Shown here piece after piece: positions 1 through 63,159 of a stretch of DNA of 63,159 nucleotides. The position numbers were made by a program, and so were the translations under genes. The DNA is taken from the NCBI GenBank assembly GCA_028867615.1, contig JAGWGC010000001.1:3188-66346 (forward strand). Reading direction: 5' to 3'. A model generated the notes under the pieces. It made no database searches. It saw nothing but the letters and a program-made list of their open reading frames with translations, and was not told where the DNA came from. Each line of letters starts with the position of its first letter. Within the stretch, counting starts at the first letter, position 1. The stretch is from Nitrososphaerota archaeon (lineage in GTDB: Archaea > Thermoproteota > Nitrososphaeria > Nitrososphaerales > Nitrosopumilaceae).

Positions 1-24
1 TTTTGCCTATAAATGATAATGTAG

Positions 25-42
25 AATTTCAAATCTGATATT
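25..42. promoter_or_regulatory. Degenerate copy of palindromic motif (AATTTCA-aatc-TGATATT) upstream of DUF302 gene
   Basis: Resembles ATTATCA-N4-TGATAAT; TATA-like TTATAAT starts at 54. Confidence 0.5.
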
Positions 43-82
43 GTTCAAGGCTATTATAATGTGTGATATTGCTAGTATGGCT

Positions 83-490
83 ATGACAAGTGCGGAAAAG
101 AGCTCAAGTTTTAGCTATACCGTGAAGACTCTAAAGACAGTAAATCAGGCAGTTGATGATGTGACAACAAGTCTAAAGGATGTAGGCTTTGGCATTTTAG
201 GCACTCTGGATTTTAAGGAAATTTTACAAAAGAAGGGATTGGATTTCAAGGATGAATATAGACTCTTAGAAGTATGCAACCCTGGAGCCGCAAAACAGGT
301 ATTGGAATTAAATCCAGAGGTTGGGTTGCTATTACCATGTACTATTGCAGTGTATCGGAAAAATAATGAGAACTTTATCAGCTTGGCAAAACCTACATCT
401 CTTCTAAATAATATTCATGATTATAGATTAGAAAAATTTGGCGAGGAAATTGAACAAAAACTTGTACAAGCCATAGAGAAAGTGAAATGA
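83..490 (+). CDS. DUF302 domain protein
   Basis: YRLLEVCNPGAAKQVL...GLLLPCTIAVY signature; ATG at 83 (or 77) preferred over TTG at 41 from TATA position. Confidence 0.85.
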   Translation: MTSAEKSSSFSYTVKTLKTVNQAVDDVTTSLKDVGFGILGTLDFKEILQKKGLDFKDEYRLLEVCNPGAAKQVLELNPEVGLLLPCTIAVYRKNNENFISLAKPTSLLNNIHDYRLEKFGEEIEQKLVQAIEKVK

Positions 491-674
491 TGAATTCTCT
501 TGTTTCTAATCCTGGAATGGCTAGTCAATGTCTACCTGATGTACTTTCTAGCGTAAAACAGTTACTTGCCTATGATGTAAAAACAAAAGAACAATTTGAA
601 TCCGACCAAGTTAAATGCTCAATCCATCACCGACAAACTTTTTGTAAAGGACATGATTCACACACTATCAAGAT

Positions 675-1106
675 ATGAGAAAAAAAATCACTCGAATACT
701 TGTACCATTGGATGGTTCCAAAAATTCCCTGAAGGGATTGGATTTTGCAATTTATCTCGCAAGACAATGTGGCGCAACCATAACAGGACTATACGTATTA
801 TCGTTTTACATAGCAGATAGTGGTCCAAGAATATTCGGACCATATAAAAAAGATCTTCTCCGAAATGCAAAGAATTTCATCTACGATGCAAAAGTTCGTT
901 CAGCAAAAGAGGGTGTGGACCTGAAAGAAAAAATAATTGAGGGCGATGTAGTCTTCCAAGATATTGTAAAATACGCAAATAGTGGGAAATTTGACATCAT
1001 GGTCATGTCGTCAAGAGGATTTGGACCTGTAAAAGGATGGTTCCTGGGAAGTGTTACTTATTCTGCATTACATAAATCAAAGATACCAATACTAGTGGTC
1101 AAATAA
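675..1106 (+). CDS. Universal stress protein (UspA family)
   Basis: ILVPLDGSKNS N-terminus; MSSRG...LGSV...PILVVK C-terminus. Confidence 0.95.
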   Translation: MRKKITRILVPLDGSKNSLKGLDFAIYLARQCGATITGLYVLSFYIADSGPRIFGPYKKDLLRNAKNFIYDAKVRSAKEGVDLKEKIIEGDVVFQDIVKYANSGKFDIMVMSSRGFGPVKGWFLGSVTYSALHKSKIPILVVK

Positions 1107-1631
1107 ATGGATGAAAAATCATTCTTGGAGTTTCTAAGAAGAAGACGATCAATCAGGTCGTTTAAAGAAAACACAATCGATGAATCACAGATAAATGAGA
1201 TACTTGAAGCAATCAATTTGGCACCATCATCAGGTGGTCTGCAAACCTTTGAAATTTACCGGATAAAAAATAAAGAAACCAAAGACAAACTAGCTTTGGC
1301 AGCAAAAGGTCAAACCTTTGTAGCGCAAGCTCCTTTACTACTGGTCTTCTGTGCAAACCCGTCTCGTTCTGTTGAACGATTTGGAGAGAGATCACAGTTG
1401 TTTTCTGTTCAAGATGCCACCATCGCAGCTGCTTACGCTCAGCTAACATTGCATGCAATGGGGTTGTCCACCGTATGGATAGGGGCGTTTGATGAAAAAC
1501 AAGTCTCAGAGATACTGGATATCCCAAAAGGGCAAAGACCAGTTGCAATACTTCCCATAGGTTATGAAAATGAGACGCCAAAGGAAAAGTCAACTAGAGG
1601 GGTAAAAGACATACTACATGTAATAAACTAG
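1107..1631 (+). CDS. Nitroreductase family protein
   Basis: RRRSIRSF, APSSGGLQ, GLSTVWIGAF and ILPIGY motifs; abuts USP stop codon. Confidence 0.92.
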   Translation: MDEKSFLEFLRRRRSIRSFKENTIDESQINEILEAINLAPSSGGLQTFEIYRIKNKETKDKLALAAKGQTFVAQAPLLLVFCANPSRSVERFGERSQLFSVQDATIAAAYAQLTLHAMGLSTVWIGAFDEKQVSEILDIPKGQRPVAILPIGYENETPKEKSTRGVKDILHVIN

Positions 1632-1739
1632 GAAATTACCAACTGATGATTATTTTCTCTTGTTATTTGCGGTAAAATTATAGTCTATACTCCAACCTGC
1701 CAATATCTATTTATTGAAACATTCTTGTCCTAGATTAAA

Positions 1740-1979
1740 ATGAAATTTGAAAAACGTGAACTTCTCTTGATTGTGGGAGTTTTGCTTGTGATGATTGGAA
1801 TGATGTCAGTTCTTGCACCTGCATATGCCCTTGTAATTGCAGTCTTGATATATTTTGGAATCAGAGTGTTTGTTGGAAGGCGAAAAAGGCAGATTCAAAG
1901 AGAAATTGGCCAGGGCATTTGTGCAACATGTGGGGCAAAAATAATGGATAACAAGTGCCCCAAATGTGATTCTGCATAG
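1740..1979 (+). CDS. Small membrane protein with C-terminal zinc ribbon
   Basis: Hydrophobic hairpin followed by CATC...CPKC. Confidence 0.75.
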   Translation: MKFEKRELLLIVGVLLVMIGMMSVLAPAYALVIAVLIYFGIRVFVGRRKRQIQREIGQGICATCGAKIMDNKCPKCDSA

Positions 1980-2142
1980 GAAACCATTGTATGATTTTGG
2001 TATGAATTCTGAGTATGCCTTATAATACTTGCAAGAGTATTTTGTTTATGAGAATTCATGCATATTGTGCATTAACCACTTGCTCAACTTTTCCACAATT
2101 AACACCTAAAATTCTAAAAGTGGTCTTGAAATGGTATAACAG

Positions 2143-5100
2143 ATGAAATACTCTAGCTCAGGCCTTATTGCAGGAATTGTTCTCTTGCTTGTAATCGGGC
2201 AAAGTTATGCCGTAAATGCACAAACCATAACAATTGCAAACCATGTTGTGATAAACGAAGCAGAGATAAATCCTGCCATTGATGATACCAAGTCTCCTGC
2301 CCAATGGGTCGAACTGTATAACCCGACCAGTTCTCCTGTCAATATAGGGGGATGGACTATCGGGGCAACAACTGGACTAAGACAGGCATATACAATATCT
2401 GCAGGTACCACAATCCAGAGCCAGCAGTTTATTGTTTATCACTATGTACCAATTTGGTTTCCACATGCTGGTGCTGTAATACAGCTAACCGATCCAACTG
2501 GTACAGTAATTGATCAGACCCCTCCACTCTCAGACACCCAGAGTGATGGCAACACGTGGCAGAGAATGTACGACGGTCTTAGCACGGGCTCTGCAAGTGA
2601 CTGGGTGTACACTATTGGCACTCCTGGGTTTTCAAATGGAAAACCCCCAACAACCAGTACAACAACCCAGCTAACAATGTCTGTATCAACTGACAAGCAG
2701 AGCTATGTTTTTGGGGACTTTGTAAACATTAGTGGTAAAGTATCTCAACTTGTCATGAATTCTGCGGTATCTTCAATTCCTCAGACTGTTAACATGGTTT
2801 TGTCCGGTCCGCAAGGATTCAAGCAAACATTTTCACTATATCCTGGAAATGATTTCAAGTTTTCTCAGTCTGTAAAGACTGATCAGGTGCTGGGATTTTC
2901 TGAAGGAACGTATACTATTTCTGCATCATACGGAGGTATACAAACATCCACCACATTTTCATTAAATTCAGTAGCATTTGTTCCACCAACACAAGCCGCA
3001 CCGACAACACTTGTCATATCCACGGATCATTCCAATTACACAACCTCGCAGCCTGTTATATTGCAAGGAACTGTCTCAAACGTAATTCCGCTTACTCCTG
3101 TACAGTACAAGGTTTATGATCCAACAAATGTCTTGATATATCAAGGAAATTTGTTTCCTGATGCCCAAGGGAAGATAACTTCTGTGAATCCATATCAGAG
3201 CAGCACTGGCAGCTCCGGATTGCTCATCAATGGAGTAAATCCAATTTATGGAATATATCGAGTGAGTGCCACTTATGGCGGTGCATCTGCCACTACGACA
3301 TTCATACTTGTTCCTGTTCAAATACAAACTAGTCAGATAACATTATCGACTGACAAACCAGCATATGCCCCAGGTGAAACTGTTACACTCAAAGGAAGCA
3401 CACTGCTTCAAGGATTACAAAATGCTGGACTGAGCCCCACTCTGCAAATAATCCAGACAGGTGTTGGCTCTAGTTCTCAAACCTCTACTAGTGTCACAAA
3501 TGCAGTAAATATCAAGACGCAGATCAACCTCAAATCTGATAATACATTCTCATATCAGTTTGTCCTTTCTGGAACCTCAAGCAGTTTGGGAAATTATAGA
3601 GCAATTATCTCGATACCGCAAGGTAGTGCGGAATCTGACTTTGTTGTCATGCAAAACCCATCTGCATACAATGGTACAACGTCATCGTCTCCATTTACCA
3701 TTGCTACCGACAAGAGTTTGTATGCTATAGGAGACCCGATAACAATATCTGGCCAAATTCTGCATCCCATTCAAATCTCCACCCAAAATTCCGGAGTAGG
3801 TGTAAGCATTCAGGTTTTGAACTCAACAGGCATGCCAGTAACATCTGCTGGTAGTTTGCATGCTAATATATCGACACTGACCAGCAACCAAACCGCACCT
3901 ACTGTCACTGCTAACGCCTTGTCTTACTCTGTATTCCCTGATGCTAATGGTCGCTATCAGGTACAACAAATTGTCCAGACTGGAGTATATCAGCCAGGAA
4001 ATTACATGCTCAAGGCATCTTATCTAAATTTGGTTGCCTCAACAACATTTACAGTATATGATCCGCTTGCAACAGGCTCGCAGGGTCCAATTGCTGCAAG
4101 TACTGACAAAAAAGTATATGGCGTTGGAGATACGGTACAATTGACTGGAAACATTTCAGCTCAAACAAGTACTTCGTCTTTTACACTGACATTGATAAAA
4201 CCTGATGGGGAACAAATAACGTCTCCATTAATTCTTAACAATGGTCACTTTTTATGGACTTGGACAGTAGCAAGTACTGCAAGTCAAGGTGCACAAATTC
4301 TAACTGATAGGTCCTCTTCCCCTATATCAGATCCTACAATCAATGTCTATGGAATATACCACATAAAAATAAGTTCAGTCAATGTAAACACTGATCTGTT
4401 TTTCCAAGTGTCTAAAAACCCTCAGCCAAACCAAGACATTGCTCCACTTGTAGTGATGACTGATAAGACAAACTATACCTCAACAGATGTGGCAAAGATC
4501 TGGGGAGAGGTTGTCCCAATACAAAATGCTGCATCTCAGGATACCAATACAGCAGTTCAAATTTTGATTTACTCTAGCACTGGACAAGAGATTTACCGCG
4601 GTAATGCAAACGTCAACCAAGGCGGTCAATATTATGCTACGGTGCCATTCCATATTGGTATCTGGAATGCCGGAGTCTACAAGCTTTATGTTCAATATCT
4701 TACAAATACGATAATATCGTCATTTAGTGTGCATGACCCATTTGCAACAAATTCCACAGGGTTACAGGTCTTTATGACTACTGACTCTGACAAATATCTT
4801 CCGGGACAAACTGTACTTGTTACCGGAAGGACAAGCAGCATAGTTTCAGTCAATAATGTGAATCTTTCATTTGGTATTGCAAACGATACCACGATAAGTG
4901 AGGGCCAGGTCGTATCAACTACAGGAAACGTGATACCGACAGTTACTGTACCATTTGATCAATTTGGATCCTTTAGCTACAATTACAAGATCCCAAGTAA
5001 TGCACCACTTGGAAATTATACTATAATTGCGCAGGTGCCATTTGGGACATACAATGCATACTTTAGCGTGGTAGACAAACTACCGGTCAATATCATTCCA

Positions 5101-5652
5101 ATCATAAACGAAACACAGACAACGCCTGCAACTGGTGTGAACAAAACTGTGATCAATGCTACTTCGCCTGTAACCATTGCTCCATATACTATAGGGCCCA
5201 CACAAAAACCCTCCAAGACAGCTAACATGTTTGTTGAAAAAATGGGCCAGATTTCAGAATCTGTTGTTCCAATAAATCTTGGTTCCAAGTCAAGTGGGAA
5301 TACCACATACTATCCTCGTGAACTTGATGGCCTTTTACGAGTAAATCCAGGTGATGTGAATTCAGTAAGCCTCAAGGTAAGCTCACAGGATGGAACGTGC
5401 ATAATTGGACAAGATTCGGGCTGCAAAATATCAGGATCTACTGTCCAGTCAGGCGGAGCATATCAGACTGAAACAATTAATGGCATGCAATATCTTGTTG
5501 GATATTCAGGAACAGGCGGAAGGCTGACACAGTTTAGTATCATACCTGCACATGCTGGCGATGTAATACCAGATGGGCAGTGGGGCATTCAAATAATTAA
5601 AAAAGACCAGGTGACTAGATTCTATTACCAAGTAACATATGTCAGCAAATAA
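2143..5652 (+). CDS. Large secreted protein: lamin-tail domain plus repeated MG2/Ig-like modules
   Basis: Signal peptide; VVINE...QWVELYNPT...VNIGGW lamin-tail motif; about 7 repeats of TDKxxYxxGxxV. Confidence 0.85.
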   Translation: MKYSSSGLIAGIVLLLVIGQSYAVNAQTITIANHVVINEAEINPAIDDTKSPAQWVELYNPTSSPVNIGGWTIGATTGLRQAYTISAGTTIQSQQFIVYHYVPIWFPHAGAVIQLTDPTGTVIDQTPPLSDTQSDGNTWQRMYDGLSTGSASDWVYTIGTPGFSNGKPPTTSTTTQLTMSVSTDKQSYVFGDFVNISGKVSQLVMNSAVSSIPQTVNMVLSGPQGFKQTFSLYPGNDFKFSQSVKTDQVLGFSEGTYTISASYGGIQTSTTFSLNSVAFVPPTQAAPTTLVISTDHSNYTTSQPVILQGTVSNVIPLTPVQYKVYDPTNVLIYQGNLFPDAQGKITSVNPYQSSTGSSGLLINGVNPIYGIYRVSATYGGASATTTFILVPVQIQTSQITLSTDKPAYAPGETVTLKGSTLLQGLQNAGLSPTLQIIQTGVGSSSQTSTSVTNAVNIKTQINLKSDNTFSYQFVLSGTSSSLGNYRAIISIPQGSAESDFVVMQNPSAYNGTTSSSPFTIATDKSLYAIGDPITISGQILHPIQISTQNSGVGVSIQVLNSTGMPVTSAGSLHANISTLTSNQTAPTVTANALSYSVFPDANGRYQVQQIVQTGVYQPGNYMLKASYLNLVASTTFTVYDPLATGSQGPIAASTDKKVYGVGDTVQLTGNISAQTSTSSFTLTLIKPDGEQITSPLILNNGHFLWTWTVASTASQGAQILTDRSSSPISDPTINVYGIYHIKISSVNVNTDLFFQVSKNPQPNQDIAPLVVMTDKTNYTSTDVAKIWGEVVPIQNAASQDTNTAVQILIYSSTGQEIYRGNANVNQGGQYYATVPFHIGIWNAGVYKLYVQYLTNTIISSFSVHDPFATNSTGLQVFMTTDSDKYLPGQTVLVTGRTSSIVSVNNVNLSFGIANDTTISEGQVVSTTGNVIPTVTVPFDQFGSFSYNYKIPSNAPLGNYTIIAQVPFGTYNAYFSVVDKLPVNIIPIINETQTTPATGVNKTVINATSPVTIAPYTIGPTQKPSKTANMFVEKMGQISESVVPINLGSKSSGNTTYYPRELDGLLRVNPGDVNSVSLKVSSQDGTCIIGQDSGCKISGSTVQSGGAYQTETINGMQYLVGYSGTGGRLTQFSIIPAHAGDVIPDGQWGIQIIKKDQVTRFYYQVTYVSK

Positions 5653-5699
5653 TTTTTTTCAAATCTGAAGCAATTTATTGTTGACAAATTTTTGTATCA

Positions 5700-6197
5700 A
5701 TGATGCAAATACAAGTGCTAATGTTTGAGCAGGACGATCCATCCAAGTGTACTGCTGCCAAACTTGTAAAATTTGGGATTGCAAAACGCGTCAAACATCT
5801 GACAGGAAAAGACATGATTTTAAATCCATTTGCAAAAGAGTTTGTCCTGAAAACTGACAGGAATCTTACAAAATCACTCACTGCAATTGACTGCTCATGG
5901 GAGCTTGCACAAAACATGTTTCTAAAAAGATTTGCTGGACTATCCAGAAAACTTCCGCCGCTTCTTGCAGGAAATCCTGTTAACTATTCTAAGGTTGGCA
6001 AGCTTACGACTGCTGAAGCAATAGCGGGTGCTTTGTATGTTATGGACTATGGCGAGCTTGCAGACTCGGTACTTGGCAAGTTCAAGTGGGGTCATACGTT
6101 TTTTGACCTAAACCAGTACCTGCTGCAGGACTATATGACTGCAAAAACAGCAGAAGATGTTGTAAGAATATCTAAAGAGTATGGCCTTGAAGTGTAA
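5700..6197 (+). CDS. tsr3: 16S rRNA aminocarboxypropyltransferase (Tsr3/DUF367)
   Basis: DDPSKCTA, IDCSW, RKLPPLLAGNPVNY, FKWGHTF motifs. Confidence 0.93.
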   Translation: MMQIQVLMFEQDDPSKCTAAKLVKFGIAKRVKHLTGKDMILNPFAKEFVLKTDRNLTKSLTAIDCSWELAQNMFLKRFAGLSRKLPPLLAGNPVNYSKVGKLTTAEAIAGALYVMDYGELADSVLGKFKWGHTFFDLNQYLLQDYMTAKTAEDVVRISKEYGLEV

Positions 6198-6377
6198 ATA
6201 TTTTGTGTACTTTTTGGGTACATAACATTCTAAACAATCAGTGCATGCCACTATTACAATCCATTGCATTGTGTAAATAGGTGTTGTATTCCCCTTGCAA
6301 AAAATTATGCACACTATATGTAAAGAATATCAGAGAACATTGTGATACTATGTCTAGTGTTTTAACTTGCCACGTTA

Positions 6378-7700
6378 TTACTCTTGTAATAATTCATTAT
6401 GTGCTTTTTTGATAGCAATTGTAGATATTATGACTGATGCTATTATCACTACGAAGACTATTTGTGGATATGCAGCAGCGTGAGGCAATCCCAGTGTCAA
6501 TGGAATAGTAGCCAACACAGCTGGTGCAAGCCCCCTTGGCAACATGAATGAAATTATCTTTCTATCAAAAGGTAAAAAGTTCTTTGTCAAAGAAACCTTC
6601 ACTACTGATATTCTTGAAACATAAAGTGCAATACCGATAGCAACGCCAAATACGATGTATCCTATTTGTCCAAAATTTGCTAGCAATCCCACAAATACAA
6701 AGAAGAATGTTCTTACCAAAAATGCAAGATGCTCGTAAAAAGAATTGTCCGTGGAAATCCCATCCATCTTAATTTTGAGACGGCGTGAAATGAACTGCCT
6801 GTTTCCGTACATTAAACCAAAAATCAGTGCTGTTAATGCTCCTGATTCTCCCAGCAAATTTGCAAAAAAGAATAACATGAACAATATTCCCAAAGTAAGC
6901 AGATAGGAATATTTTGTATCAGTAATCTTGGATGTCACATACATCCACGGAATCCCAACACCAATGCCAAGACCCAGCCCGGTTAAAACAGACTTTGTCA
7001 CCGTGATACCTAGACTAGAAAAAATAAAGTGATTAGATTGGATCTGATCAAAGAGGAAAAAAGCCCCAATGAATGACATTATGGATGTGATAGTAGATTC
7101 TAGAGCAAGTATTGCCTTTGTTTTATCTGATACACGTAGTGTTTTAATCAATCCAAAAACTATGGCTTCACTACTTCCACCGATCATTATGCCTAGCAAT
7201 ATCGCATCAAGCCAATTCCACCCAAGGCCATATACTGCAATTATTGCTGTGACTGCTGCGGAGAGAGCAAATCCTAAAAATGCAATTAAAAATGCAAAGT
7301 GTGCAGAATAGATGACGTTTTTGATGTTCAAGGTCAGTCCGCCGCCAAATAATATCATGATTGTAGCAAGTGCTGTGAAATATGGTGCAATCTTAAATAT
7401 AGTGCCTGCATCCACAATCCCTAACACTGGTCCTATAATTACACCTGTTATCATTAGAAATATCACATCTGGGACACCAGTTTTTCTAAAAAATGCGTCT
7501 CCCATAATGCCAAGAACTATTATTACTCCAACTGAAAGGAATACTATCTGAACCGATTCTAGATTGGAATTGTGAAAAAATGATTGCGAAATATAATGAT
7601 TCAAATTTATAGTGTCATTTTTTAAAAAGTTTGAATGTAGGATATGTTGAACCTTGTCAGATAATGTAAAATTACCAAGGATGTGCTCTATGATGTTCAT
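6378..7700 (-). CDS. Cation:proton antiporter (CPA1/NhaP-like)
   Basis: About 12 TM helices; LALES, FFFVFVG and PRGLAPAVLA motifs; start may lie further downstream. Confidence 0.88.
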   Translation of the reverse strand: MNIIEHILGNFTLSDKVQHILHSNFLKNDTINLNHYISQSFFHNSNLESVQIVFLSVGVIIVLGIMGDAFFRKTGVPDVIFLMITGVIIGPVLGIVDAGTIFKIAPYFTALATIMILFGGGLTLNIKNVIYSAHFAFLIAFLGFALSAAVTAIIAVYGLGWNWLDAILLGIMIGGSSEAIVFGLIKTLRVSDKTKAILALESTITSIMSFIGAFFLFDQIQSNHFIFSSLGITVTKSVLTGLGLGIGVGIPWMYVTSKITDTKYSYLLTLGILFMLFFFANLLGESGALTALIFGLMYGNRQFISRRLKIKMDGISTDNSFYEHLAFLVRTFFFVFVGLLANFGQIGYIVFGVAIGIALYVSRISVVKVSLTKNFLPFDRKIISFMLPRGLAPAVLATIPLTLGLPHAAAYPQIVFVVIIASVIISTIAIKKAHNELLQE

Positions 7701-7877
7701 TTATTCACCATGAATGATTTTAATATTAAAATCGTATGATATGTTAAATGATTCAAAATATTGCTCATAATGTAGAAGTTATTTTCATAATTCATGCCTA
7801 TGATACGTTCATGAATTTCTGACAACATCCATATTTCTCTAGTTGTGCAAAAACTGGAAGATATCTATAAAGAACTT

Positions 7878-10208
7878 TTAGATCTTTGATGAAAAATATT
7901 CCTCGTCTGAAGTAATCTTCTTGGCTGGCCTAAATTTGTAAATGCTGCGATAAACCTTGTAAATTATCCTGTTTTCCTTCAACCTTGGAGCTATCATTTG
8001 CCAAAAGTACCTTGCCTTTATGCTTGAAAATCTTGAATCCCTTACGACAAAGACACTGTAGCGTGATTTTTCCACAATCTCCATAGTTCGCGGACTGAAC
8101 GCCTGCTCTGATTGGTTTCCTGCACCCACAATTACAATCTCTGGATCTTTGTTCAGGTTCTCAAGCAGGTCTTTTGTTATCTCTGAACTTGTTGGGTATA
8201 CCCTTTCGAGAGGTACCTTTCGGAGATCAAGGTCAAACATTTTTTCATTTATTCTGCTCAGGATGTCTCTTTCCTCCTCTGGAGATTCTACCACGCCGCG
8301 TATGATTCGTATCTTACTTCCAATTACATTTGAGAATGCATGCGCAATCTCGATTCCAAGGTCTGAATGTCTGCCCTTGTCATATGATACCACGACATTG
8401 GATAGTTCTTTTTCAAACTCTTTTTTGATGCTCACACCAAGTATGTCACATGTTGCAAGTGAGAGAAGCTTTCGGTTGTTTTTAAGATCAAAAAAATCCA
8501 TTATCAAGAGATTAATTCCCTGTTCTTCTGTTGTTGCAAGAATTGCCTCTGTGTTGTCATGTGATAGCCTTACGAGATATCTGTGGTCTGAAAAGCCTGG
8601 CATGTTTTTTAATTCATCAAATGTCTTCATGATGGGTTCTGCAAACCTGTGGCCCATTGAGAGTGGAATTTGCAGGGGAATTGTTGCCACATTCAAAAGC
8701 GAGATCTCGCCGTCCTTGTCCTTTGCAATTGCAGATGCAATCTTGACTAGCTTTTCAATTGTCTTTTTGTTAAAAACAACCATGATGCGATAACTCTTTC
8801 TTTCTGACGGGCCAATATTTGCAACAAGTGGAGCATAATGCTCTATCTCTTTTTTTGCAATGTACAACTTGTAGACTGAAAATCCAATCAATATCCAAAT
8901 TATTGCAATCACCCAGCTAAGAGGGTTGTATACAAGCAAAAATATTGCGAGTCCTGCCTTACAGATTATTCCAATTATTGGCATGAGTGGAAACAGTGGA
9001 ATCTTGAATCCATAGTCAAGCTTGTGCCCGTGAACTCGCCTGATGTTGATTCCAGCCCAGTTTACCTGCGTAAATAAAAACAAGAACATGACACCTGCCA
9101 CAAGTGCAATCTGCTCAAGCGGTAACCATGATGCCATTATCAACATGATAAAGCCTGATGCAATTATTGCAAAATGCGGTGTGTGGTATTTTTTATGAAT
9201 GGAGCTGAAAATGTATGGCAAGTTGTATTGTCTGCCCATTGCAAAGGATACTCGGCTTGACGAAAATGTTGTTGCACTAAGTGCGGCAATGCTTGACACA
9301 AGTCCTCCCACAAAAACAAGCGTAGTTCCATATGGAATTAGATATCCTGCAGCTTTTGCAATCCCGACATCTTGGTTATCACCAATGAACTGCCATACTT
9401 CCTTTCCAATCTTTGATGAATCAATTCCTCCAAGAAAGACAAATGTAAACACGATGTAGAGAGCAGTTACAACCCCGAGCGTAAGAAAGATTGCCTTTGG
9501 AATATTCTTCTTTGGATTTTTTACCTCTTCTCCTGCCTGGACAATTATTTCATATCCCTCAAATGCAATAAATGTAATTCCCATTGCCAAGATGAATCCG
9601 GTTACTCCATTTGGAACAAAGTGCTGAAAGTTTACTGTCCAGTTGTGGTTTACAAAACTCATTGCATAAACTCCAGACGATATGAGGATGATGATTATGA
9701 TTATCTGCATAAAAGTCAGTCCGTTTCCAATCTTTCCTGTAAGGGAAACTCCTCGATAATTTACATATGTGAAAAGTATGATGGATAAAATCGCAATAAT
9801 TTTCTCAAGCGGGATTCCTCCATACTGCGATGCAACTCCAATACTGGTTAGTATGCTGCCAAAAAAGTCTCCAATCGATACTGCGTACAAACTTCCAGCT
9901 ATCATGTGGGCAAACCAAGCTATCCAGCCGCTGATGAATGCATTTGGCCTTGGCAAGCCCTCTTTTACCCACCTGTAACCTCCGCCTGCCTCTGGAAATG
10001 CAGAGCCAAGCTCGGCATATGTCAAGGCGGTGAAAAAGCTGATTATTCCGCTTGCAAGAAATACTATCAAAAGCGCTGGTCCGCCTTCGTGCATTGCAGG
10101 ACCTACTAGGTTGAAGATTGCGCCTCCAATCATGGCTGCAATTCCGATCATTGTTATGTCAAGCAATGAGAGACTTCGGACAAGTCCTGCCTGCGAATCG
10201 CGTTCCAT
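7878..10208 (-). CDS. APC-family amino acid permease fused to C-terminal USP-like domains
   Basis: GIAAMIGGAIF, YAELGSAFPEAGGGY and FEGYE motifs; soluble C-terminal ~300 aa with USP-like pattern. Confidence 0.88.
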   Translation of the reverse strand: MERDSQAGLVRSLSLLDITMIGIAAMIGGAIFNLVGPAMHEGGPALLIVFLASGIISFFTALTYAELGSAFPEAGGGYRWVKEGLPRPNAFISGWIAWFAHMIAGSLYAVSIGDFFGSILTSIGVASQYGGIPLEKIIAILSIILFTYVNYRGVSLTGKIGNGLTFMQIIIIIILISSGVYAMSFVNHNWTVNFQHFVPNGVTGFILAMGITFIAFEGYEIIVQAGEEVKNPKKNIPKAIFLTLGVVTALYIVFTFVFLGGIDSSKIGKEVWQFIGDNQDVGIAKAAGYLIPYGTTLVFVGGLVSSIAALSATTFSSSRVSFAMGRQYNLPYIFSSIHKKYHTPHFAIIASGFIMLIMASWLPLEQIALVAGVMFLFLFTQVNWAGINIRRVHGHKLDYGFKIPLFPLMPIIGIICKAGLAIFLLVYNPLSWVIAIIWILIGFSVYKLYIAKKEIEHYAPLVANIGPSERKSYRIMVVFNKKTIEKLVKIASAIAKDKDGEISLLNVATIPLQIPLSMGHRFAEPIMKTFDELKNMPGFSDHRYLVRLSHDNTEAILATTEEQGINLLIMDFFDLKNNRKLLSLATCDILGVSIKKEFEKELSNVVVSYDKGRHSDLGIEIAHAFSNVIGSKIRIIRGVVESPEEERDILSRINEKMFDLDLRKVPLERVYPTSSEITKDLLENLNKDPEIVIVGAGNQSEQAFSPRTMEIVEKSRYSVFVVRDSRFSSIKARYFWQMIAPRLKENRIIYKVYRSIYKFRPAKKITSDEEYFSSKI

Positions 10209-10369
10209 AGACTATCTATTCGTGAGGACTTGGCGGTAGAATAAATCTCTACTTGTAGATCCTAGGTAAATAGGAACAAATCTTTGGCAAATGTGTATTG
10301 CGTAACATCTTTTAGTTCTAATTTTTCCTGTTCCCAATCCTAAAATAACTAATCTTGGATTGATATTGT

Positions 10370-10650
10370 ATGCGAGCCAGTGAACGATCACTGCCACGGC
10401 AGAGGAAACTCCTCCCTCCATGCAGCAAGTGTGATCCGGAGACGGATAATCAGAGATGATTGGCAACAGCACAGAAAAAAATCCGACCTGGCGTACTATG
10501 ATGGTAAAACCTGAGATTTCCAGTACAGGAATGAAATATCTGCCCCATGCGGAGAAAGGCCAAATCAAACAATAAGCGCTGCACTTTGTTTAGGTAGGCC
10601 GCATAGCGAAATATCGTGAAAACAGAAGGAGGGTTACGGCTGGCACGCAT
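10370..10650 (+). ncRNA. rnpB: Archaeal RNase P RNA
   Basis: P4 motifs GAGGAAACTCCTCCC and ACAGAAGGAGGGTTA; P1 pairing GCGAGCCAG/CTGGCACGC; followed by T-run. Confidence 0.9.
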
Positions 10651-10685
10651 TTTTTTAAAATGACTGGAAAAATAACTTTTAATTC

Positions 10686-11837
10686 TTACTTCTTTTCTTC
10701 GTCAAACTTGTCTGCCCAGTGCTTTCTTTCTTCGTACTGGTATGTTGGCGGTGGACTTGTGTCAACTCCTCTCTTTGCTGCATCTTTTACCTTCTTGTTA
10801 CTCCATATGAAAATTCCCACTGCTATTACTGCCGCAAATCCGGCCATTGCATAAATTGTCATGGTTGATAGGCCCTGAGCTGTGGTGGTACCTGTGTTTG
10901 AGGATGCACCGACGGTTGTTGAAATTGCTGGATCACCCTGGACCTCTAATCCGTTTGCATGTCCGTCTACATCAAGTGTGCCAGAGCCTGCTCTTTCAAC
11001 CATTGACAGGTGATACTTGGCATCTGTCGTAAAATCTACATCTGTATTGACTGTCTTCAATGATCCTTGGTATAGATCGCTTTGTCCATATGCAAATGAG
11101 GTGACTGCTACCTTTTGTCCTTTGTATCCTAGACCTACTGCATCACTAAGAGTATATGCTGGGTCGAAAAGGGAATTCCATTTTTCGATTGGGTAACCTA
11201 CTAGGGCACTTGCATCTAGCAAGTTTACGCTCAGAGGAGCTTCTGCAGCAGTTCCCTTCAATACGTTATATACATCTGGTAATTGACTCTTGATTATACC
11301 TATTGGCGAGTTGATGTCCACGTCTCCAAGGTTTCCAGCTGAGATGACTGCTGGACCTGTCATGCTGAATCCCATCCATGATACATCAAATACTGTTGGA
11401 GTGTCTCCATTACTCTTGTATAACATGTATCCTGTTATCGTTGGAGTTAATACTATCTTGTAATCAATGGTGGCGCCCTGGCTGTCACCATTTACTTGAA
11501 CTTGATAATCTACTTGTAAATCTGAAAATGTTGCTGTTGTCTTTCTCTGTGTTGCAAGTAATGTGTTTAGTGATTCCATGAGTGTTTTGATACTTGTATT
11601 GTTACCCGAGTTGCCCGAGTATGAATATGTCACATTCTTGCCGTTTAAAAGATCTTTTAGTTTTCCGCCGTTTGAATAATCAATTGCAACATTCTTTGTA
11701 AACTTGAATTGTGGTGTGATTGGATTTCCGGAAATTGGCAAGTATGCATTGAAATCAACTGTTGCAAGGACTGGAGAAACTGTTCCTATGACTAGTAAAC
11801 TTAAGACGGCTGATGCTAAAAGGAGTCTCTTAGTCAC
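10686..11837 (-). CDS. Secreted/cell-surface protein with C-terminal membrane anchor
   Basis: N-terminal signal peptide, C-terminal TM helix and charged tail. Confidence 0.8.
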   Translation of the reverse strand: MTKRLLLASAVLSLLVIGTVSPVLATVDFNAYLPISGNPITPQFKFTKNVAIDYSNGGKLKDLLNGKNVTYSYSGNSGNNTSIKTLMESLNTLLATQRKTTATFSDLQVDYQVQVNGDSQGATIDYKIVLTPTITGYMLYKSNGDTPTVFDVSWMGFSMTGPAVISAGNLGDVDINSPIGIIKSQLPDVYNVLKGTAAEAPLSVNLLDASALVGYPIEKWNSLFDPAYTLSDAVGLGYKGQKVAVTSFAYGQSDLYQGSLKTVNTDVDFTTDAKYHLSMVERAGSGTLDVDGHANGLEVQGDPAISTTVGASSNTGTTTAQGLSTMTIYAMAGFAAVIAVGIFIWSNKKVKDAAKRGVDTSPPPTYQYEERKHWADKFDEEKK

Positions 11838-11878
11838 GAATCACAATTTTCCTTGAGATAGTAATAAATCTTAGCATT

Positions 11879-11896
11879 AATTTCGAAGTTGATAAT
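11879..11896. promoter_or_regulatory. Degenerate palindromic motif copy (AATTTCG-aagt-TGATAAT)
   Basis: One perfect half-site; minus-strand TATA-like TTTATTAC about 11 nt away toward the 11837 start. Confidence 0.4.
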
Positions 11897-11968
11897 TTTC
11901 ATATCATGCATTGGCAAGAGTAATATTTAGTTGGTGTTAGTTATTAATTTCACGGGGCAAATAGGAAA

Positions 11969-12889
11969 ATGATTACAATTCTTGCAGGTGGGACAGGTTC
12001 TGTCAAACTAGTACGCGGTATGGCAACTCAAACTCGAGATATTTCTGTAATATCAAATGTTGGTGACAATTATTGGTTGTACGGATTGTACATCTGTCCA
12101 GACATTGATACTATTCTATATGGACTTGCAGATGTCTTGGACACTGACAAGGGGTGGGGAATAAAAAAAGATACTTATGGATTTTTACGCCAGATGGAGA
12201 TGCTGGGAGAAGAGACTTGGTTTAACATCGGTGACAGGGATGCCGCAATCCACCTCTTGAGGACAAACATGCTTAAGAATGGAAAAAACCTGTCTGATAT
12301 CACCGAATGGATGTGCCAGAAATTTGCAATTGATACGAAAATTATACCAGTTACTGATAACAGCGTAGAGACAAGAATTGTAACCACCAAGGGAGATCTT
12401 CATCTTCAGGAATACTGGGTAAAGTACAAGGGACAAGACAAGGTTGACGGGATAAAATATGTCGGTGCAGACAAGGCACGTGCAAATCCTGCAGCAGTAA
12501 ATGCAATACATGATGCCAAGTTGGTGATAATTGCACCTGGGAATCCTCTTACTAGCATTGGACCAATCCTATCCATCAAGGGAATACGAAAAGAATTGTC
12601 CAAGTCAAAGAAAAAAGTTGTAGTTGTAAGTCCACTAATTGGAAACGCTGCAATCAGCGGACCTGCAACAAAATACATGGAAGCTGCTGGAATGGAAGTC
12701 TCTGTTTACGGCCTTGCAAAAATGTATTCTGAAGTCGCATCACACATGGTAATTGATTCTTCGGATAGATTGCTAACAAGAAAGATTGAAAATTTGGACA
12801 TGAAAGTTTACGAAACCAAGATAAGGATGAAAGATAAAAAGGACGAAGAAGCATTGGCGTCTTTTATTATGAAACAAGTACATGTCTAA
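11969..12889 (+). CDS. cofD: 2-phospho-L-lactate transferase (F420 biosynthesis)
   Basis: LAGGTGSVKL, NVGD, ICPDIDT, WFNIGDRD and PGNPLTSIGPI motifs. Confidence 0.95.
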   Translation: MITILAGGTGSVKLVRGMATQTRDISVISNVGDNYWLYGLYICPDIDTILYGLADVLDTDKGWGIKKDTYGFLRQMEMLGEETWFNIGDRDAAIHLLRTNMLKNGKNLSDITEWMCQKFAIDTKIIPVTDNSVETRIVTTKGDLHLQEYWVKYKGQDKVDGIKYVGADKARANPAAVNAIHDAKLVIIAPGNPLTSIGPILSIKGIRKELSKSKKKVVVVSPLIGNAAISGPATKYMEAAGMEVSVYGLAKMYSEVASHMVIDSSDRLLTRKIENLDMKVYETKIRMKDKKDEEALASFIMKQVHV

Positions 12890-13520
12890 CTCGCGCATTG
12901 GCGCAATAATTCCTGTAAAAACTTTTTCAAGAGCTAAGACACGTCTTGGATTATCACCTGAAAAAACTGAGCAAATTTGTAAGTTGATGCTTGAATCTGT
13001 CTTGGATTCTGTAACAAAGTCTGATGTTATAAAAAAAACAGTTCTTGTAAGCAAGGATGAGGATGCTCTTGGTATTGGAAAAAAATTTGGGACCATTGGA
13101 ATCTATGACGAGTCTGAGCAAGGAGTAAACAGTGCGGTATTGCTTGCAGACAACTATTTTACAAAAGAAGGATTTGAGGGAACAATAGTATTTCCACAAG
13201 ACATTCCACTGATCCAGTCTGGTGATATTCGCACGCTATTCCAGATGAGAACATCTGACAGGTGTGTGCTTGTGGTACCGTCAAGAAAATTTGATGGGAC
13301 AAATGCCCTGTTTCGAACTCCACCATGTGTTATGGAGACTCATTATGATGAGGACAGCTACAAGATCCATCTCAGTACTGCGGAAAAACGAAATGCAAAC
13401 TCTTCGCTTGTGCTGATTCGAAGGATAATGCTTGACATTGACGACCAATCTGACCTGAATTTCATACTATCGTTTTCTGACACTGCCATTGCAAACTCGC
13501 TCAAAAAAGTTCTTGGCTGA
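12882..13520 (+). CDS. cofC: 2-phospho-L-lactate guanylyltransferase
   Basis: IIPVK...AKTRL, DIPL, GTNAL and DIDD motifs; adjacent to cofD. Confidence 0.93.
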   Translation: MSNSRIGAIIPVKTFSRAKTRLGLSPEKTEQICKLMLESVLDSVTKSDVIKKTVLVSKDEDALGIGKKFGTIGIYDESEQGVNSAVLLADNYFTKEGFEGTIVFPQDIPLIQSGDIRTLFQMRTSDRCVLVVPSRKFDGTNALFRTPPCVMETHYDEDSYKIHLSTAEKRNANSSLVLIRRIMLDIDDQSDLNFILSFSDTAIANSLKKVLG

Positions 13521-13521
13521 C

Positions 13522-14529
13522 TTATGGACTCTGGCTTGTTTCAAGCTTTCTTGTTTCGATGTGTTCCAAGATCTTGATTGCTATTGCAAATGCTCCTGTG
13601 GCAACAAGTATTACCTCTAGGGTGTCTGAAAATGGATTTGATGAGTCGTTTATTGCCGAACTCTGGCTAAGGTCTGAGAGGAAGAACAGGTATGAAAACA
13701 AGAAATAGTTTGTAGCCCAGTGGACAAGAATTGCAGGTGCAAGACCATATCTTACATAGACCCAACCAATTATTATCCCTGCCATTGCAGCTTGCGTTAC
13801 TTTTCCTGGGCTCCACGGTGTATCTGAAATGATGTGAGCTACACCGAAAAGCAACCCGATTGTTATGATAAGTGTCATTGGTTTTTTGTAATCTGAAATT
13901 GAAAGATACTTTGACGGTCTCCACAACGACTTGATAAATGTCTTCCATGATGCACTGTGTGAATACATCAAAAACAATGGCACGCCAATTAGGATAATCC
14001 TGAATCCTGCTTCTTCTGTCAGTGGAGACATGCCAATCTGAAAGAACCGTATCAAGTCATTGCTAGAAGTGGGAAGTTCCATCTTCACCCCAAAGCTTTG
14101 CTGTACAGCATCAATTATTACAGAAAATAAGATCAGGATTGAAAACCATGCCATCATGTTTATCATGGCGTTTCCATGAAATCGTTTTACTTCTCTTGAC
14201 ATCATGTTCGAGAGGGTTTTGAGAAGCGAATCCTTCGGACCAAAATATGATATTGTAAATAAAATGAGAAATATCGTCCATGCTATGATGAATGCATCAC
14301 CCATCTCAAAAGAGACTGGAATCTTGTAACCGATCCCACCTAAAAACATGTCAAACCCATTGATGGGATATTGGTAGTTGATCTCTTTTCCAACATTTGA
14401 GTTGTACATGACATAAAGTCCGATTGGGAATGACAGTATCATCACTCCAAATATTACAGATAATAATCCTGAATATGGAATGAGAAGAGCTTTTATGATT
14501 TTATTTAAATTTTCTAGACTTGATATCAA
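13522..14529 (-). CDS. CPBP (CAAX/Abi) intramembrane metalloprotease
   Basis: EEAGFR, FGVAH and HWATN motifs. Confidence 0.88.
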   Translation of the reverse strand: MISSLENLNKIIKALLIPYSGLLSVIFGVMILSFPIGLYVMYNSNVGKEINYQYPINGFDMFLGGIGYKIPVSFEMGDAFIIAWTIFLILFTISYFGPKDSLLKTLSNMMSREVKRFHGNAMINMMAWFSILILFSVIIDAVQQSFGVKMELPTSSNDLIRFFQIGMSPLTEEAGFRIILIGVPLFLMYSHSASWKTFIKSLWRPSKYLSISDYKKPMTLIITIGLLFGVAHIISDTPWSPGKVTQAAMAGIIIGWVYVRYGLAPAILVHWATNYFLFSYLFFLSDLSQSSAINDSSNPFSDTLEVILVATGAFAIAIKILEHIETRKLETSQSP

Positions 14530-14834
14530 TGGACTTCGATACTTGCTTCTGGAAATCCAAGCTTAACAAGCGTTGCCTTGATAGTATCTCTATGATCACC
14601 TTGGAGAAATATGTAACCTTCTTTTACAGTGCCACCGCAAGCATAACGAGCTTTCAACTCTTTTACAACTTTTCCTAAATCATTCATCTTTGGATTTACT
14701 CCTTCAATCATTGTTCCTTTCTTTTTAAAACGTCTTTCTTCAATTCTAACGACAATTTGTGTTTGATCTTTTTCTAGTTCGCCACAGGCGCATAAATCAT
14801 TAGGAAGTCCGCAAGTGTTGCAGATTACCGCCAT
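14526..14834 (-). CDS. Translation initiation factor SUI1 (aIF1)
   Basis: CGLPNDLC, LK...ACGGTVK and LQGDHR motifs. Confidence 0.95.
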   Translation of the reverse strand: MAVICNTCGLPNDLCACGELEKDQTQIVVRIEERRFKKKGTMIEGVNPKMNDLGKVVKELKARYACGGTVKEGYIFLQGDHRDTIKATLVKLGFPEASIEVH

Positions 14835-14914
14835 TCGAAATAAAAAGTCGAGATCCTACTATTAAGCCTTGTTTATCCCTTATGTTTTTTTATTTGATTG
14901 TATCCATTATCTTT

Positions 14915-15244
14915 ATGTCAAAAGATCTAACAAAGAAAGCAGTTGAGCTCTTGCTAAGCGGGGCCACATTGATAGGCGATCCTTGTCCCTACTGCAAGGG
15001 CGTACGAGTGATGAAAAACGGTAGCGCACTGTGTATCAACTGTGGCAGACAAGTGATTGAGGAGGCTGAAGATATTATAACAAAAACAGAAAAAACTGAC
15101 AACTCTTCCATTGAGAACTTGGATCAAAAACTATTGGATCTAACGGTAGAACTTGCAAAGGAAAAAGATCTTGGTAAGCAAAAACAAATCTTGGAAACCA
15201 TGACCGCGATAATTTCAATAAAGGAAAAACTCGGGGCTCACTAG
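14915..15244 (+). CDS. Autoantigen p27/SSSCA1 (UPF0148) zinc-ribbon protein
   Basis: ELLLSGATL...CPYC...CINC. Confidence 0.85.
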   Translation: MSKDLTKKAVELLLSGATLIGDPCPYCKGVRVMKNGSALCINCGRQVIEEAEDIITKTEKTDNSSIENLDQKLLDLTVELAKEKDLGKQKQILETMTAIISIKEKLGAH

Positions 15245-15288
15245 GCACAAAAAGGTATTTATTTAAAGATCCTTAAAGCAGCACTAGT

Positions 15289-15453
15289 ATGAGCAGCAAA
15301 AAATCTGCACCACTGCCAGCATCAAGCGCAGGACTGCTAAGATTCTTCGAGGATGAGACTAAGGGATACAAGTTAAAACCAGAGGTGGTAGTAGCAATAC
15401 CGGCATCTTTGATTGGAATTTCGTGGATTCTGAAGTTCTTCTTCTCGCCATGA
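15289..15453 (+). CDS. Preprotein translocase subunit Sec61beta (54 aa, absent from ORF track)
   Basis: Translated by hand: MSSKKSAPLPASSAGLLRFFEDETKGYKLKPEVVVAIPASLIGISWILKFFFSP; AGLLRFF plus single TM signature. Confidence 0.92.
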   Translation: MSSKKSAPLPASSAGLLRFFEDETKGYKLKPEVVVAIPASLIGISWILKFFFSP

Positions 15454-17189
15454 CGGAAAGTTCGAATGACGTATCCCGTATTCACAAGCGGTATACGCTA
15501 ACAACATTTACTCCTACATCACACTATGTATCCCTTGCAATATCTATTGCAGTTGTATGTGTGATAGCTGCAGTATCTTACATTGATTACTTCAAGTCAA
15601 CTGATAACTTGTTTATTGCACTTCCAATCACGGTTGCAGTACTTGTGGTAACCCAGTTTATTGACCCTAAAATTCTCAAGACAGAATATTCAAAGTCAAT
15701 CCACATGTCTGCATTTGGAAATCTATTGTGGCTTGTGACAATTCTTTGTGGAATTCTTGCTGCCTATGTATTTTCAAAACCATCACTTCTCCCAGTCTAC
15801 ATCACAGAAGGAATGCTATTGCACGCAAGTTTTCGTATTGCAATATTTACATCTGTGCTTGGGACCAAACTCACTACCGCATGGATAATCTGCCTTCTCC
15901 AACCACTTGCAGTTTTTCTTGCATTTGTGCCAACCAATCTCTGGGTTCCGATGCTGTCTGACCCAAAAGCAATTGAATATGGCGTTGTCTTTTGTGTGCT
16001 TGGGAGCATCTGGACTTTGCTAAGTGACAGGATTGCAGGAAGCGGAAAGCTATCCAGCACTCATGCATTTTTGCAAGCATATCTTGCCGCATGGACAAAC
16101 GATGACCCCGTGCCAATGGAATCCTTGATGGAAAAGCGCTCAGAACCATCAAAGGTATCAACATTTCAAATTTTATTCAAAACATCTGACAAAAACTGCA
16201 GGCTTGTAATTCCTGACTTGCATCCTGGACCATTTCATCCAATAGGTGGAAGTAACATTCCGTATCTTATCTACAAAAATCTTGACTCGTCTGCAATGGT
16301 GATGCATAGTATCTCTGATCATGCTCTTAACCTGCCATCAAAATCTCAAGTTGACCTGTACATTACGAGCCTTCACCAAAACTCAAAGATTAGGGAAGGG
16401 TCGATGTGTACAAAACCTGTGACAATCCAGGTCAATAAAGCGCGAACAACCGGGCTTTTGTTTGACAAGACAGCAGTATTGATACTTTCATTATCGCCGT
16501 ATGGAATGGAAGACATTCCATATCACATCAAGTCTGATTTGGAGCAGTATGGCATGAATCGTGGATATGAACGGGTGTTGATTGTTGACAGTCACAATGC
16601 AATGGGTAAAGAGATCGAGAAACTTGATGCAGACGATCTTCTAACTGCTGCAAAATCAACACTTGATACATTGATTACAAAAGAGACACTTCCACTAGAG
16701 GTTGGGTATGCAAATTCTGAAAACCTGCATTTTCAGGCAGATGATCTTGGACCTGGAAAAGTTGCAATGATGTGCTTTAAGATTGGAGGTGAGAATTTCT
16801 TTCTTGCATGGGCTGATGCAAATAATATGCTAAATGGGTTGCGTGAAGAGATTGCAAACCATTTTTCAAAGAATGGGTATAACTTTCTTGAGATATGTAC
16901 ATCTGATACACATTACAAGGCACGAACAGCAAAGAACAAGCATGGATACTTTGAGTTTGGTAGCCTCTCTAAAGCACCTGATGTAATATCCTGGTTTTCT
17001 GATCTTGCTAAAAAGGCGGAACATGCTGCAAGACCTACATCATACGAGTTACTAAAAAGCGAAACTCAGGTCAAAGTCATGGGAGGAAATCAACTTGAGC
17101 TTTATTCAAAATCACTTGACAATGCAATGCGAATCACACAGGCGTTTCTCTTGATAACTACTGGGTTTTTCATCTATACGATGCTCTAG
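15450..17189 (+). CDS. DUF2070 family membrane protein
   Basis: N-terminal TMs; HPGPF..IGGS, VDSHN, DANN and TSDTH motifs; ATGA overlap with Sec61beta. Confidence 0.88.
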   Translation: MTESSNDVSRIHKRYTLTTFTPTSHYVSLAISIAVVCVIAAVSYIDYFKSTDNLFIALPITVAVLVVTQFIDPKILKTEYSKSIHMSAFGNLLWLVTILCGILAAYVFSKPSLLPVYITEGMLLHASFRIAIFTSVLGTKLTTAWIICLLQPLAVFLAFVPTNLWVPMLSDPKAIEYGVVFCVLGSIWTLLSDRIAGSGKLSSTHAFLQAYLAAWTNDDPVPMESLMEKRSEPSKVSTFQILFKTSDKNCRLVIPDLHPGPFHPIGGSNIPYLIYKNLDSSAMVMHSISDHALNLPSKSQVDLYITSLHQNSKIREGSMCTKPVTIQVNKARTTGLLFDKTAVLILSLSPYGMEDIPYHIKSDLEQYGMNRGYERVLIVDSHNAMGKEIEKLDADDLLTAAKSTLDTLITKETLPLEVGYANSENLHFQADDLGPGKVAMMCFKIGGENFFLAWADANNMLNGLREEIANHFSKNGYNFLEICTSDTHYKARTAKNKHGYFEFGSLSKAPDVISWFSDLAKKAEHAARPTSYELLKSETQVKVMGGNQLELYSKSLDNAMRITQAFLLITTGFFIYTML

Positions 17190-17809
17190 TCCTGCATTGC
17201 TTCTAGATTTACATAAAACTCGTCGCAAAATGAATCTAGCTGGTGGATTGGAATTATTGGCACCTTGTCGATAAACTGGACACTGTGCTGATATAGTGTT
17301 ACTATTGCAGGGATTGCTCCTCTGACCTTGTGCTTTGAGATAAACTGCTTGGTCCTGATAATTTGCTTTTTCACTGCCTCTGAAAGTGCTGACTGGGTCA
17401 TATTGTTCCAGTGTTTGCAGTCAATCAGTATTGCAATCTCTGACTTGATTCCAACCACGTCAATCTGAATGCGGGGGTTTTTCATGATGACATTTTTTGT
17501 TGTATCAAAGTCTCGCTTTTCAAGAACCTCTGCTGCAAGCGACTCAAAGTCTTGCCACTCTAGCATGCGTGATATCTCATCAATCGGCGCACCCATGCTT
17601 ATCGCAATTACGCTTGTCTTTAACTTGTCAGAGTCTTCAAACTGGATTTGGCCATCTTCAAATCTTCCAATGCCGTTTTGCATCAGGTTGTCTAGTATCT
17701 CTTTTGCAAGATCTTCGCTTGTCTGGGTTGCCATGCTGAAATCCTTGACAGACAATCCGCCTGGAATTATTCCAGGTATTCCTTTTACCAAAGTTACAAG
17801 ATTCAACAT
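17186..17809 (-). CDS. Mrr-like restriction endonuclease-fold protein
   Basis: WQDFE...QIDVVG...IDCKHW, a PD-(D/E)xK pattern. Confidence 0.8.
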   Translation of the reverse strand: MLNLVTLVKGIPGIIPGGLSVKDFSMATQTSEDLAKEILDNLMQNGIGRFEDGQIQFEDSDKLKTSVIAISMGAPIDEISRMLEWQDFESLAAEVLEKRDFDTTKNVIMKNPRIQIDVVGIKSEIAILIDCKHWNNMTQSALSEAVKKQIIRTKQFISKHKVRGAIPAIVTLYQHSVQFIDKVPIIPIHQLDSFCDEFYVNLEAMQD

Positions 17810-17925
17810 CTGTGAGTTTTATATTTCTCAAATAAAATACTTGCCACTTTGTTTAAGATTTGAAAATTTTTTTATGATGCTACACATTGGACCACGGTTA
17901 AATACAGTTCATTGAAAAACATATC

Positions 17926-20385
17926 ATGAAGCTCATGCTAGTCCTGATGCTAGCACTTTTTGTTTTGGGACCTACAATTGCATTTGGGGTAAAAGGCACA
18001 AATTTTGACCGGGTGCAGTTTGTCCAATACTCTGATGACAATACTGCAGTACAAGAAGTTGAAGATGGACACCTTGACATGTACTATTCAGCAATACCTA
18101 TTGACAGGCTTGATGACCAGTCAAGACAACACCTGCAGGTATTCCAGTCTTCTGGGACAAGCTACAGTCTTTTGATAAACCCGGCAGTATCTGTGGTACA
18201 GTTTAACCCATTTTCAATCCAACAAGTAAGATTTGCACTAAATTATTTGGTAGACAGGGATCTCATTGTAGATGAAATACTTGATGGATATGGGGTTACC
18301 ATGGTATCTGCATACAAGCCATACGACCCTGATTATCTTCTCATACTTGGAGATCTCCAGTCATTTAACTTCAAGCACAATCCGGTACTTGCAGATTCTA
18401 TGATGACGGGTGCACTGGAAAAAGCAGGAGCGAAAAAGACTGGTGGACTCTGGTATTATGGTTCTAAACAGATAATGATTTCCATTTTTATAAGAAATGA
18501 TGACCCTGTAAGAAAATCAATTGGAGAAATTCTTGCATCACAATTGCAGGGCATGGGATTTGCTGTGAAAAAAGACTATGGTGACCTGACCAAGGCATTT
18601 TCAACTGTGTATGGTTCCAATCCATCTGATCTGAAATGGAATATCTATACAGAAGGGTGGACAATGGGTGGCTTTGTAAGGTATGACTCTGCAATTACTG
18701 CACAAATGTACTCTCCGTGGTACTCGAACATGCCGGGGTTTAACAATCCGTCATACTGGAATTTCCAGGACCCGCAAGTGGATTCTCTGTCAAAGGCAAT
18801 ATTTTTTGGAAACTTTACATCGTCTGAGCAACGTGCCACTCTGATAAACCAAGCAGTTAACAGGGGGATAGATGATTCCGTTAGAATATTTCTTGCATGC
18901 AAAACTGACCAGTTTATTGCAAGCAAAAAAATCAATGGCATCATCAATGATTTTGGTGCAGGAATCACAAGCAGGTTTACGCCAATCAATGCAAGGTCAG
19001 ATTCTGACACGCTAACAATAGGTGTGAAAAACATCTATCAGGGTGCGTGGAACCCAATATCTGGATTTGCAGATTCTGCTAGCCAGCAAATATGGGGGAC
19101 AGTTTCTGATCCTGGAAGTTTCAAAAATCCTTTCACTGGATACACAATTCCGGTACGGTCTGACTGGAAGGTTGATGCCAAAGGACCTCTTGACAAACTT
19201 GATGTCCCATCTGATGCGATAAGATGGGATGTCTCAGAGCAAAAGTGGGTTCATGTGGGACCTGGTGCCAAGGCAACAAGCAAAGTTACGTTTCATCTCA
19301 AGTTTGGAAACTGGCATGATCATACTCCAATGGACATGAATGATGTTTTGTATGGAATTTATTTTCTGTACCAGTGGGGTACCGATCAGACAAATGGTAC
19401 AATGACCTTTGATTCAGAATACTCGCCCAAGGCAAGCCAGGCTGCCAAGACACTCATAGGAGTACGAGTAGTTAATGGTAATACAATAGAGGTGTACCAA
19501 AATTACTGGCACTTTGATTCAGGCGAGATTGCAGATTCTGCACAAGTTTGGCCCGCAATGCCATGGGAGATGATCTACTCTATGGAAAAGGCAGTAACTG
19601 ATGGAAAACTTGCGTTTTCAAGATCAGATGCCGTGAGCAAAAACATTGACTGGATGTCATTGATAATCCCAAACGATGCCAAGATAATAAAGGCAAATCT
19701 TGATGAGTTTGCAAAAGAGAACTCTGTCCCACCTGCGCTTGCCTTTGTAAATGATTCAAAATATTTCAAGTCTAGGTATAACGCATCGTCATCATGGATT
19801 GCAGAACACGGGCATGCTGTGATAAGTAATGGCCCATACTATCTTGACAACTATGCCCCTGATGCAAGAACGATTACTATCAAGGCGTTTGATGATCCGA
19901 CGTATCCGTTTGCTGCAGGCTATTGGAAAAAGTTTGAACAGGTAAACATGCCACAGATACTTGACATAAATGTGCCAGCAAGTGTATCTATTGGCTCGAC
20001 ACTTGTGATTCCTGTATCTGTCACTCCAAATGCCACTGTGTACTATTACTTTACAAATCCTCAGGGAAAGATAATTGATGAAGGAAACATGATGTCACAG
20101 AACGGCACTGCAAAGATAACACTATTGCCTGAAAAGACTGCCACTCTTGAGCTAGGCTCAAATGATCTGCAAGTATTTGTTGTCTCTGATGAGGCATACA
20201 AGCCAGACATGTATCGCACTAGCTTTCTTGTAACAAAATATGCGACACCGCTTGCTGTGGATAATCTAATACCCAGTACTGCACCGCTTACAGATGACAA
20301 TGGTTATCTATTTTTTGGAATAATATCTGCAGGAGTTGTAGTTGCAGTGATACTCTATGTTGTAAAAAAGAGGCAAGCATCATAG
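17926..20385 (+). CDS. Peptide/nickel ABC transporter substrate-binding protein (family 5)
   Basis: Signal peptide; NPF...VRFALNYLVDR and SNGPY motifs; C-terminal TM anchor. Confidence 0.88.
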   Translation: MKLMLVLMLALFVLGPTIAFGVKGTNFDRVQFVQYSDDNTAVQEVEDGHLDMYYSAIPIDRLDDQSRQHLQVFQSSGTSYSLLINPAVSVVQFNPFSIQQVRFALNYLVDRDLIVDEILDGYGVTMVSAYKPYDPDYLLILGDLQSFNFKHNPVLADSMMTGALEKAGAKKTGGLWYYGSKQIMISIFIRNDDPVRKSIGEILASQLQGMGFAVKKDYGDLTKAFSTVYGSNPSDLKWNIYTEGWTMGGFVRYDSAITAQMYSPWYSNMPGFNNPSYWNFQDPQVDSLSKAIFFGNFTSSEQRATLINQAVNRGIDDSVRIFLACKTDQFIASKKINGIINDFGAGITSRFTPINARSDSDTLTIGVKNIYQGAWNPISGFADSASQQIWGTVSDPGSFKNPFTGYTIPVRSDWKVDAKGPLDKLDVPSDAIRWDVSEQKWVHVGPGAKATSKVTFHLKFGNWHDHTPMDMNDVLYGIYFLYQWGTDQTNGTMTFDSEYSPKASQAAKTLIGVRVVNGNTIEVYQNYWHFDSGEIADSAQVWPAMPWEMIYSMEKAVTDGKLAFSRSDAVSKNIDWMSLIIPNDAKIIKANLDEFAKENSVPPALAFVNDSKYFKSRYNASSSWIAEHGHAVISNGPYYLDNYAPDARTITIKAFDDPTYPFAAGYWKKFEQVNMPQILDINVPASVSIGSTLVIPVSVTPNATVYYYFTNPQGKIIDEGNMMSQNGTAKITLLPEKTATLELGSNDLQVFVVSDEAYKPDMYRTSFLVTKYATPLAVDNLIPSTAPLTDDNGYLFFGIISAGVVVAVILYVVKKRQAS

Positions 20386-21438
20386 ATGGGATTTAAAAAA
20401 TTCCTTGTCAAACGCGCAATCACCATGTTTGGTGTATTGATGGCAACACTGCTTCTTACGATAATTCTTGTTGGCTCTAACATGGATTCAATATCAAAGC
20501 AAAGTGCTGCACTAGACATACGGCAACAAGTGACAAACAACAAGAGCCTTCTTTCAAGTTTTAAAACAACAGAGCAACTTGACTCGTATATTGACAATCA
20601 AGTAAAGATGCGAATCACTGCACTTGGACTTGACCAGCCTTGGTACTCGCCACAAAGAATTGGATTGTCGATGTACAAAATTTTGACACTAGACTTTGGC
20701 CATGCCAAGTTTCTTACAAGTGACAGTGGCTCGTCTGATGTTCGGGACATAATACTTGAGAAACTTCCAAGGACAATTCTTCTTTTTACAACGGCCACTG
20801 CCATTGTATCAGTCCTTGGAATATTTCTCGGAGCAGTATCTGCAAGCAAGGTCAACTCGAAAATTGACAAGATAACATCGGGGTTTGCAATAATATCTAG
20901 CAGCTTTCCTGTCTGGTGGATTGGAGTATTGATGATCTTTGTCTTTGCATTTCTCTATCCTGTATTTCCTGCAAGAGCAACTCCTGATGTTCCTGCGTCA
21001 GACCCGGGATACTTGGGCTCGCTCCTGTATCACATGGCGCTTCCATTGATAACACTTGTAATGATCGGCTTTGGCTCTTGGGCATATCTGGTGAGAAATT
21101 TCTTGGTGGGTGTGCTCCAGGAAGATTTTATCACGGCAAAAAGGGCTGAGGGTATTGATGAAAAACACATACTGTTCTCGCATGCACTAAAAAACGCTGC
21201 TCCCCCAATTGTTACAATACTTGCACTTAGCTTGTCCGGTTCCCTTGGTGGTGCAATAATAACAGAAGCAGTCTTTGACTGGCCTGGAATGGGCAGGTTG
21301 TACTTTGAGGCGATAAGCGTTCTTGACTTGCCAGTGATAATTGGAGCAACCTATGTACTAACTGCATTCTTTCTTGTTAGTGTCTTTGTAGCTGATGTCT
21401 TGTATGGATACTTTGATCCAAGGGTGCGAAGACAGTGA
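20386..21438 (+). CDS. Peptide ABC transporter permease (DppB/OppB type)
   Basis: FITAKRAEG...HALKNA, EAVFDWPGMG and DPRVR motifs. Confidence 0.92.
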   Translation: MGFKKFLVKRAITMFGVLMATLLLTIILVGSNMDSISKQSAALDIRQQVTNNKSLLSSFKTTEQLDSYIDNQVKMRITALGLDQPWYSPQRIGLSMYKILTLDFGHAKFLTSDSGSSDVRDIILEKLPRTILLFTTATAIVSVLGIFLGAVSASKVNSKIDKITSGFAIISSSFPVWWIGVLMIFVFAFLYPVFPARATPDVPASDPGYLGSLLYHMALPLITLVMIGFGSWAYLVRNFLVGVLQEDFITAKRAEGIDEKHILFSHALKNAAPPIVTILALSLSGSLGGAIITEAVFDWPGMGRLYFEAISVLDLPVIIGATYVLTAFFLVSVFVADVLYGYFDPRVRRQ

Positions 21439-22799
21439 GCTTTTCAGCCAGAGCAGTGTGGAAAGAGTTTTCACACAGCAAAATTGGGATGACTGGAGTT
21501 GCAATACTTTTAATTCTTTTTGCCATGTCCATTGTTGCATTTGTAACAATACCTCTTGACATCTTCAAGACATGGAACGATCCAGCAAGCTGGTTGCTGT
21601 ATCCAAAGTCTGCCCAACCTGCATGGGTCAACTATTTCCAATCTGAAAAAATTCCAGAGCACTTGATACTATCACCTGTCCGCTCATCGCAGCAACTTGG
21701 CTCTGTCAATGTACTGACTGATTCATTTGCGGTAAATTATCAGTATGATGGTTTTCCAAGTGATTTTATCTACCAGTATGCTGCAAAATACAGCGGCTCG
21801 CCGCTTTTACAAATATCTGTGACAAGGCCCGATGGAATTGATTTGCACCTTGTATCAAAGTCATTGCCTTTTGCAGGCAATGATTCTGTATATAGCAGTA
21901 TGATATTTTCAACACAAAATGTCATACTGAAAAACATTGCAGATAAAAGATCAAACTATGCATTTTCACTTGATGGCATGTCTTCTGAAAAAATCATTTT
22001 TTCAAAACTTGACGAGAACAAAATTCTAAAGGGCCTGTATGTATTTCATGTTCATCTGTATGACGTGTCGACAAAACCGGTTTTGGAAAAATCACGCCTG
22101 ATTCTTGGTGGGCAGGTATATGGAGTCATGGGAACTGATGAACTAAGAAGAGACCTCTCAATTGGACTGCTTTGGGGCACGCCTCTTGCGTTATTCATAG
22201 GCATAACGGTATCAATTGGTTCTGTAGTGATTGGTCTGATCTATGGTGTCTATGCTGGCTACAAAGGAAGGGCAACAGATGAAGTTCTGATGCGCTTCAA
22301 CGACATCATATATGCAATGCCTGCCTTGCCTCTGTTGATTATTCTTGCAGTAACAATCGGCAACAGCATATTTCTGATGGTTGGATTTCTAGTGATATTT
22401 GGTTGGGTTGGAATTGCAAAGGTATCTAGAAGCATGGCAATGCAGATTAAGACACTCCAATATGTCGAGGCAGCACAACTAATGGGCCAGAAAAATTACA
22501 AGATACTCTTCAAACACATCTTGCCGCAACTTCTTCCATATGCGTTTGCAAGCATTGCAATTTCTGTACCGGGCGCAATCACCACTGAAGCCGGCCTGAG
22601 TTTTCTGGGGCTGGGAGATCCGACCTTTCCAACATGGGGTCAGATACTCCATGATGCAAGCTCGTACAGTGCGGCGGCCCGTGGAATGTGGTGGTGGATT
22701 ATGCCTCCTGGCATAATGATCGCGGTGACAGGTCTTGCGTTTGTGTTTATGGGCCACGCAATGGATGGTATTGTAAACCCTAAGCTTCGACAGCGTTGA
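21435..22799 (+). CDS. Peptide ABC transporter permease (DppC/OppC type)
   Basis: GTDELRRD, YVEAA, EAGLSFLGLG and PTWG motifs. Confidence 0.92.
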   Translation: MSFSARAVWKEFSHSKIGMTGVAILLILFAMSIVAFVTIPLDIFKTWNDPASWLLYPKSAQPAWVNYFQSEKIPEHLILSPVRSSQQLGSVNVLTDSFAVNYQYDGFPSDFIYQYAAKYSGSPLLQISVTRPDGIDLHLVSKSLPFAGNDSVYSSMIFSTQNVILKNIADKRSNYAFSLDGMSSEKIIFSKLDENKILKGLYVFHVHLYDVSTKPVLEKSRLILGGQVYGVMGTDELRRDLSIGLLWGTPLALFIGITVSIGSVVIGLIYGVYAGYKGRATDEVLMRFNDIIYAMPALPLLIILAVTIGNSIFLMVGFLVIFGWVGIAKVSRSMAMQIKTLQYVEAAQLMGQKNYKILFKHILPQLLPYAFASIAISVPGAITTEAGLSFLGLGDPTFPTWGQILHDASSYSAAARGMWWWIMPPGIMIAVTGLAFVFMGHAMDGIVNPKLRQR

Positions 22800-23106
22800 A
22801 CTGGCGAATTATCTTGATGGTATTATCTGATAATTTGATTGTGTAGGCTGCTGCATTTGGATCAACTGACTGGGCAAGTGTCTCTGCGAACTGGGTCTTG
22901 TCTCTGCCTCTCTGGTACATTCCACCCGATTCTTTTATGCATAGTGGAAACTTTTGCATCTTTAGTCCGCTCTGAAACAAATGTGCGATGAATTTTTTAT
23001 AATTCTCAGGCAAGTACCAGTCTGCCTTTTTTTCTTCGCATGTCATTATCCATGTATCAATTGTATTTTGGAATAATGCTTTGCTCCTTAATTCTTCAAG
23101 GGTCAT
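22780..23106 (-). CDS. Hypothetical protein
   Basis: Plausible protein sequence in a run of minus-strand genes. Confidence 0.7.
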   Translation of the reverse strand: MTLEELRSKALFQNTIDTWIMTCEEKKADWYLPENYKKFIAHLFQSGLKMQKFPLCIKESGGMYQRGRDKTQFAETLAQSVDPNAAAYTIKLSDNTIKIIRQFNAVEA

Positions 23107-23115
23107 TTTTTATTT

Positions 23116-23445
23116 CTAGAAATCTGCTCGCTTCATCTTAGAGCCGCATCGTGGACACATTCCGCCCTTGTATCTGTTGTTGCATGCAAGGCAGATGTAT
23201 TTTACTCCCTGGTTCTGTCCAAAAAATCCTCCGCCACCACCGACGCCTGCATCTGAGCCCATTCCACCCATGCGCTTGATCGACCTGTTTCTTAGGATTA
23301 GCGGGAAAATTATGAATACGGCAAGTGCGATTGCTACTCCTGAGAATGGAGGCCAGTTTAGGTATGATGCAAGCAATTGGATTCCTATGCTAAACGCCAA
23401 AGATCCAAAGAGGAATACTAGATATGTCTTGTAATTTATCAACAC
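23116..23445 (-). CDS. Membrane protein with Gly-rich linker and C-terminal zinc ribbon
   Basis: Two TMs; CLAC...CPRCG. Confidence 0.75.
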   Translation of the reverse strand: MLINYKTYLVFLFGSLAFSIGIQLLASYLNWPPFSGVAIALAVFIIFPLILRNRSIKRMGGMGSDAGVGGGGGFFGQNQGVKYICLACNNRYKGGMCPRCGSKMKRADF

Positions 23446-23484
23446 TAGTGGTTACATCAAAAAGCTTATAAATTTTTGTCAGGA

Positions 23485-23892
23485 TTAATCCAAACTTATA
23501 GTTGTTTCAAGCAGGTTGCCATCACGATCATAGGCAAAAATGTCACCATCTTCATACGGTGATTGTATGATGATTGACACAAAACCAAAAAAGTTGTGCA
23601 AATCGGTAACTGATGGCTTGGCAACACCTGATGGATGAGAGTGGACTGTTCCTATGTAACTTGTATCAAACGGAAGAAAAGAATGCGGAAATCCTGCAAA
23701 TGTGGGACCTGTGTGGAAAAATGGTGGAATGACCAAGCCTTCTACAAGCACTTTGCCCTTTCTTGACTTGCCCCTGAGTACCAATATGCACTCGTTTGGG
23801 TGGTTCATCTTACAATATGACAAAATGCTATCCCTGATCTCTTTTTTTATGGTTATAGTTCTCTTGAGTTTTTCTTTCTTGGAAAAGATCAT
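23485..23892 (-). CDS. JAMM/MPN+ (Mov34) metalloprotease
   Basis: HPNE and GTVHSHPSG..PS..DL motifs. Confidence 0.92.
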   Translation of the reverse strand: MIFSKKEKLKRTITIKKEIRDSILSYCKMNHPNECILVLRGKSRKGKVLVEGLVIPPFFHTGPTFAGFPHSFLPFDTSYIGTVHSHPSGVAKPSVTDLHNFFGFVSIIIQSPYEDGDIFAYDRDGNLLETTISLD

Positions 23893-23936
23893 TATCGTTA
23901 CTTTTACATCACACGCTAATTAATCTTCGACGTGAC

Positions 23937-25217
23937 TTACTTCAGCAAGACTTTGGAGCCTGTCAACCTTGCAACACCTGATTCTATCTCTGAAATATTT
24001 TTTGCCAGAGTGTGATTGCCATCACTGATCTCTTCCTCCAGTTTCTTTTTGATCCGTTCCATGTTTGCTATGTCTGTCTTTGCCTTGTACAAGTCATGCT
24101 CTTTTGATTCTAGTGACTTGATATCAAAGACTGTAAGATCTTTTTCTAACGCTGCCACCTTCTTGGAATATGCCTCTTTTAATGACACGAATTCATCAAG
24201 TCTTGATATTGTCTCCTGAATTTGTTCTATGGATTTTTCAGAGTCCTTGACAGATATGGAGCCTGAGATTACTGATTTTTCTACTGCCTCTAAAATCTGT
24301 ACTATGGAATCCTTGTTGTGCGGGGAAATTACATCGTATGGATTGGAAAGAAGTTCATCCATCATCTTTCTTACTGGTTTTTCAAATGATGAGATGTAGC
24401 TGTACCTGCCAAGTGGCCTTGAAATCTTTGAGAACTGGAAATCGATGACATTTTTTATATCTGACTTTTCAGACGACATGGGGTCTATCTTGTTTTTTAT
24501 TTCAAGAAACTTTGTGTGACCCTCACTTGATCTCAGATCATGAATTTGTTTTTCAAGACTTGAAATGATATCCTTGAGGGACTGGACTTCTAACTCTATC
24601 TCAGACAGCCTGTCATTTTTTTGTGCTATTGATGTTCTCTGCTCTGAAACTTTTTGACTCAAGTCTGCTATGATTTTACCATCTGCCCTGAAATTTTCTG
24701 TGGCATTTATTGATGACTGCAATTGATTTCTGCTCTTTGCAACCTTTGCAATCTCTTCTTTGAGACTGTCCGCATATTTTTTTGCAAAAATGTGAATTAT
24801 CCTAGAGTTCTGTCCTAACACGTCACCCATTTTTTTCAGCATCTGACTTATTTCCGTATTGAGTAGGACTGCCTGATCATACTTGGTAGCACTTGTCAAC
24901 ACTGTTGTCGTCTCTTTTTTTATAGTTGACACAATTGCATTTTTGCCTCTCTTTACAATGACTCTGAGACTCTTGTCAACGTCATCAAGCTTTAGATCAT
25001 CTGACTCTAGGTGCAAAATTAGACTGAGAATTTTTTTTCGGTGTGCCTCTACTTCTTCCTTGGTAGACTGTGCAATCTCTACCGCCTCTATCATCCGTGG
25101 CAATTCGATCTCGTGCAGTATGCCTGGTATCTCTTCTAATGATATTTTTCTTTCAGTCTGGACTGGTGTGGTGGGCTGCTGCTCCTGTGTTTTTTTCTTG
25201 CCAAAGCCAAAAACCAT
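23937..25217 (-). CDS. Coiled-coil protein of unknown function
   Basis: Long K/E-rich heptad segments; no Walker motif seen. Confidence 0.75.
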   Translation of the reverse strand: MVFGFGKKKTQEQQPTTPVQTERKISLEEIPGILHEIELPRMIEAVEIAQSTKEEVEAHRKKILSLILHLESDDLKLDDVDKSLRVIVKRGKNAIVSTIKKETTTVLTSATKYDQAVLLNTEISQMLKKMGDVLGQNSRIIHIFAKKYADSLKEEIAKVAKSRNQLQSSINATENFRADGKIIADLSQKVSEQRTSIAQKNDRLSEIELEVQSLKDIISSLEKQIHDLRSSEGHTKFLEIKNKIDPMSSEKSDIKNVIDFQFSKISRPLGRYSYISSFEKPVRKMMDELLSNPYDVISPHNKDSIVQILEAVEKSVISGSISVKDSEKSIEQIQETISRLDEFVSLKEAYSKKVAALEKDLTVFDIKSLESKEHDLYKAKTDIANMERIKKKLEEEISDGNHTLAKNISEIESGVARLTGSKVLLK

Positions 25218-25284
25218 TTTTCTTGATCACTTGATATGATATTTTACGAACATTAAATATTATGCAGAACAATGTTCAGTCATC

Positions 25285-25593
25285 ATGAGTGACATACGGC
25301 TTGTCATGATAGGAGCAGTTGTGATATTTGCGGGCTTTCTGGTTGCAAGCATCGGAAATGCTGACTATGCCCAGTATGCAGTCCAGCAGCAAAGCTTTGA
25401 TGATTGCTATGATTATTCCTCGGGTGTTGCAATACATGTCAAGTGCTCAGACAAGAGCTACGATCACATGCTGTACCTACTTTTGTCATTTGCTCTTTTG
25501 GGAATAGGGGGATTTGTCATGTACAAGGGAATACGCGGAAAATGGGATCATGATGTTAAAGACAATGAGATGCTTGGTCCAAAGGACACTTGA
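25285..25593 (+). CDS. Small two-TM hypothetical protein
   Basis: Two TMs flanking a loop with two Cys. Confidence 0.7.
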   Translation: MSDIRLVMIGAVVIFAGFLVASIGNADYAQYAVQQQSFDDCYDYSSGVAIHVKCSDKSYDHMLYLLLSFALLGIGGFVMYKGIRGKWDHDVKDNEMLGPKDT

Positions 25594-25596
25594 TAT

Positions 25597-27555
25597 CTAC
25601 TTTATTGCCTGAATCTTGACAAGATATTCTATGGCACTTAGAAACTCGTCATCTGAAATCAATCCCTGTGACTGGAGACTGGCAGTGTGCTTTACCCAAC
25701 TTGGAATTGTTGTAAAGTTGTAGATTGGTACGCTGTTTGATGCACCTTGTAGTAGCATTGACTTGACTGCATTGAGAAATTCTGTACTTGATATCTTGTC
25801 ATGTGACCACTGGAATGCACTTGTTGTCCATGGGGCCTGGGGCTTGAACATGTTTGGCATGTTACTGATTGTGGTAATTCGGTATCCGTTGTTTCGTATG
25901 CTATCAATTAGCAACTGGAGGTTCTGAATTTTTTCCATATCAGGCATATTTGTCCTGGCGGTTGCATTACCTTGAGCATAATCTTGGAAGTTGAGTGTGA
26001 CAACTGCATACCCGTCTGCCCTGATTGTATCATTGATGCTTGACAATATCTTGTCATTGAGTATGCTCTGGTTTGTGTCTTGTGCAAGCACTCCGGAGAA
26101 TACATTTGCGGGGTAGCTGTATGTTTTGTTTACCAAGTCCTGTGGAATCTTGAGTGTTGGACTGCCGCTTATGATTCCAATATTGTTTGATGCCATTGCA
26201 TACACGGTATCATCATTGGTTTTTTCATATGGTGGCATGAATACAGTTGGGGTGACGCCAAGAAGGCTTGACATCTTTGCTTTTGATTCTTGTAACAAGT
26301 TTGACTGTTGGCCTCTTGTAAATATTGTAAAGTCTTCAAAGCTCCATCCATTTATTGCAACATCAATATTGCCATCTTGTATCTTTGATTTTAGATAGTT
26401 TACTAGTTTAGAGTCGTTTCCAAATGCTTTTCCTATGATGCCTACTGTAATGCCTGCATCTTTGCTGTCAAAGCTGTCCATTATCTTGACTTGGACATTG
26501 TCAAGCCAATAGTCCTGGACACTGTCAAGCCTGAATGCAACACAGTTACAGTTTGGAATTGATGGTTTTTGAGATCCGATAGTGCCTGTAGGTGAACTAG
26601 TGAGTTGGCCGGTGGGTGCAATGGTTGTAGTTACAGTGGCATTTTGGTTTTGCATTATCTGAAAAGCGGTAATTGTTCCATCCTCTGTAACACTTGCAGT
26701 TGCCCACTCTGAATTGTCATCTGTCTTTATGACCTTGAATGTATAGTCTCCAACTTTGAGGTTTGAAAAATATGCCTCACCTCTTGATGTTACAGGGGAC
26801 TCGGATATCTTGTTACCATTGCTGTCAAAGAGGCTTACTGAAAACTTGCCATCAGTTGGCAAGATGGGATGCGACTGGGCATTGAGGACCTTTACTGTCA
26901 CAAGTGAGTCTACTATTGGGGGCCAATTTGTTGTGATCTTGATCTCTTGTGCAATTCCTGGTCTGAGATATACTGGAGAGTAGGAATAGGTCAAGTGGTT
27001 TCCAATATGTATGTCAACAATATAGTGGTCATCTGGAGATGTTGTAGGCTCTATCCAAAAACGCAGCGAGTCTCCATCTACATTTGTGATACTGTGGCCC
27101 CACGTCTTGTTGTCCTGAGCTGCTCTGACATCGACAGTGGCATTTGCAATTGGCGTCAATCCGTCACTGTAAAATGCATTGATTCGCATTCCTCCGGGGA
27201 GAGGAAGATTTACTGTGACGTCTTGTTGCTGCTGTTGCAGGTCCACATATGCAACACTAGAGTACATGCTGTTTGCGTATGCTACTATCTTGTATTGGTG
27301 ATTTATCGGAAGCGACACAATGTTGAATGGGTTTCCTGTAATTGATTCAATTACTTTGTAGGGAGTCTGGCTAGAATCTTGGTATATGGTAAGTGATACT
27401 GGCCAATAGTCTGCAGTATCTCCGTTGGTATAAACAAGTGTCACTGCAATGGAGCCACTAGTGTCTGCAAACGATGGTACCGGAATTAAAAAAAGCAAAG
27501 ACAATGCAGGTAGAAACATCAAAACGAGTTTTACTTGTGGTCTGTATTTGTCCAA
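25597..27555 (-). CDS. Secreted protein: beta-sandwich domains, degenerate polysaccharide deacetylase (NodB-like) domain, thaumarchaeal C-terminal motifs
   Basis: CNCVAFRLDSVQDYWL and FMPPY motifs; C-terminal IPSWVK...ISDDEFLSAIEYL. Confidence 0.8.
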   Translation of the reverse strand: MDKYRPQVKLVLMFLPALSLLFLIPVPSFADTSGSIAVTLVYTNGDTADYWPVSLTIYQDSSQTPYKVIESITGNPFNIVSLPINHQYKIVAYANSMYSSVAYVDLQQQQQDVTVNLPLPGGMRINAFYSDGLTPIANATVDVRAAQDNKTWGHSITNVDGDSLRFWIEPTTSPDDHYIVDIHIGNHLTYSYSPVYLRPGIAQEIKITTNWPPIVDSLVTVKVLNAQSHPILPTDGKFSVSLFDSNGNKISESPVTSRGEAYFSNLKVGDYTFKVIKTDDNSEWATASVTEDGTITAFQIMQNQNATVTTTIAPTGQLTSSPTGTIGSQKPSIPNCNCVAFRLDSVQDYWLDNVQVKIMDSFDSKDAGITVGIIGKAFGNDSKLVNYLKSKIQDGNIDVAINGWSFEDFTIFTRGQQSNLLQESKAKMSSLLGVTPTVFMPPYEKTNDDTVYAMASNNIGIISGSPTLKIPQDLVNKTYSYPANVFSGVLAQDTNQSILNDKILSSINDTIRADGYAVVTLNFQDYAQGNATARTNMPDMEKIQNLQLLIDSIRNNGYRITTISNMPNMFKPQAPWTTSAFQWSHDKISSTEFLNAVKSMLLQGASNSVPIYNFTTIPSWVKHTASLQSQGLISDDEFLSAIEYLVKIQAIK

Positions 27556-27652
27556 ATATCTTTTACCTATTGCATGCTAGAATTTGCTTGTTATTAAAAG
27601 TCAATATGAAAAAATACTGTGAACCATATGAGATTTTTAAAATTTAGGGTTT

Positions 27653-29107
27653 CTAGATCCCGACTCTTTCAGCTCTTGTCCAGACTACGCCTTTTTTTCT
27701 TAGATGTTCCAAGATTGCACCAATCAAAAAAATGTCAAGTATTTGCTTGAATCCTAACACGAGAAAGATTCCATATGCAATGAGTTTTGGGTCCTCGTTG
27801 TCAAGTCTTACTGCCAGTGCCACCTGCATGCACTGGAGTGCTGAAAACATGCCAACCATCGCAAGCACAAACCCTCCCCCTCCGAAAATTCCTGCATATA
27901 TTGCACTGCCTAGTGTTATGACACTTACAAAAGGCATGATGCAGCTTGAAAAAAGCATGTAGGGAAAGACAAACTTTTGCAAGACTCCAAACCGTGAATT
28001 TGTCAGCGCATCGGAATGCCTCGCAAAGACTTGGAGGTTGCCACTATACCACCTCTTTCTTTGCTGGTACAAACTTCTCAGTGATTCAGGGGCCTCTGTA
28101 TATGCAGTGGCATTTGTGCTGCCTGAAATGACTGACTTTGTCTTGAGAATCTTGAGAGTGACATCGAAATCCTCTACAAGCGTATCCTTGTGGTAGCTTC
28201 CAATTTCTTCTAACACACTTTTTCTAAAAGATCCTAGTGCTCCTGGAACTACGGAAATTGCACCAAATACATCAAGCGCCCTTCTTACAATCTGTATCCC
28301 TGACACATACTCTATTGCTTGGCACCATGTGAGCCAGTTTTTCCTGTTTCTTACCTTGATGTTTCCTGCAACTGCTGCAATGTTTGCATCCGTTGAAAAT
28401 ATTGCAGCCAGATGCACAAGTGACTCGCGCCCAATTATTGTATCTGCATCAACTACAACAATTATTTCTCCCGTGGAATATGCAAGACCAAAGTTTATTG
28501 CACTTGCCTTGCCGCCATTTGTCTTTTGCAGAACCTTTGCCTGCTTTTTGTATTTTGACATGATATTGTATGTATTGTCCTTGCTACCATCATCTACAAG
28601 GATGATTTCTTTGTCGGGATATTTTGTTTCTAAAAGGGCCTGCACTGTAGCATCTATTACCTTTTCTTCATTGTAGGCAGGAACTATGATTGTCATTTTG
28701 GGATATGATGCAAGTTCTGGAATTGACATCTCGCGGCGCTTGCTGTAAAGTGCAAGCGGGATAAACAAGAGCGTACTCCAAAACATTAGTGTCAGGCCCC
28801 ACAGTAGGATCGCCTTTGCTATTGAATTTTGTGTCCAATATGTGTCATAGCCAACTGTTATTCCAAGAGCAACTGGAGATATCAGCAAAAAAATGAAAAA
28901 AGGCGAAGGAAAGTTTCTATTTTTTCCTAGTTTTGAAGCAAAACTGCCTTGAAGCATGATCATTTGGAATATGACCATGATTGCACCAAGACCTGTGGCA
29001 ATCACTGTGATTGGAGAAAATACCATGTATGCCATCATGATAAGCAATCCAAAGATTGCACCGCTTATGATAATCAGGACAGGATCAAATCTTTTTTGGT
29101 TTGACAC
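27653..29107 (-). CDS. Processive GT2 glycosyltransferase (PgaC/IcaA-like)
   Basis: PAYNEE, VDDGSKD, GGKA, DAD, VED and QRKRW motifs plus TMs. Confidence 0.9.
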   Translation of the reverse strand: MSNQKRFDPVLIIISGAIFGLLIMMAYMVFSPITVIATGLGAIMVIFQMIMLQGSFASKLGKNRNFPSPFFIFLLISPVALGITVGYDTYWTQNSIAKAILLWGLTLMFWSTLLFIPLALYSKRREMSIPELASYPKMTIIVPAYNEEKVIDATVQALLETKYPDKEIILVDDGSKDNTYNIMSKYKKQAKVLQKTNGGKASAINFGLAYSTGEIIVVVDADTIIGRESLVHLAAIFSTDANIAAVAGNIKVRNRKNWLTWCQAIEYVSGIQIVRRALDVFGAISVVPGALGSFRKSVLEEIGSYHKDTLVEDFDVTLKILKTKSVISGSTNATAYTEAPESLRSLYQQRKRWYSGNLQVFARHSDALTNSRFGVLQKFVFPYMLFSSCIMPFVSVITLGSAIYAGIFGGGGFVLAMVGMFSALQCMQVALAVRLDNEDPKLIAYGIFLVLGFKQILDIFLIGAILEHLRKKGVVWTRAERVGI

Positions 29108-29235
29108 GTCTTTGATGTTGCAATATCACACTAATGGGTCTTTTTGTGTCTTGTGTGTATATGAAATGAATCCGGTATAATTTTTGTATTGTAATCATAC
29201 CACATAAGTAATGCTAGTGCAAAATTATTACACGC

Positions 29236-30774
29236 TTGAAGATTATTCTGGCTCTGATTTTCTTGGTATCTTTTGGAGTTATCGATGAGGCATATGGCAT
29301 GCAGTCGTGCCAGTGTGTTGCATTTAGAATGGATGACATTCAGGACTATTGGCTTGATACCGTACAAGTTGGAGTGATTAGCGAGTTTGAGCACAAGGAT
29401 GCCGACCTTACAGTCGGTATAATTGGAAATTATTTTGGACAGGACCAAAAGATTGTGGGTACTGTATCTGATGCGCTCAATGAATCCAACCCAAAGATTG
29501 TGGTTGCAAACCATGGGTGGAACCATGAGCACTTTAACACTTTTTCAAGGGATGAACAGTCTGCTCTGATTCATGATACAAATCAGAAAATTTTAGATAC
29601 ACTCGGCATAACGCCTAATATCTTTATTGCACCATACAATGCAATCAACAACGACACACTGATATCGCTTTTTGAAAACAAGATGGTTTACCTCAGTACA
29701 AATGAGACTCAGGACAGGCCACCATATCGTCTGTCCGGTGCTGCATTTTTTGTATTTCCAGGAACTGCAGAGATTGGTGACATCAACAAGGAAAATACTG
29801 CGTGGATGAGCGTGAACCACAATCAGACATATGCCGAAGTTCTGCGAAGCCTGGTCAAGTATGGTTTTGCAGTTGTCGTATTGCACCCACAAGACTATGC
29901 AAACAAACATCCTGGATTTGTGTATGATGATACCATAAACCGGACCCAAATGCATGAGCTTGACTTGTTGATTGATGACATACGAAATGATGGGTACAAG
30001 ATTGTAACAATGGATGATATTCCCAAGAACTCGCACCATGATACTAGATATCCTGGATGGCTTGACAAAAACTTTGATCTGTATTTTCAGGGAAACATGA
30101 CTAATGCTGACATGATAAACTCGATCAATTATCTAAAAGACAAAAAGGTAATCATATCAAGTGGTGTAAATGACAAGTATCCTCTTCACCAAAATATCAC
30201 TACGACATACTTTTGGATAGGAGAACCTGCTGATGCTGACAATCAGTACATTGACAACTTGTCTAGTGCATGGGATGATAATTGGGTGAGCCATTATGGG
30301 GGAGTGGATAGTCCTGGAAACAGAAGTCAGTATTTTCCATCTGAGTTTATTCCAAAAGAGAATCCGTTTTACTTTGCATTACCATATGATGATTTTGATG
30401 GCAACGGGACACGCAAGGCAGACTCGTATGGTGCTGTATACTGGGCTGGCAAACAATCATGGAATGATTCTGTATCCATGGTGAAAAATAGTTGGATAGA
30501 GATTTCTAAAGGCGACAAGACTGTATATGCCCAATGGGAGGATGTAGGTCCGTTTGTATCTAATGATTCTGCATATGTGTTTGGAAGTTCTATGCCAAAG
30601 AACAAACAAAACAATAATGCCGGACTTGATGTATCTCCTGCCGTGAAAGACTATATTGGTCTGTTAGATGGGAAAAATGTGGTCAGCTGGAGGTTTGTTG
30701 ATTACTCTGATGTTCCAGACGGGCCGTGGAAGAAAATTGTGACTACATCTGAGGTATATCATTTACAACACTAG
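29236..30774 (+). CDS. Secreted polysaccharide deacetylase with C-terminal putative double-psi beta-barrel domain
   Basis: FRMDD, HGWNH, FIAPY and LHP motifs; C-terminal WEDVGP...GLDVSPAV. Confidence 0.8.
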   Translation: MKIILALIFLVSFGVIDEAYGMQSCQCVAFRMDDIQDYWLDTVQVGVISEFEHKDADLTVGIIGNYFGQDQKIVGTVSDALNESNPKIVVANHGWNHEHFNTFSRDEQSALIHDTNQKILDTLGITPNIFIAPYNAINNDTLISLFENKMVYLSTNETQDRPPYRLSGAAFFVFPGTAEIGDINKENTAWMSVNHNQTYAEVLRSLVKYGFAVVVLHPQDYANKHPGFVYDDTINRTQMHELDLLIDDIRNDGYKIVTMDDIPKNSHHDTRYPGWLDKNFDLYFQGNMTNADMINSINYLKDKKVIISSGVNDKYPLHQNITTTYFWIGEPADADNQYIDNLSSAWDDNWVSHYGGVDSPGNRSQYFPSEFIPKENPFYFALPYDDFDGNGTRKADSYGAVYWAGKQSWNDSVSMVKNSWIEISKGDKTVYAQWEDVGPFVSNDSAYVFGSSMPKNKQNNNAGLDVSPAVKDYIGLLDGKNVVSWRFVDYSDVPDGPWKKIVTTSEVYHLQH

Positions 30775-30832
30775 GTCTGTTATTTTAAAATAAAAGAGTC
30801 AAGTCGTCTAAATATTTCTCATGTATGACTCA

Positions 30833-31882
30833 TCACTTTTGCTCAAGTGATTTTATGTCAATTACAAACCTGTATCTGACATCACTATTGAGGATTCGTT
30901 TGTATGCCTCGTTTACCTTTTGAATCGGAATCAATTCGATCTCGCTTGCAATGTTATTCTTTGCGCAAAAGTCTAGCATCTCTTGTGTCTCTTTTATTCC
31001 TCCGATGAGCGAGCCCGCAAGGCTACGACGTCCTGCAACAAGGGGAAATGCTCCAACAGATGTCTGCTTTTCTGGAATCCCAACTACTACCATGGAACCG
31101 TCAAGTGCCAAAAGCTCAAGGTACTGGTTCCAGTCAAGCTCTGCAGAGACTGTGTTTATTATCAAGTCGAAATGTCCCTTTAGTTTCTCAAACGTTTCAG
31201 GGTCTGATGTGGTATAAAAATAATCAGCACCGAGTTTTTTTCCATCCTCTTGTTTTTTTAACGAATGACTAAGAACTGTGACCTCTGCACCAAGTGCATG
31301 TGCAATCTTTACTCCCATGTGGCCAATGCCACCAAGCCCTATTATTGCAACCTTTTTTCCAGGGCCTGCCTTCCAGTGCATGAGTGGAGAATATAGTGTT
31401 ATGCCGGCACATAAAAGCGGCGCAGCTTTATCAAGTGGCAAAGAATCTGGTATACGTAATACATAATTTTCATCTACGACAATTCTGTTTGAATATCCTC
31501 CTTGAGTTACAGTGCCATCTTTTTCAGTTCCGTTGTATGTTGTAACCATCCCATCGGTACAATATTGTTCCAAGTTTTTCTTGCAAGCATCACACTTGCG
31601 ACACGAATTTACAAAACATCCCACGCCTACCTTATCACCTATCTTGTATCTTGTTACCTTGGATCCAGTTTTTGATACGGTTCCTGTTATCTCATGTCCG
31701 GGAACCATTGGGAATATGGAACCTCCCCACTCGTCACCCACTTGGTGAATGTCGGTGTGGCATATCCCACAGTATTGTATCTCTACTAGAACATCATTGT
31801 CTCCAATCTCGCGCCTTTCAAACGAGTATGGTGCAAGTGTTGCCTTGGCACTCTGTGCTGCATAACCCTGAACTTTCATCAT
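30833..31882 (-). CDS. Zn-dependent NAD(P) alcohol dehydrogenase (CAD/YahK-like)
   Basis: CGICHTD, PGHE, four-Cys structural Zn site, GLGGIG, YRFVID. Confidence 0.95.
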
Positions 31883-32137
31883 TTTTCTCCTAGATGGTAT
31901 GATGATGGCTTGATTGTATTTAATGATTGGCAGATGTGTACGCCGTTACTAATTTTTCAAGATTTTTGCATTCTGAAAATTTACTCCAATTGAAAAGGCG
32001 TCAAAAGAACTTGTTGTACAATCAACAATGTAGTTTGAATCATTTATCCCGTAGATCTTATCTACACCTGTCAATCAGAACACCATACGATTACAATAGA
32101 CAAGGATGAAAACGGCATTAATCAGGTCAAGGCATTT

Positions 32138-32821
32138 GTGACTGATTTTACAGGCGCTATGGGATACTGCGAGTTCCAGATACCGTTCTTCATTGAGGGA
32201 GTGCGTGCCGAGACTGCTCAAATGTTGAAGGGTACGGAGCACCACGAGGAGGCAGAAAGAATAGAAAAAGAGACAACAGTTCCGGTGCAATTGACAAAAA
32301 CGAAACTAGAAGACAAAAAAACTGATCTTAATTTTATGCGAGAAGACATCCTGACATCCTTTGTGCAAGACTTTGATTTCAAAGAAGGATTGGCAAGATT
32401 GGTGTTGTTTGGAAGGGCCGACAAGGTCGTTCGTCAAAATGAAACTCTTATAGTCTCTGATGACAAGCACGCCTCAAATCCAAAGCGATATGAAACAATG
32501 CCACGCCCTTACATCAGCCAATTGCTCCAAGTGCTCACCTATCTGGACTCTACATATTATCTAGGTGATTCTTTTGGAGGGTGGGCTGGAATTCCACACA
32601 CGCAGAAAATGTATCAGATCAACATTGTGGATACTAGAACTAGGTCAATTTACAAAACATATGAAGAAATTGTAAATGAAAATCATGTGGAATTGCTTTT
32701 CTACCATGCTTCACAATTTACCAAAAAGTGCTTACAGTGGGATGATTTGATACATCATAACAGCAAACCAAAATGCAAAGCATGTGGATTTTTTGAAAGT
32801 TGTTCTAATGCACTAAAATGA
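32138..32821 (+). CDS. Stand-alone Cas4/AddB-like PD-(D/E)xK nuclease with Fe-S cysteines
   Basis: YCE...GTEHH...E...GRAD...DDK...QxxxY...CKAC....C; frame stays open upstream to 32039 so the start is uncertain. Confidence 0.75.
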   Translation: MTDFTGAMGYCEFQIPFFIEGVRAETAQMLKGTEHHEEAERIEKETTVPVQLTKTKLEDKKTDLNFMREDILTSFVQDFDFKEGLARLVLFGRADKVVRQNETLIVSDDKHASNPKRYETMPRPYISQLLQVLTYLDSTYYLGDSFGGWAGIPHTQKMYQINIVDTRTRSIYKTYEEIVNENHVELLFYHASQFTKKCLQWDDLIHHNSKPKCKACGFFESCSNALK

Positions 32822-32931
32822 CAATGCAAAAGCTACATTTTTACAAATACTGGTTTCATTTTCAAACCAACATGAGGTTCAACACTGAATACACCTCAAT
32901 ATTAATAATACATTCACACTATGTTTAAAAC

Positions 32932-33378
32932 ATGCACAAAAAGATTGGAATGATGAAATTTGTGCTATGTCTTGTAGTTTTTCTAGTTTACAATGTGACT
33001 GACTCTGCTTATGCTGATGTGCAAACTACGACTAATGAAACCACGATTTTCATCACAGATTGCGGTACTGGGGGAGCCTGCTTTAGTCCATGCCCAATTA
33101 CAATAGTCAAGGGGGATACCATAAATTGGGTAAATTCTGACAGTTCCATCCACATGATTACAAGTGGTAGTGGTCAAAGTGGATCTGATGGTTGGTTTGC
33201 AAGCTCGTTTATTGCACCACATGGTGTATTTTCATACAAGTTTGACAGGATAGGACCATTTACTTACTTTGATAACTTGCATCCAAGTTCAGCAGGAGTT
33301 GTAATTGTGGGCAAAACAAAAGATTCTGTACAGGATCATCTTCAACAATCATATTTCTCAGACTGGTGCAGTCGTTAA
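32932..33378 (+). CDS. Secreted cupredoxin/plastocyanin-fold protein with altered copper ligands
   Basis: GDTINWVN.D...HMITSG...F...G.F.YFDNLHP. Confidence 0.85.
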   Translation: MHKKIGMMKFVLCLVVFLVYNVTDSAYADVQTTTNETTIFITDCGTGGACFSPCPITIVKGDTINWVNSDSSIHMITSGSGQSGSDGWFASSFIAPHGVFSYKFDRIGPFTYFDNLHPSSAGVVIVGKTKDSVQDHLQQSYFSDWCSR

Positions 33379-34138
33379 ACTATTCCAGTGAAAACGCATG
33401 TGGAATCTTCAATACATGTTGTGACTTGGAAAATTTCTTCAGGTGTATGAAATGCATCGTGCTTTAATCTCAAAACCCTGTAAATTATGGGACCGTGGCC
33501 TGCCTCTACGTCTGTTGTGATGTAAAGTATGTGCTAAGAATCCACATGCATTGTAATTCTCTTTAATTTTTCATATTCGACTAATGCATATTTTTCCCCT
33601 TCAATTTTATCTGAGACCTCATTTCTTGACTTCTATGCATTGATTGCAAGGGCTTTCATGTTTTATGCATACCGGATAACATGTAATTTGAAAAAGTGGT
33701 GTAGATTTTACACACATGGTTTTCCAGAACCTGGAAATAGTCAGGGTGATGAATGACCACTTGGCGCACATATTCACAGATGGTCTTTACCCGTGACTGG
33801 TTTAACAGAGACTTGATGTCTTATAAGATTCACGCATCTTTTCTAAGTTTTAATTAATCTCAAGATATGTTACAAAAAATATGCGAGCATACCATTCAAG
33901 AATGAATCAGTAAATACACTGATTTGAAATTACTGGTAAAATCTAAAATGGTTGACATTTGTTTTCATAAAATGTTTTTCATGACTTTACACTGATAATA
34001 TTTATTCATGATCAGTTCATTTCTCTTTGTTATTTTTTATTTGAACTGCTAGATTTACCTAATAAAGAATTGTGATACTTTGTTCATTAACTTTGTTAGC
34101 GAATGCTATTATAATAATTGGATTATAGTTTGTTAAAA

Positions 34139-34672
34139 ATGAGTCAAATATTTGGAAACGGTACTGATAAGAAAATTTTGATCCTTTCTTTTGCCGCAGC
34201 TGCTGCTACTGTGGTTGCAGGAATTTTACATTTGCGGATGGTGCCAGGATCGTTGTCCCATAATTTGGATCAAGGAATTTTATTTCTAGTTGGAGGAGCA
34301 CTGCAAATCTTTTGGGCAGTTCCAGTCATAAAACGATGGGGAAGAATATGGCAAGTAATTGGGATTGTGGGGACGGCAGTCTTTTTTGTTTTATGGTTCA
34401 CAGATAGACTCCATCTTATGCCCGAAGGTAATGAAATGCATGGGGGCGGACCGTCAGGCCATGTCTACCAAGGTAATTTTTCACAAGGAAATGTACCAGA
34501 AGGTGGATTTCATAGGGGGAATACTCACGGGTCTCTGGGAATAGGTCTGATTCTCACGCAACCAATTGAGATATGTCAGATTGCATTCATTGGATTGTAT
34601 GCCGTGCTAAGTAAGATGATGTCAAAACAGAAAAAGGCAGACAATGAACAGCCTAAAGTTCCTATGGGATAA
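34139..34672 (+). CDS. Hypothetical membrane protein with His/Gly-rich loop
   Basis: Four TMs; AGILH motif; loop HGGGPSGH...GGFHRGNTHG. Confidence 0.7.
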   Translation: MSQIFGNGTDKKILILSFAAAAATVVAGILHLRMVPGSLSHNLDQGILFLVGGALQIFWAVPVIKRWGRIWQVIGIVGTAVFFVLWFTDRLHLMPEGNEMHGGGPSGHVYQGNFSQGNVPEGGFHRGNTHGSLGIGLILTQPIEICQIAFIGLYAVLSKMMSKQKKADNEQPKVPMG

Positions 34673-34729
34673 TAAAAGACATCGTTTCAGAACCTCTTGG
34701 TTTTTGTAAAATATGTCATATGGTAGAAT

Positions 34730-35001
34730 GTGATAGTGAATTTGCCAGGAGTCATTAAAGAAGAAGCTAAACTCAGTGTCTCAGACAATTATGTGGAAAT
34801 ATCTACAGAACATGGAGAAGAAAAGAGCAAAACTATATCCGAAAAGAACGATGAGCCTTTCCTTATCACTGAAATTTACTCATGCTAGAAAAAGTGGATT
34901 CTGTGAAATCTAATGCAAAACTAAACAATGGAATTTTATCAGTGGAAATTCCAAAAATAACTGCAACTCAGAAACCTAACCGCGGAGATATTACCATCTG
35001 A
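34730..35001 (+). pseudogene. Hsp20/alpha-crystallin pseudogene
   Basis: VNLPGV.KEE..LSVSDNYVEISTEH...EEKSK, then a frameshift to NYIRKER*...*...AKLNNGILSVEIPK; matches intact Hsp20 at 58636. Confidence 0.8.
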
Positions 35002-35229
35002 TAATTTTTGTCATCTAATTACAAAAATGTCGCGATAACAATAGTCATTTTATGAGTGCACATGATTGGTTTATGTCATCAGAGATTTTAGGGATAGTTG
35101 CTACAAGATTTTTGTGTGATAGTAATGCCCTTTAGATATTTTCTGGTGGTACACCATTTTTAGGATATTTTTTCATTTTATACATCTTCACCAAATTCCA
35201 CATCTACCCTGATGTCAAATTTTCCTGTC

Positions 35230-35661
35230 TTATTTTACTATAAGTACTGGAATCTTGGAGTCATGAAGTACACCATTAGCCACACTGCCAAGATATTCTT
35301 TACGTGGATTTCCCTCACCTCGCGAGCCCATCACTATGATATCAGATTTGCTTGATTTTGCATAACCAGCTATTGTCTTAACTAGATCACCTGATACTAC
35401 AACTTTTTCATTGAATACAATTCCATGTCTTGCGGTACTTGTTTTTGCATGAGACATTATCTTTTTAGCATTCTTCATCAACACAATCCTGTATGATTTC
35501 AATATTTGCGCTACTTTTGGGGAGAAGTTTGGTATGACATAGATGCCAGTTATGGCGGCATTACTCTGTCTTGCTAGTGAGATTGCCTCATTTAATCCTC
35601 GAATAGAATTCAGTGATCCGTCAAGTGGCACAAGAATCCTCTGGAATCTGTTTTGTAACAT
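35230..35661 (-). CDS. Universal stress protein
   Basis: ILVPLDGSLNS; MGSRG...LGSVA...PVLIVK. Confidence 0.95.
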   Translation of the reverse strand: MLQNRFQRILVPLDGSLNSIRGLNEAISLARQSNAAITGIYVIPNFSPKVAQILKSYRIVLMKNAKKIMSHAKTSTARHGIVFNEKVVVSGDLVKTIAGYAKSSKSDIIVMGSRGEGNPRKEYLGSVANGVLHDSKIPVLIVK

Positions 35662-35703
35662 GTTTTATTATTTGGGTCCTAGTTGATTTAAACTCAAAGT
35701 ACA

Positions 35704-35721
35704 ATTTCTAATCTTGATAAT
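35704..35721. promoter_or_regulatory. Palindromic motif copy (ATTTCTA-atct-TGATAAT) upstream of USP
   Basis: Minus-strand TTTAAATC about 11 nt away. Confidence 0.5.
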
Positions 35722-35799
35722 CCGCATAAAAAAAGATCTATTTTTCAACAGACATTCATGCTAATTTTGTTCACCCCTTAAGATATTAGGCAAGTGCAG

Positions 35800-35817
35800 A
35801 TTATCAAAAATGATATT
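35800..35817. promoter_or_regulatory. Palindromic motif copy (ATTATCA-aaaa-TGATATT) upstream of CBS gene
   Basis: One mismatch to consensus; TATTTATC starts at 35829. Confidence 0.65.
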
Positions 35818-35858
35818 CTTCGTTGATATATTTATCGTGAAAAGATCAAAACTGGATA

Positions 35859-36719
35859 ATGCTGTTTGAACACCCTGTCCTACTAACCTCTATTCTGAAA
35901 AAAGCAATTACAGTAACTCCAAATACAAGTGTGATTGCCGCACTAGACCTTTTACTACGATATAGAATAAAGCGCCTAGTAGTGATGAAAAACAACAAAC
36001 CTGCAGGCATCATAACAGAAAAAGATCTTACAAGATCCACATCCGCATTTAGTGGACGCGCCATTGGAGACATGATAGTAGGTGACTTTATGTCAGAGAA
36101 TCTAATAACAGTAAAGAAAAACAATTCTATTTATGATTGTGCCAAATTAATGAAAAAGAACAGCATCAGCTCAATCGTAGTGCTAAATGAAGATGACTCC
36201 CTTACTGGAATTATCACTAAAACTGACCTTGTTGGAGCATTTTTGATCAATGGTGCAACAGACAAGAAAGTGTTGGAATACACGAAACGTAAAATAATTA
36301 CGGTAGATCCTAAAGAGTCACTTTTCGTAGTTCAAAGTGTACTTGTCAACAACAAAATCTCGAGGGTCATAGTAGGGAAAAATAAAATACCTGTTGGAAT
36401 TATCACATATCGGGACTTTCTCCCTGCTAAAACAGCTAATTGGATACAAGAGTATGCTGAGATAGACGATCTAGAAGAGTTGAAAAATCATCCAAGATTA
36501 AATGAATTTAATGCAAATAGTCTTGATCATGCCCTTACATTTAGAGCAGAAGACATCATGACTCCAAATCCTATTGTAGTAAACAAAAATGAATCCATCT
36601 TCAAAGCAGCATTACTAATGATTCGTCATCAAATAAGTGGATTACCTGTAACCCATGACAAACTATTGACAGGAATTATTACAAAATCCGATATTGTGAA
36701 TGCCATATCAAAAGATTAG
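35859..36719 (+). CDS. CBS domain protein (4 CBS)
   Basis: GIITEKDL, GIITKTDL, GIITYRDF and GIITKSDI repeats. Confidence 0.93.
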   Translation: MLFEHPVLLTSILKKAITVTPNTSVIAALDLLLRYRIKRLVVMKNNKPAGIITEKDLTRSTSAFSGRAIGDMIVGDFMSENLITVKKNNSIYDCAKLMKKNSISSIVVLNEDDSLTGIITKTDLVGAFLINGATDKKVLEYTKRKIITVDPKESLFVVQSVLVNNKISRVIVGKNKIPVGIITYRDFLPAKTANWIQEYAEIDDLEELKNHPRLNEFNANSLDHALTFRAEDIMTPNPIVVNKNESIFKAALLMIRHQISGLPVTHDKLLTGIITKSDIVNAISKD

Positions 36720-37103
36720 AAAATCCAGAACAATCAAAAACAATGATTTTGGTTTAAAAAAATTCCGCAAAATGCATGCGCCATATGTAATGCACTAAGA
36801 AGATACTCGAGAAGAAAAACAAGCATGTGTGATCAATTCAGCTATGTGAGACACCAATTGTTTGTCTTTTGACATTTATCCAATGATAAATTGTATGATC
36901 TTAAGTTTTACGACCCTAATACAATCCCGCGAATAAACCTAGACGAACCATTTTTACCGGTTGTCCACACTCGTTTGAAGAGAAATGGAATGTAACGGGA
37001 ACAAAAATACGCCGCAGTGTATTTGGCTCACCCCATCTGGAAATTGGAACTATTTTAGATGCTCAATTATTAACGCCATCAAAATTACCTGATTAATTTG
37101 TGT

Positions 37104-38129
37104 TTACTTGAACCACTGTTCTAGGTTGTGACTTTTTTTATCTAGCGCTTTTTTGAGCCTGTTCAATGAAGTATCCACGCGGTCAAGTGAAAAGCTTCTC
37201 TCCTTTGTCAGGTAATTTACAACTCCGGAATAATCAACGTTGCCAAACTTTATCTCAGACACATCAGCAACCTGCGGATTCAAGAAAATATCGCGTATCT
37301 GTTTGTAGTCGATCTCTTCGAGCTTTTCCTGAATCTGTAATACATTCTCAAGGGAACCGTTGTCCTTTATCATCTTCAATGCAGTCTTGGGACCAATCCT
37401 CTCAAACCCGTCAGGATTAAAGTCAGTGCCAATCAGGATGCCAATATCTACGAGCTGCTCTCGTGTCACACCCAATGATGACAGTGTCTTGTCAAGATGA
37501 ATAATTTCAGGCTCTATCTCAATAGTAGTATTTCTGTTTGGCAGTTTTCGCTTGCCACTATTTGTAAAATTTCTGACAAGTTTTTTTGCGCCAAACAACA
37601 ACGAATCAAAGTCCTGACTTGCAGATGCATATGCTTGTCCAGATATTGTCATCTGTGCAGCAGTTGCCTCACCCTCTGACGGTGCCTGTATCCATGGTAT
37701 GCCAAACAAGTCCAGAAATTTTTTTGACTCGTCTACCATGTCGTCACGCAAAACAGATGTCTGCTGGGCAAACTTTTTTGCCTCGGCATAATTTCCCTCG
37801 CTTATTGCTTTCTCGTATTTTATAGTGGCATCTTTTTTTACCTGCTTTCTTCTCTGAATTTCTGCAGACTTTAACGACGGGGGCCTACCATCAAAGACAT
37901 AAACAGGCTTTATACCAAGTGACAAAAAGTTGATGTTCCTGTAAAAAAGCCCACTGATGTGACTTGTTATCTTTCCGTTATAATCAGTTAATGGAAGGCC
38001 GTCAGGTCCGCGAATTATGGATAGAAACTGGTATATTGCATTGTATGCATCTATTGCAACAATTTTTGATGTAAACGATTCTAGGTTTGTCCTGTCCCTC
38101 ACACAAAGCTGTTTTAGATCTAGGCCCAT
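37104..38129 (-). CDS. fen: Flap endonuclease 1
   Basis: IDAYN..YQFL, VFDG, APSEGEA, SQDFD, GTDFN and GPKTA motifs; C-terminal PIP-like LEQWF. Confidence 0.97.
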
Positions 38130-38160
38130 CTCTTGATGTTTACGTTGTTTTCAAGTATTC

Positions 38161-38340
38161 TTATTTCTTTTTTAGAAAAGACTTGTCCCAACCCTTTTCG
38201 ATAATTTCCTCGTAAATGTTTGATAGTTTCGGTATTGCCTCTCCTCTTTCTGCCGCATTTTTTACCTTTTCCCTGTAATACAGTTCTATTGCCTTTGCAG
38301 TATTGTCGTCAATTGTTATGGAAATTCTAGTCTTTGCCAA
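38161..38340 (-). CDS. Small ribbon-helix-helix-like protein (59 aa, absent from ORF track)
   Basis: TTG start; MAKTRISITIDDNTAKAIELYY...LSNIYEEIIEKGW. Confidence 0.7.
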   Translation of the reverse strand: MAKTRISITIDDNTAKAIELYYREKVKNAAERGEAIPKLSNIYEEIIEKGWDKSFLKKK

Positions 38341-38389
38341 TTAGTATCACTGTATCATGGGGCCAATATCAATAATAAATTATCTATTA

Positions 38390-38569
38390 TCAATTTTTTT
38401 CTGTTTGTGGTATGATGATGAATCCTTCTTTTGTCGGAATCATCCTGACAGGCATGTCCTCTGGGAGGCCAATTTGGGCCAAGAGCGAGGATATGGTAAG
38501 ATCATCTGAGACTGCATGCTTTTTGCCTGCATATTCTATTGAGACTGTTTTTTTTATTACCGTCTCCAT
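38390..38569 (-). CDS. Small hypothetical protein (59 aa, absent from ORF track)
   Basis: METVIKKTVSIEYAGKKHAVSDDLTISSLLAQIGLPEDMPVRMIPTKEGFIIIPQTEKN; co-oriented with neighbours. Confidence 0.6.
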   Translation of the reverse strand: METVIKKTVSIEYAGKKHAVSDDLTISSLLAQIGLPEDMPVRMIPTKEGFIIIPQTEKN

Positions 38570-38677
38570 TATTTAGATAATAAATTATCTACTTTATATC
38601 CTTTATTATATACTTGATCTACTGATCAGTTTCATTGCCATGTTATTTATGTGCCAAAATCAAACTTTCTGACAAGT

Positions 38678-38773
38678 GCCAGGTTAGCCAAGTGGAACGG
38701 CGACCGCCTCGAGATCAAAAACAAGGCAGCGGTTATGCGCAAGCATGCAGGGGTTCGAATCCCTTACCTGGCG
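38678..38773 (+). tRNA. tRNA-Ser(CGA) with 14-nt intron at 37/38 (38714-38727)
   Basis: Acceptor GCCAGGT/ACCTGGC plus G73; anticodon stem ACCGC/GCGGT; long variable arm; GGTTCGAATCC T-arm. Confidence 0.9.
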
Positions 38774-38899
38774 CTTTCTAGTCACTAAAACCCTGTTTTA
38801 ATATCCAAGTCTTTTAATGCCGGTAGGTATACTTGGTAATCGTAGAGTGGTGTGAGTTGGCACATCTCTGGAATTTATGCCAGGGAAAGACTGGATTAA

Positions 38900-39133
38900 C
38901 TAACCAGCTCTTACAGGAGTGTTGATCTTTTCAATTGTTTTTTGTATAATATTTTTAAGATTATCATACGTCATACTTTCCACGTTTCTGCCAAGGCTTG
39001 CCTCAATCTGGCAAGTCAATTCTTTTTTGATGTTGTTGAAAATAGTTTGTTGCAAGCCATAATCTATTATTCCTGATTCCTTGACTGTTTGTGCAAAGAC
39101 TTGTTCAATTACATCCCATGCAATTTCTTCCAT
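38900..39133 (-). CDS. Hypothetical protein
   Basis: ATG start, helical amphipathic pattern, follows Lrp-like gene. Confidence 0.6.
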   Translation of the reverse strand: MEEIAWDVIEQVFAQTVKESGIIDYGLQQTIFNNIKKELTCQIEASLGRNVESMTYDNLKNIIQKTIEKINTPVRAG

Positions 39134-39149
39134 GATTATGATCCTCTAT

Positions 39150-39422
39150 CTATACCGCATAAACTGATGTCAAATTCATGACAGAATGGACTACGACCAT
39201 GTCCTGTACTTGATCATGAATCAACTCTTGAAGTTCAGGTTCAGTCATGTTCTCAAGTTTGACAAGTATGTCATACTTGCCATATGTCCTGTGAATCTCC
39301 TTGACTGTCTTGAGTGTCTGGAGTTTTTCTATCACTAGATCTACTTTTCCAGGCTCACAGATGATAAATGAAAATGATGGACTGGATTTATCATCAAAAT
39401 ATTTTGCAGTTTGTTGAATCAT
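39150..39422 (-). CDS. Lrp/AsnC ligand-binding (RAM) domain protein
   Basis: CEPGK...V.EIHRTYGKYDILVKL. Confidence 0.85.
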   Translation of the reverse strand: MIQQTAKYFDDKSSPSFSFIICEPGKVDLVIEKLQTLKTVKEIHRTYGKYDILVKLENMTEPELQELIHDQVQDMVVVHSVMNLTSVYAV

Positions 39423-39876
39423 GCACTAATGCCTCTGTTGATATTGTGCCCTCATCTCTAATAAAGCGGCGTAATGTGTCATTTACAGCTACAAAATGGT
39501 TTGTGCTGTCCTACTTTGGTTGTGTTTCCCTAAATGATACTATGACATATACAAGACAAGTGAATGAAATAGGCGAAAATCAGAATAGTTACAAGATGGG
39601 AAAACAGATGCTGGGAAAACTTATTCTCACCTTTGATTATGCACCTGGAACAAAAAAATAACAAGTCTGGAAAAAACAAGTACGTGATCTTTTAGGAAAG
39701 TCGTTGTTTTTGACCTCTTGTTTTTGGCCTTTGGTGTAATGATTGGAGTCAGAATCATCACATAGTTCTAAAATAGAACCTTCGCCTCTTGTTGAAAAAA
39801 TCATTGTCATTCCATGAAAAAACATCTGACATACCACCGTTCTTATTGGTTGGTCGATATACTGATGTGATAAAAA

Positions 39877-40839
39877 ATGGTTTTACTTGAATCAAACTTG
39901 GGTATGAAATGTAACCGTTGTGGAAAATATTCTATGACATCTGACGATGTAACAGGGGAGAAATTTTGTAGGGGGTGCGGCTCTGTCGTACTTGAACGCA
40001 TTGAAGACTCGAGAGCAGAGTGGCGCTTGTCTTTAAAAGATGAACATGATGATAGGACAAGGACGGGCTCTCCAACTTCGCTTGCTATGCATGACATGGG
40101 CCTTGCCACCATAATTGGCCGCCAAAATAAAGACTCGTCTGGAAAACCACTGTCTTCGCTAATGAAGAGTACGATAACTCGTCTACGAGTATGGGATAGT
40201 AGAAGTCAAATGCATGAATCTACTAGCAGGAATCTCACAGAGGCGTTTGGTGAACTAAAAAGGTTAGCAGACAAGCTTGCACTGCCAGATGCAGTTGTAG
40301 AAAAAACCGCATATATTTACAGAAAAGCGTTGGAAAAACATCTTGTAAAGGGAAGATCAATTCCAGTACTTCTTGCAGCAGCATTACACATTGCCTGTAG
40401 GGATAGTGGGACACCGAGGACATTACGTGAAATTGCAGATCAAAACAATGTGAAAATCAAGTATGCATCAAAATGCTATAGGCTACTTTTACAGGAACTT
40501 GATTTGCGAATGCCTGTTGTAAATCCAGTACAGTGTATCTCCAGAATCGCAAGCAAGGTGGGTCTGAAAGAAAAAACAAAACGTGGCGCTATTGCAATTC
40601 TTGAAGATGCAGTCAGTAAAGACATCACATCGGGAAAAAATCCAATGGCGCTTGCTGCAGCCGCATTGTATCTTTCATGTGTAATAAATGGGGACCAAGT
40701 ATCCCAAAAAGTGATTGCACTTGCAGCAGGAGTGACCGAAGTGACTATACGAAACAGGTACAAAGGGCTGGGAAAAACACTCAACTTGGATTTGAGTGGA
40801 CCGTATAATCATAGCATTATGCCTGATTATGTAAAATAA
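39877..40839 (+). CDS. tfb: Transcription initiation factor IIB paralogue
   Basis: Zn ribbon CNRC...CRGCG, EWR, HDMGL, two cyclin repeats, GVTEVTIRNRY. Confidence 0.96.
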   Translation: MVLLESNLGMKCNRCGKYSMTSDDVTGEKFCRGCGSVVLERIEDSRAEWRLSLKDEHDDRTRTGSPTSLAMHDMGLATIIGRQNKDSSGKPLSSLMKSTITRLRVWDSRSQMHESTSRNLTEAFGELKRLADKLALPDAVVEKTAYIYRKALEKHLVKGRSIPVLLAAALHIACRDSGTPRTLREIADQNNVKIKYASKCYRLLLQELDLRMPVVNPVQCISRIASKVGLKEKTKRGAIAILEDAVSKDITSGKNPMALAAAALYLSCVINGDQVSQKVIALAAGVTEVTIRNRYKGLGKTLNLDLSGPYNHSIMPDYVK

Positions 40840-40970
40840 ATAACCAAAATCATTGATTTTCATTAAATCATCTAAACCCTTTTTGTCATTGACTTCTATG
40901 AGCCATCATGAAATCATGTTTTGATAAATATTTCCTTAAGTAAGATAAGAGCATGTAATTATCAAGTATC

Positions 40971-41084
40971 ATGTCAACAACTGGATCATGTAAAAAGTGC
41001 GGATATCAAGCAAAACCCAGAAAAGACTATCATGCTGGAATGGATGCCATTACTTGTCCAAAATGCAGCACTGAATTATCTTGA
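40971..41084 (+). CDS. 37-aa zinc-ribbon microprotein (absent from ORF track)
   Basis: MSTTGSCKKCGYQAKPRKDYHAGMDAITCPKCSTELS: two CxxC knuckles. Confidence 0.6.
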   Translation: MSTTGSCKKCGYQAKPRKDYHAGMDAITCPKCSTELS

Positions 41085-41146
41085 AGACTTGATATGGTGT
41101 TTACATCTGCACACGAATCTAAAGTTATCATAAGTAGTATCATGAT

Positions 41147-41329
41147 ATGCAAGTATTGAATCTAAAAATGATCAAGAAATTTTTTAAAACCGGGTGGAAC
41201 TCAAAAGGTGCCGAATCTAAAGAAGAACACAAGGCAGAACAGGAAGAAATGAACGAAGAAACTCATGAACTAGAACAAGTCAAACAAGATGAACAAGAAG
41301 AGATTCGAGAAACAGAAGATGAAGAATAA
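41147..41329 (+). CDS. Small highly acidic protein
   Basis: Glu-rich C-terminal half; start may be ATG at 41168. Confidence 0.5.
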   Translation: MQVLNLKMIKKFFKTGWNSKGAESKEEHKAEQEEMNEETHELEQVKQDEQEEIRETEDEE

Positions 41330-41513
41330 TTTTGATCTGGTACAATCACTACCTCACTTGAGGTGCTGACGTTTCATGGATGGGGACAATTCTTGGAGAC
41401 AAGGCATGTGTTCTGATTGTAAGAGGGTACATTGTAAACAGGGATCCAACTGTGATTGCCACTGGGATAAAAATAGATAGATTTGAGATGTCATTTTGTA
41501 ACTATGATATCTG

Positions 41514-41729
41514 GTGGAAAAAATACGAGTCAAGTCTGGTACCATGCGAACTATCAGCTATGATGAATCAGGACAAATACTGGAAATAGACTTTCAGCAT
41601 GGTGGAACTTATCGGTATTTTGGGGTGCCAAAGCAAATCTATGACAAGCTGGTAAAGTCCGAATCGTCTTATGGGGAATACCATGACCGGTACATCAAGA
41701 ACAGGTATAGGCATGAGAAAATTGCATGA
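41514..41729 (+). CDS. KTSC domain protein
   Basis: VKS..MRTISYD...LEIDF..G.TYRYFGVP..IY..L...S.YGEY...YIK. Confidence 0.9.
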   Translation: MEKIRVKSGTMRTISYDESGQILEIDFQHGGTYRYFGVPKQIYDKLVKSESSYGEYHDRYIKNRYRHEKIA

Positions 41730-41970
41730 ATGACTTGGATTCCGGTACGCGCAGAACTGAGAATGAAACTCTAATTACATCATCTGGTTAGTCTGTCACC
41801 TAAATTAGAATGAATCCGACAGCGCTTGCAAAAACTTCTGCAGATTCAAATCTTGGAATTCACTAATAAAATGCAAATATGTGTAATGCTTGTTTTCAAG
41901 TTGCAATTATGGCATTTATGAAAACTCCTATATGGTATGATGTAATAATTATGTCCTAATTGGAGAGAAT

Positions 41971-42333
41971 GTGATGAAACTGTTACTAGTGGATGATAAT
42001 AAAAGCATAACAAACATGCTGGACAAATTTCTTACCATGAAGGGACATGACTGTACAAAAAGTTTGGATGCAAGAAACGCATTGAGTATTATGTCAAGGG
42101 AAAAGTTTGACATTATCATGCTTGATTTGGCAATGCCGGAATTTAGTGGCTATGATTTTCTAAACGAACTTGAAAAAAATGGAAAACTAAAAGAGCAAAA
42201 CATCATTGTACTTACAGCATCGTCAATAACAACTGAACAGTCAAATGATTTGTTAAAACGAGGCATAAAATCATGTCTCAAAAAACCAGTTACTACCGAA
42301 ATATTGCTCAAAGTCATATCATCACTAGGCTAA
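41971..42333 (+). CDS. Stand-alone response regulator receiver protein
   Basis: LLVDD, LDLAMP (phospho-Asp), LTA and KP motifs. Confidence 0.95.
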   Translation: MMKLLLVDDNKSITNMLDKFLTMKGHDCTKSLDARNALSIMSREKFDIIMLDLAMPEFSGYDFLNELEKNGKLKEQNIIVLTASSITTEQSNDLLKRGIKSCLKKPVTTEILLKVISSLG

Positions 42334-42667
42334 AAATTCAAGAAAATACTGCACAATATCTTTACAAGTATACATATCGATGCAAATTACAAATCTGAAA
42401 ACTATATCAAACCTTGTCTAATTTTTGAGTTGTCTTGACTATTTTGTAACAGTTATTTTCGCAAGAATGATTTTTTCGTATAATTCGTTTATTTCATGAC
42501 TGGCGCATGTGAAAGGGCATTTATCTCACATGCTTGTTATCTTGTACCATGATTTGCCATCTTGGTAAAACCCCTGTGATGGCTATTTGATACTGCGTGG
42601 TTACATGCTTTGAGATTTTTGATGTTTGGCTGGTATGTGCATCACCGTTACAATCTTGGCAGAATTT

Positions 42668-44998
42668 TCAAATTGTGTCTGTTCTTGGAATTGTAAAGTA
42701 TACTACTGTGCCCAGACCCACTGTGCTTTCAAGCCATATTTTACCACCCAAAGCTTCAACAATTCCTTTGCATATTGAAAGACCTAGGCCACTGCCCCGA
42801 TGTTTTCTCTTAAGAGATGTGTCTATTTGATAGAATTTGCTGAATAGCTGGGTTTGTTTTTCCTTGGGGATTCCAACACCGTTGTCTTTGACATAAAATA
42901 AAATGTCCTTTTCTTGTACCTTTGCACAAATTTCGATCTTGCCTGTTTTTTCTGGTGTGAAATCAACTGAATTTGCTATTAGATTTGAAAAGACTTGTTT
43001 TAATCTGTCTGGATCGCTAACAACTGGAGTTTTATCCTTGGTGGAATTTACAAACTCTATTGACTTTGATACTGTCGACATGGAATTATCATGTACCACA
43101 TCGGCCATAAATTCATCCAACTCAAATTTTGTTTTACTGAATCTCATGGTCTTCAAGTCAAGTTTTTGTGCATCAAGAATATCTCCAATCAATCTTTCTA
43201 GACGTGTCGCATTTTGATAAATCTCATCGATGGCCTTAATCTGTTCTTTGTTTAACCTGCCTAGTACGGCAGGATCTTTGAGCATCTCTGCATAAAATTT
43301 GATTGGAAAAAGTGGGGTGGTTAATTCATGTGATATCATTGCTGTAAACTGCTCCCTTAGTTCATTTGTCTGGGTTAGGTGCAAGTATTGGTTTAATATT
43401 TTCTCTTCTCTTTCTTCTAGTTTCTTTTTTGCTTCCTCTATTTCTTTAATGTCCTTGATAGTCACCAGATTAGTGACAAATTTCTTTTCTGTATCGTAGA
43501 TGCTGCGAACATTCACTAGAGAAGGAAATGTTGTACCGTCTTTTTTCTTGTGGACAAATGGCTCGTCATGAAAGTTTGTATTTTTGTCATATTTTTCTAC
43601 AAATTCATTGTATTTGTCTAGGCTCTCGCCTGAAATTAAGAACGAAGCTGGTTTGCCAATTACCTCTTCTTTAGTATATCCAAACAGTTCTGAAAATGCG
43701 TTATTTGAGTCAGTAATTTTTAAATTTTCATTAACCAAAACTATGGGAGTTGGGGTTAGCTGATACAATGTCTTGTATTTTTCCTTAGACGTGATAATTG
43801 CATGATTATTTTCTGTCATTTTTCTCATCATGTGATTTACATCTGATGCTAGAATTTTTAATTCGTCTGTTCCTTCTAACTTGATTTCTGGATTTTTCCC
43901 ATCTAGATATTCATCTAATCCGAGTCGAATTTTTTCGATTGGTCCTGAAAGCTTATTTGATATTATGAATGCCATGATTGACACCGCAGATACTAGGGTA
44001 ATCATGGCAATGATCATGATATTTGTTAGTTGAATGACTGGTTTCAAAATGTCTGTGGGTTTGTATTCTGTCACAAAAATCCAATCAAAGAGTGGTGTAA
44101 TTTTTGAACTTGAAGATTTTGCATATGTTGTGATGTATGGCACATCAGAATTTGGGGGAGTGTAAGTAAAGGTTCCAGAATTGCCTTTTATGTTACTCAT
44201 GAATTCTTTGTCATCTCCGTATGACAATGGCTTTTCACCTGCATTTGTAGAGTAAAGAACAAGTCCATTAGTGGTTATCAATTCGTATTCAGATGGAGCA
44301 TACTGGCCAGATTCCATCTGGGTTTTGATTATGTTGATTACTTGTCGAACATTTGTGACTGCTTTTAAAACTCCTAGGAAATTACCACTCTTGTCTTCTA
44401 TTCTTTTGGCAATCGAAAATGAGATGGTTCCTGTGCTGTTATCCATCTTGATGTGTCCAACATATATTCCGTTTTTGCTTGCTTCTTGCCACCACGATTC
44501 ATCATTTTGCCTGTAGTCTGTAGTCCTGTCTGTTTGTGCGACATTGGCCCCATACGCATTAGTGATGAATATCTCATCATATACATTATCGTGAAATAAC
44601 GCTTTTTCTGATCCTTGCACTTCTCTGAGTCTGTCTGATGTTGGATTGCTGATTAATGCATCCATGAATGGAGTTGTTTTATTTTTGGGCGATGATGTCC
44701 AGTTCAAGTCATTTTTGTCTATATATTGTTCAGGATCTTGCATCTTGGAAAATTGTGCTGTAGACCCAGCAGCTGCAGATTTTATGGTTTCATCATCTGC
44801 CAGGTTTACCACGTCAACTATTCTGTCAGTTACATAACTGTCTATTCGATTTACCATCATGAGGTTTATTTTTTCAGCATTTTTTTTGATATTTTCCTCC
44901 ATTACATTTTTGGACTCGTATAGAACATACACCCAAGTCATTACCCCTACTGTTATCATGGAAAAAACCAATAATAATAACGCAAAAGCAAATTTCAT
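42668..44998 (-). CDS. Sensor histidine kinase (Cache, HAMP, PAS, HisKA, HATPase)
   Basis: TM-extracellular-TM layout, PAS region, SHELTTPL H-box, N/G1/F/G2 boxes (DNGVGI, GSGLGL). Confidence 0.95.
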   Translation of the reverse strand: MKFAFALLLLVFSMITVGVMTWVYVLYESKNVMEENIKKNAEKINLMMVNRIDSYVTDRIVDVVNLADDETIKSAAAGSTAQFSKMQDPEQYIDKNDLNWTSSPKNKTTPFMDALISNPTSDRLREVQGSEKALFHDNVYDEIFITNAYGANVAQTDRTTDYRQNDESWWQEASKNGIYVGHIKMDNSTGTISFSIAKRIEDKSGNFLGVLKAVTNVRQVINIIKTQMESGQYAPSEYELITTNGLVLYSTNAGEKPLSYGDDKEFMSNIKGNSGTFTYTPPNSDVPYITTYAKSSSSKITPLFDWIFVTEYKPTDILKPVIQLTNIMIIAMITLVSAVSIMAFIISNKLSGPIEKIRLGLDEYLDGKNPEIKLEGTDELKILASDVNHMMRKMTENNHAIITSKEKYKTLYQLTPTPIVLVNENLKITDSNNAFSELFGYTKEEVIGKPASFLISGESLDKYNEFVEKYDKNTNFHDEPFVHKKKDGTTFPSLVNVRSIYDTEKKFVTNLVTIKDIKEIEEAKKKLEEREEKILNQYLHLTQTNELREQFTAMISHELTTPLFPIKFYAEMLKDPAVLGRLNKEQIKAIDEIYQNATRLERLIGDILDAQKLDLKTMRFSKTKFELDEFMADVVHDNSMSTVSKSIEFVNSTKDKTPVVSDPDRLKQVFSNLIANSVDFTPEKTGKIEICAKVQEKDILFYVKDNGVGIPKEKQTQLFSKFYQIDTSLKRKHRGSGLGLSICKGIVEALGGKIWLESTVGLGTVVYFTIPRTDTI

Positions 44999-45780
44999 TC
45001 TATTGCACGCTCTATTGGATTTCTAGGATTTCCTATGCTGTAAACTCCAAATGTCAGTAAAACATATTGGATGTAAAAAAATAGATCAGAAATAGATCCT
45101 GAATAATTTGTTCCGTTGATTGCAGTAAATTGAAACAATAAATCGCCCATAGACAGTGATATCATTGAAAAACATATCAGTGCTGTGAAAAAGTCCAGTC
45201 TGTTCTTACAAAATAATATTACGCCAATTACTGCGGGAGCTAATGATATGCTGTCTAGTATGGGATATGAGAGTGATACGGCATTGTCTAATGATGGCTC
45301 AAAGTCTCCTGCTAGTGTGAATGCATACACAGCTACTGCACTGACAAAACAACTTGACAGAATTGCTATTACTATTGACCATTTTGGGATGGATATTTTT
45401 AATGATTTTATAAATGATATGAAAAATGGGACAAGGCATATGGTACCAATCATGAATGCCACATCTGCCCAAGATGGAAATGGCTTTTGATCAAGTATTA
45501 GCTCATCGAGTGAAAAAATATGCTGTGCAACAAGAAATGATATTGAAAATACAAAAAATACAGTCCACGTAAAAACATTTTCATGTTTTTTGTATGCCTG
45601 GCGCACCTGAAAAATTGCCGTCATTGACAAAAATATTGTTAAGGGTATGTAAAGAAAATCACTAGTTAGCGTTGCAGCATACTGGCCTAAAAAATATCCT
45701 ATGCCCCATATGCACACAACTGCTAGTAAAGATAAACTGAGATACTTGCCTCTATGCGACTTGGATGAATTGATCTGCAA
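44995..45780 (-). CDS. Multi-pass membrane protein, probable kinase-associated sensor
   Basis: About 8 TMs, FPSWAD and YPILD motifs; stop overlaps kinase start. Confidence 0.7.
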   Translation of the reverse strand: MQINSSKSHRGKYLSLSLLAVVCIWGIGYFLGQYAATLTSDFLYIPLTIFLSMTAIFQVRQAYKKHENVFTWTVFFVFSISFLVAQHIFSLDELILDQKPFPSWADVAFMIGTICLVPFFISFIKSLKISIPKWSIVIAILSSCFVSAVAVYAFTLAGDFEPSLDNAVSLSYPILDSISLAPAVIGVILFCKNRLDFFTALICFSMISLSMGDLLFQFTAINGTNYSGSISDLFFYIQYVLLTFGVYSIGNPRNPIERAIE

Positions 45781-45918
45781 TGGTCATATCACTGTTCTCT
45801 TGTATTTAAAAGAAAATACTATTATTTTTATCATGATTGCATTATCTCTTGGTACGGCATACTGTGCATTTTGTTCAATGCGGTACAGTATGCTCTAAAA
45901 TTTAAAAGATTCATGTAG

Positions 45919-45936
45919 ATTATCATCTGTGATAAT
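45919..45936. promoter_or_regulatory. Perfect palindromic motif copy (ATTATCA-tctg-TGATAAT)
   Basis: Exact consensus; minus-strand TTTTAAAT begins at 45907; weaker copy at 45992-46009. Confidence 0.65.
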
Positions 45937-46293
45937 AGATGCGCGTACCGGATATGAAACTTTGGGTTTTCACATCTAGTGATTGACATGTACTATCATA
46001 TGTGATGATCTTGAATTTCTTTATCAATACAATTGAATGCATAGGTAACTGATACTGTAATTCTCTAAAGTATGAAATGGATGAATGCTGTGATCACTGC
46101 ATTTTAGTAAATAACGTATATCTGTCATATCATGATGAAATAAAGCGATTCTAAAGTAAATTTTATGAAAAGCATGATATAATGCAATTTTTAAACCATT
46201 TTTTGTAAATATTTTGATTCTGATCCTGATTTTCATTGCTGAAATTCATATCCTTATATAATATCAATGCTTTTTACAATTCTCTTAGTGTAT

Positions 46294-49200
46294 ATGAGAA
46301 AAAAATGTATCTTACACTATTTGCTAATCTCAATTCTGTCTGTTAGCGTAAGCTATGTGTCATCTGGATGGGACTTGCAAACTGCACAAGCACAAGATGA
46401 AAACTTGGGTACCAGCTCTGGAGTGATTCAAGAACTTCTTACATGGAATTTTAACAACCTTAATCCTGATCAAATTACATTCTCAAATCCCATACGGGTA
46501 ATGGATGGACCAACTGGGCATTCATTGAAATTTGATGGAAAAAATGATTATGTCAGGATTGCAAGCTCAAAAGTTGGTTACGTACAAGACCTGACCGTGT
46601 CAGCTTGGATAAAACCAAATTATAATTTGACATCCGAGCAATTTACCATAATAAGTAAACCTGAATCGTTTTCACTTTATCTAAAGTCCGATGGGCAATC
46701 ACACTATGCTGAATTTTCAGTGTATGATGGAACCAAATGGCATACTATAGAATCAAAAACACAAATTGGTACACACTGGACACGACTACTTGGTATTTTT
46801 GATGGAAGATCTATTGGCATTTATGTTAATGGCACAATTGATTCCGTTGATCTAGTGACCACTCCAACACTTGACGATCTTTTTCCAATTAGCTATGGTA
46901 ACATTTCCACCGCTGATGTTCTGATAGGTTCATCGGAAAATGGATTGTCTGAAAATAATTTCTTTGCTGGTCAAATTGATGACGTTCAAGTCACTCCGTC
47001 AGATGGTTATGTTGTTGGCAGCGCCTTGGAAAACCAACCAGCTTTCACATATGACAATAATACATCTACCATCCGCTCTAATGTGACAATTCCAACTAAC
47101 GCCACAAATCTCAGTCCAGCACTGTCAAGCTCTAATGCCACAATTCCTAGGATTCCATCTAATGTAACAATTCCAACTAACGCCACAAATCTCAGTCCAG
47201 CACTGTCAATCTCTAATGCTACCATTCCTGGAATTCCATTGAATGCAACAATCACCTCCAACACTACTATCCCTGAAATCCCATCAAATATGCCGCAGCC
47301 AGTTCGTTACTTTGGGTTCAATCTTAATTCAATCCTGCCTACAGACATGACCCAAAATGCAACAATTACTGCTAATGGAATTCTTGGAACTGCCTTGCAA
47401 TTGACAGGAGGATATGTGTCTACAAGTATTCCTGAAACAGATCATCTAGAAAACTTGAGTTTGTCTGTATGGATTCACCCAGATTATGGCACAGGGGGAA
47501 AAACAATCACGATTGTAAACAAGGCTAATTCCTTCCTGCTCCAAATCCAAAATATTGCAGCTGATCAAGGAACAGCTTCCTTCTCAATCTTTGATGGAAT
47601 AACATGGCATACTGTTGAATCTAAAGCAATGATTCCAATTGGCTGGACTCATCTTGCTGCTACGTTTAACGGGACTGGTATCAGCCTCTATGTAAACGGC
47701 ATTCTTGATTCAAGTCAGCTCGTATCCACACTTGGAGTCTCTGAATCTGGGCAACTTCAATCAGGTCTAGTACATCTAAATTCTGATTCTAATGTGCTGA
47801 TAGGATCCCAGCTAGGAAATCAGGGAGCTGACAATCAATTTAATGGTTTGATTGACGAACTGGCAATATTTGATGTATATCTTGATAGCACACAAATAAA
47901 CAGTATTTTTGAATCAACGGTAAAATCAACTGGATTTACACCTTTGACTGTACTCCCCCCACTTATTCCAGAAAACATTACCATCACCCAAATCCCGATA
48001 CCTTCTACAAAATTAAACTTTAGTTCAACTTCCCAAAACAAGTCAAATACATTTGGAGATGTATCAATTTCAACAGGAGTGAATGGCTCTGCACTTGAGC
48101 TCTCGGGCAGCGGTTACATGTCTGAGAACCTAACTTCAACAAACCAGATCTCACAGTTTACAATTTCTGCATGGGTAAAGCCTGATTATCAGAAAGGCTC
48201 TGCAGAATATACTATTCTAAGTAAAGAAAAATCATTTCTCTTGACAATTCATAACAATCTGACACCTAGGAAGATCGCATTATTTTCAATCTTTGACGGA
48301 ACAACTTGGCATACTGTGGAATCCAAATCCAAAATTCCGGAAATCTGGACTCATCTTGCTGCCACGTTTAACGGAACTGACATCAGCATCTATGTAAATG
48401 GACTAAAAGAGTCCACCTTGCCAGTTTCAAGCATTGGAATTTCGATCGGCGGACAACTGGAAACAAAGACCATCCAAAACATTGAATCTAGTGCTGATGT
48501 GCTGATTGGTGCACAGCAAATATCCCGGGATGCTACAACAACAGTCCAGGGTCTATTTGGAGGCAAGATAGATGAAGTACAAATCTACAAATCTGCTTTG
48601 TCACCTTCTGAAATTTATGTTGAATATCTAAAAAATGCAGCAGCCGCAAGAGGACAAATTCCTTCTACCGTCTCTAACGCTACAGTTCCTATGGTTCCAT
48701 CAAATATGACTACGTTGTCTAATGCGACTCTTTCCAATGCTACTACATCTATCATTTCGTCAAATACGACCGCTCAATCTGGCATCACATTGCCAATTGC
48801 AATGTCTGTGAAAAAACTCAAAACGTCTTATCTGATGACTGAAAGTCCTGAATTTGTCTTTGAGTTCATAAGTTCGGATGTTCTCAAAAAACATGGCAAA
48901 TCAACTAGTGAGTCATTTGGAGAACAACAGACCGGAAGATGGTCTGATAAAAATGGTACAATCAGTGTAGATGTGACTGATCTAAGCGGAAAAAGCATCC
49001 CAGTAAATGTTAACTTTGTAAAATTACGAGACGGCAAATTCGACATCAAGCTTGGCTCTGAGAGGGCTGGAAAAGCAGGCATGTATACAATGAAAATCAC
49101 GCTGGCCGAAGGTGGAAAGACATACACTACAGAATCAACTTATGCATGGGGTCTTGTATCCCTTAACACTGACAAGAGCATCTACAGACCAGGTGAGACG

Positions 49201-52200
49201 GCTAATCTTGTAATTGTAGTATTGGACAATGATGGGCATTCTGTTTGTAACTCTAATATTGTGATGAACATACATGATCCTACCTCTGGTGTGACTACAC
49301 TCTCAACAGGAAATGGAATAACTGCCAATCCATCATGTGGTCTATATGATGCACAATATGTGGTTCCAGAGGTTGGAAATTACACAATAGATATGACGGC
49401 ACAAAACCCATCTGGTGTTGCAAACTTTACTACATCATTCTTGTCTGCAGACAACTTTGACTTTGATGTGATAAGAACATCTGATAGCAAGATTGATCCC
49501 ACAAGTAATCCTAATTCATTTGACGTGGCAATTGATGTTTCTTCATTTGTAAACGTAAACAACGTGATAATCCAAGAATCGGTTCCATCTTCATTTAAGG
49601 TATCTACAGATGCTACCGTTCAGACAATGGGAGATGTTCAGATTTTGACTTGGTCAAAATCTTTGATAGGAAACAAAACCTCCGTAAGTTATACATATTC
49701 TGTTCCTCCTGTATATCCACAACTTTATGCCTTGGGTCCAGTTCAAATTACATCCGGTTCTAACACATACTTTAAGGAAGCAAGACCTTGGTTTGTTGCA
49801 GTAGATCCGTCTGTAAACCGGCTCTATCTGCGTGCATTTACATCTCCTGACGCCCCCACCTTGGGAACTCACTCTGCCATACTTCCGGTAGGAACATTCA
49901 AGGGTAACAGTGGTACCGGGTTTGAAGATTTATCCATGTCATCTGTAATGGGTACTGCTACAACATCCGTCACAAAAACCCTGACAAGCATTGCCCAGAC
50001 TGCACACCAGGACAATTACATTGCACGATTTACCTCAAGTTCGCTTGCAGCACAGACGATACCTGCAGGCACATGGACATTTGCATTGCAAACCTCAGAA
50101 GCTAATAATAACGCCAACTCTTTCATTGTGGGATCTCTATACGTCTGGAGACCTTCAACTAGCAGTGTAGTGGGGTATGTATACGATAGTGACACTGCAC
50201 TTGGAACTGAGTGGGGTGCCACAACAACGGGGAGGGTAGTAACGGTCACTGGCAGTTCTGTTACAACCCAAGATGGTGATGTACTTGTGTTTGAGATGTG
50301 GAGACATGCAGCACAGGCAGCTAACACTGGATATGTGCAGACATTGTATTTTGATGGTACCACAGATGTAACAAACGGCGGAACTGCAAGTGCTGCAAGC
50401 TATATCCAGTCAGGATCTCCTATGGTATTTGGTACACTTGCTGCAAGTTCAGTAACATCTTCTGATGCTGTACATGTAGCGGTAACACGGAATACATCTC
50501 TCTCAGATTCTGTATCGGTTACTGATGCTGTTAGTGTGCATGCTGTAAAGACTGTATCTCTCTCAGACTCTGCAAGTGCAGCCGATGCCGTCTCCACCGC
50601 TGCCTCTAGGGCACAATCACAGTCTGAGAACACCCAAGTCTCTGATACCGTGACCACTGCTGTCAACATGACAAAATCTACCTCTGACTTGATAACACTA
50701 TCCGACACCATGACAACATCTTCTGGCAAATCTCAATCACAATCTGAGAACACCCAAGTCTCTGATACCGTGACCACTGCTGTCAACATGACAAAATCTA
50801 CCTCTGACTTGATAACACTATCCGACACCATGACAACATCTTCTGGCAAATCTCAATCACAGTCTGAGAACACCCAAGTCTCTGATACCGTGACCACTGC
50901 TGTCAACATGACAAAATCTACCTCTGACTTGATAACACTATCCGACACCATGACAACATCTTCTGGCAAATCTCAATCACAGTCTGAGAACACCCAAGTC
51001 TCTGATACCGTGACCACTGCTGTCAACATGACAAAATCTACCTCTGACTTGATAACACTATCCGACATCGTTGCAGCCCAAAAGTCTACGAGCATATCTA
51101 TTAACGACACGACGGAATTGTCTGATGGGCTTTCAGCCGCTGCCTCTAAACAAATTTCTAACTTGGATGAATTGACGGTAACGGATACCGCAAGTTTGTT
51201 AAAAATTAGTCCTGATCAATACCTTGTTCCAAACAACCAAACTACAGTAATTGTCACTCCAAGCAAGCCACATCTGATTGTGACCAGTAGCAATGCTGCA
51301 CTTTCATCAATAATGATTCCAACGACTGTGACATCGCCTACGCTAAGCTATGCTACAATTGTATCTTCAGGAACCGTACACCTCTTACACTCGCTTAACA
51401 TAACTAAAGATACCAATGGTGATAACAAAACAGAAGTTGTAGTTACAATTCCTGCAGTGACTGATATCAGCAACTCTGCATGGGATGGTATATTGCAACT
51501 GCCTACACTTCAATCATCTTCATCGCTAGTACTACCTACTCCGCAAGGTCAGGTGGCCACCGCAAATACGGTAATTGGAATGGGATCTTCTCTTCCTCTG
51601 ACATTTAACAATGCAACACGTATCTTGTTTGTTGGTGAAGCAGGATCACATGTAGGGTACTTCTATACTCCCACCTCAGTTACTGAAATTATTTCAACAT
51701 GTACCAGTGATGATCAAAGTGTAGCCAATGGACTTGCTGCAGGCGAAAGTTGTAAGATAAACGTTGGAACTAGTCTGGTAGTGTGGACAAAACACTTTAC
51801 AGGCTTTGTAACTTGGACTCTAAAGCCAGCTCCTATAACGCCATCTGCTCCTCAACTCCCGACTGCTTCAGGAGGTGGATATGGAACTGGAGTTATAACC
51901 CCTATGGAAACTGGGGCAGAGACTGCAGCAGGTATGTTGTCAACAGGGGTTACATTGTATGATGTGACATACGACGTTTGTGATAAGCAACAAGTCCAGT
52001 TTACGGTAGGCTCACCTGATTCAACCACTCCAACTGTTGAATTTGCAACCCCAAGCGGCGTGGTAGAAGCAAAAATTTCATCACACCAGCCATATGCCGG
52101 ACTATATGACCTGACCAAACAGTATGTATTATCTTATGATGCTAAACTAAAGCCTGGAACGAAATCATTCAACATGCTAATTACGCCAGGAAATGGAACA

Positions 52201-53391
52201 GGTTATGTTACTGCCAAAGTGGATGTGACAAAATGCAAACAAACCGTTAGCTTTACACCAATTCCGATAATTGGCGCAAACAGTCCTGATGCTCCAAAGA
52301 TATTCGATGTAAAATTACAAATAGGTAATGGTACATGGGTACCTGCAACAGAAACAACTGATGAATACATTACAAACCAAAACGTGACCATTTCCGGTCT
52401 AGTTTACAGTCCTGTTCCTCTTAGCCATGCCGAGATAAGGACAGTGAAAATAGATGGCAATACAACAATCGGTTATGATAAAGTTAGTGCAACCGTTACT
52501 CCGACTACTGTATCTCACACATATCTTGTAAATGCAACACTACCGCAAGACTATCTTGTACCGCCTGCAACAACTTATTGGATATACGCAAACAATGCAG
52601 GAGGATTTGAGAGTGAATCTGATCAATATTCTATCGGGGTATCTCCAGCATATGCTGTGAATGGAACAATTGGATTTGTGATACCTCAAAATGTGCCAGC
52701 AGGTTTGACACAAAGCCCACAGGTGTACTTTACTAATAATTCCACTGGTACGCTGTATGGAACAATATCGTTATCTGTTGATGGCAAGCAAGTATCACAA
52801 TTTGTTGACCATGTATTTGACAGGGGAACGTCTGTAATGGAACTTGACTGGAATGTCGCAAGGACAAATGATACTACTACACATTCTGTTCAAGCAATTG
52901 CTACATTTTATGGTCATACAATTGTATCAGACAATGCTACAGTCAACGCATACGTGACCAAAAAAATAATGTCACTTGAAAACATGGTGCCACTGGAATC
53001 ACTTGTTGATACACAAGGAAACGTTGTTGCTACTCCGGGGTCTCTATATTCGTCGTTTGTATCACATGATGGAGTCACATTCCATGTTGTCTCACCTGAC
53101 GGAACATGTGTAGTTGGGGAATCAACGGCATGTCTTGTTAGTGAATCTACTATAAACACGAGTGGGAGGTACTCTAGCATCACGCTTGATGGGACAAACT
53201 ATGTAGTGTATTATTCGGGTGGAAATAGCACGCTGGAGAGATTCCTGATTACCTCGTTGCAGCCTATTACTGGGAACTGGAAAGTTTCACTGGAAAAGAA
53301 TGGTATAGAACAAAAAGATCTAGAAACCGCTGTACATCTGAACATCAAGTATGTCCCTATAAATAAACAACTCTTGGTCTCATTGCCATGA
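46294..53391 (+). CDS. Giant secreted surface protein: 3 LamG/concanavalin-like domains, MG2-like domain, Ser/Thr repeats
   Basis: Three SAWIKP...WTHLAATF...YVNG...F.G.IDE LamG units; NTDKSIYRPGET; alternative start at 46267. Confidence 0.88.
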   Translation: MRKKCILHYLLISILSVSVSYVSSGWDLQTAQAQDENLGTSSGVIQELLTWNFNNLNPDQITFSNPIRVMDGPTGHSLKFDGKNDYVRIASSKVGYVQDLTVSAWIKPNYNLTSEQFTIISKPESFSLYLKSDGQSHYAEFSVYDGTKWHTIESKTQIGTHWTRLLGIFDGRSIGIYVNGTIDSVDLVTTPTLDDLFPISYGNISTADVLIGSSENGLSENNFFAGQIDDVQVTPSDGYVVGSALENQPAFTYDNNTSTIRSNVTIPTNATNLSPALSSSNATIPRIPSNVTIPTNATNLSPALSISNATIPGIPLNATITSNTTIPEIPSNMPQPVRYFGFNLNSILPTDMTQNATITANGILGTALQLTGGYVSTSIPETDHLENLSLSVWIHPDYGTGGKTITIVNKANSFLLQIQNIAADQGTASFSIFDGITWHTVESKAMIPIGWTHLAATFNGTGISLYVNGILDSSQLVSTLGVSESGQLQSGLVHLNSDSNVLIGSQLGNQGADNQFNGLIDELAIFDVYLDSTQINSIFESTVKSTGFTPLTVLPPLIPENITITQIPIPSTKLNFSSTSQNKSNTFGDVSISTGVNGSALELSGSGYMSENLTSTNQISQFTISAWVKPDYQKGSAEYTILSKEKSFLLTIHNNLTPRKIALFSIFDGTTWHTVESKSKIPEIWTHLAATFNGTDISIYVNGLKESTLPVSSIGISIGGQLETKTIQNIESSADVLIGAQQISRDATTTVQGLFGGKIDEVQIYKSALSPSEIYVEYLKNAAAARGQIPSTVSNATVPMVPSNMTTLSNATLSNATTSIISSNTTAQSGITLPIAMSVKKLKTSYLMTESPEFVFEFISSDVLKKHGKSTSESFGEQQTGRWSDKNGTISVDVTDLSGKSIPVNVNFVKLRDGKFDIKLGSERAGKAGMYTMKITLAEGGKTYTTESTYAWGLVSLNTDKSIYRPGETANLVIVVLDNDGHSVCNSNIVMNIHDPTSGVTTLSTGNGITANPSCGLYDAQYVVPEVGNYTIDMTAQNPSGVANFTTSFLSADNFDFDVIRTSDSKIDPTSNPNSFDVAIDVSSFVNVNNVIIQESVPSSFKVSTDATVQTMGDVQILTWSKSLIGNKTSVSYTYSVPPVYPQLYALGPVQITSGSNTYFKEARPWFVAVDPSVNRLYLRAFTSPDAPTLGTHSAILPVGTFKGNSGTGFEDLSMSSVMGTATTSVTKTLTSIAQTAHQDNYIARFTSSSLAAQTIPAGTWTFALQTSEANNNANSFIVGSLYVWRPSTSSVVGYVYDSDTALGTEWGATTTGRVVTVTGSSVTTQDGDVLVFEMWRHAAQAANTGYVQTLYFDGTTDVTNGGTASAASYIQSGSPMVFGTLAASSVTSSDAVHVAVTRNTSLSDSVSVTDAVSVHAVKTVSLSDSASAADAVSTAASRAQSQSENTQVSDTVTTAVNMTKSTSDLITLSDTMTTSSGKSQSQSENTQVSDTVTTAVNMTKSTSDLITLSDTMTTSSGKSQSQSENTQVSDTVTTAVNMTKSTSDLITLSDTMTTSSGKSQSQSENTQVSDTVTTAVNMTKSTSDLITLSDIVAAQKSTSISINDTTELSDGLSAAASKQISNLDELTVTDTASLLKISPDQYLVPNNQTTVIVTPSKPHLIVTSSNAALSSIMIPTTVTSPTLSYATIVSSGTVHLLHSLNITKDTNGDNKTEVVVTIPAVTDISNSAWDGILQLPTLQSSSSLVLPTPQGQVATANTVIGMGSSLPLTFNNATRILFVGEAGSHVGYFYTPTSVTEIISTCTSDDQSVANGLAAGESCKINVGTSLVVWTKHFTGFVTWTLKPAPITPSAPQLPTASGGGYGTGVITPMETGAETAAGMLSTGVTLYDVTYDVCDKQQVQFTVGSPDSTTPTVEFATPSGVVEAKISSHQPYAGLYDLTKQYVLSYDAKLKPGTKSFNMLITPGNGTGYVTAKVDVTKCKQTVSFTPIPIIGANSPDAPKIFDVKLQIGNGTWVPATETTDEYITNQNVTISGLVYSPVPLSHAEIRTVKIDGNTTIGYDKVSATVTPTTVSHTYLVNATLPQDYLVPPATTYWIYANNAGGFESESDQYSIGVSPAYAVNGTIGFVIPQNVPAGLTQSPQVYFTNNSTGTLYGTISLSVDGKQVSQFVDHVFDRGTSVMELDWNVARTNDTTTHSVQAIATFYGHTIVSDNATVNAYVTKKIMSLENMVPLESLVDTQGNVVATPGSLYSSFVSHDGVTFHVVSPDGTCVVGESTACLVSESTINTSGRYSSITLDGTNYVVYYSGGNSTLERFLITSLQPITGNWKVSLEKNGIEQKDLETAVHLNIKYVPINKQLLVSLP
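47077..47229 (+). repeat. 81-bp tandem duplication encoding an N-glycosylation-rich linker
   Basis: SNVTIPTNATNLSPALS.SNATIP occurs twice. Confidence 0.85.
50614..51067 (+). repeat. 120-bp tandem repeat, about 3.8 near-identical copies
   Basis: Lines starting at 50641, 50761, 50881 and 51001 are identical; one substitution seen at 50742. Confidence 0.95.
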
Positions 53392-53446
53392 GAAGTGTAT
53401 TTTTCTATTCTGTTGTAATATGACTGAAAAATGCACAGTTCAACTC

Positions 53447-54313
53447 TCAGGTCTCTAAAAGTTTTCTAATTGTTTTTAATTCCTGCATTCGCCTTACATC
53501 CATTTTTGGATAGGACATTTTGAGTTTTTTTAGCGTATCAAGAACAATCTGGGAAATAATCAGGTGAGTGTTCTCTTTGTCATCTGCTGGAATGATATAC
53601 CATGGCGCATTAGGTATGCTTGTGGCAGTTAGACAATCTTCGTAAGCCTTCATGTATTGCTTCCAGAATTTTCTTTCCGTCATGTCAGCAATGCTGAATT
53701 TCCAGTTCTTTTTTGGGTCGTCAATACGTTTGAGAAAACGTTTTCGTTGTTCTTCCTTTGAAATGTGAAGGAAAAATTTGAGGACTCGAGTTCCATTTCG
53801 GTATAAGTGATTTTCCAGATCTACGATTGAACGATATCTATCATACCAAATAGTTTTTCTGTTGGATTCATCCGCAACTCTTTCACTATCCAGTATATCT
53901 GGGTGTACGCGAACAATCAGTACTTCCTCATAATGAGAGCGATTGAAGATGCCTATTTTTCCCCGTTCGGGTAGGCAACGAATTTCACGCCATAGAAAAT
54001 CATGTTCAAGCTCATTTGCACTAGGGTGCTTAAAACTAAATACTTGACAGCCTTGTGGGTTTATGCCTGACATGACATGTTTGATGGAGCCATCCTTTCC
54101 TGCAGCGTCCATGGATTGGAAGATCAACAATATGGAATATCGGTTATGTGCATAGAGTAGATTTTGCAATGAGCTTAATTCATGGATGTGTTCACTGAGT
54201 ATCTGTTTGTACTGATCTTTTGATTTGTAAACCGGCTTTACCACTGTGGGCCATTTGTTGAGTTTGACTTTTTCTCCAGGCCTCACACGAAAGTCTTTGG
54301 AATTTATCTGCAT
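53447..54313 (-). CDS. ppk2: Polyphosphate kinase 2 family (class III-like) protein
   Basis: [29 protein letters not shown] and KNWKFS motifs. Confidence 0.93.
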
Positions 54314-54653
54314 CTAGCCATCTATGTACTGAGAACTTCTTATCCTTGCTGTTTTACATTGACATGATGGTTGCATACTAGGAGTATGGAAAGAATCCCA
54401 GGGAAATTCAAAGAACGAAGCCATCGCTTCACACATTGTTTGGCTTGATTTCTGAGACGATTACATTGTTTCTAGGTTTGTAATTTGCTACTGGATCTTT
54501 GGTAGAGAACATGCCTGCTTCATTTTTGCTTGAAACCATGCCATTTGTCTTTATCTACATATTTTACAGATTACGAAAATAAAAGCCAGTAAGTGATTAT
54601 CTGTTCACGGACTGAAATCTATGTTACATATGTGATCTATCTACAATCCTTTG

Positions 54654-54671
54654 ATTATCGCAAACAATAGT
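54654..54671. promoter_or_regulatory. Degenerate palindromic motif copy (ATTATCG-caaa-CAATAGT) upstream of CBS-HPF gene
   Basis: Extends to TGATTATCG/CAATAGTCA; TTTTTATA starts at 54683. Confidence 0.5.
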
Positions 54672-54729
54672 CATCTGGTTTCTTTTTATAACCCTGATTA
54701 TTATTGAGAAAGAAGGAAAAAAGAACAAA

Positions 54730-55902
54730 ATGGTTTCACCTCAAATTATCTATGCACATTTGAAAGCAGTCAGGGATCTTAAGATAGACAAGATGCTAAA
54801 GAAAGCAACTACCATCGATGTTTCCTACACTGTATCTAAAACGGTTGGGGCCCTGGTGAATTCAAATTCTTATGATGCATTTTGTATGGATGGTAAAGAT
54901 GTACTTACTGTGAGTGCAAGAGAACTTTTGGGAACAAAAGATATCGAAAATATGAAAATAAAGCCAATTTTACGAAAAATTCAGGTCCTGACTAGGGATG
55001 ATACGATAGAAAAAGCGGCTGCAATTTTGTCTCATTATAGAATGCGTTCAGTTCCAGTTGTTGAAGGCAATGAGATAGTAGGAGTAGTTGACGTGAAAGA
55101 CATTGTTGAACTATTACATAAACAGGATTTAAAATGGATACCTGCAAACAACATTCTCACAGCAGACCCAATTATAGTAAAAAACAGTGATTCGCTTGCA
55201 ACTGCAAGAAAAATAATGATTACCAAAAAAATAGATCATCTTCCAATCATCAAAGCCAACAAGGTTTCGCATGTCTTAACCTCGATGCATCTGTTGCAGG
55301 TGATGAAACCTACTGAAAGGCTAGGAAGCATGTTGCGGGGACTAGACTTACACAAGGAATACCAGTCCGAGATTGGAAATATGGGTAGTGCACGCATTCC
55401 AAATCTTGACACTCATGAATCTCTTAGTACTGTAATAGAGTCAATGTTAAAAAATGATGCATCGTGCTGCTTACTCACTTTGTGGGATCACGTACATGGA
55501 ATAATTACCTACAAAGACATTGTCAATATACTTGAATCAAAAATCCCCAGCGATGTTCCACTTTTCATTGTTGGTCTCCCAGAAGATTACAGCAGTGCCT
55601 CGATTGTAAAGACAAAATTCGATAAAATAATTAGAAATCTAATCAAAGTATTTCCTGATGTAGAACAGGCAAAGGCATCAATCAAGACGATACATAATCA
55701 AGTCAGTAATAGGCCACATTACGAAGTTACAGTCAGGATATTCAGTCCCTACAGAACCTTCAACTATACTGAAATGGGATGGGATCTCTCAAAAGTTTTC
55801 GATATTCTTGGCACCAAAGTAGCCAGAAATCTGGCCCAGCATGGTAAGAAGAAACGTTTGAAGACATCAATTAGAAAAATAGACAAAAAAGACATTTTCT
55901 AA
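54730..55902 (+). CDS. 4xCBS plus C-terminal HPF/RaiA-like domain; putative ribosome hibernation factor
   Basis: CBS repeats followed by ~100 aa ending YEVTVRI...GWDLSKVFDILGTKVARNL. Confidence 0.78.
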   Translation: MVSPQIIYAHLKAVRDLKIDKMLKKATTIDVSYTVSKTVGALVNSNSYDAFCMDGKDVLTVSARELLGTKDIENMKIKPILRKIQVLTRDDTIEKAAAILSHYRMRSVPVVEGNEIVGVVDVKDIVELLHKQDLKWIPANNILTADPIIVKNSDSLATARKIMITKKIDHLPIIKANKVSHVLTSMHLLQVMKPTERLGSMLRGLDLHKEYQSEIGNMGSARIPNLDTHESLSTVIESMLKNDASCCLLTLWDHVHGIITYKDIVNILESKIPSDVPLFIVGLPEDYSSASIVKTKFDKIIRNLIKVFPDVEQAKASIKTIHNQVSNRPHYEVTVRIFSPYRTFNYTEMGWDLSKVFDILGTKVARNLAQHGKKKRLKTSIRKIDKKDIF

Positions 55903-55999
55903 GCAACCACATAATATCTGCATTTTTCTCACATCTTGTGCCTTGAGGGTGATTGGGATATTGAAATTGATAAAAACTCACCTGTATGTTATTACTTTT

Positions 56000-56869
56000 T
56001 CATGTAAAATGCGGATCCTGTTTTTGCATTATTGCATGAATTTTTACTTCATGATATGCACGAATAATATCGGTCGCACTAATCACTCCCTCTAGGTTTC
56101 CTCTGTGATCTACCACTGGAACACCACTTATCTTATACTGGACCATTAATTTGGCTGCTTTGGCAAGATCCTCTTCAGATTCGATTGTGAGAAGCTCATC
56201 ACCAATCAAGTCGCCAACTTGTAATTCTTTGGCAGAAGTTCTCAGTGGCAGATATTCCAGTGTGGTTTCAGTTCTTGTTCCAAACTTGAAATACTCGCTA
56301 TTTTTCAAAAATGTATCATAACTGATTACTCCAACTGGCTTGCCATCGTTATCCGTTACAACAAGCCTTGAGATCTTATTTTTATTCAATGCATTAAGTG
56401 CAAATGGTAGAGAATCAGATTTGCGACATGTTATCATCTTGGTATTCATGTAATTTTTGACTTTGTAGATGCCTCTGAATAATGCCGAGAAATTTTTTAC
56501 AAGATCAGATTTTGTAACAATCCCTATGAGTTTTCCATCCTCATCTACAACGACAATGGAGCTTATCTGAAATGCGTCCATTCGTATTGCACATTGTACT
56601 AAAAGTTCCTCTTGGTCATTCATGATTGTTATGATGTGCCTACTCATTATCTCGCTGAGGGATATTTTATCCAAAGTTCTTGTTGTTCTATCATTTTCTA
56701 AAAACTTGCCAATATCACGCTCAGTTACTATGCCGATGGGAATGTTGGCGTCATTTATAACGACAATTCGTTTTATATCGTTTTTTTTCATGAGTGATAA
56801 TGTTTCATAAATATTATTCTCAGAACTTAATGTTATGACAGGAGTGGTATAAGTGACAGATTTCGTCAT
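56000..56869 (-). CDS. CBS domain protein (4 CBS)
   Basis: GIVTERDI, GIVTKSDL, GVISYDTF and GVISATDI; ATG at 56869 preferred. Confidence 0.92.
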   Translation of the reverse strand: MTKSVTYTTPVITLSSENNIYETLSLMKKNDIKRIVVINDANIPIGIVTERDIGKFLENDRTTRTLDKISLSEIMSRHIITIMNDQEELLVQCAIRMDAFQISSIVVVDEDGKLIGIVTKSDLVKNFSALFRGIYKVKNYMNTKMITCRKSDSLPFALNALNKNKISRLVVTDNDGKPVGVISYDTFLKNSEYFKFGTRTETTLEYLPLRTSAKELQVGDLIGDELLTIESEEDLAKAAKLMVQYKISGVPVVDHRGNLEGVISATDIIRAYHEVKIHAIMQKQDPHFT

Positions 56870-56910
56870 TATGTGTTTAACCTCACACACGAATTTAAGA
56901 CACCGGTATG

Positions 56911-56928
56911 ATTCTCAGTTATGATTGT
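56911..56928. promoter_or_regulatory. Palindromic motif copy (ATTCTCA-gtta-TGATTGT)
   Basis: Minus-strand TTAAATTC about 12 nt away. Confidence 0.5.
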
Positions 56929-56953
56929 AAGAAAAATTTTGAAGATTCCCAAT

Positions 56954-57286
56954 TTATACAAAATTGGGAATAATCTCTACATCAAGCATGCCATTATTGA
57001 AACAAGTCATAATGGACTTGATCTTGGATTTGTACAAAAAGTACTTTTTCCCATCTTCATTAATTGAGCCTGATATGCCAAGAAGTTTGAGGCCATGTAA
57101 TCTCTGTACTCTCCTGTATGCAGTACTGATTGGTACGCCACACTCCTTGCTGAGATCAATAACTGATTTTGGCATTTCAATTGTTGATTCTAGTATTAGG
57201 CGAGAATACTTGTCTGCCATGACTTCTAGCAGAACATCTTTTGTTGTTTGTTCTTGGACAGGTTTGCCCTGGATTAATACTTGCAT
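56954..57286 (-). CDS. Winged helix-turn-helix (ArsR-like) transcriptional regulator
   Basis: ADKYSRLIL...PKSVIDLSKECGVPISTAYRRV..L...LL...GKKYFLY. Confidence 0.88.
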   Translation of the reverse strand: MQVLIQGKPVQEQTTKDVLLEVMADKYSRLILESTIEMPKSVIDLSKECGVPISTAYRRVQRLHGLKLLGISGSINEDGKKYFLYKSKIKSIMTCFNNGMLDVEIIPNFV

Positions 57287-57407
57287 GACGACTTGATCTC
57301 TTTTTATGATATAACAAGTAGGACCGCATTGCCGTGCAATGCAGACTTTCTGTGCAGAATCAGCCAGATTGCCTATAAAAAATCCTATTGTAAAGATGAT
57401 TATTTTC

Positions 57408-57854
57408 TCAATGCACTATGGTTACAGGGCATTGTGCGTGCTCTGAGACATGTCTTGCAGTGCTTCCAAGGCGTTTTACCACTGATATGCCTGTGAGTCT
57501 TCTACTTCCCATGATTATCATGTCAGCCTTTAGTTTTTTTGCCTCTTTTAGGATTGCATTTGAAACATCATCGTGTACAATTTTGTATGCAGTCCTGGTA
57601 CCTTCCTCTCTGCATTTCTCCACAACTTTTCCCAACTCTTTTTCCCCCTGTTGCTTGAGGGTTTTGACTATTTCCTGGTAATTTGTTACGGCTGCTCCTG
57701 AAAACACAGAGTCGTTTATTGGATAATACACAGGGATGACCATGAGGAGTGTCAGATCTGCTGTAAAGTTTCTTGCAATGTCTTTTGCCAATGCAAGAGC
57801 TTTCTTTGACAAGGGCGAACCATCATATGGAATTAGGATATTTTTTAATGACAT
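57408..57854 (-). CDS. Universal stress protein
   Basis: ILIPYDGS; MGSR...LGSTA...CPVTIVH; ATG at 57854 preferred. Confidence 0.93.
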   Translation of the reverse strand: MSLKNILIPYDGSPLSKKALALAKDIARNFTADLTLLMVIPVYYPINDSVFSGAAVTNYQEIVKTLKQQGEKELGKVVEKCREEGTRTAYKIVHDDVSNAILKEAKKLKADMIIMGSRRLTGISVVKRLGSTARHVSEHAQCPVTIVH

Positions 57855-57897
57855 TTGCAAGTTATAAAATACCTCACCGATATTAACGAATTGGTGC

Positions 57898-57938
57898 ATT
57901 ATCAAATATGATTTTATCTTGTTATCAACAGTGATAAT
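57898..57938. promoter_or_regulatory. Two tandem palindromic motif copies between divergent USP and CBS genes
   Basis: ATTATCA-aata-TGATTTT (57898-57915) and GTTATCA-acag-TGATAAT (57921-57938), each about 12 nt from a TATA-like box. Confidence 0.7.
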
Positions 57939-57978
57939 TTTACCAGTAGTTTTATATCAAATTGAGCAATTTCACTCC

Positions 57979-58428
57979 ATGCTGACTGCGCGAGCAATCA
58001 TGTCAAAAAAAATAATCACTATGGAGTCAACTACATCTCCAACAGATATCGCAAAGGTAATGCACAAAAACAATGTAAGCTGTGTCATTGTGACTCAAAA
58101 TGAGAAACCATATGGAATAATAACTGAGAGAAGCTTTTTATCGAAAATTTCAGCACAAAATAAAAAACCATCTGACGTGAAATCGACCGAAATGATGTCT
58201 TCTCCTGTTATCACTATTTCTGCATCTGCATCTGTTGATGATGTTGCACAGGCAATGTTGGAAGGAAAAATTAGACACGTACTGGTGGTAAATGACAACC
58301 AGCCATTGGGAATAATATCTATAACTGATTTTCTAAAACATTTTGGTGCAATAACTGCTGATTCAGATAGTTACAAAAAAGATCTATACGAAAATTTGTT
58401 TGAAGAATACGAATACTGGGATAGATAA
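57979..58428 (+). CDS. CBS domain protein (2 CBS)
   Basis: GIITERS, MMSSPVITI and GIISITD motifs. Confidence 0.92.
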   Translation: MLTARAIMSKKIITMESTTSPTDIAKVMHKNNVSCVIVTQNEKPYGIITERSFLSKISAQNKKPSDVKSTEMMSSPVITISASASVDDVAQAMLEGKIRHVLVVNDNQPLGIISITDFLKHFGAITADSDSYKKDLYENLFEEYEYWDR

Positions 58429-58635
58429 TAATTTTTTTAATAAAAAACAAGCGTTTCCATAGTGAATGGTATGAAGATGGTGTTGTTTTATTAGTTGATC
58501 ATGCGCGAATATCATAATACTACCACCAACGTAATAATGCTATCTGAAGTCTATTGCTAATAAAATAATACGAAAGCGAACTTCGACACTGGTAATCATG
58601 AGATCGTTTTTAAGCAATTGTGTGATGTATAGAAT

Positions 58636-59154
58636 ATGGTAAAAATCAGTAACGAGAAACGCCTTCCTGTAACAGCACAGAATCCGTGGCTTGAACCTCT
58701 TTTCACGCAGTGGAATGAGCTACCGTGGTTTAAAACCGGGTTTATGGAGATGGATTCAACATGGGACAAACTTTCAGAAAATTTTGAACACATGTATGAG
58801 ATGTTTCCAAATTACATGCGACAGTTTCCAAAAGACATAAGCTGCGACCTTGTAGACCGTGGAGACATGTATGTTCTCACTGCAGACTTGCCGGGAATAC
58901 AAGATGAGGATGTAAAGGTAAATGTAACTGGCAGACATGTGGAAATTTCAGCAGAGCACAAAGATGTAAGCGAGGAAAAATCAAAAAATTATGTCAAAAA
59001 TGAAAGATCTTTCCTACGGTATAGGAGAATTTTGACTGTTCCAGAAAGGATCGCTGAATCCGATATAACAGCAAAAATGAATAACGGAACTTTGACAGTA
59101 GAGTTACCCAAGAAATCAAGCATCAAGAAAGAAACTAAAGTGCAATCAAAGTAA
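58636..59154 (+). CDS. Small heat-shock protein Hsp20
   Basis: DLVD...ADLPG...ER...AKMNNGTLTVELPK. Confidence 0.95.
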   Translation: MVKISNEKRLPVTAQNPWLEPLFTQWNELPWFKTGFMEMDSTWDKLSENFEHMYEMFPNYMRQFPKDISCDLVDRGDMYVLTADLPGIQDEDVKVNVTGRHVEISAEHKDVSEEKSKNYVKNERSFLRYRRILTVPERIAESDITAKMNNGTLTVELPKKSSIKKETKVQSK

Positions 59155-59408
59155 CTTTACTATTTTTTATTTCCAAGCATCATGGTTTGATGCTATATAA
59201 TGTATTTCACCCGGTATCTGTCAAAAGGTGATTGAATGCAATTTGCTTGTAGTTCCTAGTTTTTTATTCGTAATGGAATGTAAAACTGTAATATTTGCTC
59301 CCTCTAATAATAGATCACATCTCTGTGTACCTGATTTGACATAATCCTGATGAGGTACACGGCAAATAAACAACATATTTTTATTGAATCATCCTTGTTA
59401 AAGAGGGA

Positions 59409-59987
59409 ATGACTGTTAAAAGACAGCCGCATCCTGCAAAACATGAACAGACAAGGAGCATAAGTTATCGACTCCCAGAGTATATTGTAAACGAATTGGA
59501 GACAGAGGCAATGCAAAAGGAAGTTTCACAAAATGTTCTGGTAAAACAAATATTGGAAAAATATGTTCGGTGGGATAGATTTGCAGATAAGATAGGCATA
59601 ATCCCAGTGCCAAAGGAAATTCTCAAGATACTTGGAGATGAAATGAAGGGTGATGAAATAAACAAGATAATTGACATCATGATTCCGATGATAAAAGACT
59701 GGGTCATGTTCATGAAAGGAAATTATGACTTGAAGCGGGCAATAGAAGCACTTGAAGATTATATGCGTGCCTCTGGCATGACATCAGATCATAGAATAGA
59801 AGGAGGCATACATCATTTCATAATACAACACAATCTTGGGATTAAGTGGTCACTTTTCACTGAACAACTATTAAAGCAAATATTTCACCAGTTTTTACCA
59901 GGACTTGCAATGCAATGCAAAACGACTCCTAATACTACTATTGCAAGTATAGCTCTTGGTTCGGACTTTAACGAACACGTATACTAG
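59409..59987 (+). CDS. Putative regulator with N-terminal ribbon-helix-helix
   Basis: RSISYRLPEYIVNELETEA...VSQNVLVKQILEKY. Confidence 0.65.
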   Translation: MTVKRQPHPAKHEQTRSISYRLPEYIVNELETEAMQKEVSQNVLVKQILEKYVRWDRFADKIGIIPVPKEILKILGDEMKGDEINKIIDIMIPMIKDWVMFMKGNYDLKRAIEALEDYMRASGMTSDHRIEGGIHHFIIQHNLGIKWSLFTEQLLKQIFHQFLPGLAMQCKTTPNTTIASIALGSDFNEHVY

Positions 59988-60002
59988 ATTGCATCAGTGT
60001 AT

Positions 60003-60758
60003 CTATGATACTGTTACTACTCCGATTCGCCATGGGTGTATAGAACAGAAATAATGGTACACACCAGGCTTGTCAAACTTGTGAGTAAACGTATCACCTG
60101 TCTTTAGAATGGGGCTGTTAAACATTGGGATGATAGTTCCCTGACTGTTTATGCTTTGAACTGTGTGATCAATATTATCTTGGTTTTTCCATGTTACAGT
60201 TGTGCCCTGTAAAACTTCCAAGTTAAGCGGTATGAAGAAACCAGTGCTAGCCTGTACTGAATTGCCATTTGGTATGGTCACATTGGCAGTTAGATATGAT
60301 GTTACATTGTCAATTGGATGGCTCTTGCTACTTACTAGATATTCTAAAATGTAGTTTTGATCACTGTTTTTCAATTCTGCACTTATCTTCCACAAGGATC
60401 CTGCCGCTGATGCAAGTAGCCTATCGCCATCTAAAATCATGTCGTATGTGGTATTATCTCCTGAAATTACAGGTCCAGATGCATGAAATGAGCCGTCAGT
60501 ACCATATGCAAACTTCCATTGGCTTGCTGTCATCCTTTCAACTACTGTAGTCTGGTCCGTGCTTATTGTTACAAGACCCCTGTCAATTGTAGTGTGATTT
60601 GAAAGTAGGATCCTAACACTTGACTCGTACATTTGCGGTGAGCCAGAGTTTAGTAATGCAATTCCAGACCCTTTCATTATAGTTGAGGACGAATCTGCAT
60701 ATGCCGTACCAAACAATACCGTAGAAACCAAAATTAAAAGTAAAATGAAATGTTTCAC
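60003..60758 (-). CDS. Secreted protein with C-terminal cupredoxin domain
   Basis: GTTVTWKN.D...HTV...YFCSIHPW; GTG start at 60758 gives a clean signal peptide (ORF track start 60773). Confidence 0.87.
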   Translation of the reverse strand: MKHFILLLILVSTVLFGTAYADSSSTIMKGSGIALLNSGSPQMYESSVRILLSNHTTIDRGLVTISTDQTTVVERMTASQWKFAYGTDGSFHASGPVISGDNTTYDMILDGDRLLASAAGSLWKISAELKNSDQNYILEYLVSSKSHPIDNVTSYLTANVTIPNGNSVQASTGFFIPLNLEVLQGTTVTWKNQDNIDHTVQSINSQGTIIPMFNSPILKTGDTFTHKFDKPGVYHYFCSIHPWRIGVVTVS

Positions 60759-60795
60759 TATGGACGAATACATCCAATTTTATTTTAATTCAATT

Positions 60796-60861
60796 ACGAT
60801 TATCAACACTGATAATCGTTTATGTGCATCATGATAAACTATAATTATCAGCTGAGATAAT
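60796..60861. promoter_or_regulatory. Two palindromic motif copies between divergent cupredoxin and flavin-binding genes
   Basis: Perfect ACGATTATCA-acac-TGATAATCGT (60796-60819) and ATTATCA-gctg-AGATAAT (60844-60861). Confidence 0.75.
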
Positions 60862-60902
60862 CATGTTTTGTCTTTAATTAAAAGATTATAGGAGATGAAT
60901 AC

Positions 60903-61382
60903 ATGGTTATAATTCCAAAAGAAGTTCAAGGTATGATGTCTAGACAAAAATTTGTCGTAGTGGGATCTATTGATTTGAATGGCATGTGTAACCTATCTCC
61001 AAGAACCTCGTTTTACTTTTTAGAAGATGTGATCTACTGGCTTGATTTTTTCAAGCATAAATCTCACTATAATTTCAAAAATGTTCCATGGGTAAGTGTT
61101 GCAGTATTTGACAAGGAGGATCTAAAGGGATATCAGATGAAAGGCAAGGTTAGCTTTGTGACAAACAAACAAGAGAAATCAAGAATTACTGATATCATAT
61201 GCCGTTCCGCAACAGGTAAGACTAGTGCAAAAATATTTGAAAGAATGGCTCATGCGGAACAACCAGAACTAATAATGTTCAAACCGCATGCGGTATATTC
61301 GTTAAATCCTGCAGAGGATTCTGGTACTGCAATCATGATTGATAGTGATTCAGAAACAGTATCTCTATTGGGTGTAAAATAA
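60903..61382 (+). CDS. Pyridoxamine 5'-phosphate oxidase-like FMN/F420-binding split-barrel protein
   Basis: G.CNLSPR...KS..N...P.VSVAV...GYQMKG. Confidence 0.85.
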   Translation: MVIIPKEVQGMMSRQKFVVVGSIDLNGMCNLSPRTSFYFLEDVIYWLDFFKHKSHYNFKNVPWVSVAVFDKEDLKGYQMKGKVSFVTNKQEKSRITDIICRSATGKTSAKIFERMAHAEQPELIMFKPHAVYSLNPAEDSGTAIMIDSDSETVSLLGVK

Positions 61383-61515
61383 TTGCAATTGATGACTAAC
61401 AATAGTGAGTACATCTTCTATTTCTGACACTTCATGCCAAAAAGTAGGATAAGACTTGGGTGTAGAGAAAAAATCGGACTCGGGACTGGTTTTTTATTCG
61501 ACAATCATGCGTAGG

Positions 61516-61953
61516 TTAAATTTTTTGCATCCTTGCTATTATCTCTGTACAAATTCGGCTCATCTCTGAATCAGAGCCAAGACTACATATCCTTGTCAAA
61601 TCTGTTGCTGTTACAATTCCAACTAGCTTGCCATTATCTACTACAGGCACCTTGTGGATTTGTTTTTGTTTCATCAGCTCGGCAAGTTCCCATAGGCTTT
61701 CTTCAGGATCTATCATGACCAATGGTGTTGACATTATGTCTTTGACAGAAGTAGATAGCGGTTTTTGAAGAGCAATGATTTTACGAACGAGATCCCTTTC
61801 TGTTAGTATTCCAACTGCGGTATTATTCTCAGTTATGATAACACACCCAATGTTTGCATCTTTCATCATCTTTGCTGCGTCCGAGACAGTTGATGAAGAG
61901 TTGATTGAAACTACATTGAATTTCATCACATTTCTAACAAAACTTTCTACCAT
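61516..61953 (-). CDS. CBS domain protein (2 CBS)
   Basis: GILTERDL, IMSTPL and GIVTATDL motifs; alternative start 61962. Confidence 0.93.
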   Translation of the reverse strand: MVESFVRNVMKFNVVSINSSSTVSDAAKMMKDANIGCVIITENNTAVGILTERDLVRKIIALQKPLSTSVKDIMSTPLVMIDPEESLWELAELMKQKQIHKVPVVDNGKLVGIVTATDLTRICSLGSDSEMSRICTEIIARMQKI

Positions 61954-61991
61954 GCGATGCATGGCATTCGTGGATTTAAAAAATCTAAATC

Positions 61992-62013
61992 TGATTATCA
62001 GAGATGAGAATCA
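61992..62013. promoter_or_regulatory. Palindromic motif copy centred between two divergent promoters
   Basis: TGATTATCA-gaga-TGAGAATCA with TATA-like boxes about 12 nt away on both sides. Confidence 0.72.
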
Positions 62014-62052
62014 TATATTCTTCTTAAATTCATTTTACAACATATTTGTGAC

Positions 62053-62391
62053 ATGTCACAAGAAATTGAATCAATGTACGATTACGTACTAGAAAACATT
62101 TCATCAAAATTGCAGAAAATAGATCCAGGGCTTGCCATGCGAGTAATGGAGTATGAAAGAAAATTCAATGATGTAGCGCCTGCTGTAAACTTACATGTTC
62201 ATTACAAGGCAGGAACAGACAGCGAAAAAAAATTGGACCAATTAAGGTCAAGATATGGATACTGCATGGCAAAAGAGGGAAAATCCAGTCTTCTTGCACA
62301 GGGGAACATGAGCCTAAAGACGATAGAAGCAATATCAAACGACCCTGAGGTTGAAACGGTAACAGGCTCTGCTTCAATAGCATCATACTAG
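62053..62391 (+). CDS. Hypothetical protein
   Basis: ATG start about 30 nt after TTAAATT; plausible composition. Confidence 0.7.
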   Translation: MSQEIESMYDYVLENISSKLQKIDPGLAMRVMEYERKFNDVAPAVNLHVHYKAGTDSEKKLDQLRSRYGYCMAKEGKSSLLAQGNMSLKTIEAISNDPEVETVTGSASIASY

Positions 62392-62621
62392 TACAATATG
62401 CATCTGGGGAATTAGGATCTACCTACTCCTAAATCTAGTCATTGAATTTATTTAATTTAATCATGGCCAAACTTGCCAACTCCTTTTGTGTTGAAAGTGT
62501 CTTGATGAAGAACTGTATCACAGATAGGGAGCGGGAGTGAAAAACCCATGGGATTGCTTCCATCGTGCTTTTATGCTCCTGTCACAATTCTCTATTGCTA
62601 ATACTGTTGTATTGGTAATTT

Positions 62622-62639
62622 GAAATCAATTTTGATAAT
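62622..62639. promoter_or_regulatory. Palindromic motif copy (GAAATCA-attt-TGATAAT) upstream of USP
   Basis: TTAATATG starts at 62650. Confidence 0.6.
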
Positions 62640-62680
62640 TGGGTATTTGTTAATATGTGCCAACATATGTAGTGATTTCC

Positions 62681-63106
62681 ATGAAACAAAAAATTAACAA
62701 GATTCTAGTCGCGCTTGATGGCTCTGAGAGGTCATTTAAGGGACTAAGGGAAGCAATTTATCTGGCAAGACAATGCGGAGCAACAATCACTGGATTGTGT
62801 GTCACACCTTTTTACACCGTCAACCTTGGACCATTACTTACATCTTTGAAGAATCAAACTCTGAAAGAAGCCAAGCAATTCATGGCTGATGCGAAGAAAC
62901 TTTGTGCACAAAATGGAATAGTGTTCCATGAAAAAATAATATTTGGAACAGAATCATGGCAGATTACTGAATATGCAACTTACAAAAAGTTTGATTTGAT
63001 CGTGATTGCTTCCCGAGGGCGTGGACCCATGAAAAGTACTTTCCTTGGAAGTGTGGCAAATGATGTCGTTCATAAATCGAAAATACCTGTATTGGTAGTC
63101 AAGTAG
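62681..63106 (+). CDS. Universal stress protein
   Basis: ILVALDGSERS; ASRGRG...LGSVA...PVLVVK; close paralogue of 675..1106. Confidence 0.95.
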   Translation: MKQKINKILVALDGSERSFKGLREAIYLARQCGATITGLCVTPFYTVNLGPLLTSLKNQTLKEAKQFMADAKKLCAQNGIVFHEKIIFGTESWQITEYATYKKFDLIVIASRGRGPMKSTFLGSVANDVVHKSKIPVLVVK

Positions 63107-63159
63107 TTTGAATTAATGTACCAACTTTTCAATATTGGTATCACTGATACCGGTGGATA

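Follow-up and report, generated by a model that had tools for sequence, protein, structure and literature searches.

Among the closest described systems is that of CsmR (HVO_1209) in Haloferax volcanii, whose ChIP-derived motif, TATCA(N4)TGATA, lies just upstream of the TATA box; where the S10 sequences end in a TATA-like box, the two are about 12 nt apart (PMC13286277). The text available from that report places a CsmR peak between csmR and arlA1, describes hypermotility on CsmR overexpression and a structural resemblance of CsmR to Phr, and shows the strongest rise in a csmR deletion for motif-bearing targets, which its authors read as direct derepression while leaving the sign open. They also record csmR in Thaumarchaeota without archaellins, hinting at another function, and leave its thaumarchaeal role open. 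Phr is the heat-shock repressor that controls hibA in Thermococcales (PMC13324472, PMC13454478), and a SriC-short clade has been reported in Nitrososphaerales (PMC13454478, both sources as far as available).

The window analyzed here is a whole stretch of 63,159 nucleotides of Nitrososphaerota DNA (GCA_028867615.1 JAGWGC010000001.1:3188-66346), in which the palindrome ATTATCA-N4-TGATAAT recurs. Its source organism is a Nitrosotalea relative, with a host genome (G000) of 1.6 Mb that is 77% complete. A sequence-only reading of the window had not recognized the motif from any described thaumarchaeal regulator. Within Thaumarchaeota that is right, but across archaea the core is already on record as the CsmR motif. 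On balance, we favor a CsmR-family winged-helix dimer that would act at this operator and switch on a stress/dormancy gene set together, probably at low oxygen or energy.

A palindromic candidate operator upstream of TATA-like boxes

The sequence-only observation is confirmed: with at most 2 mismatches, the palindrome occurs 13 times in the window against 0.94 ± 1.01 expected, and 0/100 shuffles reach 13. All 14 cores listed by the sequence-only reading are present (Table 1), and the two called perfect, at 45919 and 60799, have 0 mismatches each; the proposed range of 0 to 4 mismatches fits 13 of them and fails for 58579, which has 5. The TATA-like box claimed near the core edge (T[AT][AT]A[AT]) starts 9 to 14 nt beyond the core at 14/14 sites, and a start codon at a set distance (in frame, 39 to 43 nt beyond the core) follows 12 of the 14, the exceptions being 54654 (58 nt) and 45919 (138 nt). 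The good operator at 46229-46246 had not been listed. Weak sites had been said to need statistical support. Those at 54654 and 58579 (6.2 bits for the latter) are nonsignificant alone, but their orthologous promoters in the genome G009 carry strong sites, of 16.0 bits at 60 nt before the start and 19.5 bits at 39 nt before the start, respectively. Their counterparts in G014 are as weak as in this window.

Table 1 Operators and genes in the window
Feature	Coordinates	Strand	Remarks
Operator	25-42	+	3 mismatches, 14.2 bits; ATG 40 nt on, DUF302 gene
Genes after DUF302 gene	675-1106, 1107-1631		Usp, then nitroreductase
383-aa protein, no Pfam match	10686-11837	-	Target of 11879 operator
Operator	11879-11896	-	9.1 bits; GTG 41 nt on
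Operator	35704-35721	-	9.8 bits; ATG 42 nt on, Usp 35230-35661
Operator	35800-35817	+	20.9 bits; ATG 41 nt on
Four-CBS protein	35859-36719	+	Top PDB match chain 9zni_6, SriC-SriD ribosome complex, E 1.6e-19
Long ORF nearest 45919 operator	44995-45780		Then histidine kinase 42668-44998
Perfect operator	45919-45936	-	TATA-like box 12-14 nt on, minus side; nearest long ORF 138 nt off
Operator	46229-46246	+	18.5 bits; in-frame GTG/ATG 41/47 nt on
2.36-kaa laminin-G protein	end 53391	+	Downstream of 46229 operator
Decayed operator	54654-54671	+	4 mismatches, 1.0 bit; G009 orthologue strong
HibA-like protein	54730-55902	+	Four CBS domains, predicted C-terminal beta-alpha-beta-beta-beta-alpha domain
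Four-CBS protein	56000-56869	-	Start 41 nt beyond 56911 operator
Operator	56911-56928	-	12.9 bits; 25 nt beyond stop of candidate regulator gene
Candidate regulator P0002	56954-57286	-	110-aa winged-helix protein, CsmR family
Operator	57898-57915	-	ATG 43 nt on, Usp 57408-57854
Operator	57921-57938	+	17.5 bits; ATG 40 nt on, CBS protein 57979-58428
Decayed operator	58579-58596	+	5 mismatches; ATG 39 nt on, Hsp20 58636-59154; G009 homologue strong
P0003	59409-59987	+	Ribbon-helix-helix-like N-terminus, 4VR/H-NOX-like domain
Perfect operator	60799-60816	-	26.5 bits; ATG 40 nt on, cupredoxin 60003-60758
Operator	60844-60861	+	17.9 bits; ATG 41 nt on, pyridoxamine-oxidase-like protein 60903-61382
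CBS protein	61516-61953	-	Minus-side target of 61994 operator, 40 nt
Operator, shared by two divergent promoters	61994-62011	.	
112-aa protein P0001, no family assigned	62053-62391	+	Plus-side target of 61994 operator, 41 nt
Operator	62622-62639	+	10.5 bits; ATG 41 nt on, Usp 62681-63106

Across G000, all 13 sites with at most 1 mismatch are intergenic, while intergenic DNA makes up 14% of the genome by our own gene calls. Spacer 4 yields these 13 sites and every other spacer from 0 to 12 yields 0 to 3; the half-site ranks first among 140 letter permutations, the runner-up having 5 sites. Since a matrix that includes the positioned G000 sites is circular for position, the clean positional test uses a matrix built from G009 alone (24 sites, chosen with neither position nor G000 data). 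It places a site 39 to 42 nt before 19 of 1,640 G000 starts against 1.85 if uniform, with 200 column-permuted matrices giving a mean of 0.84 and a maximum of 12, and spacers 2, 3, 5, 6, and 7 giving 1 to 3. The palindrome is a conserved promoter element, 11 to 13 nt upstream of a TATA-like box, and overlaps neither that box nor the start; one of the TATA profiles was drawn from regions preselected for a TATA 9 to 13 nt beyond the core.

Target genes, sign, and signal

The G000 targets include Usp, CBS, and Hsp20 proteins, the thermosome, a HibA-like protein, and an AMP-phosphorylase/RuBisCO operon, and Cdc48 also bears a site. In family f10, which has GC-rich members, the genes lying behind a site are those of FAD fumarate-reductase-like enzymes, a 2-oxoacid:ferredoxin oxidoreductase operon, haem synthesis, COX15, and ferredoxins. 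No archaellum or chemotaxis genes were recognized among the 19 positioned G000 targets or in a set of 34 proteins. NiFe-hydrogenase and PPK2 were rejected as targets, being near sites yet not at the target position.

The profile of the HibA-like protein aligns over positions 20 to 370 to HibA (9SR9, E 1.4e-12), its predicted model has HPF/RaiA-like topology at the C-terminus, and one homologue of 79% is named CBS/RaiA; the top Foldseek rows are CBS-only matches. Judged from sequence and model, it appears to have the HibA architecture of four CBS domains and an HPF/RaiA-like domain, and a role in ribosome hibernation is predicted.

In the mechanism that we propose, a dimer of a CsmR-family protein would read both half-sites and, standing beside the BRE position, would help TFB/TBP load on mostly leaderless promoters, a step that we prefer slightly to a repressing or dual role. 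The output would be a DosR/lxa-like shutdown set of Usp, CBS, Hsp20, chaperonin, predicted ribosome hibernation factors, and nucleotide salvage, to which redox enzymes would be added in the GC-rich relatives. Because P0002 has no sensor domain, a partner or modification would control its activity. Of the earlier proposal of "one dimeric activator," the single operator, the fixed geometry, and the one regulon stand, and extend well beyond the window; the activator role is suggested by site position.

The CsmR-family protein might instead be a repressor or damper that blocks TFB access beside the BRE and is released under stress, a serious but less probable reading. It would agree with the rise of motif-bearing H. 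volcanii targets in the csmR deletion (PMC13286277, as far as available), and the weak BRE expected behind the site of a TFB-recruiting activator is nonsignificant (1.75 versus 2.29 purines of 4, 12 versus 308 promoters, p = 0.09). Against it, the lack of overlap with the TATA box or start and the rigid distance fit TFB contact better than steric blocking, and overexpressed CsmR causes hypermotility in the same partial account.

As the main cue, low oxygen seems somewhat the better choice. In soils, sediments, and oxygen-minimum waters, ammonia-oxidising archaea survive low-oxygen conditions. A literature search found no paper describing a low-oxygen regulon of these organisms. In two sponge thaumarchaeal symbionts, the available text describes UspA, HSP20, CBS, and P-II genes as up in hypoxia, with replication limited, and anoxia without an equal rise (10.1101/2023.02.27.530229). 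Those hypoxia genes match the target families by name, and their control by this operator is conjectural.

The same operator and family could alternatively serve a heat or general proteotoxic/energy stress regulon, which we consider rather unlikely. Thermosome, Hsp20, and Cdc48 are site-bearing in G000; UspA/CBS pairs, HSP20, and Cdc48 rise in N. maritimus at 32 C, read there as a heat response (PMC12974425, in the part available); and hibA is under Phr, which CsmR resembles. However, the f10 targets are not a heat-shock set, and these very families recur among the genes that the sponge symbionts raise in hypoxia. General stress is further opposed by the N. maritimus uspA genes, which show no response to ammonia starvation or copper and whose proteins are absent under peroxide in that account.

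The CsmR family as probable binder and the spread of the site

The locus L310, located via the published CsmR site, carries the primer sequences of the CsmR paper (PMC13286277). It also has a 112-aa gene flanked by cheY-like and archaellin-like ORFs, and given the primer matches together with the gene order, we treat this gene as csmR itself or an almost identical orthologue. With P0002 it aligns at 26% (E 8e-10) and with the family profile at 98.5% (hhalign), its matches among our G000 gene calls are the five CsmR-family paralogues only, and two L310 sites score 12.0 and 9.7 bits with the Nitrososphaerales matrix. The binder of the operator very probably belongs to this family.

Among the five paralogues, P0002 is probably the binder. 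When 67 family copies were scored (rows under 70 aa dropped), copies with a Y-R-R helix had a site within about 70 nt past the stop in 14/35 cases and within 3 kb in 29/35, against 0/15 and 1/15 for Y-K copies, counts that are biased because many loci were fetched for holding sites and kin are nonindependent. In the P0002 clade, a site just past the stop is found at six Nitrosotalea-type loci and in L134, G111, G114, G123, and G216, which argues against P0002 being a mere island resident while the actual binder is a different paralogue (the C44 copy, linked to DUF7521), a heterodimer, or a regulator unrelated to the family. We regard that alternative as doubtful, although CsmR's C-terminal W-helix, missing in P0002, is retained in the C44 copy, which is also CsmR's best match (2.7e-7, versus 4e-6 for P0002); the tree, in its second version without five fragments or long branches, leaves CsmR's place among the paralogues unresolved. 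G000 is, moreover, incomplete, and its regulator-like proteins number about 100, among them a TackOD1 response regulator and TrmB, HVO_0163-type, and Lrp proteins. On the other side, site-positive G216, G213, and G067 yielded no DUF7521, which was rejected as an obligatory partner, and the three other regulator families tested across genomes fail to co-occur with the site.

Of these three, the RHH-4VR family of P0003 gave no match at E 1e-15 in G167, G110, G067, G085, and G028, all site-positive, has 7 to 18 copies in each of the four g56 genomes, and gives only middling VirS/BcsD/H-NOX fold matches (Z up to 7.2); P0003 is rejected as the binder and is an island resident. The HTH-B12 protein was not found with this query in 9/9 f10 and 4/4 f7 genomes and is present in 6/6 of f15, and Fur is above the cutoff in 1/5 genomes, with none in site-rich G158 (87% complete) or G084. 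A six-frame search at E 1e-5 for a CirA (KaiC-like) partner, covering G000 (77% complete) and the loci as far as L305, gave no match.

The geometry of site, TATA, and start is common to much of the order. The core+TATA+ATG pattern has 337 matches in 201 genomes, against 29 for the reversed control, 24 of these in f15; it is found in 41/49 genomes of f1 (control 0), 33/47 of f10, 6/7 of f7, 7/7 of f4, and 7/10 of f9. In five GC-rich f10 genomes the count is 83 rows, some sites being counted repeatedly, versus 0 in the control, and f10 sites are flanked by C in 77% and G in 80%, neither required by the search pattern; the outer bases of the Nitrososphaerales operator extend to (C/T)GATT(A/C)TCA. 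A looser pattern overstated the spread (21 versus 7 control matches in G038, mostly inside genes or without an ORF), and the spread is taken from the stricter patterns because in AT-rich genomes such as G038 the reversed control sets the background too low. The CsmR family was not found in f12 (0/3), f13 (0/2), or f6 (0/1), where the site is not enriched either; it is present in f15 (6/6) and f19 (2/2) although the site is not enriched there, mostly as copies with other helix residues, but with Y-R-K in one copy each of G166 and G103. Chance matches in AT-rich intergenic DNA would account for the G038 excess and for G000 sites with at least 3 mismatches, which are at background (111 versus a permutation mean of 61 and maximum of 149), but are hardly credible otherwise and are refuted for strong sites by the spacer specificity, the positional peak, and the GC-rich genomes with zero control matches.

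Comparison with known systems

The gain is a site, a target list, a candidate protein, and oligos, making the question of what thaumarchaeal CsmR homologues do directly testable. If the proposal is true, a single switch would govern form III RuBisCO salvage together with the predicted ribosome hibernation factors, and environmental transcriptomes would gain a marker set for the stress state. More tentatively, this may be an ancient archaeal low-oxygen/dormancy regulon, a counterpart of the bacterial DosR/Fnr regulons in ammonia oxidisers and non-oxidising relatives, with a CsmR-family factor switching on genes for ribosome hibernation, chaperones, and redox enzymes. In that case the family member in Haloferax, CsmR, would have been redeployed, and loss or alteration of the site would have occurred in the Nitrososphaera-like lineage.

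TFB-RF1 and Ptr2 are archaeal activators with sites directly upstream of BRE/TATA. The site position is the same here and the motifs and families differ; activation was shown for these proteins and is only inferred here. The same likeness and differences apply to EarA (PMC13286277) and to OxsR, also a single winged-helix domain protein (PMC9426492), for both of which the available texts report activation.

The operator targets form a Usp/Hsp20/nitroreductase/redox set of the lxa/DosR type. The DosR gene list is a similar Usp/Hsp20/nitroreductase-type set. As far as the source is available, the Burkholderia lxa locus likewise has a single palindrome for its clustered Usp genes and for Hsp20, nitroreductase, alcohol dehydrogenase, and electron-transfer genes, and DosR of Mycobacterium tuberculosis is named there as well (PMC3721108). 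The lxa/Anr/Fnr motif is TGA-N6-TCA, whereas here TCA-N4-TGA stands upstream of an archaeal TATA with spacer 4 alone enriched, and the lxa/DosR regulators are unrelated in type to the sensorless P0002.

The protein at 54730-55902 resembles HibA (PMC13324472) over the aligned span, and that at 35859-36719, compared with SriA-D (PMC13454478), best matches the SriC-SriD complex; ribosome binding is only predicted for both. The available parts of these two reports contain no mention of CsmR-type control of HibA or SriA-D.

With the CsmR regulon, as described in the available text (PMC13286277), this one shares the core TATCA-N4-TGATA with a TATA-like box about 12 nt on, the family of about 13-kDa winged-helix proteins, and a site immediately beyond the gene of the regulator. 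The targets are archaellum/chemotaxis genes in Haloferax and Usp, CBS, chaperone, hibernation-like, and redox genes here, where each genome has several paralogues, P0002 lacks the W-helix, and the outer operator bases are extended. The operator regulon is probably the thaumarchaeal role that the CsmR paper left open.

A positioned palindrome and its spread

The palindrome ATTATCA-N4-TGATAAT is, by prediction, a real operator. Allowing two mismatches, the window contains 13 matches, compared to 0.94 ± 1.01 in 100 shuffles. In G000 (1.6 Mb), the genome to which the window belongs, the sites with no more than one mismatch number 13 and are all intergenic according to the gene calls of this analysis, with intergenic DNA making up 14% of the genome. 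At the same stringency, every other spacer from 0 to 12 yields 0 to 3 sites, compared to the 13 for spacer 4, and of 140 permutations of the half-site none does better than the actual one. Sites with three mismatches number 111 (permutation mean, 61; maximum, 149), a count that alone does not set them above background.

A matrix built from 24 sites of a related genome, G009, using neither position nor G000 data, matches 39 to 42 nt before 19 of 1,640 G000 starts (1.85 expected if uniform) and before 1 to 3 starts with other spacers. The logo of 104 positioned sites places a box 12 to 19 nt past the core, first T-rich and then A-rich. The sequence-only reading had listed 14 cores with up to four mismatches, each followed by a TATA-like box and mostly by a start codon. 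Its coordinates were accurate, the box follows all 14 cores at 9 to 14 nt, and an in-frame start follows 12 of them at 39 to 43 nt; the mismatch ceiling fails for the core at 58579, which has five. The two weakest sites (54654 and 58579) have strong orthologous sites in G009 and none strong in another relative, G014. No start lies close to the perfect site at 45919, and that list lacks one good site, at 46229.

A named relative is a Nitrosotalea sp. (99% protein identity), and the strict consensus occurs far above control in many genomes of the same genus. A loose order-wide pattern is misleading for AT-rich genomes; its 21 matches in G038 lie mostly within genes or have no ORF behind. In G216, by contrast, eight sites are real, and the genes that follow them encode Usp, CBS, Hsp20, and a pyridoxamine-oxidase-like protein. 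Requiring core, TATA, and ATG together (the strict pattern) gave 337 matches in 201 genomes versus 29 in the control, 24 of the latter in family f15, and two complete genomes of one f15 genus (g56) show little or no excess (3 versus 5 rows; 8 versus 4 rows). Positive genomes are found in families f1 (41/49), f10 (33/47), f7 (6/7), f4 (7/7), and f9 (7/10), with no enrichment in f12 (1/9), f13 (0/3), or f19 (0/5). In five GC-rich f10 genomes, a search for the variant ATTCTCA-N4-TGAGAATCG followed by TATA yielded 83 rows (some sites counted repeatedly) and none in the control, which answers the earlier concern that AT-rich DNA makes TATA-like matches cheap. A near-perfect copy also lies within the housekeeping cdc48 coding sequence in several genomes of the genus (L018, L024, L028, L050, and L061), probably reflecting coding constraint.

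Genes behind the sites

Window targets comprise four Usp, four CBS-only proteins, Hsp20, cupredoxin, a pyridoxamine-oxidase-like protein, unknowns, and DUF302 followed by Usp and nitroreductase. Elsewhere in G000, sites precede thermosome, P-type ATPase, and AMP phosphorylase genes and, at 47 to 54 nt, an MFS carrier, a P-II-like protein (named from sequence), and Cdc48. In f10, sites precede genes for Usp, Hsp20, fumarate-reductase-family FAD enzymes, glutamyl-tRNA reductase, COX15, DsrE/TusA, ferritin, citrate synthase, arginine decarboxylase, and an HTH_10 regulator, as well as a ferredoxin gene heading a 2-oxoacid oxidoreductase operon and the first gene of a run including Rieske and cytochrome b.

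Features in the window (plain coordinates) and at other loci
Coordinates	Feature	Observation
2143-5652	Laminin-G/MG2 surface-type protein	Very large, 1,169 aa
23937-30774	Cluster with glycosyltransferase family 2 and two polysaccharide deacetylase genes	Unrelated to sites
35859	Four-CBS protein	Best match, a chain of the SriC-SriD ribosome complex
39623-39640	13-bit site	No adjoining TATA box; ~290 nt upstream of TFB paralogue; weaker site at comparable distance in G014 (L054)
39934-40839	TFB paralogue	
41971-45780	Stand-alone response regulator, Cache-PAS histidine kinase, unknown membrane protein	Behind perfect site 45919; also near a site in G009 (L044)
46267-53391	Laminin-G/MG2 surface-type protein	Very large, 2,374 aa; strong site at 46229
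53447-54313	PPK2, ADP-polyphosphate phosphotransferase	Above NCBIfam cut-off; in cluster, no positioned site
54730	390-aa protein	Nearly full-length alignment to HibA (9SR9); HPF-like C-terminal topology in predicted structure
56954-57286 (-)	P0002, candidate regulator	110-aa winged-helix protein
59409-59987	Ribbon-helix-helix-like protein fused to 4VR/H-NOX-like domain (RHH-4VR)	His141 invariant; as many as 18 family members per genome within the order, C-terminal part without Pfam match, often adjoining a CsmR-family gene
62053-62391	112-aa protein of unknown function	In 13/41 genomes, mostly starting 40-41 nt past a site; a single atlas feature match hints weakly at a protease-prodomain-like fold
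L008:1-1224 (G028, family f5)	Molybdopterin oxidoreductase similar to thiosulfate reductase PhsA	Preceded by a perfect site at 42 nt
L121:1609-5298 (G000 C176)	Operon of AMP phosphorylase (first gene), IF-2B-family protein, and form III RuBisCO	Site at 41 nt in G000, 44 nt in G009

A CsmR-family candidate regulator

Clusters of sites repeatedly contain a small winged-helix gene. Its family profile finds copies in each site-positive family tested and also in f15 and f19, and none in the f12, f13, and f6 genomes searched. Of 35 copies with a Y-R-R helix, 14 are followed by a site directly after the stop, compared to 0 of 15 Y-K copies, in a biased sample of related copies. In the ChIP-seq account of Haloferax CsmR, TATCA(N4)TGATA occurs in 50 of 65 peaks, adjoining the TATA box, and one peak lies between csmR and arlA1; the same source reports csmR from Halobacteria and Thaumarchaeota, in the latter without archaellin co-occurrence (PMC13286277). 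A search with the published CsmR site recovered locus L310, where the primer sequences of that paper flank a 112-aa gene. Since its product matches P0002 (26% identity over 81 residues), the family profile (hhalign, 98.5%), and, in G000, only the five family paralogues, the candidate is, as judged from sequence, a CsmR-family member. Among the 30 listed of 103 plasmid matches to P0002, all are haloarchaeal. The binder may be P0002 or another paralogue: a DUF7521-linked one (the C44 copy) outscores P0002 against CsmR, and the family tree does not resolve CsmR's place. RHH-4VR, HTH-B12, and Fur proteins were rejected as binders, as their presence does not track that of the site across the genomes compared.

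Most likely, a CsmR-family dimer would read each half-site and, beside the BRE position, govern TFB/TBP loading at mostly leaderless promoters. The rigid spacing between site and TATA box puts activation slightly ahead. BRE positions behind the site average 1.75 purines of 4, compared to 2.29 for the promoters used as reference (12 versus 308 promoters; P = 0.09), a difference short of significance. The CsmR-family protein may instead repress: deletion of csmR in Haloferax raises target transcripts, with the sign left undecided by its authors (PMC13286277).

Likely cue and known regulons

Given the redox targets in f10, we read the cue as low oxygen or energy shortage. In two sponge symbionts under hypoxia, UspA, HSP20, CBS, and P-II genes go up, and in one of them an LDH/MDH gene as well, in a report with limited replication and no link to the site (10.1101/2023.02.27.530229). 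Heat is the main rival, as Nitrosopumilus maritimus at 32°C is reported to show UspA/CBS pairs, HSP20, and increased Cdc48; the same account describes no response of uspA to ammonia starvation or copper (PMC12974425). The genes at 41971-45780 are a possible signal input. No CirA homologue matched as a sensor in G000 (77% complete) or the loci examined up to L305, and DUF7521, a frequent neighbor of the family gene, was not found in three site-positive genomes (G216, G213, and G067).

Our literature search found no published regulon on this palindrome in Nitrososphaerales; the motif and protein family have been known from Haloferax since 2026 (PMC13286277). The operator is judged to be of the CsmR kind, with a target set that differs from the reported Haloferax regulon. 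The Burkholderia lxa locus (PMC3721108) and the DosR regulon are similar to this target set in gene content but not in motif.

What the first reader, a model, noticed from the sequence alone, without database searches (positions are those of the whole stretch)
53447..63106. DosR-like dormancy/stress gene cluster in an ammonia-oxidising archaeon
Seen: within 10 kb lie PPK2, a CBS+HPF-like protein, three further CBS proteins, two USPs, Hsp20, an FMN/F420 split-barrel protein, a cupredoxin and two regulators. Satellite blocks at 83-1631 (DUF302, USP, nitroreductase) and 34730-36719 (Hsp20 relic, USP, CBS) repeat the theme. Known: the mycobacterial DosR regulon contains several USPs, HspX, the CBS protein Hrp1, nitroreductase-like Acg and an S30AE/HPF-type ribosome factor. 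Inference: this is a convergent hypoxia or energy-limitation dormancy programme, and most members share the palindromic operator.
Basis: partly seen in the sequence, partly recalled or inferred. Interest (0 to 1): 0.82.

Follow-up and report, generated by a model that had tools for sequence, protein, structure and literature searches.

The report
Archaeal low-oxygen stress regulon and operator
In ammonia-oxidising archaea of the family Nitrosopumilaceae, stress and ribosome-hibernation genes share a conserved palindromic DNA site at a fixed distance in front of their promoters; the site likely binds an undescribed activator that is predicted to switch these genes on together when oxygen-dependent respiration falters.

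Summary
The gene list is correct. The genome has amoA, and the closest homologue is labelled Nitrosotalea. The operator is real: ATTWTCA-N4-TGAWAAT, ending 12 bp before the TATA box and about 41 bp before the start codon, which is an activator position. Eight of 13 cluster genes carry it; two more have weak sites; PPK2 and both regulators lack it.

It is not a local curiosity. Gene order is shuffled in relatives, but the site follows each target gene. It recurs in other genera of the family (57 of 429 genes, control 2 of 429). It co-occurs with two regulators, a ribbon-helix-helix (RHH) protein with an H-NOX/V4R-like domain and an ArsR-type protein (site in 49 of 54 genomes with both, 3 of 25 without). 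The CBS+HPF gene is a HibA-family hibernation factor. Predicted targets elsewhere include thermosome, P-II/Amt and AMP phosphorylase-RuBisCO.

Published data fit an inducible programme: similar genes rise in hypoxic sponge symbionts and switch on together in N. maritimus. They do not respond to ammonia starvation, and anoxia did not induce them. It works like DosR/lxa but is not DosR. The binding protein and the signal are inferred.

The parts
53447..54313 (-). PPK2, ADP-polyphosphate phosphotransferase; neighbour, no operator
   Evidence: site absent in 5 of 5 orthologues
54655..54670 (+). degenerate operator (4.2), 12 bp before a TATA box of the HibA-like gene
   Evidence: strong at this gene in 3 of 10 genus and 6 of 7 other-genus homologues
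54730..55902 (+). HibA/AHA-family ribosome hibernation factor (4xCBS + HPF-like domain)
56000..56869 (-). stand-alone 4xCBS protein (closest structures SriC, Dri); target
56912..56927 (.). operator (9.97) for the 4xCBS gene
56954..57286 (-). ArsR-type winged-helix regulator, 110 aa; co-occurs with the RHH protein; candidate co-regulator or alternative binder
57408..57854 (-). USP; target
57899..57914 (.). operator (11.8) for USP
57922..57937 (.). perfect operator (19.9) for 2xCBS
57979..58428 (+). 2xCBS protein; target
58580..58595 (+). degenerate operator (1.8), 12 bp before the Hsp20 TATA box
   Evidence: strong in 4 of 7 genus homologues
58636..59154 (+). Hsp20
59409..59987 (+). RHH regulator, 192 aa, with C-terminal H-NOX/V4R/VirS-N-like fold; leading candidate operator binder
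60003..60758 (-). cupredoxin-domain protein; target (start reassigned to GTG 60758)
60800..60815 (.). perfect operator (23.0) for the cupredoxin
60845..60860 (.). operator (19.1) for the split-barrel gene
60903..61382 (+). PNPOx-like FMN/F420 split-barrel protein; target
   Evidence: site in 6 of 6 genus homologues
61516..61953 (-). 2xCBS protein; target
61995..62010 (.). operator (21.8) serving two divergent genes at 41 and 42 nt
62053..62391 (+). 112-aa protein of no Pfam family; target
   Evidence: site in 16 of 18 homologues
62623..62638 (.). operator (11.2) for USP
62681..63106 (+). USP; target
26..41 (.). operator (11.2) before DUF302
41..1631 (+). DUF302, USP, nitroreductase (the last two have no site of their own)
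34730..34974 (+). frameshifted Hsp20 relic
35230..35661 (-). USP with weak site (5.6) at 35705-35720
35801..35816 (.). operator (21.6) for the satellite 4xCBS gene
35859..36719 (+). 4xCBS protein; target

Best explanation
The cluster is the core of a stress regulon of Nitrosopumilaceae whose genes carry one palindromic operator 12 bp upstream of their TATA boxes; the operator is likely bound by the cluster's RHH protein, which would act as an activator when low oxygen limits respiration. Shown: the operator, its fixed geometry, its conservation in front of the same gene families despite shuffled order, and its co-occurrence with the RHH and ArsR-type genes. Inferred: two RHH dimers each read one TGA-WWW-TCA box at a 13-bp period; the C-terminal H-NOX/V4R-like domain senses a small ligand or redox cue (O2, NO or a metal-dependent signal); the complex recruits TFB/TBP to promoters with a weak BRE; the ArsR-type protein is a co-regulator. 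Predicted output: ribosomes parked by HibA and perhaps 4xCBS proteins; proteins protected by Hsp20, thermosome and PAC2; adenylate-binding USP and CBS proteins; in some genomes AMP breakdown through AMP phosphorylase and type III RuBisCO, P-II/Amt, and cation ATPases.
For: Geometry: 17 own-genome sites fall at 40-44 nt from the start against at most 5 in any other 5-nt bin, with a TATA signal starting 13 nt after the site; position was not used in training. Sites upstream of BRE/TATA are the activator position of TrmBL1, Ptr2 and TFB-RF1 (PMC4158304, passages). A at -4..-2 before TATA is lower in 138 pooled regulon promoters than in 235 other own-genome promoters (0.76 vs 1.12). Transfer: a matrix trained on 42 Nitrosotalea sites finds 57 of 429 genes (control 2 of 429) in 18 loci of other genera and 147 of 629 (control 7) in 56 further loci. 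Regulators: RHH orthologue in 64 of 89 family genomes and 0 of 161 others; ArsR orthologue in 54 of 57 RHH-positive and 0 of 22 RHH-negative genomes; exact operator in 49 of 54 genomes with both, 3 of 25 without, control 0 of 79. In G183 the CBS-RHH-ArsR-cupredoxin cassette is deleted as a block. For RHH as binder: outer TGA in 50 of 258 and 49 of 188 flanks (expected 4.8, 3.4), and 13-bp spacing in 7 of 13 close pairs outside the genus; strand TRSI(S/T)YRL in 70 of 71 orthologues, different in paralogues; fold matches VirS-N, CdpR, BcsD, H-NOX, TRAPPC3, V4R at Z 4.4-7.2 and PutA RHH at Z 5.0. Inducibility: in N. maritimus, CBS-RHH-ArsR-plastocyanin (Nmar_1304-1307) and CBS-USP-HPF-MDH (0673-0676) have the gene order of operator-bearing loci L126/L118/L130 and L215/L219. 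Their CBS/USP/HPF targets are near silent (2-16 TPM) while RHH is at 31-50 TPM. They, with Nmar_1271/1272/1481, go from about 0 to 4-54 spectral counts together in one of six conditions. Hypoxia: two sponge thaumarchaeal symbionts up-regulate 19 of 20 and 17 of 17 changed genes, among them UspA, Hsp20, CBS, P-II and LDH/MDH (bioRxiv 2023.02.27.530229).
Against: No binding or expression data for this genome. Phylogenetic profiles cannot separate RHH from the ArsR protein. In G140 and G224 a divergent RHH remains without ArsR and without the exact operator. G011 keeps three strong intergenic sites although neither orthologue was found. The 13-bp period is not dominant within Nitrosotalea (3 of 18 pairs). 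Fold Z-scores are below 8, and no heme-ligand motif was identified. The N. maritimus induction occurred at 32 C, Fe-replete, and the authors read it as heat stress; oxygen was not reported in the passages I saw, and growth was fastest at 27 C without induction. Two of the CBS genes rise under Cu limitation and one was seen only under Fe limitation in another study. Anoxia versus normoxia changed only 3 and 0 genes in the symbionts, and the Kraft 2021 main text names no USP or CBS among proteins raised in anoxia (supplement closed). Links to N. maritimus and symbiont genes rest on gene order and annotation, not sequence. Kin are not independent in the counts.
Confidence: 0.5

Rival explanations
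1. Same regulon and trigger, but the 110-aa ArsR-type winged-helix dimer binds the inverted repeat (half-site centres about 11 bp apart) and activates like TFB-RF1; the RHH protein is the sensor or an accessory regulator.
For: Near-perfect co-occurrence with RHH and operator. ArsR/HlyU-like structures are the best hits. Strong sites lie next to distant ArsR homologues in other families that lack the RHH (G037, G034, G040).
Against: Half-sites are self-palindromic and form 13-bp arrays. G090 has only a split ArsR gene but two RHH genes and strong sites. One G034 site lies in a simple repeat, and most other hits in those families are in coding sequence. The protein has no evident ligand domain.
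Confidence: 0.25
2. The regulon is a heat or proteotoxic-stress response, not an oxygen response.
For: Targets include Hsp20, thermosome and PAC2. N. maritimus USP/CBS proteins appear only at 32 C and the authors conclude heat stress (PMC12974425 section 7).
Against: At 32 C under Fe limitation the set is off while Hsp20 Nmar_0010 rises further. A similar set rises in hypoxic symbionts in the field.
Confidence: 0.12
3. The signal is low energy charge or starvation in general (AMP/ATP read by CBS proteins), as in the first reader's second option.
For: Many CBS/USP targets, HibA, and AMP phosphorylase with a site in 4 of 4 genus genomes with upstream sequence. A 4xCBS gene follows the ArsR gene in most genus loci. 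Cu limitation raises two CBS transcripts.
Against: No change reported under ammonia starvation. Off in slow-growing Fe-limited cells and in biofilm.
Confidence: 0.08
4. The palindrome is a repressor site or has no function, and the clustering reflects a mobile cargo island.
For: USP, CBS and RHH (arCOG08805) genes are frequent on thaumarchaeal integrated elements (PMC6563490, passages). The cluster is missing from several near-complete genus genomes.
Against: Fixed spacing outside the core promoter in over 200 promoters; sites at scattered loci on at least 9 contigs of the own genome; cluster GC 36.9% vs genome 38.1%.
Confidence: 0.05

Closest known systems
Mycobacterial DosR/DevR regulon
   Same: Overlapping effector families: USPs, alpha-crystallin, nitroreductase and cation ATPase (listed as DosR-like in PMC3721108); CBS protein Rv2626c matches a cluster CBS protein at E 1e-13; HPF-type factor, PNPOx-like and PRTase members of DosR are recalled, not checked.
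   Different: No NarL/LuxR-type regulator found, no DosR box, different operator, one-component regulators, archaeal TATA promoters. Archaeal CBS proteins rank above Rv2626c.
Burkholderia low-oxygen-activated (lxa) locus and FNR/Anr regulons
   Same: Clustered USPs, Hsp20, nitroreductase and ATPase genes, shuffled among relatives, with one palindrome at many intergenic points (PMC3721108).
   Different: lxa/FNR motif is TGA-N6-TCA; here the core is TCA-N4-TGA. No CRP/FNR HTH above cut-off in the own genome; no FNR box in the cluster.
HibA/AHA archaeal ribosome hibernation factors
   Same: 4xCBS + C-terminal HPF-like domain, same length; best and full-length profile hit is P. abyssi HibA, 9SR9, E 4e-34.
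   Different: Ribosome binding untested here; its place in an operator-controlled regulon is not mentioned in the sections I read.
Archaeal upstream activators TrmBL1/Tgr (TGM), Ptr2, TFB-RF1
   Same: Palindromic site upstream of BRE/TATA; TGM shares the TATCA half-site (PMC4158304).
   Different: Spacing differs (TATCAC-N5-GTGATA); no TGM match in the cluster; different protein families and targets.
RHH regulators with tandem boxes (MetJ, Arc, AmrZ; recalled) and H-NOX/V4R sensors
   Same: RHH N-terminus; C-terminal fold resembles H-NOX/V4R/VirS-N.
   Different: This fusion (arCOG08805 by annotation) has no characterised member in my searches; ligand unknown.

Membership tests
DosR regulon | NarL/LuxR-type response regulator DosR | tested here: not met
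   PF00196 not found in own genome (77% complete; rings in 12 of 14 controls)
DosR regulon | DosR box upstream of targets (motif recalled) | tested here: not met
   0 matches with up to 2 mismatches in the cluster, 6 in the genome
DosR regulon | effector set of USPs, Hsp20, CBS, HPF-type, nitroreductase | tested here: met
DosR regulon | induction by hypoxia/NO/CO and need for anoxic survival | not testable with these tools
   indirect published data only
FNR/Anr/lxa regulon | CRP/FNR-family regulator and TGA-N6-TCA box | tested here: not met
   no PF13545 match over cut-off; no FNR box in the cluster
HibA/AHA | N-terminal module of four CBS domains | tested here: met
HibA/AHA | C-terminal HPF/RaiA-like domain | tested here: met
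   profile aligns through the HibA C-terminus; predicted beta-alpha-beta-beta-beta-alpha at 278-378; a stand-alone homologue 36% identical passes the Pfam S30AE cut-off; the Foldseek list showed CBS matches only
HibA/AHA | long PTC loop between CBS3 and CBS4 | tested here: met
   loop at about 193-205 aligns with HibA residues 190-207; sequence diverged
HibA/AHA | binds and preserves 70S ribosomes; binds AMP/ATP | not testable with these tools
   needs biochemistry
H-NOX heme sensors (for the RHH C-terminal domain) | H-NOX/V4R superfamily fold | tested here: inconclusive
   several members at Z 4.4-7.2, rmsd 3.3-4.5 over 98-122 residues; below the Z 8 caution line
H-NOX heme sensors (for the RHH C-terminal domain) | proximal His and YxSxR heme motif (recalled) | tested here: inconclusive
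   no YxSxR seen in the alignment; H128 and H141 invariant, H135 nearly so; no residue-level structural alignment available
TrmBL1/TGM regulon | TATCAC-N5-GTGATA operator | tested here: not met
   no match with 1 mismatch in the cluster
Archaeal AMP pathway (distal target) | AMP phosphorylase and type III RuBisCO | tested here: met
   both over NCBIfam equivalog cut-offs; the middle eIF-2B-like isomerase is below the R15P isomerase cut-off

The most novel reading that the evidence does not exclude
Nitrosopumilaceae, including the dominant marine ammonia oxidisers, have their own oxygen/NO-sensing master switch: an RHH activator with an H-NOX-like ligand domain that drives ribosome hibernation, chaperones, P-II/Amt and, in some soil lineages, RuBisCO-linked AMP breakdown from one operator. 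It would be the archaeal counterpart of DosR/FNR, with ready marker genes for oxygen-limited nitrification.
Probability: 0.3. Interest if true: 0.9.

Novelty: new variant of a known kind. Interest (0 to 1): 0.76.

Why it matters
Ammonia-oxidising archaea need oxygen yet persist in low-oxygen soils, sediments and water columns, and how they sense this is open. My searches found no described operator or regulon for them. This gives a defined site, two candidate regulators, a target list and a cultured test strain in which the matching genes already behave as an on/off block. It would also recast published 'heat-stress' USP/CBS induction and hypoxic symbiont responses as one programme, and supply field biomarkers. 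Loss of the cassette in some lineages may mark niche differences.

Tried and rejected
Complex prediction of RHH x2 with ArsR x2 gave no answer. No RNA holder was listed for the cluster. Earlier findings of the scan: nothing by place, words or sequence. Foldseek on the RHH model gave mostly designed proteins; on the HibA-like model it listed CBS matches only. Atlas look-ups for RHH and the 112-aa ORF returned hypothetical clusters, plus a minor CspB-prodomain lead for the latter. Operator hits in other families G037, G034, G040, G033 were mostly coding or chance, and the perfect G034 site lies in a simple repeat, so I discount it. In family f15, 12 of 41 genomes had an exact match (control 2 of 41); several are strong and intergenic, but they do not sit before USP/CBS/Hsp20 genes at the canonical distance in the 12 loci seen, so extension to that family is unresolved. 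PPK2, TFB, and the nearby histidine kinase and receiver were rejected as direct targets. Qin 2018 was not held; I saw its values only as compiled in PMC12974425 Dataset S4. The AOA biofilm and N. viennensis anoxia papers gave no induction data for this set. Literature searches that found no description of the operator or regulon; the library lacks most subscription papers. No tree was built, so vertical descent versus transfer of effectors is untested.

Full report
OBSERVATION. Both satellite blocks are as described; the Hsp20 relic is frameshifted. amoA is present and the nearest RHH homologue is labelled Ca. Nitrosotalea sp.. The genome is 77% complete.

THE OPERATOR. A palindrome scan of the intergenic regions gave TTATCA-N4-TGATAA. 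Only spacer 4 is enriched: 23 intergenic matches with at most 1 mismatch, against 1-7 for each of ten other spacers. I trained a matrix on 42 sites from relatives' loci, excluding the near-identical G014 locus, and used no position information. In the own genome 17 sites end 40-44 nt before a start codon, against at most 5 in any other 5-nt bin, and a TATA signal begins 13 nt after the site. In the cluster, 8 of 13 genes have a site of 9.97-23.0 at 41-44 nt (five starts reassigned by me), two have weak sites with the right TATA spacing, and PPK2 and both regulators have none. Six intergenic sites reach 10 where shuffles give 0.1. A site upstream of BRE/TATA is where TrmBL1, Ptr2 and TFB-RF1 activate, whereas repressing sites lie downstream (PMC4158304, passages). 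The region before TATA is less A-rich in regulon promoters (pooled from other genomes, so a rough test). That the site is activating is inference.

TARGETS ELSEWHERE IN THE GENOME. Canonical sites precede further USPs and CBS proteins, thermosome, PAC2 (followed by a second Hsp20), P-II, a heavy-metal P-type ATPase, an MFS and an ABC ATPase, and AMP phosphorylase, which is followed by an eIF-2B-like isomerase and type III RuBisCO. AMP phosphorylase was found in 5 of 25 genus genomes, all with the regulon, with a site in 4 of 4 that had upstream sequence, and none in the other-family homologue. The RuBisCO-AMP phosphorylase pair was noted before in one Nitrosotalea genome (PMC5767755, passages).

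CONSERVATION. In the genus the genes are clustered but reordered, and the site follows each gene (partly the training loci). Four genomes 97-99% complete (G008, G011, G015, G021) lack the HibA-like gene and both regulator orthologues with these queries. Outside the genus, 57 of 429 genes in 18 RHH-centred loci have a site at 39-45 nt, against 2 at 120-126 nt. In 56 of the 69 titled loci (13 dropped as duplicates) the figures are 147 and 7 of 629. Family consensus: ATTWTCA-N4-TGAWAAT. Targets there also include Amt with P-II, LDH/MDH and a stand-alone HPF protein.

THE REGULATORS. The RHH orthologue occurs in 64 of 89 family genomes and 0 of 161 from other families at E<=1e-60. I tested 57 of the 64 positives and 22 negatives: the ArsR orthologue is in 54 of 57 and 0 of 22. 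An exact 20-bp pattern occurs in 49 of those 54 and 3 of the other 25; the reversed control in 0 of 79 (kin are not independent). Of the three exceptions, G183 has lost the CBS-RHH-ArsR-cupredoxin cassette and kept one site, G008's site is at a contig end, and G011 keeps three sites near decayed targets, which I cannot explain. Neither regulator is usually a target (RHH 0 of 12, 0 of 18, 1 of 49; ArsR 0 of 14, 1 of 12, 0 of 18). Profiles cannot say which binds. I favour RHH because each half-site is itself a TGA-WWW-TCA palindrome and sites form 13-bp arrays, the pattern I recall for MetJ/Arc-type dimers; its recognition strand is nearly invariant in orthologues and differs in paralogues; and G090 keeps sites with a split ArsR gene. 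Against this, strong sites neighbour distant ArsR homologues in genomes without RHH, and divergent RHH copies persist without operator in G140 and G224. The RHH model (pLDDT 79) has a C-terminal domain matching VirS-N, CdpR, BcsD, H-NOX, TRAPPC3 and V4R at Z 4.4-7.2: a consistent but middling signal, with conserved histidines and no canonical heme motif seen.

HIBA. The 390-aa protein's family profile hits P. abyssi HibA best and over full length (E 3.8e-34), with the CBS3-4 loop and an HPF-like C-terminus. The 4xCBS protein is closest to SriC and Dri; whether it is a hibernation factor or an HhpR-type regulator (PMC13324472, sections 11-12) is unresolved.

THE SIGNAL. No expression data exist for this genome. 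Two published sets bear on it. (1) Thaumarchaeal symbionts of two sponges changed 20 and 17 genes in field hypoxia, 19 and 17 of them upward, including UspA, Hsp20, CBS, P-II and LDH/MDH; anoxia versus normoxia changed 3 and 0 (bioRxiv 2023.02.27.530229, sections 20 and 26; supplements closed). (2) In N. maritimus, Nmar_0673-0676, 1271, 1272, 1304, 1305 and 1481 are at or near zero in five conditions and on at 32 C Fe-replete; at 32 C Fe-limited they are off while Hsp20 Nmar_0010 rises (PMC12974425, section 7, Datasets S1-S4 in part). Cultures were unstirred with 1 mM ammonia; oxygen was not reported in the passages seen, growth peaked at 27 C, and the authors conclude heat stress. Two CBS transcripts rise under Cu limitation, none under ammonia starvation, and one protein was seen only under Fe limitation in another study. 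Annotation gives Nmar_1305 as RHH (arCOG08805), 1306 as ArsR and 0675 as HPF/RaiA; the targets are near silent in planktonic and biofilm cells (PMC12448741, supplement rows). These gene orders match operator-bearing loci L118, L126, L130, L215 and L219, by order and annotation only. The Kraft 2021 main text names no USP or CBS among 88 proteins raised in anoxia. Together this fits a switch for impaired oxygen-dependent respiration better than heat alone or starvation, but does not prove it.

COMPARISON. It works like DosR and lxa (PMC3721108, passages) but fails membership of either: no LuxR-type or CRP-type regulator and no such boxes. USP, CBS and RHH genes are known cargo of thaumarchaeal integrated elements (PMC6563490, passages). 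I also saw passages of PMC13728122, PMC7554672 and PMC13475601, none describing this regulon. Six searches found no description of the operator.

VERDICT. The operator and regulon are real and family-wide (about 0.9). Activation is likely (0.8). RHH as binder is about 0.6 and a low-oxygen or respiratory trigger about 0.6. It is a new variant of a known kind, directly testable in a cultured strain. Interest 0.76.

Noticed in passing
window 45920-45935, 45993-46008, 46230-46245: Three strong operator matches (22.9, 11.0, 15.3) lie between the gene upstream of a dCache-PAS histidine kinase and a 2,374-aa LamG surface protein; none is at the canonical distance from my called starts.
   Followed up: partly
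window 46267-53391: 2,374-aa protein with three LamG domains, an MG2 domain and internal repeats; homologues flank the regulon genes in several relatives.
   Followed up: no
window 62053-62391; L061:2775-3128: 112-aa family with the operator in 16 of 18 homologues; no Pfam match; weak atlas lead to a protease prodomain fold. A similar ORF lies just before the window.
   Followed up: partly
L061:122-1060 and other contigs: Paralogous RHH and ArsR genes repeatedly occur as adjacent pairs, suggesting a recurring two-gene module with other operators.
   Followed up: no
L053:1609-5298: AMP phosphorylase, eIF-2B-like isomerase and type III RuBisCO operon under the operator, beside an ATP-cone protein, a CBS site-2 protease and CDC48.
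   Followed up: yes
L215:1999-2346: Stand-alone HPF/RaiA-like gene in an operator-led USP-HPF-MDH unit in a genus g19 genome; the HibA paper lists Nitrosopumilaceae among lineages lacking identifiable factors.
   Followed up: partly
L115, L122, L133, L151: Amt and P-II genes share the operator in several genera, linking ammonium uptake to the regulon.
   Followed up: partly
L033:19099-19977, L164:8477-9358: An adenylate/guanylate cyclase-domain protein carries the operator in several genus loci.
   Followed up: no
L240, L242, L243, L236: Very strong intergenic matches, some in 13-bp tandem, in family f15 genomes with no identified target.
   Followed up: partly
L251:3893-4435: Block deletion of the CBS-RHH-ArsR-cupredoxin cassette leaving one relic operator.
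   Followed up: yes
window 25597-30774: Polysaccharide deacetylases and a family 2 glycosyltransferase, a possible surface-polysaccharide locus.
   Followed up: no
window 11969-13520: cofD and cofC, F420 biosynthesis, relevant to whether the split-barrel target uses F420.
   Followed up: no
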